64,000 nt of DNA from positions 1 through 64,000 of the IMG/VR virus record IMGVR_UViG_3300047994_000374; one strand, given 5' to 3'. A program made the position numbers and the translations under genes. The first letter of the stretch is position 1; each line of letters starts with the position of its first letter. The notes beneath the pieces are model-generated. The model saw nothing but the letters and a program-made list of their open reading frames with translations, had not been told where the DNA came from and made no database searches. Below are positions 1-64,000 of the stretch, piece by piece.

Positions 1-66
1 CTTTTTCTAAAGGGATCGAATTATGCGATACACTAATCGAATCTTGAGATCCAAGTACTTATCCGA

Positions 67-318
67 TTAATTTTCACCCCAAATCACATCATCTACTTCA
101 ACGGTAGGAATATAATCAGGATCACCAGCCAAAAACATTGCATCAAGCAAATCTGAAAGATCAGCTGCTTCATAGGCTTTTTCTTTAAGCCCCTTGTCAG
201 AACAATCATTCGCATACATCACTAGAGCTTCTTTAAAAAGTTCCAATGACTTCTGTGCACCATTTTCTTCAATCATTTTAACCAGAATTTTATCGAAACT
301 AATCATTTTCTTGCTCAC
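67..318 (-). CDS. hypothetical acidic protein
   Basis: ORF track; co-oriented with neighbours; no motif recognised. Confidence 0.6.
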   Translation of the reverse strand: MSKKMISFDKILVKMIEENGAQKSLELFKEALVMYANDCSDKGLKEKAYEAADLSDLLDAMFLAGDPDYIPTVEVDDVIWGEN

Positions 319-341
319 GACATGTATCTTTCTTTTTGTTA

Positions 342-707
342 TTAATTTTGAATATGAGGAATGATTGGAGTAAGTTTAAGTTTCATTTCAAACTCTTCTA
401 ATCTAATTAATGTATCTTTTGCTTGTTCGCTTGCATCACCAAAGTAAAAGTTATCGCTTATTTTTGTAAGAAAACTTTTGATTTTAGATAATGAAGCACG
501 ATCAAATGTATATTCTATTGGCTCATTGTCAAGGAGTTTGTGAATTTGTGATTGAATTTTCCATCCCAAACTATTATATTCTGCGCAAATGGATAAGATT
601 TCGGATATGTCCAGGGCATTGCTGTAGGGTTGATTGTCATCGTTGTCGGCTTCCGTGTTAATGAATTTGGTGGAATTTGGCTTTGCGGTCATGTAAATCT
701 CCTGCAA
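342..707 (-). CDS. hypothetical protein
   Basis: ORF track; GGAG 5' of the ATG. Confidence 0.65.
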   Translation of the reverse strand: MQEIYMTAKPNSTKFINTEADNDDNQPYSNALDISEILSICAEYNSLGWKIQSQIHKLLDNEPIEYTFDRASLSKIKSFLTKISDNFYFGDASEQAKDTLIRLEEFEMKLKLTPIIPHIQN

Positions 708-818
708 ATGTTTATCTCTTTATGTTTCTGGATCTTATAGGGCGCCCAACTGCCATTACAATCAAAAAAAATGTAGCAATTCCTCCTGTGTTTTATATAT
801 GAATACGAATTTATTGAC

Positions 819-1046
819 TTAGAAAAATGCCGCTAATTTAATTAAACGTAATGCATCTTCTTCTGTGTATTGGGTAAATTGATCGTGAGCCAATCTATAT
901 AATTTTTCACCATCACGATTTACATAAACTGCAAAATATCTAATATCCCCATCATCATAATTGCTATGCTTTTCACGATGGACCAATGATCCGCCCATTT
1001 TCAACCAATATTTTTCAATTTCAGGATGCATTATAAGAACGCCCAC
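819..1046 (-). CDS. tail-family protein, MHPEI subfamily
   Basis: MHPEI..YW...YTEE..; ends RLIKLAAFF; likely start at 1031 (TAATG overlap). Confidence 0.75.
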   Translation of the reverse strand: MGVLIMHPEIEKYWLKMGGSLVHREKHSNYDDGDIRYFAVYVNRDGEKLYRLAHDQFTQYTEEDALRLIKLAAFF

Positions 1047-1261
1047 ATTCGAATTATTCTCAGCGCTTCTTTTTCAGTATATTCTTCGCCAAAATTCTCA
1101 AATCGATAAATGATTTCGTTTTTCGAAGGAACAAAACGCCAAATACAAAAAATTGAATTACCATTCGGTTCATCATAATCCACAAATCTTAAATGGTCGA
1201 AAGTAACAAATTTTCCACCACGATTCTCCCAAAATTTTTTAATCTCTGGATGTGGAACCAT
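1031..1261 (-). CDS. tail-family protein, MHPEI subfamily
   Basis: HPEIKKFW...YTEKEA; ends RIIRMWAFL. Confidence 0.75.
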   Translation of the reverse strand: MVPHPEIKKFWENRGGKFVTFDHLRFVDYDEPNGNSIFCIWRFVPSKNEIIYRFENFGEEYTEKEALRIIRMWAFL

Positions 1262-1471
1262 TTACCAAAATGCTTTTATCTTAATCATCTTTCGTGCTTC
1301 TTCTTCGGTATAATATTTTAGATCATTATTATCAAATTTATATCGTAAAGTAGATGCATCAAAACATGCCCAAACCCACCGGCCATCATCATACAGAAAG
1401 TCCCAGAAGACAACGGTGTTTTGCATTCTACCTGGTTGAGCGAGCCAATAAGCTTTTATTTCTGGATGCAC
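1262..1471 (-). CDS. tail-family protein, MHPEI subfamily
   Basis: MHPEIKAYW...YTEEEA; ends KMIKIKAFW. Confidence 0.75.
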   Translation of the reverse strand: MHPEIKAYWLAQPGRMQNTVVFWDFLYDDGRWVWACFDASTLRYKFDNNDLKYYTEEEARKMIKIKAFW

Positions 1472-1473
1472 TT

Positions 1474-2001
1474 TTAATCTTGGTGAAGTTCTTTAGTAGC
1501 CAAGTTATAGTTATTAAATTTTTTGTCGGTTGTCACATCTTTAATTACTTTTAAGAAAGGCGGTAATTCTACTTTATCAGAGATCGAGGATAGTTCTATC
1601 TCAAGTATCGCTAAACCACTTAATGCGTTTTTAAAAATGTCCAATTCAAATACTTGGTTATTATACTTAAAAACAAACCGAGTTTTTTGAACCTCAGACT
1701 TATCTTTTCGAGCATCTTTTAAATGCTTTTCGTATTGTGCCTTGGTGATTTCATATTCCTTCTCTTCATGAACTCCAGGCTTGACGGGTTTCTTTTGATT
1801 GAAGTGATATTCAACATCTTCACCATTTAAGCCATGCACTGTTTTTCGAACACGAGCGGAAGGTTCGTCGCCTTCGGGTTCCAAATAGGTTTGTTCAATT
1901 TTAAGAATATCAATCATACCATCGAACATCTCGGACAACTTACTCCAAGATGATGGTACTTCAACAATGTATTTACGTTCCGCTTCTTCTTTAGTTCCCA
2001 T
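1474..2001 (-). CDS. CYTH-domain (triphosphate tunnel metalloenzyme) protein
   Basis: N-terminal ExERKY motif, IEQTYL, RVRK, KTRF, ELD and EIEL motifs. Confidence 0.85.
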   Translation of the reverse strand: MGTKEEAERKYIVEVPSSWSKLSEMFDGMIDILKIEQTYLEPEGDEPSARVRKTVHGLNGEDVEYHFNQKKPVKPGVHEEKEYEITKAQYEKHLKDARKDKSEVQKTRFVFKYNNQVFELDIFKNALSGLAILEIELSSISDKVELPPFLKVIKDVTTDKKFNNYNLATKELHQD

Positions 2002-2025
2002 GTATTAGTATAACCTTTTAGTCGT

Positions 2026-2149
2026 TTACAAGAAAGCCTGAATTTTTACAAGCGACCGTATCTTATTTTGTAAGTCTTTGGTAAATGGAATCCCTTCGCC
2101 CTGCCATTTCTTCTAAAGCTTTACCACAAAACAAACATGTCTCAAGCAT
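2026..2149 (-). pseudogene. internally deleted, frameshifted tail-family gene
   Basis: Starts MLETCLFCGK (CxxC); a different frame ends ..KIRSLVKIQAFL*; 124 nt, not a multiple of 3. Confidence 0.6.
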
Positions 2150-2150
2150 C

Positions 2151-2483
2151 TTAATAACCTCGTTGCCTGCATGAATAACAAATTAAAGTTCCATCTTCTT
2201 GATTTGGCTCGGCAAATTGAAAGAAGTTTGTGCATTTGCAGCAATAAAATCCGTCCAATCCTTTTTTATATTTGGCATCCTCCATGAAAACTTCCAACCG
2301 ATCAACTAAAGATAAGAGATTAATATTTACTAATTTCTCTTGAACAAGCCAAGTAAAATAAGAAGCAGTATTCGAGGTTCCCTGATCTGTTTTATCCGGG
2401 TCTGCAATATTGAATTCAGCTGAATGGTCTTGTGCCCATGATTTGATTAATTGGGTTAAGAGATTTTTGTTTCGAATGCTCAT
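2151..2483 (-). CDS. hypothetical protein with C-terminal Zn module (NQxDGTLICxxC family)
   Basis: CCKC...AEPNQEDGTLICYSCRQRGY, shared with 21222-21518 and 21722-22159. Confidence 0.7.
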   Translation of the reverse strand: MSIRNKNLLTQLIKSWAQDHSAEFNIADPDKTDQGTSNTASYFTWLVQEKLVNINLLSLVDRLEVFMEDAKYKKGLDGFYCCKCTNFFQFAEPNQEDGTLICYSCRQRGY

Positions 2484-2515
2484 AATTCCTCGCCGGTAAT
2501 ATAAGCAGTTAAGAA

Positions 2516-3070
2516 TTAAATGTCAATCTCATACTTATCAGTAAGTTCTTCGCCCAAATTTTCAACAATCTTCTTACGATAATATTCGCTTGAAGTATGT
2601 TCTGGTGAAGGAAGTTTGTCAATTTTACCAAGTTGCCGCTGTCGTGAGTATTTGCCAGCACAGCTTCGACCACAGAACCATCCGCCAACATTTCGCTTGG
2701 ATTTATCTCTCATAAGCCTTGGGGACCGCTCAAAGTCCTTATCGCACATTTGGCACTTGAGCTTGATTAGTTTTACTCGTCTCGTGTCGCCTTCAGAGTG
2801 CTCGGCTCGTGGAAGGATTTGAAGGTTTTCGATGCGATTGTCATTAAAGTCAAAGTTCTTATGGTCGATCGTTTCATCGTCACCAAGAGTTCTTTGTAAA
2901 TGTTCTTGGAGCAAAAATTTAGGGTATGACATAGTTTTATTAGTGCCATCATCCTTTTTAATAATAACTATTTGCCTACCATCTTGTTTCCGATAGGGTC
3001 CGAATATTTTATCAGCCTCTGCCTTTAAACAATAATCTTCGGCTAATTTAAGTATCTGCCCATAATCCAT
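2516..3070 (-). CDS. HNH endonuclease with C-terminal zinc finger
   Basis: TIDHKNFDFNDNRIENLQIL HNH motif; CQMC...FCGRSC. Confidence 0.85.
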   Translation of the reverse strand: MDYGQILKLAEDYCLKAEADKIFGPYRKQDGRQIVIIKKDDGTNKTMSYPKFLLQEHLQRTLGDDETIDHKNFDFNDNRIENLQILPRAEHSEGDTRRVKLIKLKCQMCDKDFERSPRLMRDKSKRNVGGWFCGRSCAGKYSRQRQLGKIDKLPSPEHTSSEYYRKKIVENLGEELTDKYEIDI

Positions 3071-3387
3071 ATGAATATACCAGATTACTGAAAGGTTATG
3101 AGCGTTCGAATACGATTAAGAAGCCTATCTTTTGTGATGGTTTGAAAATCAATTACATTTCCATCTATATAACAATACTTTGGCTTAAATTGTTCTAATA
3201 CTGATCCATCACCATCGCATTTATGAATAGATATAATGTTCTTGATTGGATTAGAGTGAGTTTTAACGATGGTATAAAGTGTTTCACCATCATAAACTCG
3301 ACAATCTTCTTTTTCTAATTTAAATGGAATGTCCCAATGATTGAACCAAATTAAATAATGAGTGAATTACCATTGTATTAATGCAAT

Positions 3388-4551
3388 TTAATGCAATGAC
3401 TTCTGAGGCAAATCAGAATGATTTGCCGCAAGGCTTAAACCAAGCCTTTTAATATTGATTGCTGCGTTTTGATCCCTGCTCATTGCGAAGTCACAAGCTT
3501 CGCAATGATATTCTCGCTCACTCAAAGATAAACTTTCTTTTATCTGTAAACACTTTGAGCATGTCTTTGATGTATTCTTCGGATCAACTGAGGTTACTTT
3601 CTTATCAGCTCTTTCGGCCTTATAAGTTAGCTTTTGAATAAAACTTCCCCAGCTTGCTTCTGTTATACTTTTTACTAAATTTGTATGACCTTCTTTAATC
3701 ATATTTTGAATATTAAGCTTTTCGAAAATGATTTCATCATTTTCTCTTAACAACTTTAATGATAACTTATGTTGAAAGTCTTCTTTAATATTATGAACTT
3801 TTTGATACGCTTTTGCTAATTGACTCTTCGCCTTGAAGCGGTTCTTGGAGCCCTTCTTTTTAAGGGCAAGCTTTTGATTAAGGAAAGCTAGCTTCTCTTT
3901 AGCAGTCTTGTAGGGCTTTGGATGATGGGACTGCGTCCCATCATCCGTGGTAATGAAAGAAGAAATACCTAAGTCAATAGCTACTGTCTTTTGAGTTTTA
4001 GCTAAAGGTTGAAGGGGAACCTCATCACAAGAAAGAATAAGATAAAACTTGTCAGCTTCTTTTTTAATGGTAACTGTTTTGCATCGTCCTTGAACAGGAC
4101 GATGCCACTTCACTTTGAGTTCTCCTGGAAGTCCAAATACTTTTAACTTTTTATTGGCAAGAAGTTTAACGCCTCGTGTTTTCAGATCGGCTTGAGGAAA
4201 AATAATAGAACGAAAACGATCTGCTGATTTATAGCGAGGAAATCCTGCTTTTTTGCCGGATTTCTGCTTAACTCTTCTGAAAAAGCTTTTATAGGATGCG
4301 TCTAACTTTTTAAGAACTTGCTGAAGGCTTTGAGCATAAATAGTATTAACTTGATCTTTAAATTCTTTTCTTATTTCTGGAAGTTCAGCAGACTGTTTGT
4401 TATAAGATAAACTTTTATGACATTTCTTATAATAAGAATTCCGCTCTTGCAGAGCGGAATTATACAGAAAACAACAAAAGTTAAAGTTATTTTGAATAAC
4501 TTTTTGCTGAGCTTTGGTTGGGTAAATTCTGTATTTAAAGGATAGTTTCAT
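3388..4551 (-). CDS. tnpB: TnpB RNA-guided endonuclease
   Basis: N-terminal YRIYPT; RuvC D (AIDLG), E (IFEKL), D (RDQNAAINI); Zn finger CSKC/CEAC. Confidence 0.95.
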   Translation of the reverse strand: MKLSFKYRIYPTKAQQKVIQNNFNFCCFLYNSALQERNSYYKKCHKSLSYNKQSAELPEIRKEFKDQVNTIYAQSLQQVLKKLDASYKSFFRRVKQKSGKKAGFPRYKSADRFRSIIFPQADLKTRGVKLLANKKLKVFGLPGELKVKWHRPVQGRCKTVTIKKEADKFYLILSCDEVPLQPLAKTQKTVAIDLGISSFITTDDGTQSHHPKPYKTAKEKLAFLNQKLALKKKGSKNRFKAKSQLAKAYQKVHNIKEDFQHKLSLKLLRENDEIIFEKLNIQNMIKEGHTNLVKSITEASWGSFIQKLTYKAERADKKVTSVDPKNTSKTCSKCLQIKESLSLSEREYHCEACDFAMSRDQNAAINIKRLGLSLAANHSDLPQKSLH

Positions 4552-4572
4552 GAGTTAATTTCAACTTTATTT

Positions 4573-4600
4573 AATATAATTATCATTTTTTATTTGTCAA
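4573..4600 (-). promoter_or_regulatory. sigma70-like promoter for tnpB1
   Basis: TTGACA-N16-TATATT on the minus strand. Confidence 0.55.
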
Positions 4601-4646
4601 TACATCCGCTGCCTTTAGGCAGCGGACTTTTGAGGGATGATAGATT

Positions 4647-5138
4647 TTAGTCATTGTATTGGACCATAGCGTGTCGAATTACGCATGCTTTATTAATAAA
4701 TACAACACCGCTAACTTCCGTTCCATCACCTACAGCTTGATTGGTATAAACAAGATCAATCATCGTATCATTCAAGTCATTCTTACGGATCAAATTAAGC
4801 TTCCAATACTCTGGCTTGCTTGCTTCTGACTTCAAAAAATCCGTCATACCATCATTATCCTCAATGAGCTTTGAATAGTCACCAAGAGGAGCAATATTTG
4901 GCAGTTCAAGCGTCAATGATTCAGCCTTATCTCTCAATACAGTAGATAGCTTTTCAGTAAATCGTTGTGCATTTTCATCAATCAATGCTAAAACTTCTGG
5001 AGCCATACCCATACCCTCAAGCAGTCGAGCTTCAAGTTCTTTGTATTCGTCTTCTGTAATTCCAATGTCCTTAAGTTTCTTTTGAAGATTAGGATCAAGG
5101 TTTTTGTTTTCTTTAGAGTAATCGTCAAGCCAGCTCAT
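4647..5138 (-). CDS. hypothetical acidic protein
   Basis: ORF track; GGAAAA 5' of the ATG. Confidence 0.7.
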   Translation of the reverse strand: MSWLDDYSKENKNLDPNLQKKLKDIGITEDEYKELEARLLEGMGMAPEVLALIDENAQRFTEKLSTVLRDKAESLTLELPNIAPLGDYSKLIEDNDGMTDFLKSEASKPEYWKLNLIRKNDLNDTMIDLVYTNQAVGDGTEVSGVVFINKACVIRHAMVQYND

Positions 5139-5153
5139 AATGTAATTTTCCTT

Positions 5154-5459
5154 TTATAAAAATGTTTGTAATTTAACTAATCGTTTAGTTTTGTTTATTA
5201 ATTCTTTATCAGGCTCCCAAAAATCATTTATTTCAAATAATGCCGCTTCTGAATAGTTCCCAGGATTTCTTTGATGTAGTGTACTTACACTCTTTTCTTT
5301 AGATGAACGAAATATAAATCTTTCATTATTAAATATGAATGTATAGGTGTATCCTGCGCTTTTTACCCACTTCGAAAAATGATGATCTTGCTCGTTAACT
5401 GAACATTGCGGACCATTAAAAGGTTTATCACATATAGGGCATTTGTCAAGTTGAATCAT
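5154..5459 (-). CDS. tail-family protein with N-terminal CxxC
   Basis: CPIC..C; ends RLVKLQTFL; ATGA-coupled. Confidence 0.75.
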   Translation of the reverse strand: MIQLDKCPICDKPFNGPQCSVNEQDHHFSKWVKSAGYTYTFIFNNERFIFRSSKEKSVSTLHQRNPGNYSEAALFEINDFWEPDKELINKTKRLVKLQTFL

Positions 5460-5653
5460 GTGAATGCCGGAAGTAGTAATGCTAATTTAAATTTATTACA
5501 AATTGGAACAAAACAACTTTTACAAATTCGATTTCTACCAGGATACATATTAATTACAGCGAAGACATCATGTGTATTTAATAATTCATCACACTCATCA
5601 CATGTCCAAGCTCCGCTCCATCTTTCAACTTTAATTACTTTAATATCTATCAT
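5456..5653 (-). CDS. tail-family C4 zinc-finger protein
   Basis: CDEC/CKSC; ends LLLPAFT. Confidence 0.75.
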   Translation of the reverse strand: MIDIKVIKVERWSGAWTCDECDELLNTHDVFAVINMYPGRNRICKSCFVPICNKFKLALLLPAFT

Positions 5654-5880
5654 GCAAATGCCTTCAATTTAGGATCCATTGCCATTCTAAATTTATCACA
5701 AATGGGACCAAAACATTTTTCGCACAAGTAAATTACTCCACCAAAAGATTTATTGAAATAAATCCTGGCATAATTTTTGTGCTGATATAAACGACTATCA
5801 CATTCGGCGCATTTCCAATCGTATGACATCATAACTACGTTTTGAGAGTCGCGGCATGGTATAATTGTAATTTCGATCAT
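5650..5880 (-). CDS. tail-family C4 zinc-finger protein
   Basis: CAEC/CEKC; ends DPKLKAFA. Confidence 0.75.
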   Translation of the reverse strand: MIEITIIPCRDSQNVVMMSYDWKCAECDSRLYQHKNYARIYFNKSFGGVIYLCEKCFGPICDKFRMAMDPKLKAFA

Positions 5881-6092
5881 GTGAAAGCTCTAATATTGGG
5901 ATCAAGTTTTATTCTGACCTCTTTAACAAAGAGCGGAATACAAGCATTGCATAAATTAAAAGCATAATCTGCAAACTGACAATAAGCATATTGAGATCCT
6001 TCTGCTATTTCAGAACTACACATACGACAATAAGATACGAGATGCCATTCTGTACTAGTTTCTGTTAAATTAACAATTTCAAATTGAATCAT
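5877..6092 (-). CDS. tail-family C4 zinc-finger protein
   Basis: CRMC/CNAC; ends DPNIRAFT. Confidence 0.75.
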   Translation of the reverse strand: MIQFEIVNLTETSTEWHLVSYCRMCSSEIAEGSQYAYCQFADYAFNLCNACIPLFVKEVRIKLDPNIRAFT

Positions 6093-6313
6093 GTAAATGC
6101 TCTTAATTTTGGATCCATCGCCACTCTAATATCTTTAAAAACACTGTCAATACACCCTCCACAAATATAAAATGTTTCGTCTCTATCGTAAGTTGCATCT
6201 CGAAAATGAAACCTTACGCACGTTGTTCCTACTTTAATGCGTTCTGTAAGTTTTTCGCAGCCTTCATTGGCACAAAAAATATATGAAATAGCTTCTACAA
6301 GTTCAATTTTCAT
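6089..6313 (-). CDS. tail-family C4 zinc-finger protein
   Basis: CANEGC/CGGC; ends DPKLRAFT. Confidence 0.75.
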   Translation of the reverse strand: MKIELVEAISYIFCANEGCEKLTERIKVGTTCVRFHFRDATYDRDETFYICGGCIDSVFKDIRVAMDPKLRAFT

Positions 6314-6513
6314 GTGAAGGCTTTTAATTTCGGATCAAATAGAAGCCGGACTTTCTCTACGAATGGTCCAAAGCAACCTTCACAAATAAGCATCCTACCA
6401 GCATAATAAGAATCAATTTCTCCGGCAACTTTATAGATGTTTAATTGACCATCACAAAAATCACATGAATAATAATCTTCTTCAGATGTTTCTCGAATAT
6501 TAAGATCAATCAT
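6310..6513 (-). CDS. tail-family C4 zinc-finger protein
   Basis: CDFC/CEGC; ends DPKLKAFT. Confidence 0.75.
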   Translation of the reverse strand: MIDLNIRETSEEDYYSCDFCDGQLNIYKVAGEIDSYYAGRMLICEGCFGPFVEKVRLLFDPKLKAFT

Positions 6514-6713
6514 GTAAATGCTGTAATTGCTTCGTCTAAGTTTAAACGAACTTCAGTTACAAAAGGTTTAAAACAATCAGCGCAAAGTTTCAAATTGCCG
6601 GCTTGACAAGAAATAATTGCCATTTTTTGACCTTTATTTAATGGTTTTTCGCACCAAAGACATTCACTATAGTGTTTGCCTGAACCTATTATAACTTTAA
6701 TGTAGCAGCTCAT
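6510..6713 (-). CDS. tail-family C4 zinc-finger protein
   Basis: CLWC/CADC; ends DEAITAFT. Confidence 0.75.
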   Translation of the reverse strand: MSCYIKVIIGSGKHYSECLWCEKPLNKGQKMAIISCQAGNLKLCADCFKPFVTEVRLNLDEAITAFT

Positions 6714-7120
6714 TTTAAAAACACATTAGGAAAGTGTAGTTTAAAAGTAGCAAGAGCTGCTCGATTATAAGACCCAAATGCAGCAGTTTCATCGGAAGTC
6801 AATTGTTTCGCAGTAATCCAAGCGACTTCCATATCCTCACACTTAGATGGTTCGCCTTCCCAATCTGTAGCATAAAAACAATAGGACATAAAGTCAATCC
6901 CATCAGGAGAATGTTTTGGTTCGAATTGATGAAAAATCTCTACGCAATCCTTTACAACCACTCCGGTTTCTTCTTTAGTTTCTCGAATGGCAGCTTCTTT
7001 AATTGTTTCTCCATCGTCTTGTTTTCCGCCGATTAATCCCCATTTGGTTTTATCAGATCTTCGCGTAATCCCAAGAATAAGACCATCTTTTATAATTAAC
7101 ATCACGGCTGCGTTTTTCAT
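6710..7120 (-). CDS. NUDIX hydrolase
   Basis: Nudix box GGKQDDGETIKEAAIRETKEETG. Confidence 0.92.
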   Translation of the reverse strand: MKNAAVMLIIKDGLILGITRRSDKTKWGLIGGKQDDGETIKEAAIRETKEETGVVVKDCVEIFHQFEPKHSPDGIDFMSYCFYATDWEGEPSKCEDMEVAWITAKQLTSDETAAFGSYNRAALATFKLHFPNVFLK

Positions 7121-7269
7121 AGGAATGCTTTCAATTTGATGAATTTAAGATCATTGGATAATTTTAAAAGTAGCCCAATCGGAAAGTAGTTTAGGACGAT
7201 GTGTGCAATTAGAATCGTTAGCGTTGCATGGATTTCCTTTTCCTTCTGGGAATTTCTGACAAACTTCAT
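7117..7269 (-). other. overprinted 50-aa ORF or orphan tail ending KFIKLKAFL
   Basis: Alternative frame of 7151-7381; its TGA overlaps the NUDIX ATG (ATGA). Confidence 0.45.
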
Positions 7270-7381
7270 AAAGATAACAGGTGTCACAAATATAATCGTT
7301 ATATTCGGTAAGAGCGTGTTCTAAATTCTCTTCTCCGTTTTTACAGCCATCACATTTACAATAATTACAAAATGGAATCAT
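7151..7381 (-). CDS. Cys-rich hypothetical protein
   Basis: Multiple CxxC; ATGA-coupled to the upstream gene. Confidence 0.7.
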   Translation of the reverse strand: MIPFCNYCKCDGCKNGEENLEHALTEYNDYICDTCYLYEVCQKFPEGKGNPCNANDSNCTHRPKLLSDWATFKIIQ

Positions 7382-7734
7382 CCGAAAACCATGATTTTTT
7401 TCATTCGTGCCATTACTTCATGATAAAGCTTTATAGGATCGGTAAAATTAAATTCAGTTTCCCAATGCAAGCTCAAAATATCTTCAAGCCAATCTTCATC
7501 ATTCCGCTGAATCCATTTTACAGTATTACTCGGTGTATTAAACTCAATCCAATTTTTGCCATCAATATTAAGTTGCATCCGTGACCACTCGGTGATTCGT
7601 ATATAATAGCACTCGTAATTAAGCTCATCCAAGCAGGCTGGGCAATAATATTCAGTTGGAAAATTATTTGAATTGACTAACTTGCCCTTACAAATTATAC
7701 ATGGTAATTTTGTCAGATCCTCAATAGAAATCAT
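7378..7734 (-). CDS. tail-family protein with N-terminal C4 ribbon
   Basis: CIIC/CPAC; ends RMKKIMVFG. Confidence 0.72.
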   Translation of the reverse strand: MISIEDLTKLPCIICKGKLVNSNNFPTEYYCPACLDELNYECYYIRITEWSRMQLNIDGKNWIEFNTPSNTVKWIQRNDEDWLEDILSLHWETEFNFTDPIKLYHEVMARMKKIMVFG

Positions 7735-8003
7735 GTGAAAGCTTTAATTTTTTCAGACTTTGCGTACACTCCTTTGTAAAGATCTCTAATCTCAGATTCA
7801 ATTTTACAGGGATAGGTCGAGAAGTTATCAGACCAATTGTATTCAAAATGTTTTAAATGGCGATAAGATTTTCTATTTTTAAAAGTGGAGTGTGTGCTTT
7901 GAATATACACCTCTAAAATCACTTCATTTGTGTTGTCATCCAAATGAAATTCAAGTTTGTATTGAATAGTTCTGTCTTCCAATGTTTTCGATAATAGAAT
8001 CAT
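7731..8003 (-). CDS. tail-family protein
   Basis: Ends SEKIKAFT. Confidence 0.7.
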   Translation of the reverse strand: MILLSKTLEDRTIQYKLEFHLDDNTNEVILEVYIQSTHSTFKNRKSYRHLKHFEYNWSDNFSTYPCKIESEIRDLYKGVYAKSEKIKAFT

Positions 8004-8053
8004 TTCAGGCTTTCAATCCAAAATATAAAGCTAAAATTTAAATATGCAAGGGT

Positions 8054-8218
8054 TTAATCGCGCAAAACGGAACATTTGCCATTACAACCGGCACAATCAA
8101 GTTCCATTTTGCCATCTCTAACCTTTTCTAAATCTTCAGGCTCTTCAAGTTCAAGATCATAAATGGTATTGCAATCATTACATCGGAACAGGAAATGGGA
8201 AATCAGTTCGGAAAACAT
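8054..8218 (-). CDS. small zinc-ribbon protein (54 aa, not in track)
   Basis: MFSELISHFLFRCNDC...CAGC...VLRD*. Confidence 0.6.
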   Translation of the reverse strand: MFSELISHFLFRCNDCNTIYDLELEEPEDLEKVRDGKMELDCAGCNGKCSVLRD

Positions 8219-8247
8219 AACTATATATCAAATGAGCGGTAGATTGA

Positions 8248-9201
8248 TTATTCTACTTTGAGGCAATGAGGAGAAAACCATATAACTTCACGACCTTTAT
8301 TTTCTAATCCGGGACTTTCTGTTTTTGATTGATTTGCCATACCGCCGACTGTTTCCCAATTATAAATCGTCCAACCTTCAGGAAACACATAATCATTATC
8401 ATATCCACAAAGGGCAATTCTTAATTTTGGATTATCACCATTCTCAATCGCCCACTTCATAACATCAGAAAATATATCTTCATCTTCTTGATAGAGCTTT
8501 TTTACTCTTCCCTGATGCTCATATGGGGGGTCAAGACAAATTCCAGTGATATCTTTTGAGACTAATCCTTTATTCTTGTAAGTAATGGCAGGCGAAACTA
8601 AATCTTTCCAATCTCTACAACAAATTCTAACTCTCTTTAATCGTTTTTGTAATGTTTCAAACCAAGAAATTGGTGTATGTTTAAGCCCTTGTATGCCTGA
8701 CCCCGCTGAAGATAACATTGGCATGGCCTTTAGCCCTCTTGTTTGGAGCCAGTTACCAGGGATCGATGCACATTGACCGTATATCCACCATCCGCCAAGT
8801 TTTAAATCATAAAAATTAGGGTCATTATTCATTTTGGTTTTAAATTCTGTGGTAAATTGTTCTAAAATCCATTTATGACGAGCGTGTAAATCGACTTCGG
8901 ACACCGGATAGTCACAATATTTTGCCAAACCTTCAGGATCATTCGAAACACATCGCCAAAAATTAACCAAAGCACAATCAATATCATTTACAGTTTCAAT
9001 TTTGGCTGGATGTGGGTTCGCTAAAAGAACCGCCAATGAACCACCAAAAGGCTCTACATAATTGGTTACTTGCCCCAAACCATTAAAAATAATAGATCCG
9101 ACCTTCCGCTTACCACCCCAATATGAGAATGGGGGTAGTAATTTACTATCTTTAGTTGTCATATTTAAGTATATAACCAAGCCAAATGATCTATTTACCA
9201 A
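8248..9201 (-). CDS. Dam-like (D12 class) N6-adenine DNA methyltransferase
   Basis: YWGGK, YVEPFGGS, VNDID, LDPPY; true start probably MTTKDSK. Confidence 0.88.
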   Translation of the reverse strand: MVNRSFGLVIYLNMTTKDSKLLPPFSYWGGKRKVGSIIFNGLGQVTNYVEPFGGSLAVLLANPHPAKIETVNDIDCALVNFWRCVSNDPEGLAKYCDYPVSEVDLHARHKWILEQFTTEFKTKMNNDPNFYDLKLGGWWIYGQCASIPGNWLQTRGLKAMPMLSSAGSGIQGLKHTPISWFETLQKRLKRVRICCRDWKDLVSPAITYKNKGLVSKDITGICLDPPYEHQGRVKKLYQEDEDIFSDVMKWAIENGDNPKLRIALCGYDNDYVFPEGWTIYNWETVGGMANQSKTESPGLENKGREVIWFSPHCLKVE

Positions 9202-10961
9202 GTCTAATCCAAAAAATTAATACATTCGTTCGTTCTGCTATTTTCTCGCATAATTTGATCTCTAAAGGTCAAGGCTATACGATGCCTGATGATCCTGAAG
9301 AGGATGCCCCAGATACCGAACGAGGTGAAGATTTGGGACTTTACAGTAAAATTCTTCAAGCGGGCAATCAAATCGCCGATGAAAACATTCGTACAGAAGT
9401 CCTTTTAATTGCTGATCTCTATAAAAAAGCACTTGAAGTTAATGGCGGATACAATTTCGTCAATAAAGCTATTTCAAACTCGATTAATTTACTTGATGAC
9501 GAAGATGACGACGAACAATCAGCCGTCGAAGATTTGCTCAATGAAGTTTCCAAAGATTTAAGAAACCGTTCGAAGTTAGCAGGCACCGCAACCACTGGCG
9601 ATTCAGCTGCCTCATTAAAAGCGCTACAAGACGCCAAGCGAGACTTTAATAACAAAGAGCTGGCAGAAGAACTTCAAGAGCAACGTGGACCTAACTTACA
9701 TGATGAGAATATCGAGGCTCCACCATTACCTGATGAAAAAATAAAAGACGACCTAACTAAATATGATGAAAAGGCAAAAGGCGTTTTCGATATGTCAGGT
9801 GGAGTCAATCAGGAAGTTGGACAATCAAAGGGCCGTGGGTATCGAACAGATCATAAATCGTTTAAAGATTGGACCGCGAGTTATGAAAACGAGCGACAAC
9901 GCTATTTAGATGAAGCTCGTCAAATCGAAGCAAAATCAGCACAAACGAATGGGCTCCTTGGCAAACATGATAAGCAAGCCCTAGAAAGAATTAAAGAACT
10001 CGTCACCGTATTAGAACGAATGAGAGATTTCACTTTCGTCGCAACTCAACTCGAAAAGAAATTTGCAGAAGCTCCGAGCACAGAAATCACCACTCAATTA
10101 GATGAAATTCGTGATAAAATTAGTGAAATGTCAAAGAAGCGCAATGAACTTAAGGCTAACATTCGTTCTTATGAGCTTCGAAATCAATTAAAGTTTATGG
10201 AAGAAGATTTAGCCACGGTGAAAGACCCACGCGCCAAGTTCCTGCTTCAACAGAAAAAAGAACTTCATGAACTAATGTTGGGTCAAGGAAAGAATAAATC
10301 GGAAGAGTCCAAGCTCCGACGCCAATTAATTGATGCGATGAGTGGCGGAAATGCTCTTACCGGATTAACTTTTTCAACCATGATTCAAAAAATTGAGGAC
10401 GCAAAGAATAGGCGCAAACAAGAAAACGCTGAATTCAAAGAGAAGAACACGACTACTATTCATAATAAACGAGATCAAGAAGGGCGTATTGAGGGCAAAT
10501 TAGATGGACTTGCAATTGCGCTTCAACAGACCATTGCCTCTATTAAAAATGATCTTCGCAAAAAGATCATAAAGAAGCTTTCATCTGATCCAAATGTCCT
10601 TGCCCAATTCGCCCCCTATCTTCAAAAAATCGAAGCTGTTAAAGGAACGCCAGCCGAAAAACAAGCAGATAAAGATTTGAAGTCTGCCCAATCCGCTTAT
10701 GCTGTTGAAGATCCGGACATTAAAAACTTCGTTGCTGAAAGTGCAAGATTATACAAATTCCGAGACACCATTAATCAATTACACATGGTGGGTATGTTGT
10801 ATGAGGAAAATGAATTAGCTCCCGCAGAAAAAGTGGAAATCACAAAGTTATATGATGAGGGTCGTGAGCTATTAGCATATTACGCAACTCGTCCAAAACC
10901 TTTTACTCAATTGCAAAAACCTTTATTTGCCATTGTCGAGCGATTAAAAAAGAAAATATAA
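9186..10961 (+). CDS. large helical/coiled-coil hypothetical protein
   Basis: 591-aa ORF rich in E/K/L/A; true start probably MPDDPEE; opposite strand to the arrays. Confidence 0.75.
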   Translation: MIYLPSLIQKINTFVRSAIFSHNLISKGQGYTMPDDPEEDAPDTERGEDLGLYSKILQAGNQIADENIRTEVLLIADLYKKALEVNGGYNFVNKAISNSINLLDDEDDDEQSAVEDLLNEVSKDLRNRSKLAGTATTGDSAASLKALQDAKRDFNNKELAEELQEQRGPNLHDENIEAPPLPDEKIKDDLTKYDEKAKGVFDMSGGVNQEVGQSKGRGYRTDHKSFKDWTASYENERQRYLDEARQIEAKSAQTNGLLGKHDKQALERIKELVTVLERMRDFTFVATQLEKKFAEAPSTEITTQLDEIRDKISEMSKKRNELKANIRSYELRNQLKFMEEDLATVKDPRAKFLLQQKKELHELMLGQGKNKSEESKLRRQLIDAMSGGNALTGLTFSTMIQKIEDAKNRRKQENAEFKEKNTTTIHNKRDQEGRIEGKLDGLAIALQQTIASIKNDLRKKIIKKLSSDPNVLAQFAPYLQKIEAVKGTPAEKQADKDLKSAQSAYAVEDPDIKNFVAESARLYKFRDTINQLHMVGMLYEENELAPAEKVEITKLYDEGRELLAYYATRPKPFTQLQKPLFAIVERLKKKI

Positions 10962-10970
10962 GGATATAAA

Positions 10971-11135
10971 ATGAACATCACCGAACGTAAAGCAAAAATA
11001 GTAGAGATTATAAAAGAAGCGGAATTGGATATGAACCTTGCTGATATCCAGGGTGATATGGGTTCTGATAATTATGCCGAAAAAGTCTATCATGTATTGC
11101 TTCAAAACTTAGAGATACCAGGTTTCGACGATTGA
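10971..11135 (+). CDS. small hypothetical protein (54 aa, not in track)
   Basis: AGGA 5' of the ATG; MNITERKAK...PGFDD*; stop overlaps the next TTG start. Confidence 0.6.
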   Translation: MNITERKAKIVEIIKEAELDMNLADIQGDMGSDNYAEKVYHVLLQNLEIPGFDD

Positions 11136-11746
11136 TTAAAAGGTGGTTTTGGTCAATTGTTTGCGAGCTATACACATCGCTCGTCTTATTTGGCTACGAC
11201 CTGCCGCCTCCCAAAGCCCTGTTCAATCAGCCTAAAGGACAATCAACAGTTCAATTTGTAGAAACACTTCGCGCCGACTTTACATTTAATTCTGAAGAAC
11301 GAGTTCAAATTCTTCGAGCTATCAAGGACATTGAGCGTTTTACCAATGATTTAATTTTATTTGAGATTGAATTCGATCTTAACCCAAGTGATGAAGAAAC
11401 TATTTACAATCAGTCAGTAATTATCCGCGCGCGTGAAGACCATCCTGCATTGGTTCCTTGGGATAATAAGAGCAAGGGAGTAAGGGCGTTAGGATTATGT
11501 TTTTCTAAAGATAATTATACCAAAAACCTTTATATCGTTCCCAATCGAATTAGTAATAATATTTTGTTTCGCACTACAATGATTCATGAGTTCGGTCATT
11601 TTATAGGACTTGGGCACGAGCCCAAACAATCCATCATGCACGCGGTCAATTACAATACAGTGCTTTACCCTACTTATATTGATGCAGCGGCTTTTGCTAA
11701 ACTTTATAATTGTAGTCCAGAAGAGTTCTGTTACTTCAAATTATAA
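11132..11746 (+). CDS. matrixin-like (metzincin) zinc metalloprotease
   Basis: HEFGHFIGLGH plus Met-turn SIMH; hydrophobic N-terminus. Confidence 0.85.
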   Translation: MIKRWFWSIVCELYTSLVLFGYDLPPPKALFNQPKGQSTVQFVETLRADFTFNSEERVQILRAIKDIERFTNDLILFEIEFDLNPSDEETIYNQSVIIRAREDHPALVPWDNKSKGVRALGLCFSKDNYTKNLYIVPNRISNNILFRTTMIHEFGHFIGLGHEPKQSIMHAVNYNTVLYPTYIDAAAFAKLYNCSPEEFCYFKL

Positions 11747-12121
11747 GAACGCCCGGATATTAATGATTTTTTGAAGATAAACTAATCTATCTTCGAATGG
11801 TGTAAATTTATTTTCGCGAATTATTTCTATATACTTCTTATATTCTTCTCCACCTTCCGTAATCATTTCACCGTTAAACAATTGAACCGCGACATAATTA
11901 TCTATCGCAGTTTCGGGCGTCGATGTGCAAGCTTCAACTAAAAAGTATTTATCATCAAAGAACATGTAATCCTGATAACAAATAACTTGATTAGTTGGCT
12001 GATAAATATAATAATAAAAATCGTTGCATCCAAAATTTAAACATCCGTAATGCATTTCTCCTTCTAAAGTTCCGGCTTCAGACTCAACAATAGGACCGCC
12101 ACAATGATGACATCTATTCAT
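11741..12121 (-). CDS. tail-family protein with N-terminal Cys cluster
   Basis: CHHC/CLNFGC; F.PFED..; ends KIINIRAFL. Confidence 0.72.
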   Translation of the reverse strand: MNRCHHCGGPIVESEAGTLEGEMHYGCLNFGCNDFYYYIYQPTNQVICYQDYMFFDDKYFLVEACTSTPETAIDNYVAVQLFNGEMITEGGEEYKKYIEIIRENKFTPFEDRLVYLQKIINIRAFL

Positions 12122-12465
12122 AGGAAAGCTCGTATTTTATATATTTTATCAACAAATTCACTTGAATTTTCATAAGGAACAAAAATATCTTCACGATATA
12201 TATTCTCATAATTAAGCTGAACGTTAGTCCAATTCGTCTCACTTAATTGAAATGTATCGATTTCTTTATTAGAATAAATTTGTAAATAATCACCATTTTT
12301 ATTAATTGCCCTATGATAATAAATAATTTCTTTCGTGGATTTTAGGCAAATAAATGCAATCTCACAAGTATTACAATCAAATTGTATTTCGTCCCGCATC
12401 GGGCGTGATTCTTTTAACTTACAAAAACAAGATTGACAAGTTTCCAATTCATCTGAAAAAATCAT
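12118..12465 (-). CDS. tail-family protein with N-terminal C4 ribbon
   Basis: CQSC/CNTC; FVPYEN..; ends KIYKIRAFL. Confidence 0.72.
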   Translation of the reverse strand: MIFSDELETCQSCFCKLKESRPMRDEIQFDCNTCEIAFICLKSTKEIIYYHRAINKNGDYLQIYSNKEIDTFQLSETNWTNVQLNYENIYREDIFVPYENSSEFVDKIYKIRAFL

Positions 12466-12466
12466 A

Positions 12467-13396
12467 TTAATATTTTAAACAATCAAAAGTGGAAACAAAT
12501 TTCTTCCAGTTATCTTCATTAGTAATTGAATTAAACTTCATTCGTTCAAATTCTTCTTTGAGGGCAGGAAAGTTTGTTTCGCCATCCTTCATTTCAATTT
12601 CTTCGGTTGGAACACTTTTAAATTCAACGAGCTGCCGATTGATATTAAAATTAGCTCTTGATTCTTCATTTTCCAAGAAGTTTTTAAGCAATTGCGGTTC
12701 CGCACACATCTCTTTAGCTTTTTTATCGGAGACCAATCGCTTAATACCATCCGACTTATCTCCCACTAAAGTTCGATATAGAGTGAAATGGTATTCAGGA
12801 GCAATGCGATCTTCCTTTTTAATTGGATTAAAGACGCGAATGTTCTTATAGCCTCTTTGGAGCAACTGGGTGTAGTCTGCGTCGTTTGAGATGACAGTTA
12901 GGTCTTCATCCTTCATGTTCTCACAAAGCGTTCCTATGGTATCGTCGCACTCATATTTAGCCGCTCGGACAACAGTGATGGGGAGATATTGAAGGAGATT
13001 GGTGATTTGATTAGCTTGGTCAATTACTCTGTCATAAGTGTCTTGCTTGGAGGATCGCTTAATAAGACGATCAGCTTTATATTCGGGAAAAAGATCATAA
13101 CGAAACTGTGGATGACCCTCAAGCGCGAAAAATGCCTTAACTGGTTGGAAGTTTTCGATATTAACCCGAAGACTACGAAAGAATGAATAGATGATATTGT
13201 ATTTATCACCATAACAAAATACTTCCTCTTCGTTCCAAGCCGCACCACATTGACAGTGAATGTCTCTATGAGCTGGATGTTTATCAGTATGATGTGAATT
13301 TTCTATATCACAATGTGCATGAGGAATTTTCGGACCAAATTGAACATTGGCTCGATGAATTTGGTTCATTGCATCGATTAATAATATTTTATCCAT
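12467..13396 (-). CDS. 5'-3' exonuclease / T4 RNase H-like flap endonuclease
   Basis: LLIDAMN, YKADR, ECDDTIG, SNDADY, LVGDKSDGI; His/Cys-rich insert near the N-terminus. Confidence 0.9.
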   Translation of the reverse strand: MDKILLIDAMNQIHRANVQFGPKIPHAHCDIENSHHTDKHPAHRDIHCQCGAAWNEEEVFCYGDKYNIIYSFFRSLRVNIENFQPVKAFFALEGHPQFRYDLFPEYKADRLIKRSSKQDTYDRVIDQANQITNLLQYLPITVVRAAKYECDDTIGTLCENMKDEDLTVISNDADYTQLLQRGYKNIRVFNPIKKEDRIAPEYHFTLYRTLVGDKSDGIKRLVSDKKAKEMCAEPQLLKNFLENEESRANFNINRQLVEFKSVPTEEIEMKDGETNFPALKEEFERMKFNSITNEDNWKKFVSTFDCLKY

Positions 13397-13623
13397 TAGA
13401 GAAACGCCATAACTTTCTTTAAGTGAAAAAAACCATGTTCCATAATTTCACTGCAATCACCACGATCAAAATATTTTACAAATGTTGCTCCACAAATAAA
13501 ATATTCAACGTGGTTCAAAAGTATTTCTCCCCAAACCTCCAAGTCATTATTTAACTTAGCTTTTCTTGCCATGATGACCAATACATCTACTTCTTGTTTG
13601 GATAGCTCTATTATGTAGTTCAT
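13396..13623 (-). CDS. tail-family protein, H-x3-HL subfamily
   Basis: CFIC-like (YFICG)...EHGFFHL; ends KKVMAFL. Confidence 0.7.
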   Translation of the reverse strand: MNYIIELSKQEVDVLVIMARKAKLNNDLEVWGEILLNHVEYFICGATFVKYFDRGDCSEIMEHGFFHLKKVMAFL

Positions 13624-13904
13624 ATAAATCCAGCCAATCCATTTTCATTTAAATGTTTCATTCCATGATAATAAACACCAGTATAAACATCATTGTAATC
13701 TTCTACAATGGATTGATTGCAAATAAAACAATCAATTTGAGTAATCACTCTATTAAGTTTATAGTCTGTTTCCGCTGATGCAAAACAAAAAGTATTTATC
13801 CACAGATTTTTTGGAAAATACCTACCTTTTACCTTACAAGATCTCATGGCTAATAGATATAAAATCTTACATTCTTCATCCGCTAATTTCATTCTTTCGC
13901 TCAT
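13620..13904 (-). CDS. tail-family protein, H-x3-HL subfamily
   Basis: CFIC...YHGMKHL; ends GLAGFI. Confidence 0.72.
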   Translation of the reverse strand: MSERMKLADEECKILYLLAMRSCKVKGRYFPKNLWINTFCFASAETDYKLNRVITQIDCFICNQSIVEDYNDVYTGVYYHGMKHLNENGLAGFI

Positions 13905-14218
13905 AAGAAGCCCATTAATTTAGATTCTTCAAGATGATTTTTGGCATGCTTTTTTATAACCATATAACCATGAGATGATAACGACCCGCCCATGTCACCA
14001 CCCCCAATTACATGGACTACTGTAAAATTATCTTCAGTAATTTGATTATTACAAATTCGACATTTTACAGAAAATAATCCAAATCTTTCAAACCAATATT
14101 TGACTTTTGAATGTTGATTTCGTTTGCGCCTCTCACGATTAGCAAGGAGGACTAAAAATTTATTAGAATCAGGCATATTAAAATCAGATCCTTGATAAAC
14201 TTTAAACATGTTCTTCAT
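13901..14218 (-). CDS. tail-family protein, H-x3-HL subfamily
   Basis: CRIC...KHAKNHL; ends KLMGFL. Confidence 0.72.
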   Translation of the reverse strand: MKNMFKVYQGSDFNMPDSNKFLVLLANRERRKRNQHSKVKYWFERFGLFSVKCRICNNQITEDNFTVVHVIGGGDMGGSLSSHGYMVIKKHAKNHLEESKLMGFL

Positions 14219-14265
14219 ATGAATGCCGCAAAACTACATTTTTCAAGATGTGTTTTCCCATGTTC

Positions 14266-15536
14266 GTGAATCACTCTGCCCTTAAGGGCGGAGCTTCTGA
14301 AACAACTTTTAAAGTTGTCGCAAGGCTTATACCAAACCGTTTAATATTTATAGCTGCATTTTGATCTCGATTGATTGTCAATCCACAAGATTGACAATCA
14401 TATATCCTATCCTTTAAAGATAAGTCTTTCTTGATCATTTTGCAACTGGAACACATCTTGGATGTGTTCCTTGGATCAACCTCTATAACAGAAACACCAG
14501 CTCTTTCAGCCTTGTATTTCATGAGGGAAACAAAGTTTCCCCAAGAAGCATCTGTAATGTTACTCTTTGATACCTTGAAGCCTTTGGCTTCCAGCATGGT
14601 CGAAATGTTTAACTTCTCTACATATACGGTATCGTTCTCCTTAACGAATTGATTGGCAATTTTATGTTGCCAATCATTTCGAATATCTGAAACTTTTTGA
14701 TGAGCTTTCTGCAACATGGAAAGTACTCTTCTTCTATTCTTGGAACCTTTCTGCTTTGCAGAAAGCTTCTTATTAAGAAATGCTAACTTTTCTTTGGCAG
14801 TTTTATAAGGTTTAGGATGATGGAATGATATTCCATCATCGGTTGTTATAAAGCTATTTATTCCAAGGTCAATGCCGGTTGTCTTTCCTGTTTTACTTTG
14901 CGCTAGCATAGGCACCTCATCGCAAAATGCGATGAGATAATACTTATCGCCTTCTCTTTTAATCGATACCGTCTTGCATCGTCCTTTAATCGGACGATGC
15001 AGAACAATGGAAACTTCACCAGGCAGTCCATAAACTTTAAGCTTCTTATTTGGAAGAAGTTTAACTCCTCCAGTAACTAAATCACATTGAGGAAACTTTA
15101 TGCTTTTGAACTTTGAGATTGGCTTATATCTGGGGAAACCCGGCGTTAAGCCTGACTGCTTTACTCTACGGAAAAAACCTTGAAATGCAACATCCAAAGT
15201 CTTCAATATGAATTGAAGACTTTGAGAATAGATTGAGTTCGTTTCTTCTTCAAAAAGCGCTTTGATATCAGGAAGTTGTTTTGCCTGATCGTTATAAGAA
15301 ACACCCTTATTATACTTTTTATAATGAGAAATTCTTTCTTGAAGAGCCGCATTATAAAGACCATTACAGAACGAGAATGTTTTAAACAACGCTTCGCGTT
15401 GTTTAACATTAGGGTATATTCGGTATTTATAGGAAAGTTTCATTTGTTATGGTTCAATATATCAGGGTTAAATATAATTTTTATTTAGTTGCCCATTCAA
15501 CCCCGCCTAAAGGCGGAGGTTTTCTGCTATCGAAGG
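14266..15536 (-). mobile_element. non-autonomous IS200/IS605-family element 2 (tnpB only), 1271 bp
   Basis: Inserted 3' of TTAT with no duplication; left-end hairpin 15501-15519; right-end hairpin 14274-14293 ending TTCAC. Confidence 0.9.
14271..15443 (-). CDS. tnpB: TnpB RNA-guided endonuclease
   Basis: RuvC D (GIDLG), E (YVEKL), D (RDQNAAINI); Zn finger; C-terminus SEAPPLRAE overlaps the right-end hairpin. Confidence 0.95.
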   Translation of the reverse strand: MKLSYKYRIYPNVKQREALFKTFSFCNGLYNAALQERISHYKKYNKGVSYNDQAKQLPDIKALFEEETNSIYSQSLQFILKTLDVAFQGFFRRVKQSGLTPGFPRYKPISKFKSIKFPQCDLVTGGVKLLPNKKLKVYGLPGEVSIVLHRPIKGRCKTVSIKREGDKYYLIAFCDEVPMLAQSKTGKTTGIDLGINSFITTDDGISFHHPKPYKTAKEKLAFLNKKLSAKQKGSKNRRRVLSMLQKAHQKVSDIRNDWQHKIANQFVKENDTVYVEKLNISTMLEAKGFKVSKSNITDASWGNFVSLMKYKAERAGVSVIEVDPRNTSKMCSSCKMIKKDLSLKDRIYDCQSCGLTINRDQNAAINIKRFGISLATTLKVVSEAPPLRAE

Positions 15537-15742
15537 ATAAATTTTTTCATAGGTAGCTTTAGAAATTTGTTTTATCCTGGCACCATCCGTAATATTCTGA
15601 TTGCAAATTCTACAACGAAAATAAGCATTTGCCCAAGTGATACGACGATAGAACCATTTTTTAATGGGCGATCCTTTGCGCTGTCGCTTTCGTTCTCTTC
15701 GAGCCAACTCTAAAAGAATATCATGTTCTTCGGAAGATAAAA

Positions 15743-16015
15743 TCATAGGAATGCAGCGATGTTTTTTAAATGTATGTCGCCATGTTCATAACCACGCTCG
15801 TTCCAATATTCGGGTTCAAATACTTGGTCGCAAATAAAGCATCTTGCTTGATAGTTGGATCCAGTCGAATCGGTCAATTCGTATTGCCACCAGGTTTCAA
15901 ACTCAAATATACTACCCGTTCGTTTTTTAAACTCTCTTTTTGTAATTTGAATCAAGTATTTTTGATTTTCAATATGATTCATTTTATCTCGATCGAACGT
16001 GCCATATCTGAACAA
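15743..16015 (-). CDS. tail-family protein, H-x3-HL subfamily
   Basis: CFIC...EHGDIHL; ends KNIAAFL; true start probably MNHIENQ. Confidence 0.7.
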   Translation of the reverse strand: MFRYGTFDRDKMNHIENQKYLIQITKREFKKRTGSIFEFETWWQYELTDSTGSNYQARCFICDQVFEPEYWNERGYEHGDIHLKNIAAFL

Positions 16016-16590
16016 AAATCTAATTCTTGTTTAATCAATGCTGGATCACTTGCTCCGCCACAAGAAAATCCATATCCATAACCATTCTTCTTAATAGTCC
16101 AGATATACATATTTTTACCAGCAAGTTCAACGGTAATTAAAATAGCATTCAAATCGTTTAATCGAATGTCTGTGATTGTAGGGTTTTCAATTCCAAAGTT
16201 CTTTAAAACTTCCGTCATAGAAAGAACATAATCCATTAAAGATAAGTCTGTCTGGTTTTTGATAAACATGACCAGACATTCTTTTTCGTCATTTGAATAG
16301 ACGGCTTTGATACCATCATTCGCAGGTTGTTGTTTTTGCCACCCAGTTCCGCTTAAAAGGAGTTTCCAATTATCCCCCACTACATCATTCGGGTTTGCCT
16401 TTGGAAGCGCCTGGACTTGATTTGGGGGTGGTAAAATGGTTTCCTTGGGAGGACTTGCATTTGCACACCCAACCAATAAAGCCAATCCAAATAACAGGAT
16501 ATTACTCTTCATCGTGCTCATCGTCACTATCGCCTGTTTCAAGCCCTTTAATGAAGTTTCTAATTCTACCATATAAGAAAATATAAACAT
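15979..16590 (-). CDS. putative lipoprotein
   Basis: Internal start MKSNILLFGLALLVGC (lipobox) followed by a Pro-rich linker. Confidence 0.65.
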   Translation of the reverse strand: MFIFSYMVELETSLKGLKQAIVTMSTMKSNILLFGLALLVGCANASPPKETILPPPNQVQALPKANPNDVVGDNWKLLLSGTGWQKQQPANDGIKAVYSNDEKECLVMFIKNQTDLSLMDYVLSMTEVLKNFGIENPTITDIRLNDLNAILITVELAGKNMYIWTIKKNGYGYGFSCGGASDPALIKQELDFCSDMARSIEIK

Positions 16591-16759
16591 TTACCAAAAT
16601 TGCAACAACTACTGAAATCACCAAGGCACCATAGTTGTTATAGCCGAATGCCAATAACTGAAGCATGACCATACCACCAACTGTCGTGGCAATAAATACA
16701 TTCACCAATACCGTCATCAAAATCAACGGTATTGCCATCAGTAGTTTGCCAAGTTTCAA
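16502..16759 (-). CDS. small membrane protein
   Basis: 2-3 hydrophobic segments and an acidic C-terminus. Confidence 0.6.
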   Translation of the reverse strand: MKLGKLLMAIPLILMTVLVNVFIATTVGGMVMLQLLAFGYNNYGALVISVVVAILVNVYIFLYGRIRNFIKGLETGDSDDEHDEE

Positions 16760-17031
16760 TTGGAACCTGAACCCTTAACATTCTTAAGTTCTTTAAGAAT
16801 ATCCTGCATGCTGTCCAATTTCGGGGGAAGCTTACCAACCGTAGCTGCATTAATATCACCAATCAAAAGGGCAGCCTCAATAGTAATGCCTGAGGCTAAT
16901 CCTGATGCTTTTGACATTTCAACTGCGTATTCTTGTTTATCGGCAACCACCTTTTCTGCCAATGATAATGACGCTTCGAGTTCAGATACATAACGCTTCA
17001 ATAGGGTCAAATCAACTGATGTCTTGCTCAT
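16756..17031 (-). CDS. hypothetical helical protein
   Basis: ORF track; coupled to the next gene. Confidence 0.6.
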   Translation of the reverse strand: MSKTSVDLTLLKRYVSELEASLSLAEKVVADKQEYAVEMSKASGLASGITIEAALLIGDINAATVGKLPPKLDSMQDILKELKNVKGSGSN

Positions 17032-17054
17032 AATATATAATCTTTCTATTTTGT

Positions 17055-17645
17055 TTAGTTAGTAAAATGACAACGATCACAATCTATAATTTTAAATTGT
17101 CCAGCTTTATCTTTCATAATGTTTCTTGGATGTAAATCTAACTGAACGACATGGCTGTTTTTTAAATTTTCAACAAAGAATTTAACCGCAGATACATCGA
17201 AGTCAAGTCCTTTTTTCATTCCATCAAGCATTTCTTCAATTTGATTGCTTGAATAATTCTTCATTTTATTTGCATCTTCATGAGATAACAGCGAATGAAA
17301 TACCTTCTCTTCATCATCTGATATAGGAAACAATCTTTCCATCATATGATAATGGAGAGCGTAATATTTTGTGGCTGTTGCATACGATCCTAAAAATCCA
17401 TAACCATCTACTCGAACAAAAGCGCCCATATTTTCATTACGGATCGAAGAGAGGGTTCGAGTCACTTTGCGATAAGCATTTTTAACATCGCTTTCACTTT
17501 CGCCATAGATAACCGAAAGCTTAATGACTTTATTTGGCTCATTCTTGATGATAAAAACTTGCCCATCTGCCCCTTGACCTATTTGTTCGCCAAGAATAAC
17601 CGGCACCTCTTCGTTGTGCTTTTGAATAAGCGTCAAGACATTCAT
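17055..17645 (-). CDS. protein kinase-like protein
   Basis: IGQGADGQVF, VIK, DLHPRNIM, KIIDCD. Confidence 0.8.
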   Translation of the reverse strand: MNVLTLIQKHNEEVPVILGEQIGQGADGQVFIIKNEPNKVIKLSVIYGESESDVKNAYRKVTRTLSSIRNENMGAFVRVDGYGFLGSYATATKYYALHYHMMERLFPISDDEEKVFHSLLSHEDANKMKNYSSNQIEEMLDGMKKGLDFDVSAVKFFVENLKNSHVVQLDLHPRNIMKDKAGQFKIIDCDRCHFTN

Positions 17646-17649
17646 ATGA

Positions 17650-18163
17650 TTACTTGGCGTCGGAAACTGATTTAACCGATACTACGCCATCATCATTCAC
17701 AACGGTAGTATTTGTTTCAACCGCTTTGTCTTCAACTTCTACATCTTTAACAGCTTCAATGACCACAACGCCATTTTCGACCACTACACTTGTAGTTTTT
17801 TCAGACTTAACTTTGTTCTTATTTGTCGCATCACTTACTTTTTTAATAGCCTTTGGTGCTGACTTCTTTGCTTTTTTTACCATGATATCTTTCCTTATTT
17901 GTTTATGTTGCTTCTGAGATAACGCCATTGTCTATTAATATTTGACGCATTTCTTCATCGTTTAAATTAATGTTATGAAATTGCTCGTAAAAAATAATTG
18001 CGGTTGATAATCCAAGCGGCTCATCTCCGATATGGTTATATATACCGCTATATTCTACAATTGTATATCGATTTCCCTCGATCTTTTCGGAAAACAAATT
18101 AATACGCTCCCCACAAATCAAGAAAGATAAATAATTTTTATAGACTACTTCAGGCGTTTCCAT
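17650..18163 (-). other. two hypothetical ORFs (17650-17928, 17903-18163)
   Basis: ORF track; the first is K/V-rich and low complexity. Confidence 0.5.
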
Positions 18164-18270
18164 TGATTTTTTACTTTCTTTTTGAGAGCAGAATATTTTT
18201 CGACCATATAAACGGAGCTAATAAAAGAATAAATAATTGTTTTGTTAATTAGTTTTAATAACATGTGTTT

Positions 18271-18618
18271 TTAAGTAAATGCATAAAGGGTTTGCAATCG
18301 TTCAGCCGTTAAAATAAGTTCTTTCATTAAATTATCACTATATTTAAATAGAATAAAATCTATTTTTATTACATCAATATTATTACCATAATTACGAAGT
18401 TTTGTGTAATTACTGACTTTACTTAATATAAATTGTTTATTTTCATTCATAAACAAATAGGCAAATTGAACATACCCATCTTCAAATCGAATGTAGGATT
18501 GCATTGCCTGGCAACTTGGAGAAATCAAATCTTCATTTGCTGGAATTTCATGTTCCCAAATGACTGATCCATTTCTATTCTTTTTAATAAAAGACGCTTT
18601 ACAATAACTACAATGCAT
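18271..18618 (-). CDS. tail-family protein with N-terminal CxxC
   Basis: CSYC; ends RLQTLYAFT. Confidence 0.7.
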   Translation of the reverse strand: MHCSYCKASFIKKNRNGSVIWEHEIPANEDLISPSCQAMQSYIRFEDGYVQFAYLFMNENKQFILSKVSNYTKLRNYGNNIDVIKIDFILFKYSDNLMKELILTAERLQTLYAFT

Positions 18619-18824
18619 TAATTTTCTAAGTGTTTATCCGTCCAGTTTGAATTAATATTTTTAAGTAATGTATCGTCAAATTCTTTTTCGGTCCAGCCAT
18701 TCGCATCTAAAAACATTAAGTATTGCTCGTGCCAATAGTGGATAGCTTTAGGTTCTTCAGCGGATACCATTTTTGTAATTAGTTTTTCGGCTTCCAAGGC
18801 TACGGTTTCGAAGTTTGTTCTCAT
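18618..18824 (-). CDS. small acidic protein (paralog of 36853-37059)
   Basis: FEtVaLEaEKL...FLDANGWT resembles FEQVSLEVEKL...FIEACGWS. Confidence 0.65.
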   Translation of the reverse strand: MRTNFETVALEAEKLITKMVSAEEPKAIHYWHEQYLMFLDANGWTEKEFDDTLLKNINSNWTDKHLEN

Positions 18825-18847
18825 GCACAGATACGAAATTGTGCATG

Positions 18848-19180
18848 TTATTTAGTCTCTTCTGGGAATTTGAAATTAGCTCCGGTCCAAGATAAACTAC
18901 CATTCCCTAAATTTGAAGTGACTATAGAATGATACTTGGCACTGATCTTTTTTAAACACGCGGATGCATCATTAGTAACATCCAAAGCTGACATCGAATG
19001 TTTTTCATGTGCTGCTTCAAAATAAATCAAAGCAGAAACCTCACTGTCAAGAACCATTTTGCACACTTTAGATTCTGTATTTACCGCAGCAATAGTATAT
19101 CCTAAAGAAAGCATTTCAAATACAACGCTTTCTTTGTAGAGAGGTGTAACAGCAGTAATGAAAACATAGAAACTACTCAT
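18848..19180 (-). CDS. hypothetical protein
   Basis: ORF track; ATGA-coupled to the deaminase gene. Confidence 0.6.
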   Translation of the reverse strand: MSSFYVFITAVTPLYKESVVFEMLSLGYTIAAVNTESKVCKMVLDSEVSALIYFEAAHEKHSMSALDVTNDASACLKKISAKYHSIVTSNLGNGSLSWTGANFKFPEETK

Positions 19181-19575
19181 AGATCGAATGTCCGTTCTCT
19201 ATTTGTCTGAGGGATCCATAGACCATATTGATTGTCTGAGATGGAATAATAAACTTTTTTAACTCGAGCAGATTTAATTCTATTTTGACACATAGAGCAA
19301 GGACGAGCCATAGCGAATGAACCATCTTTACGGGCAACACGAGCAACATAAAGGGTTCCATTGCGCCCAAGCTTACGCAACACCCTTCCCTCCGCATGAC
19401 TGTTTGGAAGCAATTCATAATGAGCAACAATAGATGAAAATTTTGTAGCTCCATTTTTTGAAGCAACTACAACTCCATCCTCGCGCACACCTACGCATCC
19501 AATATAAAAATGTCGATGATCATTGTCATCTGTGGGCAAAGCAGCACCACCCGCCATCGTAAGCATATCCAGCAT
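19177..19575 (-). CDS. cytidine/deoxycytidylate deaminase-family protein
   Basis: HAE...ARPCSMC zinc-binding motifs. Confidence 0.85.
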   Translation of the reverse strand: MLDMLTMAGGAALPTDDNDHRHFYIGCVGVREDGVVVASKNGATKFSSIVAHYELLPNSHAEGRVLRKLGRNGTLYVARVARKDGSFAMARPCSMCQNRIKSARVKKVYYSISDNQYGLWIPQTNRERTFDL

Positions 19576-19578
19576 AAA

Positions 19579-19932
19579 TTAAACCTTCATAAAAAAATTA
19601 AATATAATATAGGAAACAAGCCAAGCCCAAAATGTAATGACTACATCAGTCAAAGTGGCTAAAAGCGATTGAAAATTTTTCGCATCGATAGTATCTTCTT
19701 TATCATCTTTTTCTTTCCAAAGCTTTTTAATGTCAGCCAGAGTGGTATGTTTTGAGATAATAAGATTGACAGTTGCACCAATACCAAGCATGCCTACCGT
19801 TCCAATGCGTGGGGCAATGGGAAATTGACTGACGATAAACCAAGTTCAAAGAACTGGTTCAACGTAAGCTCGAAAGACAACATTGCAAATACTGCCCATA
19901 AATAATACTAGGCTTGTTAAAAGTTTGTTCAT
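19579..19932 (-). pseudogene. membrane protein gene with an in-frame TGA
   Basis: MNKLLTSLVLF...VEPVL*TWFIVSQFPI... continues in frame into ORF 19579-19791; TGA at 19846-19848. Confidence 0.6.
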
Positions 19933-19957
19933 AAAATTTATATTCTATCTTTTGATC

Positions 19958-20347
19958 CTAAGTTGTTATTATTTGTTTACGGCGAGCTTCGGTTTTAGCA
20001 GCGCAATCATCACACAATGTAAATATCCATCTAAAATTACGATACTTACCCACATTACCACAATACTCACAAATATGGGCGCTCATTCCTTCGGCTACTT
20101 GAATGGCTCCGTCAATAAAATCATTTGATGTAGAAGTATAAAATCTCAACGTTCCAAATTTACTTTTGATTTGTGTGGCATAAACCGCATCTTGTAAGTC
20201 AATTGGATAATCATTAATTGCATTTTCTATTGTGGCAGAAAGAATTTGAATAAGTGTATACCAACCATCACTCGCTTCAATATGGGTGAGCTTATGATAG
20301 GTCTTTGGGTATTTTGCTTTAAGTTGATCGAAGAGTTCTTGTTTCAA
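19958..20347 (-). CDS. conserved phage hypothetical protein
   Basis: DGWYxLI...QIKSKFGTLRFY...CEYCG...TLCDDC pattern. Confidence 0.7.
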   Translation of the reverse strand: MKQELFDQLKAKYPKTYHKLTHIEASDGWYTLIQILSATIENAINDYPIDLQDAVYATQIKSKFGTLRFYTSTSNDFIDGAIQVAEGMSAHICEYCGNVGKYRNFRWIFTLCDDCAAKTEARRKQIITT

Positions 20348-20601
20348 GAAAATATAATTAACTTTTGTATTTTTTTAAGGAGTTGTTCTGAATTTAAATT
20401 TTCGTAATCTAATTTTTGATTAAAGTAAGCTACTTGTAAAGATTTTTTCTGTGAGCGATGATTTGCTTCCAAATTGTATATTTCATAATGCCAACCATTA
20501 TCATTGTGATTTATTAAAATGGAAAGTTTTTCTTTAATGAATCGAATAGCAATTATATTGTGAATTCCATACTTTTCCCAAATAAAGTTGATATGGAACA
20601 A
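20344..20601 (-). CDS. tail-family protein
   Basis: Ends KKIQKLIIFS; ATGA-coupled. Confidence 0.6.
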   Translation of the reverse strand: MFHINFIWEKYGIHNIIAIRFIKEKLSILINHNDNGWHYEIYNLEANHRSQKKSLQVAYFNQKLDYENLNSEQLLKKIQKLIIFS

Positions 20602-20712
20602 AATCTTCGTATGTGCCGATCGTTTTTATGCAAGGCTCACATCGATAAACGTCCGTGGTGCTCTGATCGCTTAGAGATAGTGAAGACTTACAAAAGAAAC
20701 ATTTATAATCCA

Positions 20713-21126
20713 TTAATAGCTTATCACAATAAAAGATGCCACTGCTAACCCAATGCCTATAATCTTTTTTATATCCAAATTTTCATTGAGAAATATGACT
20801 GACAATATCAAAGTTAATAGGGGGTAGCTGGCAGTTAAGATCGTTACTTCGCCCGCATTGCCACTTTTCAAGGCGTAGAAATAACATAACGATCCTACGC
20901 CCATTGTCAAGCATCCTAATATAGAAAATAGAATGCCATAAAAATTCCAGGTATGATCAAATTTTAAAGTCAAAAGTCCAGGTGCTACCATTGCCCCAAC
21001 TGCCGCAGCAATTAAAAGAACAAGAACGGGATTGATACGATCGTTGGCAAGCTTATAAAAAAACGAGCCCAATCCATAACCCAAAATTGTCAAAATAATC
21101 AAATATACCGAATTCATATTTTTCAT
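20713..21126 (-). CDS. EamA/DMT-family small transporter
   Basis: About 5 hydrophobic segments; YFYALKSG.AGEV..L...P...LILSVIFLNE.L...KIIG. Confidence 0.85.
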   Translation of the reverse strand: MKNMNSVYLIILTILGYGLGSFFYKLANDRINPVLVLLIAAAVGAMVAPGLLTLKFDHTWNFYGILFSILGCLTMGVGSLCYFYALKSGNAGEVTILTASYPLLTLILSVIFLNENLDIKKIIGIGLAVASFIVISY

Positions 21127-21221
21127 GATCCACTAAAAAATCCACATAAAATTCCAACTGCAGCCAACATAATAGAAAACCACCATCCTATATTTTCTAT
21201 TTCGTCAGCATCTATTTTCAA

Positions 21222-21518
21222 TTAATATCCATTTTTACATGCCCAACAAATTAAAGTAATACCGTCTTTTTCTGATGGTATGGCAAATGGATACAGTTCT
21301 TTACACTTAATGCAAGTGCATCCATCCTTAAAATCTTGTGGTTTTGGAGGAGCAGGGACAATTTTTTCAGAGCTATCAGAATCAAAATAAAAAGGATTAT
21401 AACCAACAGCTCCAAAGCCAATATTACCGCCACTTCCCGTAACTGTTATCCATCCGCCATTAGCAGATCCGCCAGTAATAGTAGTTGACGGTGGCGGAAC
21501 TTTATTAGTCATTTTCAT
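21222..21518 (-). CDS. hypothetical protein with NQxDGTLIC-like Zn module
   Basis: CIKC...SEKDGITLICWACKNGY. Confidence 0.65.
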   Translation of the reverse strand: MKMTNKVPPPSTTITGGSANGGWITVTGSGGNIGFGAVGYNPFYFDSDSSEKIVPAPPKPQDFKDGCTCIKCKELYPFAIPSEKDGITLICWACKNGY

Positions 21519-21717
21519 TCCAACGATCTGTTAAATCATCTGCATTTCCGCCAAGCAGATCATCACTCATTTCATCATCCTCAGTAACTAACTCGCCATC
21601 ATCATCGAGCATATACCCAGTGTGAATAACTACTTCACCCTTTTTATTCGTCACGATTTGAAATGGAGTCTCATTTAAAACTTCATTAAGCGTTTCTTCT
21701 AATTCGATCAGTGTCAT
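21505..21717 (-). CDS. small acidic protein
   Basis: ORF track; D/E-rich. Confidence 0.6.
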   Translation of the reverse strand: MTLIELEETLNEVLNETPFQIVTNKKGEVVIHTGYMLDDDGELVTEDDEMSDDLLGGNADDLTDRWNEND

Positions 21718-21721
21718 AATT

Positions 21722-22159
21722 TTAATACCTTCGTTGTCTGCAGGAATAGCAGATTAAAGTGCCATCGGGTTGATTTGATGCTGAATACTGATAATACTCA
21801 TTGCATTTTTTACAATTAAGTCCATCAATTTGTGATATAGTGTTTGATAAGCTTACCGTAAATTTAATAGGTTCAATTTTATCAAATACTTCTAATGTTC
21901 TATGCGCATAAAAAATCTGAGTATAATTATGATAGTCGGCAGCATAATTATAATTTGTAAGCATTAGTTGGTTCAGATATGTGCCTTGGAGAGGAGCATC
22001 GTCATTTGGTTTCCACCCAATAACAACATCATCGCCGTTTTTAGATAGACCTACAATGGTTCCCACTTTTACGAACCAAGAAATAGAACTTGAAATTGCG
22101 CCTATACCATTAATATAAAATTTATACTTATCGCCAATTTGTGCGTTTTGTAAGTTCAT
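21722..22159 (-). CDS. hypothetical protein with NQxDGTLIC Zn module
   Basis: CKKC...SNQPDGTLICYSCRQRRY. Confidence 0.7.
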   Translation of the reverse strand: MNLQNAQIGDKYKFYINGIGAISSSISWFVKVGTIVGLSKNGDDVVIGWKPNDDAPLQGTYLNQLMLTNYNYAADYHNYTQIFYAHRTLEVFDKIEPIKFTVSLSNTISQIDGLNCKKCNEYYQYSASNQPDGTLICYSCRQRRY

Positions 22160-22163
22160 CTAA

Positions 22164-22727
22164 TTAACTATGAAGAATGTTATAATGTTCAATTTTCTTT
22201 CGAAGATCATCAATGGACACTGGCTTATATTCCCACGCATCAACGCCCACATTGATTTGACCACGCTGTGAAATTGGATTCGCCTGATGGGTGTGTCCAT
22301 ATATAAGCCATTTGTCTGTTTTGGGAGCCCGCCATTTACCAAAACGAACATCATCATATTCATCCCCAACAAAGGGGAAGTGATTGAGAACAAACTCTTC
22401 AACTTCCAGCTGTTGATGGACTTCTTTAAATCCAGCATCTAAATACTTTTGTTTTTCAATTTCAGCGTTCTTGTGCATTGGGTGACAACTGTCGTGATTG
22501 CCCGTAATTAGAATTTGAGTTCCGTTTAATCTTGATACAATGCTGCCAGTGAGAGCAGGCTTCCAACTAAAATCCCCCAAATTATAAACAGTGTCATCTT
22601 TACCTACAATTGCGTTATGATTTTCAATTAGTTTTTCGTTCATCTCTTCCATGGACGCGAATGGACGATTGCAATGTTCTATGATTCGTGCGTGAAAATA
22701 ATGAGTGTCCGAGGTAGCGTATATCAA
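22164..22727 (-). CDS. calcineurin-like metallophosphoesterase
   Basis: SDTH, LGDF, GNHD, NHFP, YGHTH. Confidence 0.9.
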   Translation of the reverse strand: MIYATSDTHYFHARIIEHCNRPFASMEEMNEKLIENHNAIVGKDDTVYNLGDFSWKPALTGSIVSRLNGTQILITGNHDSCHPMHKNAEIEKQKYLDAGFKEVHQQLEVEEFVLNHFPFVGDEYDDVRFGKWRAPKTDKWLIYGHTHQANPISQRGQINVGVDAWEYKPVSIDDLRKKIEHYNILHS

Positions 22728-22729
22728 TA

Positions 22730-23107
22730 TTAAAACCCTCCGCCGTAAGAAGCCAAATCAGCATGAGCAACATTCTTCTTCAGCCAAAGACCTGCAGCCT
22801 TCTTTGCACGAGTAGGAATATTGAGGTTATGAGTAATTTCATTCATAACGGCTTTTGAAATGGTATGCATTCCAATTTTACCATCACGATTATCAACCTT
22901 GACAGAGAAGGGCGATTCAACAAGTCGCCCAAGAGCCAGGAGACGTGCCATCTTGCGTTCGAAATTGTCTTGTGGGTTCAGCACGGAGACCTGATACTCC
23001 ACGCTTACAGATGCATTGCGATGGAATGAGCCGTTGATTTTAATAGCAACACAGCCCACCGGATGGTTATTACGATCCCTCAAATACATTACACGAAAGT
23101 TCTTCAT
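22730..23107 (-). CDS. hypothetical protein
   Basis: ORF track; GAGG 5' of the preceding stop. Confidence 0.6.
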   Translation of the reverse strand: MKNFRVMYLRDRNNHPVGCVAIKINGSFHRNASVSVEYQVSVLNPQDNFERKMARLLALGRLVESPFSVKVDNRDGKIGMHTISKAVMNEITHNLNIPTRAKKAAGLWLKKNVAHADLASYGGGF

Positions 23108-23108
23108 T

Positions 23109-23279
23109 TTATTTTACCTCAATTTTGTTTATAGCGAATTTTTTGTTTGTTTTGGAATTGCGAATTTTAATAATGGATTGGACTTCATCATAAGCATTCA
23201 TGGCAGAATCCGCTTCGATTTCCATCTCAACTTCTTCTTTTACAACATGCTGTATGACTACCGTGTATTTTTTCTTCAT
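23109..23279 (-). CDS. small hypothetical protein (56 aa, not in track)
   Basis: MKKKYTVVIQHVVKEEVEMEIEADS...IEVK*; starts 3 nt after a TTCCCATTT motif. Confidence 0.6.
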   Translation of the reverse strand: MKKKYTVVIQHVVKEEVEMEIEADSAMNAYDEVQSIIKIRNSKTNKKFAINKIEVK

Positions 23280-23291
23280 GGCAAATGGGAA

Positions 23292-23657
23292 TTAATTCTG
23301 TTCGAATTTAGTATCAGATGTATGAACCCAAATTTTTACGGATACATCTGAACTATTATTATTTTCAACTTTAACGATCATATCTTCGGGCAAAGTAAGT
23401 GTAGCCGTCCCAATGCAATGAGTAGTATCTTTACTTTCCAGAGATACTTTTCCAGTTCCCTTGTCAATAAAAGAACATGAAATTACTTCATCATGTGTGG
23501 TCCAAACTTCTGTAATTGATTTGTCAACAGGAAGTTCGACATTAAATTGCGCCGAACTATGCGCTTTTACTTCACGAACATGTGTCATATCATAGGCTAA
23601 TGCGATAGATGATACAAACAGAATAGATAAAATAATGGTTGCGATTGAATTTTTCAT
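23292..23657 (-). CDS. secreted hypothetical protein
   Basis: Signal peptide MKNSIATIILSILFVSSIALA; GAGG 5' of the ATG. Confidence 0.7.
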   Translation of the reverse strand: MKNSIATIILSILFVSSIALAYDMTHVREVKAHSSAQFNVELPVDKSITEVWTTHDEVISCSFIDKGTGKVSLESKDTTHCIGTATLTLPEDMIVKVENNNSSDVSVKIWVHTSDTKFEQN

Positions 23658-23779
23658 TTAAAAACCTCTAATAGATAGATAATCATTCCACTTAAACTGT
23701 CAAGTCTCTTTCATCAGGTTTTTGTAAACATCGTATAGGTAGCCATTTTCATTGTCAAATTTACAAACAACCTCACTAT

Positions 23780-23860
23780 CGCAATAGAGGAATCGAACCT
23801 AAGATGGCACTATGGCGCGTGATCTACAGTCACGCCCGCCTCCATAACGGTCTTACATAC
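23780..23860 (-). tRNA. degenerate tRNA-Tyr(GTA)-like sequence
   Basis: Anticodon arm CGTGA-CTGTAGA-TCACG, long variable loop, GGTTCGATTCC T-loop; acceptor and T stems pair poorly. Confidence 0.45.
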
Positions 23861-24958
23861 CCATGAATGGGGCCGCCAAAGCAGCCCACAAACTAGTATC
23901 ATTTCTAATCTTAGTGAAATGCGCGATCTGTTCTGCTCGCCACCAGCACAACATGCAGGCTATAAGCCAAGCCCAGTATCCTACGACTTGCCAATGCTCT
24001 TCGGAGGTGCCCCACGGCACGCAGGCAAACCCGAATGGCGTCATCGACCAATACAGACAGCCATCCTGCGACTTAACCGTGCAGTGCAGCTGTCCTGTAT
24101 GGCGATTGCGGTAAATCACGGCTTGCTGTAGACGCTGTGACCGCCCGCGCCCGTCTGTATCTGTATAATTATTTGACATTTTTATTTAATTTTTCTGCCA
24201 ATGCATCTTGACGATACTTTTTTTCTTCTACTCGCAATTCAAATACCTTATCGGCTAACATTTTTTCCGCACGCGCATCTAAAAATTCTACAATGCAATC
24301 AGGATCATTTTCAATAACATCTTCATAATCCATTAGATGTAATTTGATTTTTGTTCCAGAACTGCCCATTCGAAAACCCGTGATATCATAATAAGGTTCT
24401 TTCGATTTGTCTCGAATAAGGATGATTGGAGTTCCGTCATAATACATGGGCAAAGCTTCTGCAAAGAAAATATCTCGAGTGCCAACGACAACTTCAGCTT
24501 CGCCCGTAGGATCTTCCTTATTAAGTCTTTCGATAAGATCTTTAGTTTTCATTAACAAACATGTCCATATCCTTGACCCTCGCAATAGCACTGGGTAAGG
24601 ACAGGGGCTGATTGATACATAAGGCATCGAACATAGTTATTCACATCACAACATTGATTTGAGTAAATGATAACTGGTTGCGCTTTAACATTTGGAGTTG
24701 CTACGACAAGTCCAACGATAACAAATATAATTATACTAATAAGTTTTTTCATTTTAAAATTTTCCTTTATTGAATAACTGCCGACACAACTTTTTCATTT
24801 ACGATTTCAACACAAACGCGATCTTCACGCTTGTCTTCTGGCCAACCTAAAAATCGTTCGCCATTCACAGACACCAAGCGCCAAATTAGATTTTTAAGCT
24901 CGCTTTTATTTTGAGCATCTCGTTTGCCGAGTCCAACTAAATCAGATACATTAACCAT
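23853..24958 (-). other. four small ORFs (23853-24179; MKTKDL start at 24552 ending 24169; secreted Cys-rich 24552-24752; 24767-24958)
   Basis: ORF track; the last resembles I78/potato-inhibitor-like proteins (EDKREDRVCVEIVNEKV). Confidence 0.5.
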
Positions 24959-25393
24959 TTTGTAATTTCCTTTAAAACCAAAGTTGTGTGTAATATTTCG
25001 CGAACAGCTCTAAACCCTTACGGGCATTGTCTTCATTTTCTTTAAATCGTAATCCACCAATGTCAAGTCGTTGATTGGAAGCTAACCATTCAAATGCTCT
25101 TACCATTTGATTAAGTGTGTGTTTCCATTCATCATCGGACATTTCTACTGGACCACCACGTTGTAGCTCGGCAAATCGTTTCAGCCGAGGCAGTATAACC
25201 TTTGCCAAATGGGAGTCAAGGTTTGGAATATCTTCTTCCGTCCAGCCATAAACAATTTTGTCGTAAAGTTTAATGGCATGGTGTTTGAGACGATCGTAGT
25301 TGGCTTGAGTAAAGTGTCTTTTTTAATTTTATCATAATTATATCTTTTTATCATTTTTTATGACTAAATATATCAATATTTGAATATATTTTT

Positions 25394-25966
25394 ATGAAAC
25401 TTTCAGAATGGGCAAAAAGAAATGGTTTAACTTATCAAACGGCTCATCGCTTATTTAAGGCGAATAAACTGCCTGCCGAAGGGAGGCAGCTTGCTACTGG
25501 CACTATTTTAATAGATGATAACGACTCATATCAAAAAGTCAACCTCAAAACTTATATTTATTCTAGAGTATCATCTCCTACTAAAAAAGAAGATCTCCAG
25601 AGACAAGCCGAGAGGTGCTCAAAATTTGCTGAAGCTAATGGATGGGAAATAGAAAAAGTTATCAAAGAAGTTGGCTCTGGGATGAATGACAACAGAAAAA
25701 AGTTAAACTCTCTTATTGACAAAGAGCCTAAAAGAATTATAGTTGAGCATAAAGACCGTCTCACAAGGTTTGGTTTTAATTATCTTGAAAGAACATTAAC
25801 TTTACTTAACTATGAGCTTATTGTGATTAATCGAGATCAAGAAAATGAAGCTGACTTAATGAAAGATTTGGTAGCAATCATTACCTCTTTTTGCTGCCGA
25901 CTTTATGGTTTACGCCGTGGGAAAACAAAGACAAAAGAAATTAAAGAACAAATTTTAATTAAATGA
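25394..25966 (+). CDS. tnpA: IS607 TnpA serine recombinase
   Basis: N-terminal HTH (MKLSEWAK..G..YQT), catalytic YSRVSS, EHKDRLTRFG, RLYG. Confidence 0.93.
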   Translation: MKLSEWAKRNGLTYQTAHRLFKANKLPAEGRQLATGTILIDDNDSYQKVNLKTYIYSRVSSPTKKEDLQRQAERCSKFAEANGWEIEKVIKEVGSGMNDNRKKLNSLIDKEPKRIIVEHKDRLTRFGFNYLERTLTLLNYELIVINRDQENEADLMKDLVAIITSFCCRLYGLRRGKTKTKEIKEQILIK

Positions 25967-26427
25967 TCCGCTCGACTAAACATTATTTTCAAAACATTAA
26001 CTCAGGAAAACTTCAAGTTGTTTCTGAGTTCTTGTCGGCATATCGTTTAGCGACTCAGAACTATATTGATTATATTTGGACATCTACTTTTAAGGATGGG
26101 TATGGAGAAACTTGTTTCGACATACCCAATGATAAACTTAATCTTCCTAAATATTTAAACTATCAAGCTATTACTTTTCCTACTGAACTTTCTGCAAGGG
26201 CTTTATCTTCAAGTTTAATGCAAGCTATCGGAATAGTCAAAGGCGTTTTAGCATTTCGAAAGAAGACTTTATGGATCATTGAGAAGCGAAAGTCCGAAGG
26301 GCTTTCGACAGCTTATTGGGAAAGAAAACTCAAGCCCGTCTTTAAGCCCACATTAAATAATGCTTTTCAAGCAGAACTTTCCTCCAAGAATATTGATTTT
26401 CAAGAGGGCAAGAGTTTTGATTTATAA
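25963..26427 (+). pseudogene. tnpB: truncated IS607 TnpB (N-terminal part only)
   Basis: Coupled to tnpA; 154 aa with no RuvC motifs; about 170 bp left to the element end. Confidence 0.7.
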
Positions 26428-26606
26428 ATAATTCGCTTGACCTTTATAAAATTCCATTTGATTTCAGACATTTAAAGTTGAACGTAAAGGGCTTCTTCTG
26501 GAAAGAAGAAGGACTTTATGATTTAAATGGTGAGGAGCTTATAGTCCCTCATACTAAACAAAATGAATAATATAAAAAGATATGTTATTCATAACTCTGA
26601 AAATAC

Positions 26607-27716
26607 TCATAGTTGATTCTTTAAAAGATACTCGGGGTTGATTGATTTAAAAGAAAATTTGCTATCCACGGTTCGAACAACAATACCTTCTCGCAAAATA
26701 TTCTTATTGATTTGTGATTTACCTTTGCTCAATTCAACATAATGAGATGCGTCTCCAACAATAGGAGTCCGTGCAAGAATTGGAACCGTGGGCAATTCTA
26801 ACTGAGCGCATAACAAAGCAAATTCTGGATAGCCTAAGTATTCTTTTTTATTGAGATCATAAATACTAAACACTTTAAATTCTAATTCAGGTAATTTATA
26901 AATATTTCCTCGAATTTTAGGCCCAATGCACTCGCCCTGAATTGCAAGACTACGATCTAACTTTTTAAATTTATTATGAATGTCGTATTTTTCTGCAATG
27001 CCAAGTAAATGATGCGGTCGTGATTTACCTGTCTCCGAATTAAAGACCGTAATATTTCTGGAGCAAATTTGAAATGAACTATCCTTTCCAAATAATTTAG
27101 CGATCCAATTGCCGCCCTTACGAAAAACGAAAGTGGCAGATGAGCCTTCCATTTTCTCAGTAATGTAAGCATCTTGTCCAAGACGCTCTTCTAATTCACG
27201 GGAGAATTTTTGAACCCTTATCTCTTCTGTACGTGGTATGTCATTTGGAAAAGAGCCACGCTTGATTGGTTTAATGCCAAGCAACTTCCATTTGTAATAA
27301 GACAGTTTGTTTTCAAGCCAAGTTTTCTTTACTTGCTCTACAATTTCTTCTTCTGGCTCTGATTCGTATTTTTTAATCTTTAAAACTTCGGTGACATCTT
27401 GTCCAATAGAAAGTTTAGAAATATCAAATGCAGGATCGATCTCATTAATAACTGAAACAGGAAAAGCGATCCCCTGTGAGACCTGCCCACGTAATTTAAT
27501 AGTTTTCACACGATGTTTCTTTGATCGTAAGAATTCAAAGCAGGGATACTCAGGAACCAAACTATCGATTTCTATATAAATACATCGATCCCCGACTTGG
27601 AACTCCCCGCGTCTCACCACAAGCTCCCATCCCAATACCTCAGCCTTTTCAATAGCATCGGCTCCAGGAATAGGAGTAAGTGATTTGATCGTTTGAATGT
27701 ATGCTAATTCTCTCAT
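26607..27716 (-). CDS. RNA ligase, DRB0094/Rnl5-like
   Basis: N-terminal OB fold (PIPGADAIEKA..GW..VV..GEF), ITEKMEGSS motif I, QGE, REGIVVR, FKSIN. Confidence 0.9.
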   Translation of the reverse strand: MRELAYIQTIKSLTPIPGADAIEKAEVLGWELVVRRGEFQVGDRCIYIEIDSLVPEYPCFEFLRSKKHRVKTIKLRGQVSQGIAFPVSVINEIDPAFDISKLSIGQDVTEVLKIKKYESEPEEEIVEQVKKTWLENKLSYYKWKLLGIKPIKRGSFPNDIPRTEEIRVQKFSRELEERLGQDAYITEKMEGSSATFVFRKGGNWIAKLFGKDSSFQICSRNITVFNSETGKSRPHHLLGIAEKYDIHNKFKKLDRSLAIQGECIGPKIRGNIYKLPELEFKVFSIYDLNKKEYLGYPEFALLCAQLELPTVPILARTPIVGDASHYVELSKGKSQINKNILREGIVVRTVDSKFSFKSINPEYLLKNQL

Positions 27717-27722
27717 CTAACT

Positions 27723-28199
27723 TTAGTTCTCCAACATAATTTTCGTTACTTGCTTACCATCTCCCCAACGAAGCCGAGCAAACTTATCATTCTTGTTGCA
27801 GGTGCCTCGAGTGTAGCCCGTCAATAGGTCGCTTCCCTTTAGGTTCTTGCTACCACACCATGCTACACTCTCGTGGATTCGATTGAGAGCCACAACAGCC
27901 TGCTCACGGATGGACGCACACATAGCCTTGGTTTCATCCTTGTTTCGTGGATGAACCTGCCAGAGACCCAACGCTTGACCGTGGTCGCCCTTTACCTTAC
28001 AAGTAGCAATGTCACGCCTGAATCCACCGCTCTCCCAACGGCTTATTTTGAGGAGCGTCTCTGCTTCAGATGGATCCGTAGTAATAGAGGCGATAGCGGT
28101 AACAACCTCACCCATGACATCTTTATCATACGCCATGTTGTGATTCGTCTTGTCGATATAATGCGTTGCGAAAATTAAGAGTGCTGATTGTAAGTCCAT
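27723..28199 (-). CDS. lysozyme/lytic transglycosylase-like protein
   Basis: SRWESG and GLWQV resemble SLT motifs I and II. Confidence 0.55.
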   Translation of the reverse strand: MDLQSALLIFATHYIDKTNHNMAYDKDVMGEVVTAIASITTDPSEAETLLKISRWESGGFRRDIATCKVKGDHGQALGLWQVHPRNKDETKAMCASIREQAVVALNRIHESVAWCGSKNLKGSDLLTGYTRGTCNKNDKFARLRWGDGKQVTKIMLEN

Positions 28200-28216
28200 G
28201 ATGCTTCTCCTTTAAT

Positions 28217-29607
28217 TTAAATGCGATTGACATCCTCCATATAAACGACAACATTTTTGAATGTATGTCTATCTACACAGTTTAGTCGAACCCTTTTTAG
28301 TTGTCCATAAATTTCTACACTATCCACAAAAAGCTCTGCATTGTCTTCAGTTCGTAGGACAATATCTCCATGAGTTAGTAGTCTTGCTTCCCTATACTTC
28401 ATTAATTTTTTGTAATCTCGTTTAATGTTTTTTTATAAGCTAATAATTGTGATTCTGCGAGTGAAGCTTTCTTATGCAGTTCTTCTGTCAAAATGCTCAA
28501 TAATAATTGGGCAGCATCTATATGTTTATCGGCTTTTGATTCCCTGTTCCCGATTTTAATTTTCCAATTATTTTGTCCCGCACTGCCGCCCGTATAAGTT
28601 AAATTTACTTCATCATCTGCCCCAGTTAAAGTCATATGAACTTTCCTGATGCTTCGAATAATTGTTTCTAATTCCATTAATTTAATTTTGAGTGGTAATG
28701 TCGCTGTTAAAATGCGTTTCTAATTGTTTGCCTAATGTTGTTAGCTTATAATAAATTTTACCGTTCTGATTGATTGGCTCTAAAATTCCGGCGTTGACTA
28801 ATTTTTCAGTAGCAATATTAAATTCTTTTTTACGCATACCCGTTTGTTGTTGGGTAAATAATCCTGTTAATGGGTCGGAATCAATCATTTTTAAACCCGA
28901 GCAATCTAAGTTCTTCACATAATTCTAAATGTTTTTTAAAAGCCGCAGATGAATTTAATTCCCAAAAATAATGTTTTTGTAGAATAGATTTCAGGTCAAA
29001 ACGAAAATCGCTCGAATAAACGAAAGTATCCCAGTCTTTGGTATTTTCACGATAAATTGTTCTTACAAACAAATTTCCAATTTTAGTCCGAATCGAAAAT
29101 GACATATTACTTCTCGCGAATGGTTTCAACCCGCCGCACAGCCCTAAATGGATCTGGATCGGGAGTGTTCGTCGCATGTTCATTATAAAATTCACAAATA
29201 ATAATAGGTTTTAGATGCTCGGGGTCATTAAACAAATACTCAATTCGACAACCATTAGGAATACCAACTGTATTTGGATCTCCATTATCTGCCTCTTCTT
29301 GAGTGGAAGTATTGTTTTCAGTGGTATCAACCGGAACTGAGCATGCACAAAGAATTGTTGCCATTGCGATAAAAATTAGATTCTTCATTGTTGTTATTAT
29401 TATTTTCTTCTATATTGTTTTTAGTTAATGGAGATCGAGCGTTTGATTTACTTCTGCTTCAGCAATTCGCTTTGCCCATCTAATCATTGTATCAACTCGG
29501 TAAATGGGAAAGTTTTCGGAAATTAAAACCATTCGAATAAGCCCTAAATTTACGCCCGATCGAATAGATTTAGATACAGTTTTAATCGTTTCTTCTATCT
29601 TTTTCAT
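28217..29607 (-). other. cluster of small hypothetical ORFs including lipoprotein 29107-29388
   Basis: ORF track; MKNLIFIAMATILCAC lipobox-like. Confidence 0.55.
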
Positions 29608-29891
29608 ATAAATGATTTGATATTATAGTATCTTTTCAATAAGCTATAACCATCTTGTAGCGGCATATAATCTAAAAAAATTGTTTCATTTTTAATATGG
29701 TTAATGCTAAATCGATTATTATCTTTGTCTGCTACAATACAAAAAGTTCCGTCGTCAATTGTATAAAAACCATCTTCCCAAAAAAAGAATGCATGTTGTT
29801 TAATTCTATCGCATCTATTTCCAGTAATTCTTATACCACCTAACATCGTGGAAAATTCAGTCATGGTGAATTCGCAGATAATACAATTCAT
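29604..29891 (-). CDS. tail-family protein with N-terminal CxxC
   Basis: CIIC; YMPLQDGYSLLKRYYNIKSFI, like the 45994-47519 array. Confidence 0.7.
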   Translation of the reverse strand: MNCIICEFTMTEFSTMLGGIRITGNRCDRIKQHAFFFWEDGFYTIDDGTFCIVADKDNNRFSINHIKNETIFLDYMPLQDGYSLLKRYYNIKSFI

Positions 29892-30894
29892 TCGTGCTTT
29901 AACTTTTCCAGTAGCCCTGGTAATACTTCAGAGAACCGAGCGATATCCAATTGATTAAGGGTCGCTTCTTCTTCTGGATATTTGAGCATATGAATTCGGA
30001 GTTCTTCTTGAATATTTTCTTTGGTAATTTTAGATGAAACCATATCCGTTTCACATTCAATAAATAGTTTTTTAGCAGCGGCAGTTTTCATTCGGTGTTC
30101 TTGATACAAGAGTTCTGCTGCCATTAATCTTTCCAGAATATCTTTTTGATGTGCTTTAGCCACGAGCGAGTTCAATCAGAAAAAGTTTTCGCTCTTCATC
30201 TGACCAAGTGTTCCACAAGGCAAGCCCCTCTTCCGATACCGTAATCTCACGAACCGTTTCAAAACCACGACCTACCATAACATCTGACCACATTTTTGTT
30301 TCTTCACTTCGTTGCCGTTCAAAGTATTCCTTTTGACGGGTCTCAACGGTGATCTTGTGTGCCTTCTGACCTGGCTTGCTATTGCGCTGACTGATTTGAC
30401 ATTTAAACATTTAACTATCCTCAAAACTTTCTTCTGGTTTAATTTCTTTTGTTGATTCAAACGGCATCCAAATTCGAACTGCTAAAATGGTTAGGACTGC
30501 CGCTTGAAGAATTACTTTTATATCAATTAGGTATCCTTGGGTATGAACGACTTGTTGTAAAGTATAAGCACAAAGAACAGTGATACCGATCTCCAGCCAA
30601 AATAAACAAACCATCGCATTAACCACAAGAACATATTTATTTGGTATCTGCGTCCGCTTCAATGCGCTTACGACGAAGATGTGAATGAACCGAGGTATCT
30701 TCTTTGCTTACCGAACGATTGCTATGAGCCAAATTGCTTTCGTGAATTACATAGCTATCACCCGTATCAAAATCAACTACGCACTCTTCACTTGCGTTTT
30801 TAACTTTAGCATGAACTTCACCAACTTTACCGCGAAGTTCTTGACGAAGCTTCTCACCAACATAATTAACTAAATCGCCTACCATGAATAACAT
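29888..30894 (-). other. four small hypothetical ORFs
   Basis: ORF track 29888-30175, 30156-30410, 30411-30662 (membrane), 30637-30894. Confidence 0.55.
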
Positions 30895-30899
30895 ATCGT

Positions 30900-31175
30900 A
30901 TCTCGTTTCTTTTTTTAAGTTTGATGATAGAAGCCTATTAATTTTTCACAGGTAGGCTAATATCTTTTGGTCGCCCTGTTTCTAATCGTCCATTAAACAT
31001 TTATGAGGCAATTTTAACGGCGCCTCTTCCGTTTAGGCATTTAAGTTAAAGATAACCCGCATGCCAAATCTTTATTATTCTTCGATGTCCTCATTTTGAT
31101 TTTGGCTATTGGTCTGACCGTAGTCAGCAATTGTTATTAGTTTATACTAGTGAGCTAAAGCAAATTCCCACATAA
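30900..31175 (-). ncRNA. candidate structured RNA
   Basis: About 280-nt gap between genes with a C(UACG)G hairpin, an H-type pseudoknot and further stems. Confidence 0.3.
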
Positions 31176-31180
31176 TTTAT

Positions 31181-31480
31181 TTACTTCTTCTTGTTTTTAG
31201 AAGCTTGACCAGCGAGTTTTGCTTCGGTGGCATTCTTTTCTGAACGAGCCTGGTTGAACTCGCCTTTCTTTGAATCAAGCCACTTTTTAGCATTTTCGTC
31301 GCCGTTTTTGACCAAATCACGCGCAAAACGCTTCAAACTTGCCTTGTGGAACGCCTTTTCGGTCAATTTCCAGGCTCGTTTAAGGTTTCGACCGACAGTT
31401 CCAGTGCCGACTTCACCACGTCCTTGAGTTTGTTTTTGAACTTCTTGCTGCATCTGAGTTGTATCTTGAATTTGTTCCAT
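31181..31480 (-). CDS. small basic helical protein
   Basis: K/R-rich ORF with its own upstream intergenic region. Confidence 0.7.
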   Translation of the reverse strand: MEQIQDTTQMQQEVQKQTQGRGEVGTGTVGRNLKRAWKLTEKAFHKASLKRFARDLVKNGDENAKKWLDSKKGEFNQARSEKNATEAKLAGQASKNKKK

Positions 31481-31867
31481 GATATTTATCTTTCGAATTG
31501 CTTAATTTTGTAATTTGTTAATGAGATGTGAAATTGGTTTCGTCGTCGCATTTGAAAATATAACACCTGTTGTAAATCCGACAAGGGCTATAATGATGAA
31601 AGTTAAAATTTTATAAGTGCAGGTCATATCGTTTAGTTGATATTTAATTTTGATACAAAGATTAGTTTTCGTCCGTTATCTTTAGCTAAACAAATAAGCA
31701 TTTTTTAATCCAGTCAATACCCTGTCCGTCGTTCCACCATTTATCAATAAGCTTTTTAACTTCAGCTGCTGATTTTCCAATCGCAACCCCTACTTTTTCA
31801 CAATATTCGGTGGATACTGTTAATCTTTTCATTTGCTACTATTTACTTATATTGATAGGAGTTTAAT

Positions 31868-32593
31868 ATGCTTATTGCCGTAATTAATGAATCTACTTTA
31901 GTTTCAAATGCTGATTGTCAAACGATGTGCGCTGCGATCCAGGAGCAAATGAACCTTCATGTCGCACCAGCTTGGAATTCAAAACCTGCCACAATTATTT
32001 TCTATGCTGATAAAACAAAAGTTCCTGGTTATGCATGGGTAGTTAATATGATTGATAATGACGCTCAAGTTCAAGGGGCGCTTGGATTCCACGAAGAGGT
32101 TAGTGACAAGGTAGTTGCATACATAATGGCACAACCTATTCTTTCTAATGGCGGAACTGTATTAAATTTTGATTCAAAAAATCCTGGTGCTTATACCGTA
32201 TCTGGAACTTTGTCTCATGAAATTATTGAAATGTTTGGAGATCGTTATACTAATTGCTATTTTGATAATGGAAATGTTAGTTGGTGTGCCGAGCTTTGCG
32301 ACCCCGTGGAACAGATTGGCTACGGTATAATGGTGGATGGGAAAAATGTTTCAGTCTCCGACTTTTGTTTCCCCTCATTCTTTAATCCCTCTGCCACTTT
32401 AGCTTTAAATGCACCATTTAATTATTTGAATACAGTGAAGGTGCCCTTTTCTATTCTTCCTGGTGGATACGCAATTCAACGAACGGGTGGACCAGGAACT
32501 GAGACCCAGATAACAGGTGAGTTGATGCCCCAGTGGAGAAAAGATATCAAGCAAAGCGAATTCTCCCGCTTCAAACGAATTATTTCCCGTTAA
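31868..32593 (+). CDS. zinc metalloprotease-like protein
   Basis: AGGAG RBS; GALGFH, LSHEIIEMFGD, ELCDPVE, VSDF. Confidence 0.7.
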   Translation: MLIAVINESTLVSNADCQTMCAAIQEQMNLHVAPAWNSKPATIIFYADKTKVPGYAWVVNMIDNDAQVQGALGFHEEVSDKVVAYIMAQPILSNGGTVLNFDSKNPGAYTVSGTLSHEIIEMFGDRYTNCYFDNGNVSWCAELCDPVEQIGYGIMVDGKNVSVSDFCFPSFFNPSATLALNAPFNYLNTVKVPFSILPGGYAIQRTGGPGTETQITGELMPQWRKDIKQSEFSRFKRIISR

Positions 32594-33162
32594 TCTTTTT
32601 AGAACTCCAGTCGTGAAAATCAAATGTCGTTTTATTTGGCAGCATTCCAATCAATGGATGAGCTACGCAATTATGAACGAACCACCAAAAGTGATGTTTA
32701 TAAACTGGCTTATCCTCTTTTTTAAAAGTATTCACTCGCTTTTTGAATCGTTTCTCTGCTCCAGCCTCATCGGAACTTAAAAACTCTTCTTCTTTTTTCT
32801 TTTCAATTACTTTGCCCTCTACATCGACATTCCAAAACATTTTACTCTTCCCCTTTGCTAACTAACCAAGAAATTTGATATAAAGAATCAGCATCCAAAT
32901 AAACTTTATCTCCTTTATTGGCGAGATTGAGTAAATTTGCAATATGTCCAAGCTCGATTGCCATACTTTTCCAAATCATGTCTTCCAGCATTTGAACTTT
33001 AGCTTTTGAATTAAATAGTCTTCCCCAAAATGTTTTGCGCTCTTCTTCCATTGATTCGCGGTGGAGTTTAATCAGCGGCTCATAATGTTGACTGACGGCT
33101 TTTCTTGCCTCATAACACATTTCTTTTACTTTTTCGGGAGACATTTCAATAAATGGTGTCAT
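32580..33162 (-). other. two hypothetical ORFs (32580-32840, 32842-33162)
   Basis: ORF track. Confidence 0.55.
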
Positions 33163-33172
33163 TATTTTCTTT

Positions 33173-33418
33173 CTAAAAAGCTACTAATTTCATACGCCGT
33201 TCGAAATAATTTAATAGGTCTGGATATAATTTTTTGATGCGCTCTTTTGATAAAGTTATTTCATTATCGCTATTGTATTTTGTTAAGCTCTCTAGCCAAT
33301 CATGTGGCGATAGAAAACTATTTATAGAAGCAAGAGTTATGGCGTGCTCAATTTGTCTTATTATACTTTTTGATGTTCCATCGTAATGGTGTTCATATTT
33401 AATTTCAATATGTTTCAT
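33173..33418 (-). CDS. tail-family protein (terminal F)
   Basis: KLYPDLLNYFERRMKLVAF; paralog of the next gene. Confidence 0.72.
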   Translation of the reverse strand: MKHIEIKYEHHYDGTSKSIIRQIEHAITLASINSFLSPHDWLESLTKYNSDNEITLSKERIKKLYPDLLNYFERRMKLVAF

Positions 33419-33660
33419 TAAAAAGCCACTAACTTTATTCGTCTATTAAAATAATCAAACGCTTCTGGATAATATTTTTCTATTAACTTACTGTAATATT
33501 CTAGATTGAAATTTGGATTCGTAATTAAATTTTCTATCGCATCTTCCATTGAATCAAAAGCCGTGAAATATGTGAACATGTTATATTTTTCTTCTCGTTC
33601 CGCCAACTCTTTAGCTAACTCTGCAACATGTTCGTTTATTGTTTGTTGGAAGGTTTTCAT
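33418..33660 (-). CDS. tail-family protein (terminal F)
   Basis: KYYPEAFDYFNRRIKLVAF; TAATG-coupled. Confidence 0.72.
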   Translation of the reverse strand: MKTFQQTINEHVAELAKELAEREEKYNMFTYFTAFDSMEDAIENLITNPNFNLEYYSKLIEKYYPEAFDYFNRRIKLVAF

Positions 33661-33663
33661 TAT

Positions 33664-34254
33664 TTAGTAATATTGTATTTGTAGTCCAATGCTCTCGCCA
33701 CCCAACAATGTCTCAGGCTGATTATGCGGAGTGGAGAAGTCAGCCTGGATTAAATCTAAAGTCAAAGCTAATGAAATGTGCCGCTCGGAAATCATTGAAA
33801 AACCGATTCGTTCATTCAAGCCCAATCCGTAATGAGGATCGTGAGAGTTAAATTCCAGTGGGTCATTTGTATAAGCAGCTAATCCTATGCCCAGTCCAAC
33901 AAACAAATGATTTCCAATCCATTGCTGAACAGATGGGGCAATGACGGTCAAAAGGTGCGATTGCGACTCTTCCTCCGAGTAATAAGAGGTTCCCGTCTCT
34001 CGAAGTAACAAAGCGGTATCCTTATTTAAAAACCACCCCAAGCTCAATTGTGGAGCACTAAAGCCCACCTGACTAACATGATGAATATAAGTTCCATCGG
34101 GTGTTTGAAAGCTTTGGGTTAGCCCCTCTGCAAGTCCGACTTCAAATGTAAAGCCGTGTCGTTGTGGTAAGTTCCAATCAATATCCATAGCCTTAGCGGT
34201 AGAAGGCATAAAATAAATTGATAACGCTGCCAGTATAACAATTAAATGCTTCAC
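33664..34254 (-). CDS. outer-membrane beta-barrel-like protein
   Basis: Signal peptide, alternating hydrophobic strands, C-terminal IGLQIQYY. Confidence 0.6.
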   Translation of the reverse strand: MKHLIVILAALSIYFMPSTAKAMDIDWNLPQRHGFTFEVGLAEGLTQSFQTPDGTYIHHVSQVGFSAPQLSLGWFLNKDTALLLRETGTSYYSEEESQSHLLTVIAPSVQQWIGNHLFVGLGIGLAAYTNDPLEFNSHDPHYGLGLNERIGFSMISERHISLALTLDLIQADFSTPHNQPETLLGGESIGLQIQYY

Positions 34255-34795
34255 TTAATTTCTTCTCCCATAATCATTCTGAATTCTTTTTTTGTAAATG
34301 TTTTTCTTATTTTCTTAATTAGAGTGGTATAATAAAGTATCAAATTCTTTTTTCGCCGCGCTCTTACTTGCTCTGTCGTATCAATTGCTAAATCATTATC
34401 CGTTGAGGTGGAGAGCCATGTAGTTTTAATTTCGTTCTCCGCACTTTTTATTGACTTAAATCTTTTATAATAAGACGAGGGGCAAGCAACATCATCAAAG
34501 CTATAACCTGTCCAGTATCCTTTATTAACTTCGGAATAAATATAATAACAGGTTTTTTTCTTCAATGTTTCGACCAAAATTCAATGGCATTTTTTATATC
34601 ATACGAATTACAATCTTCTTCTTGACGAAGAACATTTAAATCGTTCTTAACCCCTTTAAGGTTATTGTTATTAAAATTATGATTTTTAATCAGGAATGCT
34701 TCTTCCGCTTCAGAAATTTCTCTGGTGCCATTATTAAATTTTTTAATGCTGCCAACACGAATTGCCGAAACTGAATTGTCATATTTATTTTTCAT
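34251..34795 (-). other. two hypothetical ORFs (34251-34577, 34562-34795)
   Basis: ORF track. Confidence 0.5.
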
Positions 34796-34825
34796 AGGGT
34801 TATTGTAATTCCAAAAGTGAATCTG

Positions 34826-35152
34826 TCAAGTAAAATTTAAAAGCAATTTCAATCTAGCTGTCGTGATATCAAATGGCGTATTACTCGGTAATTTTGTTGA
34901 ATTAACTTTATAATCCAAAACAAAACAAAAATCAGGGTTTAGTGTTATTTTTGGACTCTCTATAAACCAACAAATTTTTGCATCATTAGAGCCATAAAGC
35001 GAAAAGTATCGTTCCATAACGATCCCATCCGTATGAGTAAACGCGTAACGCAATTCACATACGCCGCAAAACGAAGACACGACCACGCCATCTTGATATA
35101 CTTTATCGCTATTCGATCTAAAACAATGAAGGCAAGTTTCAATTTTAATCAT
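34826..35152 (-). CDS. tail-family protein, LPxNTPFNIT subfamily
   Basis: CLHC/CGVC; LPSNTPFDIT; ends RLKLLLNFT. Confidence 0.75.
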   Translation of the reverse strand: MIKIETCLHCFRSNSDKVYQDGVVVSSFCGVCELRYAFTHTDGIVMERYFSLYGSNDAKICWFIESPKITLNPDFCFVLDYKVNSTKLPSNTPFDITTARLKLLLNFT

Positions 35153-35157
35153 AGAAA

Positions 35158-35484
35158 TTAAGTATAGGCAAGGAGCAATTCAATTCGTTCTTTTGAAATG
35201 TTGTATGGTGTATTGTTTGGCAGGAAAATTTCTTTATATTCTGCTGAATTAGTTTTACGCAATCTCAAGTCGCAAGTTAAAACATCAAGGTTAAAATTAA
35301 GCTTCCAAGTAATGGTTGTTGATTTGTAGTTGCCCTTTACATAATAACCATTCAAATAAGTTTTACTAATATAATTGTGAAATATGCCATTATCATATGC
35401 TAATTGACAGGGGTCGCATATCAATCCGCCAGGAGCAGATCTTAAGTCGCCGGAACAGGAGAAACAATTTTTAAATGAGTTCAT
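35158..35484 (-). CDS. tail-family protein, LPxNTPFNIT subfamily
   Basis: CFSC/CDPC; LPNNTPYNIS; ends RIELLLAYT. Confidence 0.75.
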   Translation of the reverse strand: MNSFKNCFSCSGDLRSAPGGLICDPCQLAYDNGIFHNYISKTYLNGYYVKGNYKSTTITWKLNFNLDVLTCDLRLRKTNSAEYKEIFLPNNTPYNISKERIELLLAYT

Positions 35485-35786
35485 GAGAATGTAATCAGTG
35501 TTTGGAGTTTTTGTTTAGTGATGTTTAGTGGTGTATTGTTAGGTAATTTGATAGAGGTATTTCCACCTCTATAATAACATTCCCTTACTTGCCCAAAATA
35601 ATTGGATATCCAAACGATCGTTATATTATCGAAAACTTTATACAAAATAGCTTCGTTATGTCCAACTTGATGCCTCAATAAACAATATTCGCACTCATGA
35701 TAAGAAATAACTGCATGGTGACCACCTTTGTTACATTGGTTAGGTCCGTCACAATTCCAACAAGTTATAAAGTTTTTTGCTTTCAT
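35481..35786 (-). CDS. tail-family protein, LPxNTPFNIT subfamily
   Basis: CWNC/CEYC; LPNNTPLNIT; ends KLQTLITFS. Confidence 0.75.
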   Translation of the reverse strand: MKAKNFITCWNCDGPNQCNKGGHHAVISYHECEYCLLRHQVGHNEAILYKVFDNITIVWISNYFGQVRECYYRGGNTSIKLPNNTPLNITKQKLQTLITFS

Positions 35787-35795
35787 TTAAGTTAG

Positions 35796-35865
35796 CGCCC
35801 CATCTTCGAGTTGAACGAAGGGAACTGAGCTTAGAAGGCTCTGTCGTAGATCCGCTACATGGGGC
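35796..35865 (-). tRNA. tRNA-Arg(TCT) with a short D arm
   Basis: Acceptor GCCCCAT/ATGGGGC; anticodon loop CTTCTAA; T arm CTTCG-TTCAACT-CGAAG; CCA not encoded. Confidence 0.75.
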
Positions 35866-35874
35866 ATATACATA

Positions 35875-37529
35875 TTAACCGATACTAAAACCACAAATAT
35901 TTTTAAATCGTTTTGGACATTTAATTTTCTTTGCCGTTATCATTTCCTTCTCTGTAGTCCTCTTCTTGCAAACGAATAAATACCAATTAGCTTTTAAATC
36001 ATAAGGATACAGTCCCCAATGAAGTTTTTCAATAACCGCCCACTTATAAAAGCCCGCCTCTTCAATATCGCCATAATTACCCATGACGGCAGCTTGGGCT
36101 TGTTTTAAAGTAGGATACCAGCCCACCGCTCTAAAATCAGATCGTTCTCCGTGTTCATTTGTATATACCCGCCCCGTAGATAGAACATAGATGGGTTTTG
36201 CTTTAGACCTCTTCATTTGGATTCTCATCAGGCAAAATATTTAATGAAATGGGAAACAGAATAAAGTTTGTTCCTACATTATCCCACTGACATTGCATAC
36301 TAAATAACTTTTTTGTTTCATTTAAATCATCACAAAGAACAGCAGGTCCATCATATTCATTGTTAGAAATGTAATGCAAGATTTTTAAACTTGAATGATG
36401 AGCTTCCTTTTCGAACTGAATTTGCTCCGGCTTGTGGTATAATTTTTGATTATAAATCATTCAAAACCTACCAACTTACTGTTTTACAAGTTGCTTTTAA
36501 GATAACAGTTTGAGCCTTTGCATCGCCCAAAATAATCTTCTCTTCATCTTCATCTGCGCCATTTATATCACAGAACGCCATTACAGCAATCCATCCAGCA
36601 CTTTTATTATGACAGTAGAATCCCGCAACCGACTGATTGAATTTCGTTGCCGTTAAACTTTGTCGTTCGCAAGTCCATGGAAAATTATCAAATGTATAAA
36701 ATAATCCGCTTAAACTTGGATCATCATCTGTCATAACTCTACCATCCGAATAGTCAGTTTCAAATGCCCAAGTCGTTCGGCTATGTAGTGTTTGTGCATC
36801 TGCCGAAACTGCAAAGCACATCAACATAAGACCAAACATCCATTTAAACATATTAGTTTCCACTTCCGACCAAGCTCTTCTCTACAAACGAATCAAGAGA
36901 CCAACCACAAGCCTCAATAAAGTTCTCAATCAAGAGGCACTGCTCTTCAATTGCTTTTGGATCTTCTTTTAGATCTTGCGAATAAAGCTTCTCAACTTCC
37001 AACGACACTTGCTCAAAAGTAATCATTTCAATTTTCCTGTTTCTACAAAGGTTTCCCAATAGGTTTTTAATTTATCCCAACTATCAACGCCCAGTGAATG
37101 ACCATCCGATTTACAGTCAATCATGAGTGTGCAAAAGATTTCAAACTCATTGGACTTCTGAATAGCTGAGCGCATCATAAAGTCAAGTTGAGTGTCTGAA
37201 AGTAAATGTTCAGCGCCAGGAGTCAATCCCCAAGCTTCAAAAAATTGTTTAACGAGTTCGAATTGCATTTAGTTATTAATTTCCCAATATATATTCCAGT
37301 CAAAAGCCAAAACTAATTTCAAAACATCATGGATATCTTTACGAACAACCCGACAACTATTGGGTAGTAAAACAATCCATCCACTCTCAAATGCAGGCTT
37401 ACATACAGTCATGCCTCGTTCTTCTGCCATCTCTTTAACGGATAAAGTCAATTGATGCAGAGTAGTTTTCTTATCCTCAAACATATCTTTTGTCTTTCGA
37501 ATGTGCAAATGGGAATTACCAAAATACAC
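35875..37529 (-). other. six hypothetical ORFs including secreted 36468-36863
   Basis: ORF track; signal peptide ..LMCFAVSADA. Confidence 0.55.
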
Positions 37530-37959
37530 GAAGTCTTAGTAATCTTTCAAATTCTTGCTGTGATTTGCATTCAATTTGCTCATCATTCAAATACCAACCG
37601 GCAACATCACCATTTAAATATTCGCAAGCTGGACCACATTCTCTATGTAGCTTGCCATTTAAATAATACTCTTTGTAATTAATATCTTTTGATCCGGCGA
37701 TTTTAAACATTTTAACGGTATAGATTATATTTTTCTCTATAATCTGTTCTGAATGATGAAATCCATCCCAATCATCCAGCCAATCATACTCTTCATAAAG
37801 ATCCATATCATGATAAGTTTCTTGGGCTAAAATCTCATCTGTTGCTTCTTTTTTCCAAGAAAAACGATCGATGATAGTATGTTTTTTATGCGTTCCGGAT
37901 TTAAACCGACCGCTGTTAAACATATCTTTGGCTACATGATTTCTTGGTAATTTTGACAT
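37516..37959 (-). CDS. tail-family protein with an LHRxxGPA repeat
   Basis: NGKLHRECGPACEY...WYLND; ends FERLLRLRVFW. Confidence 0.75.
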   Translation of the reverse strand: MSKLPRNHVAKDMFNSGRFKSGTHKKHTIIDRFSWKKEATDEILAQETYHDMDLYEEYDWLDDWDGFHHSEQIIEKNIIYTVKMFKIAGSKDINYKEYYLNGKLHRECGPACEYLNGDVAGWYLNDEQIECKSQQEFERLLRLRVFW

Positions 37960-37977
37960 GGTATTCTATTAATTTAG

Positions 37978-38059
37978 TGCCGCCGTGTGGAGTCGAACCA
38001 CTTAGTTAGAAACATTTCGTTTACAGCGAAACTTGTCTTCCGAGGCAAATCCCGTCGGC
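37978..38059 (-). tRNA. tRNA-Tyr(GTA)
   Basis: Acceptor GCCGACG/CGGCGGC (1 mismatch), discriminator A, TTTCG-CTGTAAA-CGAAA, long variable loop, GGTTCGACTCC. Confidence 0.72.
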
Positions 38060-38071
38060 CTATTCATATAA

Positions 38072-38099
38072 TATATAATAATTAATTAGCTGTTGTCAA
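38072..38099 (-). promoter_or_regulatory. sigma70-like promoter upstream of tRNA-Tyr
   Basis: TTGACA-N16-TATATA. Confidence 0.55.
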
Positions 38100-38294
38100 T
38101 AGCTTTAGGCATATTTTCTTTTGTTCGATTGCAATCCCAACATACAATATAATCAACGTCTCGCCCTGATTTAAAGTAATAAATATGCTTCTTATGCTTC
38201 ACGCAATAGTGAATCTGATATTCTTTATTCAATCTTTTTCCGCGTACCCTTCGGCAAATGCATCATTTTCTTTCTGTGCAGCTACGGCAGCTAA

Positions 38295-38636
38295 TCATGT
38301 GAATGGTATCAGCCTTCTAATTTGTTCAAGCGTAATTGTGAATGGGATGTTGTTGGGAAGTATAATTTGTTTTACGGTAGTATCGGAAAAATCAGTAAAA
38401 ATAACATATACAACTTCATTTTTAATATTACCATCATCTTCTAAAAAATCCCAGTCAATAATGCCGCCATTTTTTACTGGAAACTCCTTACTCATTGTAT
38501 TTGGCAAGTGGTATAGATTATCTTCGTCACTTTTTGGAATGGAATAAAACATCTTACATGGATCGCACTTGAACATAAAGTCCGCTCCATTATCATAATT
38601 ATAAAGTATCCCACCACATGAATAACAATCAATCAT
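38295..38636 (-). CDS. tail-family protein, LPxNTPFNIT subfamily
   Basis: CYSC/CDPC; LPNNIPFTIT; ends QIRRLIPFT. Confidence 0.75.
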   Translation of the reverse strand: MIDCYSCGGILYNYDNGADFMFKCDPCKMFYSIPKSDEDNLYHLPNTMSKEFPVKNGGIIDWDFLEDDGNIKNEVVYVIFTDFSDTTVKQIILPNNIPFTITLEQIRRLIPFT

Positions 38637-38938
38637 GAAAATACCAATAGCTTTTTAATTCGCTCTTCAGTAATATCAAACTCCGGAATAAAGTTTAGCT
38701 CAAACTGTTGGCTATTAAATATTCGATTTGTTGTGTCTGAAAAGAATGTGCATGAGATTACTTTATTATTAGTAATCTTCCATAATAAGGTGCAAGTTTT
38801 AAAGAATTTTTCTACATTCATGTACGTAACTGCGCCATTTATATAAACCAAATCCCATATATACAGGTTGCAACTTCGGCATGTAGTCCCACCTACTGTT
38901 TTAATAGGTATGGATTTTTTACAATTAGGACAGTTCAT
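38633..38938 (-). CDS. tail-family protein, LPxNTPFNIT subfamily
   Basis: CPNC/CRSC; IPEFDIT; ends RIKKLLVFS. Confidence 0.75.
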   Translation of the reverse strand: MNCPNCKKSIPIKTVGGTTCRSCNLYIWDLVYINGAVTYMNVEKFFKTCTLLWKITNNKVISCTFFSDTTNRIFNSQQFELNFIPEFDITEERIKKLLVFS

Positions 38939-39240
38939 AAGAATGTCAAAAACTTATGGCAGCGCTCTTTGTTGATCGAAAATGGCGTCGTCAGTGGCAT
39001 GTGAATTGTCTTTCGTGCATTCATGTAGACACACATGGTTATCACTTTGTTTTCCATTCGCCACTTGATTACTTCACCATCACACAATGTTTTACAGGCT
39101 ACCGCACCACCACTATGAAACATATCTCGCATCACAAATTGGCAGTTATCACAAGTATAATTGCTCTTTAGTTTTGGAAAGAGTGTCGCCTTGATTGTGT
39201 AGGATATTCCAAAGTCTTTGTTGCAGGAAGCGCATCTCAT
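38935..39240 (-). CDS. tail-family protein, LPxNTPFNIT subfamily
   Basis: CASC/CDNC; MPLTTPFSIN; ends RCHKFLTFL. Confidence 0.75.
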   Translation of the reverse strand: MRCASCNKDFGISYTIKATLFPKLKSNYTCDNCQFVMRDMFHSGGAVACKTLCDGEVIKWRMENKVITMCVYMNARKTIHMPLTTPFSINKERCHKFLTFL

Positions 39241-39530
39241 AGGAAAGCCTCTAATTTATCGAGTCGTTCTTTAGTTATGGTCATAGGTGTAGATGTGGGT
39301 AAGTCAATTTTTGTTTTTCTTGAACCGGTATAAATTGTTCGATAACATTCGTTTACCTTGTCGCCTTTCAAGGCAAGATGCCACTGAATAAAATCATCAT
39401 TTGTGAAATATTTTGAAACATAAATACAATTGGCATGATGTGAGAAATATATATCACACATATAGCATTGCCAAAGATTAGCTGCGGATGATGCTTGATG
39501 GGAATCTTTAGAACAATTTATGCAAATCAT
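39237..39530 (-). CDS. tail-family protein, LPxNTPFNIT subfamily
   Basis: CINC/CYMC; LPTSTPMTIT; ends RLDKLEAFL. Confidence 0.75.
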   Translation of the reverse strand: MICINCSKDSHQASSAANLWQCYMCDIYFSHHANCIYVSKYFTNDDFIQWHLALKGDKVNECYRTIYTGSRKTKIDLPTSTPMTITKERLDKLEAFL

Positions 39531-39912
39531 GTGCTATCATCACCATCAGCCACTCACTAAAGTCATGGGCTCTGACTGGAATCCCTGCGCTCTTGAATTT
39601 GGATACAATGTTCTTGGAACCCGATGGATTGAAGGAATGAACGATCACTTGTTTCGGTCGATTCGCTTCAGGTAGATTATAAAGAAGGTCAAAAGCCAGC
39701 ATCGATCCATTTCGCTCATCCATTCCGTAGGTGCCTTGAACATAATCACCTAAGTCATGATCAAAGCAGGCGAGATCAATATCGGTCCTCGCTTTAAAGA
39801 TGTCCATGGCTTGATCGTAATTATAGGCGTGAAGGAGCGTATGATCGGCATCCAAGTGCTTCTCTGCCAGGTCATGTCGATAATCTTCGTCGTCTATAAA
39901 AAGAATGATCAT
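39508..39912 (-). CDS. stand-alone receiver-fold protein, cyclic-phosphate-processing (cREC) type
   Basis: LFIDDE...FDHDLG...NG...VHSFNP. Confidence 0.7.
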   Translation of the reverse strand: MIILFIDDEDYRHDLAEKHLDADHTLLHAYNYDQAMDIFKARTDIDLACFDHDLGDYVQGTYGMDERNGSMLAFDLLYNLPEANRPKQVIVHSFNPSGSKNIVSKFKSAGIPVRAHDFSEWLMVMIAHDLHKLF

Positions 39913-39914
39913 TA

Positions 39915-40426
39915 TTAAACTGCAATCTTTTTGGTTAGATACAATACGAGTTCTTCGTCACGAGCTATGTTCCGTGATGCTTTAAGTTCAACTGCCATAT
40001 GGTAATACATTTTATTTGTGGCGTCAAGCAAATGATAGATGGAGGCAAAGTTCGCAATGAAGTTGTCCAAGAACTCATCGGACACTTTGTGATGAATGGG
40101 AAGAGGCGGATCGGAATTAGACTGAGCGCTCACTTTGAGTTGTCCTTTAAATAATTATCTAATCCTAAAAACTCAATACTATCTGCTGTTTGTTGTTTTA
40201 TTAATTTAAATTCTTCAATAGCTCTTCGTTTGAAATCTTTTAATCCATCTAACTCTTTTGCTATCTCCATTAAAGTTTTATGAGGATTAGCGGTTGTGAC
40301 GCCAAAAGCGGATGCACAAGCTTGGCGCCAATCATGAACTTCTTCTTTTGCTTTTTTAATATCATTAGGAAGTCCATAGGCATCATGAGTGTCTTTTTGT
40401 TTTTCTATTTCTTTTTTTGCGCGCAT
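39915..40426 (-). other. two hypothetical ORFs
   Basis: ORF track 39915-40133, 40130-40426. Confidence 0.5.
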
Positions 40427-40430
40427 TGTT

Positions 40431-40919
40431 TTACCAGAATGCTTTCAATTTTAAAAATTTTTCGAATTCTTCTTGTGAATTAACTGGAATTCTTTCACCT
40501 TGATACCACCACTCTTTTCTACCATAATCATAAATTACAGCGGGTCCAAGCTCTCGATGTTTATATTTTGTATCGTAAATATAATCGGTCCCAGTAAGTA
40601 AGTAAAAGATTGTAATACGACCGACCTGCCAATAACTAACGCAGTATACTAAACCATTTTCGATGATGGTTCTATTGGGTTTATATTTATCAGTATCGCT
40701 CCAATAACTATTCATGATTAAAAAAAATGCTTTCAGTTTCATCCATCGCTCAAATTCTTCTTGAGATTTAACTTCAATACGTTGCCCCATATATACCCAA
40801 GTCAATTCACCATTTGGAAGAATTACAGCTGGACCATCTTCCCTATGAATGATATTTTCACTTGAACCTTGAGTGATATAATAAACTATATCACCATTTG
40901 GATATGTATGGGATGGCAT
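40431..40919 (-). CDS. two LHRxxGPA tail-family units fused at a T8 run
   Basis: IHREDGPA...KLKAFF joined to MNSYW...HRELGPA...KLKAFW; 8-nt run at 40720-40727. Confidence 0.75.
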   Translation of the reverse strand: MPSHTYPNGDIVYYITQGSSENIIHREDGPAVILPNGELTWVYMGQRIEVKSQEEFERWMKLKAFFLIMNSYWSDTDKYKPNRTIIENGLVYCVSYWQVGRITIFYLLTGTDYIYDTKYKHRELGPAVIYDYGRKEWWYQGERIPVNSQEEFEKFLKLKAFW

Positions 40920-41243
40920 TTAATTTCTAATAGCCCAACCAATGGATAAAATGAGGCGAGGAACAGCAACTTCTTCTACAGAATGGGGCATAATGTCTGG
41001 ACGAAAGAACTTAATGCGCTTGGTAGAAAAGATCGTGTCCCCTTTGAATTTGTCTTCGCCTTTGAGTAGAATATTAAGGCGATAATGTTTTTTGTTGGGG
41101 ACAGGATCTGTATGAGTAGGAATGTGTGAATGGGAAGGATATTTGATTAAGTATCCATCACAAGAGAGTAGGGCGCTTTGCCATAGGGTTAGTTTGCGAT
41201 AACCTGTGCCTTGACGACCTTCTTGCCAATTAAGTTTGAACAT
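40920..41243 (-). CDS. 2OG-Fe(II) oxygenase-like protein
   Basis: HTD...RLNILL...PHSV...RLILSIG (HxD...H...R). Confidence 0.75.
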   Translation of the reverse strand: MFKLNWQEGRQGTGYRKLTLWQSALLSCDGYLIKYPSHSHIPTHTDPVPNKKHYRLNILLKGEDKFKGDTIFSTKRIKFFRPDIMPHSVEEVAVPRLILSIGWAIRN

Positions 41244-41988
41244 GGTTTGTTTCTAAATGATTTTTAATATATTCAATTCGTATGCCAAGATCATGATCAA
41301 TGCGGTCAAGGTTATATTGCTTCTTGGTGTTTTCAAGTATTAGATCTCTCCACTCTTGAAAATCTTTGATTGATCTCATCTTACCAAATGGCATATGTTG
41401 ACCCACCTGAGCAATAAAGAACGCTGCATTTACTAATATTGTTTCACGCCGTTTATTGCATATCATTCCCAAATTTTGATCCCAATAGTCCTCATAAATC
41501 TTACTCGCATAAAAATTATTAACTAACCTTTGATGCCCGCCTTTAGGATCTATAAAGTGTTTTTGAATAGAAAGCGTTCGCAATTCTCTTACTGCGCCTG
41601 CCAATGGAGGTGTTTTGGTTGAAAGATTTAAAGGCATTCCAAAGTCATTCATCACCCAGCGATTTGGATTTTGCATTTCAATTAAGTGGGAAATCTCATG
41701 AGCCAGTGATGGTTGCGAATATGGGATAAAGAAATTTTTATTATAACAACCCATTACATTATATTTTAACTTATCCTCATATACATATGCTTTTATATTT
41801 TTATCAAATGGTTTGGCTCCATCATAAAATTTAAAGATAGGATCATTGAAATGCTTTTTAAAAATATTTAAAACATTCGCATCTTCAATACCAAAGTTAT
41901 TTGAACTATTATCGATTAGCTCTTTAAAAGAAAAAGATTCGTATTGATCAATTTCTGGATCTAATTTTGATTGTCTATGTTGAATCAT
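41230..41988 (-). CDS. hypothetical protein with an HExxH motif
   Basis: SLAHEISHLIE followed by a downstream E. Confidence 0.6.
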   Translation of the reverse strand: MIQHRQSKLDPEIDQYESFSFKELIDNSSNNFGIEDANVLNIFKKHFNDPIFKFYDGAKPFDKNIKAYVYEDKLKYNVMGCYNKNFFIPYSQPSLAHEISHLIEMQNPNRWVMNDFGMPLNLSTKTPPLAGAVRELRTLSIQKHFIDPKGGHQRLVNNFYASKIYEDYWDQNLGMICNKRRETILVNAAFFIAQVGQHMPFGKMRSIKDFQEWRDLILENTKKQYNLDRIDHDLGIRIEYIKNHLETNHVQT

Positions 41989-42476
41989 TTTAAAAGCTCA
42001 TCAAGTTCAATCCACATAAACGCCTCTCCAAAACCAGTCAGGCGTTGGAGTGCGGATTTAAATGCAGGATACTCTTTTTTATACATAGACAAGAACTTAC
42101 TGTCAGTTGAGTTCCTACAATTGGCGAGACGATCTGCGAGCTTGATGGGGATTGCTTTTGTGTTTTGCGAAAGTTTGTTGAGGATGTTAGCGTTGCGAGC
42201 TTTTCTATTGTGACCAAAGCCACTAACAGCAAAAGCAAGATCAGCTATGACAGATCCGAACAATTCTTCTACTTCTGCTTTAGTAGTGTCAGTATCTTCA
42301 AGAGTATCATGAAGCCAAGCTGCACACATATAGTCTTCACTTGTGTAGCCGAACTCAACAAGAATGTTTCGAACCATCTCCAAGTGGTAGGAGTATGGTT
42401 CGGTTCCATATTGCTGAGAACCGTGAGCTTTGATAGCAAAGGCTTGGGCTTGTTGTTCTTTGGATGATTGGGTCAT
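41985..42476 (-). CDS. HD-domain hydrolase, RelA/SpoT/MESH1-like
   Basis: AHGSQ...PYSYHL...AAWLHDTLEDT...KLADRLAN. Confidence 0.88.
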   Translation of the reverse strand: MTQSSKEQQAQAFAIKAHGSQQYGTEPYSYHLEMVRNILVEFGYTSEDYMCAAWLHDTLEDTDTTKAEVEELFGSVIADLAFAVSGFGHNRKARNANILNKLSQNTKAIPIKLADRLANCRNSTDSKFLSMYKKEYPAFKSALQRLTGFGEAFMWIELDELLK

Positions 42477-42511
42477 GATTATGTTGATATGGATTTTTGT
42501 GAAATGGGAAA

Positions 42512-42944
42512 TTACTCTTTAAAACTCATTGCAAAAGTTCTTGTTGGCTGTCCGCGTGTATCATAAATGGTCATATTTTGAATGCGAATATAAATAAGAA
42601 TAACATCTGGTCCGCCAATTACAGCATAATTTATTTCATCATTATATTTATGATCGTCCAAGTATTTAAAATGTCGCTGAACATGACGTAGAGCAAAATT
42701 TATTTTTGGTTTTACTTTTACTTAAATCTTTTTTATATTGTCGAGATATCCTGCTAAAACTAACAGAGCACTCATCACATATTAATGATATTAACTTTTC
42801 TTTTTTATTGTCATTTGAGCATTTTTTAGAACAAAAAGTTAAGGAATTTTCGCCATAATGTTTGATGGTATATTTGTGATTTTTAAGGTCTCTACTAAAT
42901 TTTAGTTTACAATGAAAACACTGTAACTCTATTTGCTTGGTCAT
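42512..42944 (-). pseudogene. truncated zinc-finger (homing endonuclease-like) gene
   Basis: Two CxxC...FCSxxC repeats ending abruptly; a stop-free stretch in another frame runs to 42512. Confidence 0.5.
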
Positions 42945-43000
42945 GACATATTCCTATGAGGATATATATCAGGCGTTTGTAGAATGTTGTAGAGTCGATC

Positions 43001-43078
43001 TGGTCCCCGGTGTGGATACTGCCTCCACCTAAAACAATTTATAAGATTGTCACCTTGCTACTAGCCAGTCTACCGGGG
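43001..43078 (-). tRNA. atypical tRNA-Ile(TAT) with encoded CCA
   Basis: Acceptor CCCCGGT/ACCGGGG+A+CCA; ACAAT-CTTATAA-ATTGT; T stem GTGGA/TCCAC but loop GGCAGTA. Confidence 0.65.
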
Positions 43079-43122
43079 AAAATATACTACTTCGATGTCG
43101 TTTGATTATTTGGAAATGGGAA

Positions 43123-43749
43123 TTATTTCAAAATAAAATCTTTTTTAATTTGACAGTATGATAAAGTTCCAGACATAATCTGACCAGTTTGATTATCAAT
43201 TTGAATTAAAATTAATTGTAAAATTTGATATAAATCATCCATATCTATATAAAATTGATTTTTAAAATATTGATCGATAGACAAATTATGTCGTCTGGCG
43301 AGTTGTTCAAAATTAGCGTGATCAATTCCGTTTCGTAAAGCAATTACTGTATTGATAATTAATTGAGAGGTAAATGGATTAAAAGATTGAAATAAAGGAT
43401 TTTTATAACCAAAAGCTCGCATAATAAGTTTATCTAAACTTTCTTTTTCCTTAGCGCCAATTGCTGGAACAATTCGTAAAATTCTTTCAATGCCCATACA
43501 AAGACCAGCCGCTTCTAAAAAACACACTTGCCTACCAGTTCTATTTGCAAAATTATAATCTCTTATAAATTTTATCTCATAAATAATATTTTGCATATCC
43601 AAATATGCCTCTTTAAAAGATAAAACTTTTACCATGTCACAATCGCCTTCGTTTTTAAATTCGTTCCAACTCTTAATCACAACATACGCCACACAAATCA
43701 TAGCTGCAACTGGCACAACCAAAAACAATTTCATTGCCATTTCATACAT
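43123..43749 (-). CDS. possible HEPN-domain protein
   Basis: Helical; MGIERILR and LRNGIDH (RNx3H); likely start MVKVLSF at 43635. Confidence 0.45.
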   Translation of the reverse strand: MYEMAMKLFLVVPVAAMICVAYVVIKSWNEFKNEGDCDMVKVLSFKEAYLDMQNIIYEIKFIRDYNFANRTGRQVCFLEAAGLCMGIERILRIVPAIGAKEKESLDKLIMRAFGYKNPLFQSFNPFTSQLIINTVIALRNGIDHANFEQLARRHNLSIDQYFKNQFYIDMDDLYQILQLILIQIDNQTGQIMSGTLSYCQIKKDFILK

Positions 43750-45950
43750 TAAACGTTAATTCCATTAAGAATAAACTTATCAGAATCCATATCAATATAC
43801 AAATGAAAGTCATCATAGGAACAAGCAAGCTGATTATATAGATGGTCCTCACCGTATGTTTCATAGTCTTCGTCAGTTAGTTTCATAAGCTCTTGTTCCA
43901 TCTTCTCTTGAACTTTCTCAAACGAGATCTTCTTTTTGAATGTTCTCTCATACACACAATGATCGAAGTCATTGGTTTCAAAATCATACTCGATAGTCCC
44001 GTCATTGTTCGATCGTTCTTTCAAATAAGAAAGAGCCAATTCTTTTGGAGTAGGTTGCACAGAAGCATTTGCCCAACTTTTTAATTGATTGAGTTTTTCT
44101 TCTAAATCAAATCCATCATGAGCAACCTTCGTCATACAATAAAGATTGCCCTTTTTAATAATCAAAGTTCCACCAGTCATTTGACATTCTCCTTATTGCA
44201 ACATTTATCATGTCCCTTGTGATGAAATCCAATCTTATCACAAAGAGTTTTAAATCGTTCATGCCACTTAGTATGAAGTTGTTTAAAGAACAGTCCAACC
44301 AATGGAAGTGCCGACAAAAACATAAACAAAGCTTCAGTTTCTTGAATACACCAGTGCATAATACACCTATTTCCTACAAACTTCAATAAAGGGAATGAAA
44401 CCCGTTAATGTCATCAAAATAAGTATTAGCACTTATTTCTTACTTTTGGCACTGGGTTCTAAAGAAATGGGAATCACTTCTTCTTGAGCGCCATGAGTTG
44501 CTGGAGCTGATGATCATAGCGTTGAGCTTGACGTTCGTGCTTTCGTTCCACTGCCTTGAGCAATTGATGTCCCTTTTGCTCAATGAGAAAGGTAGTCAGA
44601 CTTTTAGTGGGCTTGGTTCCCTTTGGTCTTGGAGATATAACATGAGTGTGTGGATGCGTATGATCGTTGTGGTCATGATTATGTTCAACTGCTTCTGGTG
44701 ATGCAACTTCATTCTCTTCCACTTCAACTAAAATTTCTTTTTCATTCATTTGTTTTATTCTTTCTTATTTTGTATTTCTGTTTTGTTAAGTATATCTATT
44801 CTAAATAATTTAATAGCTCTGATTTATTCTTTTTTCTTATCTGTCGAATATAAAGCAAAATACATTAGAAAATTCATAAACCAAATTCCTGCGCAGCCCC
44901 AATCCATGTATTTTTCCCAGACTTTTTCATCTGGCAGCTTGGTTGATAATAAAAAGCATCCAACCAAAACCAAACTATTTACAGCTTGAATTGACCACAA
45001 TTTCTGCGTGTGCTTTGAAAAAACCACCCATAAACAAAATAACATAAGGACATCAATTAGTAACCAACTCATGCTTATTCTCGTTCCGTTTCTGTTGTTG
45101 TATAGGCGCCCGAAGCCTTATTGAATAGATGTGCTAACTTTTTCTCTTCTTCTTTGGCACGATAATCCGAATCTAACTCATAAAGAATAAAATCAGATGA
45201 TGCTTCGAACTCTCCAAACTTAACTGTATTTCCATAATCTGTAAAGCCAATCTTTTCAAAGTCTGGTTTTAAAGTTCCCGTTGCATTAAACAAATCAAAT
45301 GGAGCAACAACACAAGTCCTATCGCCACGGAACAAGATAACATGTTCTGATAGAAAATCAACATAGCCAGAACGAATTAATGTTCTTTGACGATCGAATG
45401 GCAGCGCTTCAAGTTCAATTAGCTCTTCTGCTGGTAGCGTTTCAAGACAACCCATATCAGTTTTCATTTTGATTTCACCATATAATCATCTAATTTATAA
45501 TAAACATTACTATCATTGTTTTTAGAAAAATTGAAAGAATTTCCCTCATTATCTTTTAAGAAAATAAAGCGATCATCCTCTCCTACAATTTCATATTTTT
45601 TATTTTTACTGAAAGCGTTCTTTTTATATGTTGATTTGAATAATGATTTAATGCATTTATACATTTGATTTTAGCTTGTCCAATAGTTTAATCGCGGCAT
45701 CCAATCTCTTATCAAACGCCTTTTCTTCCTGCTCCACCTCATACATCAACTTATAAAACATTTCTTGACCATCATCAAAAGCCCTATCAAGATTAGCGCC
45801 CATCTCTCTAAGTTTTGTTCGTGCCCTGCCACCAACACGCATTGCCCACATAGCCTTTTCCCCATCTCTATCGCTCTCTAATGCGCAAATAGTATCGGCA
45901 TAAGCAAGCACTGCCCACCATAATCGCTCGTCGGTATTTTTATCCTTCAT
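43749..45950 (-). other. seven hypothetical ORFs
   Basis: ORF track; includes His-rich 44474-44749 and membrane protein 44824-45072. Confidence 0.55.
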
Positions 45951-45993
45951 TAGTTTATCTTAATCATGGAAACGATCTGTGCAAGTAAAATTT

Positions 45994-46287
45994 TCAATTG
46001 AAGGCAACTAAATTGATCAATCTCTTAATGAACGCTACGCTATCATTAATGGGCACAAAAATATTTATTTTCATTAATTCCTCGTTGCGTTTAAACAATG
46101 TGGTGCTCGTATATTTACTATTGGAAGCCATCTCGTAACCCCCACAAGTTAAATTATAATCTATATCATTAGTATCTCGAGGATGAAGCCAAAGAGTAAA
46201 ATCATGCTCATCAATATTGCCAATGCATTCTTTGGTGTCTAAACGGATATTGAAAATTAGTTCTTTACCACACACGGGACACTTCAT
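45994..46287 (-). CDS. tail-family protein, CxxC/FxP subfamily
   Basis: CPVC; FVPIND; ends KRLINLVAFN. Confidence 0.75.
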   Translation of the reverse strand: MKCPVCGKELIFNIRLDTKECIGNIDEHDFTLWLHPRDTNDIDYNLTCGGYEMASNSKYTSTTLFKRNEELMKINIFVPINDSVAFIKRLINLVAFN

Positions 46288-46616
46288 AGGAACGCTTTCA
46301 ATGAATTAAACTTATCAACCAGCCAATCTAATTTATCCAATGGAATGAAATGATTGAATTTTAGTTTATCGGCATTTAAACTTGCCCTATAACCAACAGA
46401 AGTTTGCTCATCCAATTGATAAGGTTTTTTATGTGAAATAATCTCTATTCCATTTAAATAGGATATGTAGTAATAATAAATTTCATTTTCAGGATCATCT
46501 GCATGGTATGGCGTATGTATAATAGCCCTATGAAATTTGCTACCCGAGGAAGGAGATGTGCACCTATATACTGCAGGATTTCTGGTCATATTAACTTTGC
46601 AAATAGGGCACTTCAT
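46284..46616 (-). CDS. tail-family protein, CxxC/FxP subfamily
   Basis: CPIC; FIPLD; ends KFNSLKAFL. Confidence 0.75.
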   Translation of the reverse strand: MKCPICKVNMTRNPAVYRCTSPSSGSKFHRAIIHTPYHADDPENEIYYYYISYLNGIEIISHKKPYQLDEQTSVGYRASLNADKLKFNHFIPLDKLDWLVDKFNSLKAFL

Positions 46617-46897
46617 AAGAAACTTCCTAATTTTTGATAGCGCATTAATGTTAAGTAAGCAGTATGCACCGAAGTATATTCTTTTGTTTCTGCAATAATA
46701 ATTTCTGATTTTAAACTATCACCTTGCATCATCGTTCTGATATTCGTTTCATTTAAAATGATTGATGACCAAATAATAAGTTTCATTTCATTTATTTTTA
46801 ATGAATAAGTTCCATCACCAAAATAATAAAAGTCATGGCTATCTGGAACAAAACACCTGCTTGAATCCATATCCTTATCACAAGCAACACAATTCAC
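46613..46897 (-). CDS. tail-family protein, CxxC/FxP subfamily
   Basis: CVAC; ends RYQKLGSFL. Confidence 0.75.
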   Translation of the reverse strand: MNCVACDKDMDSSRCFVPDSHDFYYFGDGTYSLKINEMKLIIWSSIILNETNIRTMMQGDSLKSEIIIAETKEYTSVHTAYLTLMRYQKLGSFL

Positions 46898-47184
46898 GAG
46901 AAAGCCCCAAGCCTCATGTATCGTTTTAATAATTCAAAGGACTCTTCAACGGGCACAAATTTATTGAAAGTTATTATTAATTTGTGATGTCTCGAAATAC
47001 TAGTTGCTGCTTTAAAAGGATTTGCCTCATTAGATCTTAAACTATATCCTGTATCATATAAATCCAACGCATACTTACTATCTGATATGTGCAAGAAATG
47101 TTTGCTGCCCATGAAAGAACATTTAAGACTATTAGAATATAAATTGACGGGCGTTAAAACTTTAGAACATACGGAACAGTTCAT
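46894..47184 (-). CDS. tail-family protein, CxxC/FxP subfamily
   Basis: CSVC; FVPVEE; ends RYMRLGAFS. Confidence 0.75.
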   Translation of the reverse strand: MNCSVCSKVLTPVNLYSNSLKCSFMGSKHFLHISDSKYALDLYDTGYSLRSNEANPFKAATSISRHHKLIITFNKFVPVEESFELLKRYMRLGAFS

Positions 47185-47519
47185 AGGAAAGCTCGTAAGT
47201 TAGATGCTCGTTTCATGATTTCTTTTAGTTGATTGGGCGGTGTATAATTTGAAATAATTGTGACTTCTTTTTTGCAGGCGATATCATAATAAATTTTAGT
47301 TGTGTCGCGCTCTTTATTGGACATGATTGTGAATTGAAAAATACCGTCTGGATGATAAGAGAAACCGTAGTTTGGATTGATAGCACCGTCCCTTAGAAAT
47401 GTATGATCAATCTTCATGCAATGCTTCACTGAACTGTAGAATGGAATTTAGTGGTCACAGAACGGACATCTCCCACCTGACAATGGTTCGATTAGTTCTT
47501 TAATTGATTTTATATTCAT
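47181..47519 (-). pseudogene. tail-family gene with a premature TAA
   Basis: MNIKSIK...CPFCDH*IPFYSSVKHC...RASNLRAFL; TAA at 47448-47450. Confidence 0.7.
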
Positions 47520-47524
47520 TTTCG

Positions 47525-47896
47525 TTATCCAAATGTTTGGAGAGTTCTTATTTGATTGTCCGTAATAGTTAATGGGAAAACATAATCGATAAAAATTAAA
47601 TTCTCTACCAAATAGGCGCCTGCGGAATTTTTAATCCAATAGGAGCAAGTAATTTCTTTATCGCCTGGATGAATTCGCCATTCAACCTCATGACTTCCCG
47701 TATCTTTGGCGACAACATAAGCATACCCCATATGAAATATGTTAAAGTTATTTCGATAAATTGTTAGCTTACAGTTACGACATTTTCTTTGTATTTGTAA
47801 AATATTATCATTATCAAATATCACAGTCAATTTCACGCGACAAAGCGGACAAGTTTTACGACGATAGATGTTGCGTAAATTAATTTCTTTGTTCAC
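47525..47896 (-). CDS. tail-family protein, LPxNTPFNIT-related
   Basis: CPLC/CRNC; FPLTIT; ends QIRTLQTFG. Confidence 0.75.
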   Translation of the reverse strand: MNKEINLRNIYRRKTCPLCRVKLTVIFDNDNILQIQRKCRNCKLTIYRNNFNIFHMGYAYVVAKDTGSHEVEWRIHPGDKEITCSYWIKNSAGAYLVENLIFIDYVFPLTITDNQIRTLQTFG

Positions 47897-48213
47897 GAGA
47901 ATGTAATAAATGTTTTAATTTTATCGTTCGTAATATTAAATGGCAACGAGAAGTTTAGATACATATGTCGTTGCTTTTGAATTATTCTACAATCTAACCC
48001 ACCATTTGAGTTTGAATACCATTGAACGATATAGCTATCCATATCTTTTGTTATGCTGTATAGCTCTGTTTTGCTGATTGATTTTGATTTTGTTATGGTA
48101 ATATCACAACTATAACACGCCCGATTGCTTAAAGACCGGCGCATCTTCCCTTTACATACGGGACAAATTTCCGATTCAAAGATTTCTATGATGGTATCGA
48201 TAGTGATATTCAT
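47893..48213 (-). CDS. tail-family protein, LPxNTPFNIT-related
   Basis: CPVC/CYSC; LPFNIT; ends KIKTFITFS. Confidence 0.75.
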   Translation of the reverse strand: MNITIDTIIEIFESEICPVCKGKMRRSLSNRACYSCDITITKSKSISKTELYSITKDMDSYIVQWYSNSNGGLDCRIIQKQRHMYLNFSLPFNITNDKIKTFITFS

Positions 48214-48551
48214 TGGTATGTTAGGATTTTTTTAAGTCGTTCGATACTAATATCAATCGGCAGAGCAAATGGGAAATTAATCTTCCAATCAATATTTTGA
48301 CCAAAGACTTCCGTATAAGAACAAATTGCCGGATTCTCAAAGCCCGTAGACCAAATAATGATGTAGCGCTGCAAGTCTTTACTCATACGAATAGCATAAG
48401 TTCCGTCACCATAACACAACCTCACGATGCGAAACCTACACCGCACACATATTTTATGTATATCGCTACTATGCTTTTGGCTTTTGAGCGGTCGCCATTC
48501 TTTATTACAAAAAGGGCAATCATTTAGATTAAAGACTTCTTCAATGTTCAT
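48210..48551 (-). CDS. tail-family protein, LPxNTPFNIT-related
   Basis: CPFC/CVRC; LPIDIS; ends RLKKILTYQ. Confidence 0.75.
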   Translation of the reverse strand: MNIEEVFNLNDCPFCNKEWRPLKSQKHSSDIHKICVRCRFRIVRLCYGDGTYAIRMSKDLQRYIIIWSTGFENPAICSYTEVFGQNIDWKINFPFALPIDISIERLKKILTYQ

Positions 48552-48859
48552 TCAAAAGTAATTATCGTTTGAATGGTTGATTCTTTTAAATCAACAGGTA
48601 GCTCAAAGTCAATATCAAATGCCCGCTCTCTTTTAAAGATACCACATTGCACTTTATTAAAATCAGGCAAATAAGAATGCCAAATTGCGTAATAATTATC
48701 AAAATGCTTTATCATCTTATATTGTTTACCAATATTTGTGCGCTCAATGGTAATATCACAGTTCTTACACCGCAGAGGATAATAAACAGAGAACGCATTA
48801 GAAAATTCTTCATTGCAATTGGGACAGCACTTACTATCAAATATTTCTTTTAAATTCAT
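48548..48859 (-). CDS. tail-family protein, LPxNTPFNIT-related
   Basis: CPNC/CKNC; LPVDL; ends TIQTIITFE. Confidence 0.75.
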   Translation of the reverse strand: MNLKEIFDSKCCPNCNEEFSNAFSVYYPLRCKNCDITIERTNIGKQYKMIKHFDNYYAIWHSYLPDFNKVQCGIFKRERAFDIDFELPVDLKESTIQTIITFE

Positions 48860-49182
48860 GAGAATGTAAGAATTGTTTTGATCTTTGTTTCAGTAATGTT
48901 CATTGGAAGTTCATACTCGATGGTTTGAATGGGCGGAGGGTTAATTCTAATAAAGTTCGAGACGATATCATTCTCATCCTCACGCCAAATAACCGAATGC
49001 TCTTTAAAGTCCCTGAACATAAGATATCTACGCTTGGTCATATACTTCCACTTCCACCATTCAATTGTGAAGTGGCATTGCCAACAGTTCTTTTTGTTCT
49101 TCTTTTTACCAGAAAGATGCATTTTCTTATGGCAGATGGGGCAGTTCTTACGAGCGAATACATTCTTTAGTTTGATGGTCAT
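48856..49182 (-). CDS. tail-family protein, LPxNTPFNIT-related
   Basis: CPIC/CWQC; LPMNIT; ends KIKTILTFS. Confidence 0.75.
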   Translation of the reverse strand: MTIKLKNVFARKNCPICHKKMHLSGKKKNKKNCWQCHFTIEWWKWKYMTKRRYLMFRDFKEHSVIWREDENDIVSNFIRINPPPIQTIEYELPMNITETKIKTILTFS

Positions 49183-49332
49183 GGTTTTAATTTCGGGCGT
49201 TTCTACAATACGCGCATTGACAATCGCCTTCTTGCCACCACGAAGAGTTCATAATCAATTCGCAGATGGAGTGAAAATGATGTCGTAAGATGTAGTTGTC
49301 GAACTTGTCGGCGATGTGGATTAGGTATGATT

Positions 49333-50049
49333 TCATTTAGTTAAATATAAACTATGACTTACCGAATAATATGGTTCCGTCGAATGCTCTGTATATCCTA
49401 ATGGAAGAATAAAGTTAGCCACTTCATCCTTAATTGACCCGCGTTTAAACAAATGATTTTCTACTGTGATGTTTGGTTTAAGTTCGGTGATGAGTTGTTT
49501 GGCTCCGTTTAATAACCCAACTTCTGCGCCCTCGACATCTACCTTCATCCAAATTTTATTAAAAGATTTCGGATCATTTTCTTTTAAAAATACATCTTGA
49601 TACCAACTATCTAGTGTGGAAACCTTAATAAAGAAGTCAGGATTAGGAACTTGACTTGGCATTTTATCATAAAAAATTTGTGTAGTTGTGTCAAGATATC
49701 CTTCTTTATCATAGAATCCTGTATCATAAACGGTTCCTTTATCTTGCCATCCATTTAATCGCAAAGACTCTTTAAGAAAAATTTGTTCTTTCGCATCGCC
49801 ACAGCCAGCTTCAGGACTCCATGAATATGTTTTAGAAGCACCCTGGAACAAAGCCGTTAAAGTATATGAACCATAAGCAGCTCCAACATCCAATACGCAA
49901 TCGTTAGGCTGAATGTTCCAAATTCGTTCTCTAACATTCGCCTCATCAAAATGCGAATACCAACTTGGATGATTTTGAATAGAAGTAATGTAAGCTAATT
50001 TGTATGAGCCATCTTTATATTTAACATCTTGAATTAAATGATCTTGCAT
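49333..50049 (-). CDS. FkbM-family methyltransferase
   Basis: VLDVGAAYGSYT, MKVDVEGAE. Confidence 0.88.
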   Translation of the reverse strand: MQDHLIQDVKYKDGSYKLAYITSIQNHPSWYSHFDEANVRERIWNIQPNDCVLDVGAAYGSYTLTALFQGASKTYSWSPEAGCGDAKEQIFLKESLRLNGWQDKGTVYDTGFYDKEGYLDTTTQIFYDKMPSQVPNPDFFIKVSTLDSWYQDVFLKENDPKSFNKIWMKVDVEGAEVGLLNGAKQLITELKPNITVENHLFKRGSIKDEVANFILPLGYTEHSTEPYYSVSHSLYLTK

Positions 50050-50060
50050 TTTTATTTCCT

Positions 50061-50268
50061 TTATGGGGCTGGTGGTTGATATCTTCCACCAACTGAAGAT
50101 ACGCTACCATCACAAATTCCACCCCATGCAATTAATTCCGTGCCTGACCAAGTAGTTGCTGCATCTGCACAAAATCCAGATGGAGGGGAGAAAGCAGGTC
50201 GTAGTAGTTTGAGTCGTGCATCCTAAAACAAATAAACATATCGTTGCTAATATATTTTTATAATTCAT
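50061..50268 (-). pseudogene. collapsed lipoprotein with one Kelch-like repeat remnant
   Basis: MNYKNILATICLFVLGC lipobox, then in another frame WSGTELIAWGG...GGRYQP*. Confidence 0.55.
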
Positions 50269-50309
50269 TTCTCTCTTCTCGTTTACAATGGGGTGTATTA
50301 GGTATGATT

Positions 50310-50663
50310 TCATGATAGTGTTATTAATTTTTGTAGTCTATCGTAAGTAATATCAAATGGGGGAGCGAAATCTAACTGTGTGTGAATCTTCTTTTGTTTC
50401 GCCAACCAACAAGTAATTTTATGAGCACCGAAAATAGTATCATCTTCCCAGCTCAAAATAAATTCAGTGCCGCTTTGATCCCACATTGTTTTATAAAGAC
50501 CATGTGAATAATATGTATTGCCAATGTATTTTCGCTTATCTAAAACTATATTACATGATAAACATTTTTTGGTTTCATAAACGAGGAGCCCATCTTTGTT
50601 TTTAAGCAAGTGTGATTTGCAGAGCGGGCAACATTTATTTCTGAATAGTGTTTTGATTTTCAT
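50310..50663 (-). CDS. tail-family protein, LPxNTPFNIT-related
   Basis: CPLC/CLSC; PPFDIT; ends RLQKLITLS (F replaced by L). Confidence 0.72.
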   Translation of the reverse strand: MKIKTLFRNKCCPLCKSHLLKNKDGLLVYETKKCLSCNIVLDKRKYIGNTYYSHGLYKTMWDQSGTEFILSWEDDTIFGAHKITCWLAKQKKIHTQLDFAPPFDITYDRLQKLITLS

Positions 50664-50686
50664 GTTCTATTGCTGTTATTTAAAAT

Positions 50687-50761
50687 TGGAGCCCCCTGCC
50701 TGGAATCAAACCGGCACCCAAGACGTACAAAGTCCTAATTCTATCATTAAACTAAGGGGGC
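50687..50761 (-). tRNA. tRNA-Thr(TGT) with encoded CCA
   Basis: Acceptor GCCCCCT/AGGGGGC; TAGTTTAATGATAGAA D arm; anticodon loop TTTGTAC; T stem with a 1-nt bulge. Confidence 0.78.
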
Positions 50762-50773
50762 TGAACTTTTTAT

Positions 50774-50802
50774 AAGTTAATCATTCGTAGCAAAAAAGTC
50801 AA
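50774..50802 (-). promoter_or_regulatory. sigma70-like promoter upstream of tRNA-Thr
   Basis: TTGACT-N17-TAACTT. Confidence 0.5.
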
Positions 50803-51309
50803 TTAAATTTTCAATATTTTATTTGGATTTTCATCTAAATGCCTGACAATCTCATCAAAAGAAATGCTTAATTCTTTTTCCAGGAATTTTTTACTTATCG
50901 TCTTCAGTATTGGCGATGAGTTTAAGATCATTGATGATGGCAGCGAACAAACTACTAAATGCCTTGTGGTTGGGTGGACCGTAATAATAAATCCAGTCAT
51001 ATTATTGCACTTATTAAGATAAGCATTTTGATCATAAACTCTTCCTTTTCCAAGTTGTCCGGATGGAATTAGAGATACTTTATCACTTTTTGCCATGACA
51101 CGAGATTCATATTTATTACCCAAATCATCTTCTATATCGAAATGTTCATCTTTACTTTTATGCAAATTTGTGAAATTGCTACGCATAAGAGCCTCAGACC
51201 ATGGTGATTGCGCCCGACCGTCTGATAATATTTCTTCAATTTCTTTTGCGCTTAAGTTATCATACTTTGGTGCAGTGATTTTTTTTACCATATATACAGC
51301 TTGGATCAT
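50803..51309 (-). CDS. putative PD-(D/E)xK restriction endonuclease-like protein
   Basis: FDIEDDLGNKYESR spacing; directly downstream of an MTase. Confidence 0.45.
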   Translation of the reverse strand: MIQAVYMVKKITAPKYDNLSAKEIEEILSDGRAQSPWSEALMRSNFTNLHKSKDEHFDIEDDLGNKYESRVMAKSDKVSLIPSGQLGKGRVYDQNAYLNKCNNMTGFIITVHPTTRHLVVCSLPSSMILNSSPILKTISKKFLEKELSISFDEIVRHLDENPNKILKI

Positions 51310-51318
51310 ATATCATTA

Positions 51319-52150
51319 TCAATATCTTTCAAAAAATAACTTCTGTTTGAGGGTTAAAAATAATTCTTCACGAGATAAACTTTTTACTCCTGCTGTTTTG
51401 TTGACGATTTTAGAAAAATCTATATCGTTAATAAATTGAACGATATCTTTTGCGTATTTTTTTTCATTAAGCTTAATGAAATAATGAGATGATTTTGATA
51501 ATGTTTTAAATTCAAGAGACGCTTTGCCGGCTCTTCCGCCCACCCTACGGATAGCTAGATCTGCCTTATCTTTTTTGACAAAGGAAAATACATCATTGTT
51601 TAATGATATTTTGTTTATGTTTCTCGGCTTATCGGATCGTCGCCATATTTGGAAGCAACATGGAACATCATAAGACTTACCATCATATGTAAATGAATTT
51701 TTTGGCAAATCAAAGTTCTTAACCAGTCGAAAATATTTATTAAGTTTGTTTTGTAATGAACGCTTTTGAAATGTTTTTGGAATAACAAATGCAATTACAT
51801 CAGAAAATTCTGCAGCATGATTGAAAAATTTGACAGCCAAAGAACAAATTCTACCGAACGGTGGATTGCCAATTGTAATTATTTTTTTTGTCAGATGGCG
51901 CCAAAAAATCAAAAAAATCTAACTCAATTACATCATTAAATTTAGGATCCAAATCGATACCAAGCCGCAACTCTTCTGGCATTAGTTTTAAAAAAGATCC
52001 GGTTCCAGCCGAAGGTTCCAAGAATAATGTAAAATCATTTAAATTCAATTCTTGATTTAATTTATCATAACAAAATTGAGCCGTCGAGTCCGACGTATAA
52101 AATTGATCTAATTTTGATTTTTGTTTGTAAATTGTATTTTTAGTTGTCAT
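51319..52150 (-). pseudogene. N6-adenine methyltransferase split by a +1 frameshift in an A8 run
   Basis: DQFYT and FLEPSAGTGSF in 51851-52150; IGNPPFG in 51319-51912; removing one A from 51882-51889 joins them. Confidence 0.85.
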
Positions 52151-52212
52151 ATTTTTATACCAAATTAGTACTACGTATGTTTAAGTATGTTTAAGTTTTT
52201 CTATACACCAAG

Positions 52213-52401
52213 TCAAGTGAAAGCTTTAATCTTTTTGCATCTCTCGCTACAAAATCCGCTTCGTTGGCACATCTCTTCAAGTCTATTAAAAGATATCCCG
52301 ACGCCGTTAATGTAAGCATCATAGATAATTTTTTCATTACAAGCAAGACATCTTTCACCATACCACGCTCTAATATCTTTGACATCGGTATAATTTCTCA
52401 T
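52213..52401 (-). CDS. tail-family mini zinc finger (CxxC...CSxxC)
   Basis: CLAC/FCSERC; ends KKIKAFT. Confidence 0.75.
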   Translation of the reverse strand: MRNYTDVKDIRAWYGERCLACNEKIIYDAYINGVGISFNRLEEMCQRSGFCSERCKKIKAFT

Positions 52402-52550
52402 TCAAATGCACTCAATTCATCACATCTTTTACTACAATACTTAAAGCAATTACTTATACCAATTTCAGTAGCATAAGGGTCATATAATTTCTTACAAATA
52501 AGACATTCTGTTTCTACGCCAATATATGTGAAGTCATCGTCGTCATACAT
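52398..52550 (-). CDS. tail-family mini zinc finger (50 aa, not in track)
   Basis: MYDDDDF..CLIC...YCSKRCDELSAFE*; ATGA-coupled. Confidence 0.72.
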   Translation of the reverse strand: MYDDDDFTYIGVETECLICKKLYDPYATEIGISNCFKYCSKRCDELSAFE

Positions 52551-52553
52551 TGT

Positions 52554-52694
52554 TTATTCCCATCCGGAAAGTTCTTTGCAACGATTTGAGCAATACTTTT
52601 TACTCGTGTCTATTTTCCAATGCGGCGACTTAATACTAAAATGCTTCTTACAAATTGGACACACGCATCTGATTACATATTCAAAGATACTCAT
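52554..52694 (-). CDS. tail-family mini zinc finger (46 aa, not in track)
   Basis: MSIFEY..CPIC...YCSNRCKELSGWE*. Confidence 0.72.
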   Translation of the reverse strand: MSIFEYVIRCVCPICKKHFSIKSPHWKIDTSKKYCSNRCKELSGWE

Positions 52695-52885
52695 TGCCAA
52701 CACCTTAATTTACTACATCTTTCAGAACAATGCCACTCTTCATCGAAATTAAATTCATTGGTTTTCGATCGTAATTCAAACACTCCCTTGCATACTGGAC
52801 ACTCAACATTAACCATATAAATATAATGTTGGTTATAGTATCCGGAGTTCGTTAATATTTTATTGACCCATCCCACAGCTTTCAT
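52691..52885 (-). CDS. tail-family mini zinc finger
   Basis: CPVC/HCSERC; ends KLRCWQ. Confidence 0.72.
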   Translation of the reverse strand: MKAVGWVNKILTNSGYYNQHYIYMVNVECPVCKGVFELRSKTNEFNFDEEWHCSERCSKLRCWQ

Positions 52886-53064
52886 TCGAATCCCGAAAGT
52901 CTTTTACATCTTACTGAACAATAATCTTTCTTCCTCTTTATTTCATGGAGGTTAAACGCATCGTAAGTCATATCTACTTCAAATAAATTTTTACATATAT
53001 CACAGCTCATTGTAATAATATACGTAGGACCGTTAAGTTTGACGGATTTGTTTGACCACCACAT
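52882..53064 (-). CDS. tail-family mini zinc finger
   Basis: CDIC/YCSVRC; ends RLSGFE. Confidence 0.72.
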   Translation of the reverse strand: MWWSNKSVKLNGPTYIITMSCDICKNLFEVDMTYDAFNLHEIKRKKDYCSVRCKRLSGFE

Positions 53065-53232
53065 TCATCCCCACGCTCTCAAATCATAACACTTGAAACT
53101 ACAATACCCAACCGGAGGTAAAGCTTTCTTTACTTCATCGTATTTAAATCCGCCAAGCATACGAAGGTCCGTCTTACAAACCAAACAATTTGTTACTGGG
53201 GCTGCCGTATAGTATGTGATTGTAAAAAGCAC
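53065..53232 (-). CDS. tail-family mini zinc finger (55 aa, GTG start, not in track)
   Basis: CLVC...YCSFKCYDLRAWG*; overlaps the 3' end of the protease gene. Confidence 0.6.
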   Translation of the reverse strand: MLFTITYYTAAPVTNCLVCKTDLRMLGGFKYDEVKKALPPVGYCSFKCYDLRAWG

Positions 53233-53714
53233 CAACTCGGATGTTCATTGCAGAGTAAATCAATATCTTCTTTTGTAATATAATTTGACATCTTATCCAC
53301 ATAAGGATTCATGATACTAAAACGATTCATATGATCTAATCCTAATGCGTGCCCAGTCTCATGGATGACAACCTTTAAGAACCAATCCTCCGGCATATCA
53401 TTTAATTTTATCCAAGCGACATTGTTAGGACTATACCAAGTTGTCCAACCAAGTTCATCATCAAATGGGAAACCAGGAAATATATAGATGGTATTGTATC
53501 GTGGTGGTGAATGATTGCTTGCTCCTTGAACTCTAAATTGAAATTCAGGAGGATGCGTGATGATTAATTTTTTCCATTTTAGTACGCCTTCTTCAATTTG
53601 ATTTACTTGATGCGGTGTAAAATCAGAAGAGATATAGACGGTATATTTGGCAGGGATAGTTTCCGCGCACCCTGTCAATAAAATTAAAAATAGAAACAAA
53701 TAAACTAAACGCAT
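53193..53714 (-). CDS. matrixin-like metalloprotease lipoprotein
   Basis: Lipobox LLTGC; HETGHALGLDH; Met-turn SIMNP. Confidence 0.87.
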   Translation of the reverse strand: MRLVYLFLFLILLTGCAETIPAKYTVYISSDFTPHQVNQIEEGVLKWKKLIITHPPEFQFRVQGASNHSPPRYNTIYIFPGFPFDDELGWTTWYSPNNVAWIKLNDMPEDWFLKVVIHETGHALGLDHMNRFSIMNPYVDKMSNYITKEDIDLLCNEHPSWCFLQSHTIRQPQ

Positions 53715-53923
53715 TTACTTATAGTCTTGTTCTCCGCGCATCACCGCTAAAGTAATATCTGGCACTTCAGTGGCGCTCTTTACCCACACTTCATAGTCAC
53801 CGATGCTTGCATTCAATTTCTTATAGAAGTGGTAATCAACCGGAAACAAAGCTGTAAGTGCGCTAATGATATGCTTGCAGATTTCGTGGGATGATTGTGA
53901 TACGCGACAGATTTTAGTATGTA

Positions 53924-54115
53924 TCATGATATTTTTCTCAAAGTCTCTGGTGATAAATTTTCTCGGTATAAGTGTGTTTTAGTATTATCAAACCAAGCAC
54001 ACGCCAATAGAGTTGATTTTTCTGTTGCAGATGTTACCCAAGTGACAGTCATTTTAGGACCACCAGATTTTAATTGCACAACATCACCAATTTTGAATTC
54101 ATTTGTTTTAGACAT
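53924..54115 (-). CDS. YodC/DUF2158-like small protein
   Basis: FKIGDVVQLKSGGPKMTV...CAWF. Confidence 0.75.
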   Translation of the reverse strand: MSKTNEFKIGDVVQLKSGGPKMTVTWVTSATEKSTLLACAWFDNTKTHLYRENLSPETLRKIS

Positions 54116-55494
54116 TATTTTCCTGTTAATTTGTAATGAGTTTCTTTTAAGCTAATACTTTCTGAAGCCCTGTCAATGGGGAAAACGCCTTTAGAACAAA
54201 AGCTGCATCTCGTATAACGGCTCTTGAACTTATTGAAATGAACATATAGCTTCAGAAATAAATGGGTAATCTTCTTGGCACTCCTTGCAGCGTTCTTTGC
54301 GCTCAAGAAATTTACCTTTCCAATGAATAAGTTCTCGCCACCACCAGCGACGAAGCTTTGATAGCTTTGTTCGTTTGAATGGGATGACTTCTTCTTTGGC
54401 GCTTGAACGATATGGATTCACTTGACGCTTTTAAGGAGATCGATTTGAGCAAGAAGTTCGGTTCGACGGTCGTTAATATTATTCTGATAAACTCCTTCAA
54501 CCATCCATTCGATGTTGTCAATTTCATTTAATCGAATTTCTATTTCTTTGATCTTTAAATCGATTTTGTTTTGTTTCCTTGTATTAATTTTACTTTTCAT
54601 TTTCGCTTCTCTTTTTTCCAAACGCCCGACATAAGGACAATTTGATCATTATTTCAGTTGGCTGCTCTCTTTGAGATACGATAACCAATCAGTTCTTTTT
54701 TACGACCCTCGAAGTGCAGTGGGTAGTAAAGGTTGTTCTCCGGATCCAACCCAAACACTCGACCTTGTGTATCTACTTTGAGCCACTGGTCTTCGAATCC
54801 AAAGCGAAGGATCTTGTTGGTGAAGGATCGATCCGTGTCCAGCTCTTTGCATTCCTCTGAGTCGATGTCAAGCCAACGGGAGATCTTCACCGGTGATTGT
54901 GCGTCAAGATCTTTGGGTGAGATGCTAAGTGATTGCGCGTTATTGTATTCCATGGTAAGTTTGCTTTCTTAAGTTAGTGTTATTCTTTTGGTTCTTCTTT
55001 AGCTGGCTGAAGCTTGGTTCGAATGGTATCAACCGCCCACCGACCAACCTCAGCTCCAACAGCGCCGCACAAAGCCATTGCGAAACTCAATGCAAGGGTC
55101 TTTGAGAAATGCGGCTCTTTGTTATCATCGTCTGCGCTCATACTATAGTCAATCATGTTTCTTTTCTTTCTTTACTTGTTGTTATACATTTTGGTTAGCA
55201 TTGCAAATTCATACTGGCACACTAAGCATTTGCCGTGGATGTGGGGCTCTGCAGTATTCTCCAAGCACTCGCAATAGTGTCCCAACATGCGATCGGGGTC
55301 ATGTTTTTCATCGCAAGCGGGGCAGAGAATATATTTGTAGGCTGGCGTATAAGGAGGCTTCTTTTCTTTGATTCGATACTTAAATACATTGGCGGGAAGT
55401 TCTTTTGAACCTCGACCACGAATGAATGGAACGAATCTTGTAGCAACGCCAAGACTCAAAGCAGGTAGTGAGTATTCCAGTAGTTCAATTAACA

Positions 55495-55734
55495 TTATAT
55501 AAATGCTTTCAATTTTAAGTATCGTTTAAATTCTTCTTCCGAGTATTCTTTCCCAAACAGAAACCATCGTTTGATTGTGCCGTCTGTTGATTCGATGGCT
55601 GGACCCAACTCTCTATGAATGATAAAATCTCGTCCACGTTGTAAATACCACTGCTCGCCACATGATCCGGGTTCACTCCGATCGCTATCCCAATAAGAAA
55701 CTGAGTATTCCTTTCCATCTTCTATGATTTTCAT
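55495..55734 (-). CDS. tail-family protein with an LHRxxGPA repeat
   Basis: IHRELGPAIE...WFLFGKEYSEEEF; ends RYLKLKAFI. Confidence 0.77.
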   Translation of the reverse strand: MKIIEDGKEYSVSYWDSDRSEPGSCGEQWYLQRGRDFIIHRELGPAIESTDGTIKRWFLFGKEYSEEEFKRYLKLKAFI

Positions 55735-56314
55735 TCGATATATATAATTGGAATGCCCACGATTCGTTCAGGGAATTTGGATGAGGGACGAATAGAAAGC
55801 TTTGGCCAACTCAACTGTGAAGAGCATATCGAGCACGCATCTGACTTGCCCACATCATTATCGAACAAGCACAACCGAATGTCTGGGTGCAAGTCTCCAC
55901 ATCGATTGCAAACTATCTTGCCATCATCTAAACGATAACCAACTTTAGTCATGCGCACCCTTCAATGTAATAGGTATTCTGACATGCCCTGGACTCGTAA
56001 GTCATCAAAACAATCTTGGTGAAACGAGCCATGATCTCATACTCTGTTCCAACAAAAAAATAAGTCCGAACTTCTTTTGTTTTTTGATCATCTACTGACC
56101 CGCAAAAAACATGCCCGCGTTTGTCTTTGACACGCTGACCAAGTTCATAGCCTAAAACGAAAATTTCAAAAGGACTTGAAGCCTTATTCAAATACATCGA
56201 ATCAGCCTCTTGTTCCAATAGATCAAGCTCTTCATCCGACATGGAAGAAAGAGCGCGCTTCATTTTTTCGCTAAAAGGTTTCATTTCAATCATGGGTATA
56301 ACCTCGTGTCGGTT

Positions 56315-56343
56315 ATGATAAATCTGAATCTATTGGTCGTCAA
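56315..56343 (-). promoter_or_regulatory. sigma70-like promoter
   Basis: TTGACG-N17-TATCAT upstream of 55949-56293. Confidence 0.65.
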
Positions 56344-56365
56344 GTAAATTAAAAAAAATGAACAA

Positions 56366-56400
56366 GAAAAAAGGGTCAAAGGAAAGATCCTCTGACCCCT
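56366..56400 (-). terminator. intrinsic terminator
   Basis: Hairpin AGGGTCAAAGGA/TCCTCTGACCCCT followed by a U-rich tract on the minus strand. Confidence 0.6.
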
Positions 56401-56428
56401 TATACACACTCTATTCTTTAGCCGTGGA

Positions 56429-56617
56429 TTAGTTCAGAATAAATTGAGACCCGCACAACTCACAGCAGGTTCCCGTTTCATCCGACAAATGTTTGCACTC
56501 ACCACAAAAGAACGAAAGGAAAATTTTCGCAGCCCCAGTAGAATGCCGATGCCTTAATGCAAAGCGGCAGAGTTCTTCAATTTGCTTGTTGTCGTCTTCA
56601 GAGTTTCCATTAGCCAT
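56429..56617 (-). CDS. small Zn-binding protein (paralog of 58782-59090)
   Basis: IFLSFFCGECKH...CELCG versus ILLSFLSGECEH...CELCG. Confidence 0.65.
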   Translation of the reverse strand: MANGNSEDDNKQIEELCRFALRHRHSTGAAKIFLSFFCGECKHLSDETGTCCELCGSQFILN

Positions 56618-56762
56618 AGTTTCTTCTCTTTCTATTTATATCTGCATACCTTAAAAGATATCCAGCTTTTATTAAGTGATTTATTATTGATGGTTTTAAA
56701 TGAAACGAACTATCTTTTCTTCCTTCATTGCCGGTCCGGTGCAAAATTTCTCCTTTGCTTCG

Positions 56763-56850
56763 GTGTGGCGTTGCTTTCCGTCTCTTCGGATCTTTTAAGG
56801 CGCCCGACTGCCACTATTAATTGCCACTCAATATGTGTGGCGCTGCTTTC
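56763..56850. repeat. 16-bp direct repeat pair
   Basis: GTGTGGCGTTGCTTTC at 56763 and GTGTGGCGCTGCTTTC at 56835. Confidence 0.7.
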
Positions 56851-57010
56851 TGCCTCATTCACTATAATGCCTCAGTCTCAATGAGCAAATGGGAAAACGC
56901 TCTTCGTTTCTTTTTTTGTGGTATATGGTATATGTAAGCGATCATACGGCAGACGCGCAAAAGACCCGACATCTTTACGATATCGAGCCTGCGCAATTGC
57001 TATTTAGTTG

Positions 57011-57574
57011 TTAGGCTGCAATGCTACTGGGGCTTGGAGTAAGCTTCAGCACACCACCATTTCGACCACGAGACAGTTGCACATCGCTTCTGGTTCGTAG
57101 ATACTTGATCACATAATTATGACATTCATTTGTGGGCAAGTTGGTTTTTTGTGCGACCTGTAGCGTTAGCTCGCGTGTCTTGGTCATGGTTTCTGGACTC
57201 ATTTTACTGAGGCTCTCTGAAACCAATGCGATAATTTTTTGAGCATTGAATGAAGTGAATTGTGGTTTGATCTGATCCTTGCGAGAAATTCCACCACCTG
57301 GACCACGAATGCTTTGTAGATCATCTCGTGCCTCCAAATAGGTATCTACAATCGCCAGGGACAAGGTTGAACTGCATCCGTTTAGTTCGGATAGAGTTTG
57401 TGCCACTTCTTTCTTCGCAACGCTATGCTGCTTGGTCAAGGTGGTATCGATAATAATACCCGCTTGATCTGCCAGGTTTGCTGCCAACTTCCGAACCTTC
57501 GACATCGTTGTTTGTGCTTTGAGCATTTTATACCGTATCTCTTTCTTCGTTTCAAGTAAGACATGTTGAAGCAT
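57011..57574 (-). CDS. tandem winged-helix-like DNA-binding protein, paralog 1
   Basis: Two repeats ending YL..R.D(L/V)...RGPGGG / RGRNGG; start probably MLKAQ. Confidence 0.7.
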   Translation of the reverse strand: MLQHVLLETKKEIRYKMLKAQTTMSKVRKLAANLADQAGIIIDTTLTKQHSVAKKEVAQTLSELNGCSSTLSLAIVDTYLEARDDLQSIRGPGGGISRKDQIKPQFTSFNAQKIIALVSESLSKMSPETMTKTRELTLQVAQKTNLPTNECHNYVIKYLRTRSDVQLSRGRNGGVLKLTPSPSSIAA

Positions 57575-57669
57575 CGTTGCTCATCATATCGTTCTTTAAA
57601 TTTTTGTGGTGGGTTAAATGGGAATGGGAATAGTTAGAGGGTGATGTAGGAAATTGATTTGATTGCGCG

Positions 57670-57703
57670 AAGGCTCCTACATTACGGTATTTGTAGGAGC
57701 CTT
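57670..57703. terminator. stem-loop, probable terminator
   Basis: AAGGCTCCTACA-loop-TGTAGGAGCCTT between paralogs 1 and 2. Confidence 0.6.
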
Positions 57704-57718
57704 AATTAGATGAACCGA

Positions 57719-58273
57719 TTAACCAGTTGCTGTATGGGCGGCAGTTGCTTGTGCGCTTTCGATCTTGCGCAATCCGCCAAAGCGACCCTTGATAAGCTTG
57801 ATGTCTTTCCGCGAATGCAAGAGTTTGTTCACATTGTTCTTGCAGTCGGCTTCGTCCATCTTCACCTTGGCGGCGACCTTCGCAACCAAGTCTCGAGTCT
57901 TGAAACGATCTTCGGGTTTCACATTGTCGAGAATTTCTCCTGCTGCTGATTGAATCAATTTCGCAGTATCAGAAATACTACGCGGCTTCCGTTCCGGTTG
58001 TTTCGCCCCTACTCCACCGCCCGGACCACGAGCACTTTGAAGGTCCGCTCGTTGCGAGAGGTATGTATCGACGACTGCCATTGCCAACATCGGATTGCAA
58101 TCATTGAGATCGGTCAGCGTCTTTGCGAGACTGCTCTTCGTGATGCGCTCTCCTCGCTCACTCACTACATTGTCCAGGAGAGTTTCCGCCTGGTTTGCAA
58201 GCTTGGTAAAGATGTCGGTGACCTTGGTAACTGCCTCATTGTGTTTAGCCATTGTAATATCCTGCCTTTTCAT
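57719..58273 (-). CDS. tandem winged-helix-like DNA-binding protein, paralog 2
   Basis: YLSQRADLQSARGPGGG and LLHSRKDIKLIKGRFGG. Confidence 0.72.
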   Translation of the reverse strand: MKRQDITMAKHNEAVTKVTDIFTKLANQAETLLDNVVSERGERITKSSLAKTLTDLNDCNPMLAMAVVDTYLSQRADLQSARGPGGGVGAKQPERKPRSISDTAKLIQSAAGEILDNVKPEDRFKTRDLVAKVAAKVKMDEADCKNNVNKLLHSRKDIKLIKGRFGGLRKIESAQATAAHTATG

Positions 58274-58531
58274 TTTTTTGTTTTGTTTGTTTGACCCGCA
58301 GTTCGTATCGGGTGTCTATGGCTGTGGGTTTGATATGAATGGGAACCTTTATAAGTTAGTCGGTTTATGACACACTGAACTGTGCACGCGGTGAAACTTG
58401 TCTGCTCGTGCTGCCGGATCAAACGGAAACGGGTTGGCGATCTCACTTGACTTCTCCTCTAGACGGTTGTTGTAGGGGCAAACTGAACCCCTTACTTACG
58501 GCTCAGATGGTTATAGGTCAAGGGCTGAAAT

Positions 58532-58567
58532 AAAAAAGAGCGTGAACCAATTAAGATTCACGCCCCC
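58532..58567 (-). terminator. intrinsic terminator
   Basis: GGGGGCGTGAA-loop-TTCACGCTC followed by TTTTTT. Confidence 0.65.
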
Positions 58568-58590
58568 AAAACTACCGCAATCAACTTCTT

Positions 58591-59618
58591 TTAATTTGAA
58601 TTCATCGCTCTCAATATTTCTGCGTGAGCACGATGCTTGAACTTTCTCCAAGCCCAGTGAGCCAATGCGGGAACTTCATCCTCTGATACAAATCGAGCAA
58701 GGATGGTGCTTCGTTGTTCGTAAGTCAGCTCGTTCCATCTTTCTTCGTCGGAAAGGCGTCCGATCATCTTCGTTTCAAATTTCACCGCTCGGAATGATGC
58801 ACTTTGTCGACTCCGCACAGTTCGCATTGATTTGTTTCCTTGTCGAAAGAATGTTCGCATTCACCACTTAGGAATGACAACAAAATATCTCCTGCTTTCG
58901 GATCCTTTCTATGTTTGGTTGCATAGGTATGAATCGTGTCGAACAAGGCAAGATTGAAGCCTGCAGAACTAATTTTAGCTTTCTTCTGTTGCATGTGTTG
59001 GTTCCTCTGGGAAGAAACAGTTGATATCGGCACTGTGATAGTAGTCACCATCACGCCAAACGACAAGTGGATTTTGAATGGGTTCATCATCTAAAACGAT
59101 TCCACTCGTAAGATGATAGACCACAATCAGTTTCATCTTGTCAGCATAGTAGAACGGTGCCTTCGTTGGATTTGTAGTAGCAATCTTCGTTCCCTTCAAT
59201 AGTAAAACTTGATCGAACTGTTTGAATGGAAGAGAACTGATAGCATGAAAGCCTACATATCTCACTGGGCTTTACACTCTGCTACATAATCTTCACTGTC
59301 ATTAATAGTAGGCTCAACCGGATAACAAAACTTCTGGATGAGTTCTTCTTTTGAGATCTGGCTTTCATTATCACCAGCTCGATTAAAAGCGATTAGATCA
59401 TCAACCGAATCGTGAATGCGAGAGCTGGTTCCGATTTCTTCCACCCGCTCCAATTGCTTCTCGAGTTCGTCCATAGAGCTACGACCATACTCCTCCTTAT
59501 AGTATGCCTTAAACTCTTCCAGGCTCATACCATAAGTAATCGGAGCATCCACCACTGTGCTCCATTCCAAATACCAATCCTGTTGAGAATCAGTAAGCTT
59601 AATAATCATTCTACTCAT
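58591..59618 (-). other. four hypothetical ORFs
   Basis: ORF track 58591-58860, 58782-59090, 58975-59265, 59262-59618. Confidence 0.55.
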
Positions 59619-59701
59619 AAGTTATCTCTGTTCTTTTGTTTATAAATGGGAGCCGTAAGGGTATCCCAGGGCGCGGAATTTACTGCGATCGACCTTATCC
59701 A

Positions 59702-59887
59702 TTATAGAAAAGCCCGAGCGTTATAGCATTTTAAAAAACAAAAGCCTGTTCGTTCCGCCATAAACTTGGGCGACAATCGATTCACACAAGTAACGACGAA
59801 AATCTTCTTGCAGAGCTTGCAACACCATTCATCGCCCAACATTTCCTTTAGTATGTCATATTTAGTAAAGCACTTCCAATTTTTCAT
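59702..59887 (-). CDS. tail-family mini zinc finger
   Basis: CKLC/FCFLKC; ends YNARAFL; resembles 52213-52401. Confidence 0.7.
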   Translation of the reverse strand: MKNWKCFTKYDILKEMLGDEWCCKLCKKIFVVTCVNRLSPKFMAERTGFCFLKCYNARAFL

Positions 59888-60975
59888 CGGATGATTTTAA
59901 TTGGGGATATGGGATTGAATTTGATATTGTTCTCGCTCAACCAACTCAAGTATTCCGGATCAGGTTGCCCCAAAACATAAATAGAATTACGAGTGCGAAC
60001 AAGATTGCCGTCAGCATCTTGAATTTCAGATGTGGTTACGGCTTTGGTTGAGCCTTCTTTAAATCCCTGCAACCGCCTCACAGAAAGCTCTGGGGCGCTA
60101 TAAGGACTACTGTCAAAGACGACGGACCAATTATTAATTTTATATACAGGTTTGCTCATTTAAAAATTACTTTATATCCAATCTTTTTGAATAGTTTCTT
60201 TAATTCTGCTTCTCGTTTTTCGTCAGAGATTAAGAGTTCATCATTGACTTCGATCATAGCATTACATAGATCTGAATCATTTTGAACCGCACCCCTAACT
60301 TCAAGAAGTTTATTTGGCCACTTACTTTTTTCATATCGATTTGCATAAGAATTCATTCGCGAAGCAGGCGAATAATAATATGTAAGTTCTTTTGTAGTAT
60401 AACCACAAGATCGTCCAAGGAAACCCAAGCAACACATCTTGCCACCAGGCTTCCGCAGCATTGAATTATTTTTACCACGCCACCACATTTTACGATCAAT
60501 AACTAAAGTTTTCATTTTCTTTCACTCAACTTTTCTAACAGCCAATTCAAAACACCAGTCCAAGTTTTACCACAGAGAATTGATCCATAAGTATTCTCGT
60601 CAGCAAGCTCTTTGATTTCATTTAATACTGATTGCCTACCTTCATCCCAGCCTTGGCTTTTGGCTGAGTAAATTCTGCCGTGATTAGATAGATCGGAATA
60701 AGGATTTTTCACTTTGATTTCCATCCCTCTGAACGAATAATGGCATCCCACTCACGCGCAAGACTATACATACTCTTTTTATTATGATCGTCAATCGTAG
60801 CAGAAGATGAATGAGAATGTCCCAAATTATAACAAAGATTAGACATCATCGTTCCAACACGACGAAGCTCTTTGATTTCTTGACGCAATTGTTTTTTGGT
60901 TGCAGGTTTCATTTGATATGTCTCGCTTTTCATTTCTTCTTCATATAAGTTAATCATGAATGGGAATTGGCACAA
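59884..60975 (-). other. four hypothetical ORFs
   Basis: ORF track; ATGA-coupled. Confidence 0.55.
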
Positions 60976-61753
60976 GATTTTTAAAGACGCCGCAGACTTG
61001 TTCGCTTGTTACATAGGCGACTTGAAAGCGTTCCATCTGCCGAGTGTTGTCACGAAGAAGAGCATCACCACCATTCTCCAATGCTTCCGCACCAGTTGCA
61101 TCCAGAATGATACGCGAGTCAATCTTATTCGCCACTCGACATGCAATACGAGCCGGGAAGTTTGCTTTGATTTCGCCCTTGATAATCTGGGCAGAAGGTC
61201 GCTGGGTCGCAAGAACAATTGAAATACGAGCAGCCCTACACTTTTGAGCTAACCGAAGAAGCCGATTGTAAAACATATTGCCCTTGTCCTGCATAATCAA
61301 ATCAGCAAACTCATCGATCATCAAAACAACATAAGGCATATCTTTCATTGCGCTTCCATTACGGGCAAGCTCATATCGATTGTCCATTAGCTCAATCATC
61401 ATGTCCAATACATTGACTGCTTCCGCATACGAGTAATGAACCTTGACATTCGGAAATGACTTGTCGTAATGATGGAACTCTACATTCTTTGGATCGATAA
61501 GATGAATGATCGTGTTGTTGTAATTGAAAAGATTGGCAATGATATTGTGCATCAAAACGCTTTTACCAGAGCCAGTCGTTCCAGCAATGATCATGTGGGG
61601 ATTTTGCGCCAAGTCCATCCACACACGCGCGCCTGTGATTGATTGACCGAGCAAACAAATCAAGTCGCCATCAGGAACTTTTCGATTGGTAAAATAATCA
61701 AGGAGATGAACTGTCTTTCGAATCTGTCGCGAATGTAAGCTCATAGTGTACAT
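60950..61753 (-). CDS. stand-alone FtsK/SpoIIIE-type ATPase domain
   Basis: PHMIIAGTTGSGKS, IDPK, MIDEFADL, ATQRPS, IKANFPARI, GAEALE..GDAL; AGGAG RBS. Confidence 0.92.
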   Translation of the reverse strand: MYTMSLHSRQIRKTVHLLDYFTNRKVPDGDLICLLGQSITGARVWMDLAQNPHMIIAGTTGSGKSVLMHNIIANLFNYNNTIIHLIDPKNVEFHHYDKSFPNVKVHYSYAEAVNVLDMMIELMDNRYELARNGSAMKDMPYVVLMIDEFADLIMQDKGNMFYNRLLRLAQKCRAARISIVLATQRPSAQIIKGEIKANFPARIACRVANKIDSRIILDATGAEALENGGDALLRDNTRQMERFQVAYVTSEQVCGVFKNLVPIPIHD

Positions 61754-61794
61754 CTCCTATAAATGTGAATGATTAAAAGTTAAATGGGAAACGA

Positions 61795-62166
61795 TTAGGG
61801 CTGAAGGTTATAATCTTTAGCTACGTCGTTAAGATGCGCTTCCCAATGTTCAACAGGAGCGGCGTCATGAATTCTTTGAAGTCGCCCGATCATTAGGCGC
61901 ATCGTATCCGTCATTTCGATTCCACTTTTTGTCAAAGCATCTCGAACAATTGATGAGTCAGAATAATTCAATTCAATTTCTGGCGTATAAGCTTCATCAG
62001 AAATCAAACAGCCCACTGCACATTTCAAACCGCCATCACCACGATAAGCACAAGTGGCTTCCTTTGGCAGCGCTCGTTCCGGCTTACAAACGCTTCTCTG
62101 TTTTTGAAAAAGGAGATGCGCTTTTACTTTGTTAAAAACTTCTTGCATATGTTCTTGACTTGACAT
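61795..62166 (-). CDS. phage hypothetical protein
   Basis: CAYRGDGGLKCAVGCLI...LQRIHD; GGAGG RBS. Confidence 0.7.
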   Translation of the reverse strand: MSSQEHMQEVFNKVKAHLLFQKQRSVCKPERALPKEATCAYRGDGGLKCAVGCLISDEAYTPEIELNYSDSSIVRDALTKSGIEMTDTMRLMIGRLQRIHDAAPVEHWEAHLNDVAKDYNLQP

Positions 62167-62238
62167 GAGACCTCCTTTTCTTTTTGTTGGATTGTATAGT
62201 AAAGGCAGTTTAAACTCTTGCCCAGGATTTATTTAATA

Positions 62239-62766
62239 TCAGGCAGTCGCGGCAGCTTCATCAACAACCGGAGCGCTCTCAACAGCAGCATTCTTAACAC
62301 GACGAATGCCGACGCGCTTAACCAACTCCCACTCGGCACTTGCATTCACATAACGACGAACCGTATGGAGCGTCTTGTTTGCAGCGACGCCAGTTGATTG
62401 GCTCACACGATCTGCAAGCTGCTGAGTCGTCAATTGCTCTTCATCTGACTTGGTTGCAAGGATGGCTTCTGCTGCACCATTGATCATCTGCTCTTCTGCA
62501 GTGAAGGGACGCTTACCATCTTTGCGGTAGACGCCACCTGCGCGTCCCGCCTTAACCTCAAGATCATCACGCCCGGTCAAGTAAGCATTGAGCACCGAAG
62601 TCACGAACCCCGGATTCTCTCCAGTAGCTTCCGCAACGATCTTGGTCAAGGACATCTTGGTGACATACCCGCCCTCTTCAAGCTGTTTCTCAAGCTCGGT
62701 CTCGACATGCTGCGCAACGTTCACTGCAAGCTCTGCAACCGCGTTAAAACCATCTTCGTTTGACAT
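62239..62766 (-). CDS. tandem winged-helix-like DNA-binding protein, paralog 3
   Basis: YLTGRDDLEVKAGRAGGVYRK; second repeat degenerate. Confidence 0.7.
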   Translation of the reverse strand: MSNEDGFNAVAELAVNVAQHVETELEKQLEEGGYVTKMSLTKIVAEATGENPGFVTSVLNAYLTGRDDLEVKAGRAGGVYRKDGKRPFTAEEQMINGAAEAILATKSDEEQLTTQQLADRVSQSTGVAANKTLHTVRRYVNASAEWELVKRVGIRRVKNAAVESAPVVDEAAATA

Positions 62767-62866
62767 ATGTATATCCTACTTCTTTCTTATTTGTTATTGT
62801 TTGTGAGACTTGATTATTCTTGTCTCGAATTGTTATTGTACTTCTAATTTTTATGAAATGGGAAAT

Positions 62867-63963
62867 TTAATACTTATAAGTGTTACCAGGCGCATAAGAT
62901 AAATCGTAATATCCAATCAGCTGGGCGAATTGTCTTCGGTCTTCTTTACCGAAATCCAGCATAGCAAGGTCGTTCATATTGATCCCACCATGGTCCAACA
63001 GATATTGAACCATCTTATTGGCTTTGAATCGCAACGTGCCGTGCTCATCATAAACAATGGGTTGAGGCGGATGCTTCTGCCTCTTTGTGGGCTTGCCTCT
63101 CATTCGTTATCTCCATTTAACATTAACTCCATAAGTTCAGGCGAGATTGGATCGACATCATCCAGTTCAGCTGAATCAAGATTAGGCAAGCTATCAATAA
63201 GCTTTTGAAGGTTCTTGGCGCCCTCCGTCTCTTCAAATGGAACAACAAGCTTATATGTTTTACCATATGCTGTAATGGTTTCAGGGGCAGGCAAGTCGCT
63301 CATCAAATTAATTCGCCGAGTATGCTTTCGTTCTGATGCTTTATTAATGGGAAAGGAACTATTCTCCACAATTTTAATCGCTTCCTCTGCATGGCTAGCA
63401 TCGACGTCAATAAACGCTTCGTATTCTGTTGTGACTCGAATTTTAAATAATTTCATTTCGTTCCTTTAATGTCCATAGTTCAATCCAATCATATAAGTCT
63501 CGCCCTTATAAACGAACTCTTCATCCCAATATCCGCAACAACCGTGAGCCTTCAACTTATTGTATCGATGCCTTTGATTGCGCTTTGACTTCATTGCCAC
63601 TCGATAATTATCTTGGCACGAATCATCTGGACCCAATTCTTTGATTACCTTCCATGCCCAATCAACAATCTCTTTTGGCAAGTCTCGTTCCCAATCAAAC
63701 TGGGCGCGCTTCATGAGTTCGTAGTTGCGCTGCTGTTTCAACACATCTACCATATAACGAGCGATATGACTTTGACTTTCTGCAAATGAACGGAAGATCA
63801 ATCGCGTCAAGTTACTAAAAGCCTTGGGAGAAATATCGGCAGCCATGACACCGAACAAAGGTGTTAAACTATGAATCCAACGCCATTGATGCCAGCTCTT
63901 CCAATGACCGCATTCAGCTACAATCATAAGCTTATTGTAGTATTTATCTTTGTTGTAACACAC
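62867..63963 (-). other. three hypothetical ORFs
   Basis: ORF track 62867-63103, 63100-63456, 63466-63963. Confidence 0.55.
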
Positions 63964-64000
63964 ATCGACAGAGCCAACGGGCAGGTTCTTCGGATTAAGG

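What the first reader, a model, noticed from the sequence alone, without database searches (positions are those of the whole stretch)
23283..62864. Strand-specific 9-mer TTCCCATTT concentrated at gene boundaries
I count at least 14 exact copies, all on the transcribed minus strand, and noticed none on the other strand. A rough expectation from base composition is below 1 per 64 kb. Four copies directly abut a stop codon (23283, 37507, 43114, 44465) and three lie 1-4 nt after one (42502, 61782, 62856). Two are deeper in intergenic DNA (56887; 57616, tandem). Near-matches occur at 58337 and 59643. Distance to the next start varies from 3 to about 90 nt, so it is not an RBS, and flanks are not conserved. 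Inference: a phage-specific promoter element, an RNA processing or protein-binding site, or an oriented translocase signal (an FtsK-type ATPase is encoded here).
Basis: partly seen in the sequence, partly recalled or inferred. Interest (0 to 1): 0.68.

Follow-up and report, generated by a model that had tools for sequence, protein, structure and literature searches.

The report
Megaphage promoter-like motif before small genes
A nine-letter DNA word (TTCCCATTT) sits in one orientation in front of dozens of small genes in one arm of a 394-kb uncultivated phage; related phages carry their own versions around the same CCCAT core, so it is most likely a phage-specific gene-expression signal (probably a promoter) whose reader protein is unknown.

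Summary
The window has 14 exact TTCCCATTT copies, all on the minus (coding) strand, against 0.4 expected under a codon-preserving null. The window is the first 64 kb of a 394-kb phage genome. Genome-wide the count is 56 sense to 6 antisense (8-mer TTCCCATT: 86 to 8), concentrated at 8-112 kb and densest at 64-92 kb, just outside the window.

The contact with stop codons is incidental. The real constraint is on the downstream gene: the start codon lies 22-23 nt after the motif, with a Shine-Dalgarno between (29/86 sites against 1.6% of control positions).

Related megaphages (portal about 70% identical) lack TTCCCATTT. They carry cognate one-strand motifs with the same CCCAT core, at the same 27-28 nt phase, in a syntenic, GC-elevated, ORFan-rich arm. 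Antisense copies are purged in all of them (G008: 4 seen, 88 expected), while sense copies are tolerated inside genes.

This fits a DNA-level, orientation-dependent transcription signal best. It argues against an RNase site, an anti-SD hairpin or a translocase guide. No phage RNA polymerase or reader protein was found, and no RNA data could be obtained, so the promoter reading remains an inference (about 0.55).

The parts
8193..8201 (-). exact TTCCCATTT copy
   Evidence: Lies inside the small ORF 8054-8218, 28 nt downstream of a GATATATA motif at 8229. The next long ORF starts 189 nt away. Not phased.
19815..19823 (-). variant TTCCCATTG
   Evidence: The ATG of the 70-codon ORF 19579-19791 lies 23 nt downstream. 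Phased.
23283..23291 (-). exact copy abutting a TAA stop
   Evidence: The stop of ORF 23292-23657 abuts the motif. An ATG opening 56 codons lies only 3 nt downstream. Atypical spacing.
29502..29510 (-). exact copy inside an ORF
   Evidence: Lies inside ORF 29425-29607. The next gene start (29388) is 113 nt downstream.
36247..36255 (-). exact copy in the 3' end of an upstream ORF
   Evidence: Lies inside ORF 36203-36460. The ATG of the 117-codon ORF 35875-36228 is 18 nt downstream.
37507..37515 (-). exact copy abutting a TAA stop, phased
   Evidence: The stop of ORF 37516-37959 abuts the motif. An ATG opening 71 codons lies 22 nt downstream.
40094..40102 (-). variant TTCCCATTC
   Evidence: An ATG opening 37 codons lies 15 nt downstream.
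41128..41136 (-). variant TTCCCATTC inside an ORF
   Evidence: Intragenic by my gene calls.
42502..42510 (-). exact copy 1 nt after a TAA stop, phased
   Evidence: The ATG of the 163-codon ORF 41985-42476 lies 25 nt downstream.
43114..43122 (-). exact copy abutting a TAA stop, long gap downstream
   Evidence: The stop of ORF 43123-43749 abuts the motif. No start codon within 45 nt; the next ORF is 169 nt away. The gap has no significant fold.
44465..44473 (-). exact copy abutting a TGA stop
   Evidence: The stop of ORF 44474-44749 abuts the motif. The next ATG-ORF lies 105 nt away.
47570..47578 (-). variant TTCCCATTA
   Evidence: Intragenic by my gene calls.
48267..48275 (-). exact copy in the 3' part of an ORF
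   Evidence: Lies inside ORF 48210-48551. The next gene's ATG (48213) is 53 nt downstream.
53463..53471 (-). exact copy inside an ORF
   Evidence: Lies in the middle of ORF 53193-53714.
56887..56895 (-). exact copy deep in intergenic DNA
   Evidence: Lies 115 nt after the previous stop. Only a GTG opening 45 codons lies at 24 nt.
57616..57630 (-). overlapping tandem TTCCCATTCCCATTT
   Evidence: 57616 is exact and 57622 is the variant ending in C. A terminator-like hairpin lies upstream. The ATG of the 187-codon ORF 57011-57574 lies 41 nt downstream.
58337..58345 (-). variant TTCCCATTC
   Evidence: The ATG of the 184-codon ORF 57719-58273 lies 63 nt downstream.
59644..59652 (-). variant CTCCCATTT, phased
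   Evidence: The ATG of ORF 59262-59618 lies 25 nt downstream (coordinates).
60958..60966 (-). variant TTCCCATTC running into an ATG
   Evidence: Lies inside the 3' end of the FtsK-like ATPase gene. The ATG of ORF 60709-60957 follows directly.
61782..61790 (-). exact copy 4 nt after a TAA stop, upstream of the FtsK-like ATPase gene
   Evidence: ATGs lie at 28 and 37 nt (ORFs of 267 and 264 codons), with GGAG before the second. The product matches FtsK_SpoIIIE at E 1.8e-26.
62856..62864 (-). exact copy 2 nt after a TAA stop, with an 89-nt A-rich leader
   Evidence: The ATG of ORF 62239-62766 lies 89 nt downstream. The leader is weakly folded.
63345..63353 (-). variant TTCCCATTA inside an ORF

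Best explanation
TTCCCATTT is this phage's version of a clade-wide signal with core CCCAT. It is read on double-stranded DNA in one orientation and acts as the promoter, or the core of the promoter, for the small and mostly ORFan genes of a hypervariable arm with raised GC (probably early or host-takeover genes, plus a few others such as the DNA ligase gene).

**Shown**
- The word is about 20-40 times over-represented under a codon-preserving null.
- It is almost confined to the coding strand and is strongly intergenic.
- It ends 22-23 nt before start codons, with a Shine-Dalgarno in between.
- Relatives carry cognate words at the same phase in the syntenic arm.
- Antisense copies are purged, while sense copies inside genes are tolerated.

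**Inferred**
- Transcription starts within or a few nt after the word. This gives a minimal leader of at most about 23 nt that still holds the SD, so tight packing produces the sharp 22-23 nt mode.
It has drifted in flank specificity between lineages: TTCCCATTT, CTCCCATTCAC, NCCCATC and TTCCATCGATCGACAA.
- The conserved sigma-70-family protein more likely reads the second, clade-invariant motif (C/T)GATATATA, found before replication and structural genes.
- In about ten cassettes at 83-91 kb the word lies 50-58 nt downstream of an extended -10-like TGGYATRR that follows a terminator. I read this as tandem early (host-type) and phage-specific promoters, as T4 has before many early genes.
For: **Enrichment and strand**
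- Window: 14 sense and 0 antisense copies against a codon-preserving null of 0.38.
- Genome: 56 sense and 6 antisense. The 8-mer is 86 to 8 against a null of 9.4.
- 57-58 of 86 sites lie in the 11-14% of the genome that is non-coding.

**Region**
- 74 of 86 sites lie at 20-113 kb, where GC is raised.
- The genes there have almost no homologues in a relative.

**Phase**
- The ATG follows the 9-mer at 23 nt in 18 sites, 22 nt in 9 and 24 nt in 5.
- 29 of 86 sites fall within a 2-nt window against 1.6% of control positions, P about 1e-30.
- About half of the candidate starts at 64-92 kb carry the motif (26 of 54; public gene calls).
- The cassettes show that the tie is to the downstream start, not the upstream stop.

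**Relatives (sense/antisense counts)**
- G007: CTCCCATTCAC, 63/3.
- G008: CCCATC, 352/4.
- G016 arm: 207/3.
- G012: TTCCATCGATCGACAA, 23/2.
- The phase mode is 27-28 nt after the C of CAT in G000, G007, G008 and G016; the 23 G012 copies show no clear mode (2/23 at 26-32 nt). All lie in GC-raised arms downstream of a conserved release-factor gene.

**Antisense purge against the codon-preserving null**
- G000: 8 seen, 19.0 +- 3.7 expected.
- G007: 3 seen, 9.2 expected.
- G008: 4 seen, 88 +- 8 expected.
- G016 arm: 3 seen, 20 expected.
- Sense copies occur inside coding sequence (22, 9, 77 and 113 respectively).

**Other points**
- The leaders are unstructured, with mean MFE -2.4 kcal/mol, not below shuffled-motif controls. 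There is no consensus fold.
- A second, separate promoter-like class, GATATATA, lies 14-37 nt before genes at 113-394 kb and is shared by relatives. The sigma gene is conserved in G006, G007 and G008.
Against: - No transcript ends are known.
- No reader was identified. No RNA polymerase was detected: PF00562 and PF00940 gave nothing, there is no DFDGD or HDS motif, and the one DxDGD lies in a dockerin-like protein. There is no MotA, AsiA or RegB homologue. Pfam found no transcription factor among 150 arm proteins.
- The word resembles no known -10 or -35 element, and nothing is conserved at a fixed distance on either side.
- The 22-23 nt spacing is much tighter than that of the GATATATA class (14-37 nt). 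This could instead point to a link with translation.
- In the cassettes the word would lie inside the 5' UTR of a transcript from the upstream host-type promoter. An RNA-level role is therefore possible there.
- In G008 and G016, 85-90% of copies are not phased. Many are only 60-140 nt apart in non-coding arrays, which is odd for promoters of protein genes.
- Inside the window itself only 4 of 22 sites are phased.
Confidence: 0.55

Rival explanations
1. The motif acts in RNA. The word UUCCCAUUU in the 5' UTR would be bound by a phage or host protein (a translational operator or enhancer, as RegA acts on T4 early mRNAs). Alternatively it would be cut by a sequence-specific endoribonuclease that trims polycistronic or long-leader early transcripts to a standard leader of about 23 nt.
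For: - The distance to the ATG is very tight, with a mode of 22-23 nt in G000 and the same phase in G007, G008 and G016. It is tighter than for the GATATATA class.
- In about ten cassettes the word lies 50-58 nt downstream of an extended -10-like element, so it would be transcribed.
- In the 65-83 kb array there are no terminators between genes, so polycistronic RNA is likely.
- The word is predicted to be single-stranded.
Against: - Antisense-strand copies are purged (G008: 4 seen, 88 expected; G000: 8 seen, 19 expected). Selection on sense RNA does not predict this, unless the complementary word is avoided for some separate reason.
- Sense copies are enriched inside coding sequence (G016 arm: 113; G008: 77). 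That would be harmful for a cleavage site.
- Several copies have no ORF at the canonical distance (43114, 44465, 62856 and the G008 non-coding units). A purely translational element does not fit these.
- There is no anti-SD pairing and no conserved structure.
- No RegB homologue was found.
Confidence: 0.22
2. The repeated word is mainly a recombination or cassette-shuffling site. It would provide short identical sequences at the 5' edge of each small gene, letting modules be exchanged or captured in the hypervariable arm. This is what has been proposed for the PeSL promoter/stem-loop cassettes of T4-type phages. Any expression role would be secondary.
For: - The arm is ORFan-rich and almost unshared with a relative.
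- It differs in composition from the rest of each genome.
- It lies at a syntenic position in the relatives.
- The cassettes of terminator, promoter-like element and motif at 83-91 kb resemble PeSLs (PMC2839356, PMC4122927).
- A serine resolvase, two TnpB genes and homing endonucleases are encoded nearby.
Against: - A 9-nt identity is very short for homologous exchange.
- Recombination alone does not explain the fixed 22-23 nt phase to the ATG or the genome-wide purge of antisense copies.
- The one strain-level comparison available was 99.98% identical, so it showed no shuffling at motif boundaries.
Confidence: 0.08
3. The word is an oriented DNA signal unrelated to gene expression. It could be a guide for a translocase or packaging motor (KOPS-like), a Chi-like anti-nuclease signal, or a site kept in one orientation to escape (or to exploit) a nuclease that cuts only between head-to-head sites, as with the EcoP15I sites of T7 (own knowledge).
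For: - Strand polarity is near-total and, in G008, genome-wide (352 to 4, with 1 antisense copy seen against about 65 expected outside the arm).
- An FtsK-type ATPase is encoded in the window and is conserved in relatives.
- Most G008 and G016 copies are not phased to genes.
Against: - The sites are concentrated in one arm rather than spread along the genome.
- They are strongly intergenic.
- They are phased to start codons with P from 1e-7 to 1e-30 in four genomes.
- Escape from a head-to-head nuclease predicts polarity without enrichment. The sense copies are in fact 4-15 times enriched.
- Bacillus phage G, the closest cultured relative, shows no such polarity.
Confidence: 0.07

Closest known systems
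T4 late promoters (TATAAATA read by gp55 with gp33/gp45) and similar single-block phage promoters such as phiEco32 (own knowledge)
   Same: - A single short, sharply conserved block with no -35 partner.
- It lies a few tens of nt before start codons of many genes.
- Tens of copies occur on the coding strand.
- A phage factor redirects the host polymerase.
   Different: - The sequence is unrelated: C-rich with core CCCAT rather than AT-rich and -10-like.
- It serves an arm of small ORFan genes that looks early rather than late.
- Its spacing to the ATG is much tighter.
- No gp55-like or other reader was found, and the only sigma gene probably reads another motif.
- The transcription start is unknown.
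T4 middle promoters (MotA box at -30 plus sigma-70 -10; MotA/AsiA)
   Same: - A 9-bp box that replaces the -35 element.
- Dozens of copies lie before early or delayed-early genes, often in tandem downstream of host-type early promoters.
   Different: - No -10-like information lies 11-13 bp downstream of the word.
- With the ATG only 22-23 nt away and an SD in between, a box at -30 would leave the SD untranscribed.
- The MotCF match is below threshold and spans two ORFs. No AsiA was found.
PeSL cassettes (promoter-early stem-loop) of T4-type phages (PMC2839356, PMC4122927)
   Same: - Composite stem-loop plus promoter units flank small ORFan genes in hyperplastic regions.
- The sequences are lineage-specific.
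- The roughly ten units at 83-91 kb (hairpin with T-run, then TGGYATRR) fit this picture.
   Different: - PeSL promoters are sigma-70 -35/-10 pairs.
- TTCCCATTT is an extra, far more strictly conserved element 50-58 nt further downstream. It also occurs without any stem-loop or host-type promoter.
- Shuffling at these sites was not seen here.
Promoter families of phage-encoded RNA polymerases (T7/T3/SP6; phiKZ and AR9 early or late promoters; own knowledge)
   Same: - Related phages carry related but distinct consensus words around a shared core, as expected when a polymerase or factor co-evolves with its site.
- Copies are strictly oriented and sit before many genes of one temporal class.
   Different: - No single-subunit or split multi-subunit polymerase gene was detectable.
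- The conserved block is only 6-13 bp, against 17-23 bp for T7-type promoters.
One-orientation Type III restriction sites in T7 (CAGCAG; own knowledge)
   Same: Near-total polarity of a short asymmetric word over a whole phage genome (G008: 352 to 4).
   Different: - Here the retained orientation is also 4-15 times enriched.
- It is clustered in one arm, intergenic, and phased to start codons.

Membership tests
Sigma-70-type (-35/-10) bacterial promoter | A -10 hexamer resembling TATAAT, with A at -11 and T at -7 | tested here: not met
   The invariant block is TTCCCATT. No reading frame of it, or of the next bases, gives both key positions of TATAAT. This is direct reading of the sequence.
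Sigma-70-type (-35/-10) bacterial promoter | A -35 element about 17 bp upstream of the -10 | tested here: not met
   Per-column information upstream of the word is at most 0.42 bit from -40 to -3. The semi-conserved CCAC block in the cassettes lies at a variable 17-24 nt.
T4-type middle promoter (MotA-dependent) | An activator box centred near -30, with a -10 element 11-13 bp downstream | tested here: not met
   No -10-like signal follows the word. The SD lies between the word and the ATG, so a start about 25 nt downstream would exclude it.
T4-type middle promoter (MotA-dependent) | MotA and AsiA homologues are encoded | tested here: not met
   MotCF matched at only 13.3 bits (cut-off 25), across two small ORFs with an in-frame TGA. 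AsiA gave nothing, though that control rang in no genome, so absence is not proven.
T4-type late promoter (gp55 class) | A single conserved block of about 8 bp at -10, with no -35, in many copies before genes | tested here: inconclusive
   The architecture matches: a single block a short distance from the ATG. The position relative to the transcription start is unknown because no RNA data were available.
T4-type late promoter (gp55 class) | A gp55-like minimal sigma and gp33/gp45 partners are encoded | not tested
   Only Sigma70_r2 was searched, giving one hit: the 247-aa r2+r4 protein. I had no gp55 model accession to hand.
Promoter of a phage-encoded RNA polymerase (T7-like or phiKZ-like) | A phage RNA polymerase gene is present | tested here: not met
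   PF00940 and PF00562 gave no hit. The PF00940 control rang nowhere. There is no DFDGD or HDS[FYWA] motif in ORFs of 150 aa or more. The single DxDGD lies in a protein with a dockerin-like match. Five proteins of 1250-2368 aa had no PHROG match apart from one tail-fibre protein; the three checked against PDB sequences (2368, 2078, 1654 aa) had no match and the 1250-aa one only a weak dockerin-like match. A very divergent enzyme cannot be excluded.
Promoter of a phage-encoded RNA polymerase (T7-like or phiKZ-like) | Related phages have related but distinct consensus promoters | tested here: met
   TTCCCATTT (G000), CTCCCATTCAC (G007), NCCCATC (G008, G016) and TTCCATCGATCGACAA (G012).
PeSL regulatory cassettes | A stem-loop plus an early promoter flanking ORFan genes in hyperplastic regions | tested here: met
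   This holds for about ten units at 83-91 kb: a hairpin with T-run, then TGGYATRR. The arm is unshared with a relative. It does not hold for most motif copies, which have no stem-loop.
PeSL regulatory cassettes | Indel or replacement breakpoints between close phages fall at the cassettes | tested here: inconclusive
   The only close strain contig is 99.98% identical over 10.6 kb, so there are no breakpoints to score.
KOPS- or Chi-like oriented chromosome signals | Spread along the replicon, polar with respect to replication or ends, and unrelated to gene starts | tested here: not met
   74 of 86 copies lie in 93 kb. The sites are intergenic and phased to the ATG, P about 1e-30.
Shine-Dalgarno / ribosome-binding site | A purine-rich match to the anti-SD 5-10 nt before the start | tested here: not met
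   The word is pyrimidine-rich and ends 22-23 nt before the ATG. Ordinary GGAG/AGGA sites lie between them.

The most novel reading that the evidence does not exclude
The CCCAT-core word is the site of an unrecognised, clade-specific machine that reads DNA polarity. One possibility is a dedicated transcription system with no detectable similarity to known phage polymerases or sigma factors. It would serve a compositionally foreign, cassette-like arm, including arrays of about 110-nt non-coding units in relatives. The other possibility is a scheme in which the phage keeps every site in one orientation and so distinguishes its own DNA from host DNA. In either case the arm would be built and renewed by motif-bounded gene cassettes.
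Probability: 0.12. Interest if true: 0.85.

Novelty: new variant of a known kind. Interest (0 to 1): 0.62.

Why it matters
Huge uncultivated phages are known almost only from gene lists, and how they time their gene expression is unknown. This motif gives four things.

- **A regulon marker.** It is a sequence-level marker for about 60-90 small genes, many missed by gene callers, that are probably expressed together in a hypervariable arm. The arm looks like a host-takeover arsenal.
- **A clade-wide system.** Relatives share the core, the phase and the syntenic arm, but the flanks differ. This is the pattern expected if a reader and its site co-evolve. It makes the unknown reader findable by covariation or pull-down.
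- **An unusual selection signal.** Antisense copies are almost completely purged (4 seen, 88 expected in one relative). That is rarely seen for promoters and hints at strong orientation-dependent activity.
- **Practical use.** The rule 'motif + 22-23 nt + ATG' improves start and small-gene annotation in these genomes.

Tried and rejected
**Motif structure and RNA**
- Anti-SD hairpin between UUCCC and the SD: mean leader MFE is -2.4 kcal/mol, weaker than with a shuffled motif, and the pairing probability is 0.2. Rejected.
- Conserved RNA structure in the cassette leaders: RNAalifold found no pairs. Rejected.
- Known RNA families: only a tRNA matched across the window and the next 60 kb. Nothing matched in the G008 unit array.
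- Long gaps after motif copies 43114, 44465, 62856 and 56887 folded as RNA: z-scores were -0.15, -1.6, -3.8 and -1.3. Only the A-rich 62856 leader stands out, at just -10.7 kcal/mol, and no convincing structured RNA is seen.

**Search for a reader or polymerase**
- Phage RNA polymerase: PF00562 and PF00940 gave no hit and catalytic-motif regexes found nothing convincing. The one ADIDGD lies in a protein with a dockerin-like calcium-loop match. Giant proteins against PDB sequences and PHROGs gave nothing.
- MotA, AsiA and RegB: none found. The weak MotCF match spans two ORFs.
- The sigma factor as reader of this motif is unlikely. It is conserved in relatives whose CCCAT flanks differ, while GATATAT is invariant. 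It has no homologue in cultured phages and no specific subfamily.
- Conserved arm-flank proteins as candidate readers: the 209-aa protein has only viral hypothetical relatives and a faint kinase-like lead, and the 168-aa protein gave nothing.

**Relatives and host**
- Exact TTCCCATT in 13 relatives: no enrichment. This first looked like absence of the system. De novo search then found the cognate words.
- Relatives found through a 299-aa arm protein and through the FtsK-like ATPase: no shared motif in those stretches.
- Strain variation at motif boundaries: the second contig is 99.98% identical.
- Host inference from TnpB in bacterial genomes: no relative found.
- Bacillus phage G: no polarity of CCCATC or TCCCAT.
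- The plus-strand copy at 104793 as proof that the motif follows gene orientation: its ATG at +22 opens only 25 codons. This is weak.

**RNA evidence**

Full report
**1. The observation**

The window holds 14 exact copies of TTCCCATTT, all on the minus strand and none on the plus strand. Dinucleotide-preserving shuffles give 1.97 on average and at most 6.

I called genes crudely. It gives 0.38 +- 0.61 in the window, with a maximum of 3 in 300 trials.

The stop-codon contacts, the tandem at 57616/57622 and the near-matches at 58337 and 59644 are as described. Two qualifications apply. Five of the 14 copies lie inside predicted ORFs. One-mismatch variants as a class are not enriched (50 seen, 39 expected), so the word is sharply defined.

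**2. The genome**

The window is bases 1-64000 of a single 394,192-bp IMG/VR virus record. It is 92% complete and 36% GC. Nearly all genes are on the minus strand.

The genome encodes:
- portal and large terminase, family-B DNA polymerase, DnaB-like helicase, RNR, NAD-dependent ligase and rIIA;
- a TubZ/PhuZ-like tubulin and one sigma-70-family protein;
- collagen-like tail fibres.

No cultured phage is close. The best portal match is Bacillus phage G at 33% identity.

**3. Genome-wide distribution**

| Word | Sense | Antisense | Codon-preserving null |
|---|---|---|---|
| TTCCCATTT | 56 | 6 | 2.9 |
| TTCCCATT | 86 | 8 | 8.8-9.4 |

Copies are concentrated at 8-112 kb. They are densest at 64-92 kb, just beyond the window, with about one copy per 600 bp. 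Of the 86 8-mer sites, 57-58 lie in the 11-14% of the genome that my calls leave non-coding.

Position -1 is A or T in 52 of 56 copies and +1 is A in 31 of 56. Nothing further out is conserved, and there is no -35-like or -10-like partner at a fixed distance. Variants found at the canonical place change mostly position 1 (A or C) or positions 8-9. TCCCAT is constant.

**4. What the motif is tied to**

In the dense region, a start codon opening at least 30 codons follows the 9-mer at:
- 23 nt in 18 sites;
- 22 nt in 9 sites;
- 24 nt in 5 sites;
- 25-28 nt in 8 sites.

An ordinary GGAG/AGGA Shine-Dalgarno lies between. Counted from the C of CAT, 29 of 86 sites have the ATG at 27-28 nt. Only 1.6% of all positions do (binomial P about 1e-30).

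Public gene calls for 72-93 kb show the motif before about half of the called genes. Several further copies precede uncalled ORFs of 31-49 codons at exactly 23 nt. Of 54 candidate starts at 64-92 kb, 26 carry the motif.

About ten units at 83-91 kb have a fuller layout:
1. a stop codon;
2. a hairpin with a T-run;
3. TGGYATRR, which looks like an extended -10 element;
4. a CA-rich leader of 50-58 nt with no predicted structure;
5. the motif;
6. 23 nt;
7. the ATG.

In these units the motif keeps its distance to the downstream start but lies about 115 nt from the upstream stop. The element belongs to the 5' side of the downstream gene.

Inside the window the rule is weak, with 4 of 22 8-mer sites phased.

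**5. A second promoter-like class**

An unbiased look at the sequence upstream of genes finds one other word, (C/T)GATATATA (35 sense, 15 antisense). It is spread over 113-394 kb, 14-37 nt before the portal, helicase and giant structural genes among others. The same word recurs in relatives, and the sigma gene is conserved in them at about 56% identity. My inference is that the sigma factor, or the host's primary sigma, reads this invariant class and not the CCCAT class.

**6. Relatives**

Portal searches bring in a large clade of IMG/VR megaphages at about 70% portal identity. None is enriched for TTCCCATT.

The arm at 20-110 kb has almost no homologues in relative G006. G006 also lacks the conserved genes that flank the arm, so that part of its genome is probably missing.

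A de novo search for words upstream of starts then showed cognate motifs:

| Genome | Word | Sense/antisense | Region |
|---|---|---|---|
| G007 (481 kb) | (G)CTCCCATTCAC(G)G | 63/3 | one arm, 420-480 kb |
| G008 (447 kb) | (A)CCCATC | 352/4 | mostly 20-140 kb |
| G016 arm | NCCCATC | 207/3 | downstream of release-factor gene |
| G012 arm | TTCCATCGATCGACAA | 23/2 | downstream of release-factor gene |

The 26-kb piece of G010 shows only the TGGCATACT-type element.

The ATG phase is the same in G000, G007, G008 and G016, with a mode 27-28 nt after the C of CAT (P from 1e-7 to 1e-30); G012's 23 copies show no clear mode. In G000, G007 and G008 the motif-rich arm lies at the same syntenic place, downstream of a conserved release-factor gene and its neighbours. 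The G016, G012 and G010 stretches were themselves fetched downstream of each record's release-factor homologue.

The arms also have raised GC:
- G000: 0.38-0.41 against 0.35 elsewhere;
- G007: 0.55 against 0.42;
- G008: up to 0.59 against 0.34;
- G016: 0.47-0.49 against 0.29.

So the element is a conserved feature of the clade. Its core and geometry are fixed, and its flanks differ between lineages.

**7. Orientation selection**

Observed copies against the codon-preserving null:

| Genome | Sense seen | Sense null | Antisense seen | Antisense null |
|---|---|---|---|---|
| G000 | 86 | 9.4 | 8 | 19.0 +- 3.7 |
| G007 | 63 | 6.3 | 3 | 9.2 |
| G008 | 352 | 53 | 4 | 88 +- 8 |
| G016 arm | 207 | 13 | 3 | 20 |

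In G008 the purge extends over the 306 kb outside the arm, with 1 antisense copy seen against about 65 expected. Sense copies are tolerated inside coding sequence (22, 9, 77 and 113 respectively). Bacillus phage G shows the opposite, ordinary bias (26 forward, 99 reverse).

Selection acts on both strands of the DNA with opposite sign. That is what an orientation-dependent DNA signal predicts: stray antisense promoters are harmful and extra sense ones are harmless. A ribonuclease site predicts something else, because sense copies inside genes would be harmful. A ribosome-pairing enhancer also fits badly, because internal sense copies would be avoided and the other strand would not matter.

**8. 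Mechanism**

The best-supported reading is a phage-specific promoter or promoter core. Initiation would occur in or just after the word. The resulting leader of at most about 23 nt keeps the SD. The sharp mode at 22-23 nt would then be the minimum workable spacing in a tightly packed arm. The distribution does have a hard lower edge and a tail towards longer distances.

The cassettes would be tandem host-type and phage-specific promoters. T4 has early and middle promoters arranged this way before many early genes (own knowledge; compare PMC4122927 on PeSL and PmSL units).

Steps shown: enrichment, strand, position, phase, conservation of the class, and the antisense purge.

Steps inferred: that RNA starts there, and who reads the word. 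I found no reader:
- no RNA polymerase;
- no MotA, AsiA or RegB homologue;
- no Pfam transcription factor among 150 arm proteins;
- nothing informative for the conserved proteins flanking the arm.

No RNA evidence could be obtained.

**9. Rivals**

- **RNA-level role (operator or processing site).** This stays possible. The spacing is tighter than for the GATATATA class, and in the cassettes the word would be transcribed from upstream.
- **Recombination or cassette shuffling, as proposed for PeSLs (PMC2839356, PMC4122927).** This may be an added consequence of the repeats. It does not explain the phase or the purge, and the one strain comparison was uninformative.
- **Oriented DNA signal (translocase guide, Chi-like, or one-orientation escape from a head-to-head nuclease).** This fits the polarity. 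It does not fit the clustering, the intergenic position or the phase.
- **Anti-SD hairpin and structured leader.** Both were tested and rejected.

**10. What remains odd**

In G008 and G016 most copies are not phased. Consecutive copies are often only 60-140 nt apart. One stretch of G008 holds five non-coding units of 109-171 nt. Each begins with CCCATC and contains a hairpin, the units are unrelated in sequence, and none matches Rfam or a tRNA.

The near-total antisense purge in G008 is also stronger than I would expect for a six-base promoter core. These points keep a more novel reading open (see the section on the most novel reading).

**11. Novelty and verdict**

Phage-specific promoter words before batches of genes are a known kind. 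This one differs in five ways:
- its sequence, with a C-rich CCCAT core;
- no detectable polymerase or factor;
- a fixed phase to the start codon shared across a clade;
- its link to a syntenic ORFan arm with raised GC;
- a strong purge of antisense copies.

I found no description of it. A literature search for the word returned only unrelated primer sequences, and the jumbo-phage transcription overview PMC7824862 does not mention such a motif.

I file it as a new variant of a known kind, with interest 0.62 and confidence 0.55 in the promoter reading.

- No contig looked human.
- No alternative genetic code was used.

Noticed in passing
G000 106874-107962 (-), = L003:2874-3962:-; outside the window: The phage encodes a class-I peptide chain release factor (PCRF 2.2e-39, RF-1 2.5e-24). 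It is conserved at 50-55% identity in relatives G007, G008, G010, G012 and G016, and it marks the boundary of the motif-rich arm. Long ORFs are intact under the standard code, so I saw no sign of recoding. It is not known whether the factor is RF1-like or RF2-like.
   Followed up: partly
window 3388-4551 (-) and 14271-15443 (-): Two TnpB-like genes (HTH_OrfB_IS605, OrfB_IS605 and Cas12f1-like TNB domains), 387 and 390 aa, lie in the phage genome. No close relative was found in the bacterial genome collection.
   Followed up: partly
G000 113-394 kb, e.g. 280064, 153686, 198912; in the window at 8229, 39455, 42970: A second upstream word, (C/T)GATATATA (35 sense, 15 antisense), lies 14-37 nt before the portal, helicase, giant structural and other genes. 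It often has an A-rich tract 16-18 nt upstream. It is shared as TGATATAT by relatives G006, G007 and G008. It is probably the promoter class read by the conserved sigma-70-family protein (G000 144697-145440) or by the host's primary sigma.
   Followed up: partly
G000 60-100 kb; G007 420-480 kb; G008 20-140 kb; G016 246-276 kb: The motif-rich arms have much higher GC than the rest of each genome (up to 0.59 against 0.34 in G008). IMG/VR labels G007, G008, G009 and G016 'provirus', perhaps because of these islands. The origin of the arms is unexplained: they could be foreign cassettes, or early genes tuned to the host.
   Followed up: partly
L144:9395-10007 (-) (relative G008): Five consecutive non-coding units of 109-113 nt (one of 171 nt). 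Each begins with CCCATC and holds a hairpin, and the units are unrelated in sequence. None matches Rfam or a tRNA. Genome-wide, consecutive CCCATC copies are most often 60-140 nt apart. This may be an array of small RNAs or of promoter-plus-terminator mini-units.
   Followed up: partly
L002:280-7127 (G000 84.2-91.1 kb); also window 57640-57700: About ten PeSL-like cassettes: a hairpin with T-run, then TGGYATRR (extended -10-like), then TTGC..GCAA. A related unit, TTGGCATACTCTGTGC..CTTGCA, recurs at least ten times in the arm of relative G010. There its ends (GGCAT..ATGCC) could also pair as a hairpin.
   Followed up: partly
L188: about 16900-17200 (relative G010): A tandem array of a 9-nt unit (GCGCCAGCG) lies within the arm, between two of the TGGCATACT units.
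   Followed up: no
G000 154822-156195 (-), = L005:10822-12195:-: A TubZ/PhuZ-like tubulin (Tubulin 1.7e-11, TubZ-like_C 6.6e-07) in a phage with no detectable phiKZ-type RNA polymerase.
   Followed up: no
G000 240575-250593 (-): Collagen-like repeat tail-fibre genes (497 and 1946 aa). They account for the most over-represented strand-specific k-mers in the genome, such as CCTTGAGGTCC.
   Followed up: no
G000 65679-66230, 89056-89643 and others in the arm: At least four small paralogues in the arm carry weak matrixin or reprolysin-type zinc-metallopeptidase matches (PF00413; best E 2.6e-07).
   Followed up: no
G000 280071-283031 (-), = L007:16071-19031:-: The large terminase is 986 aa. Its ATPase part (residues 185-547) and nuclease part (546-958) match separately, and there is an unmatched N-terminal region of about 180 aa. 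An insertion or fusion is possible.
   Followed up: no
window 52191-52550 (-): A 50-aa Cys-rich (zinc-ribbon-like) ORF and a 64-aa ORF lie in the same frame, separated by one TGA and four codons. A sub-threshold MotCF match (13 bits) spans both. I judged it chance.
   Followed up: yes
G000 108584-109213 (-), = L003:4584-5213:-: A 209-aa protein is conserved at 55-57% in G007 and G008, next to the release-factor gene. It has only viral hypothetical relatives. The nearest annotated Atlas clusters are small phage kinase families (T7-kinase-like). This is a lead only.
   Followed up: partly
window 35795-35865, 37977-38059, 50687-50761 (-): Three tRNA genes (Arg-TCT, Tyr-GTA, Thr-TGT) lie among the small genes. 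None is directly preceded by the motif.
   Followed up: no
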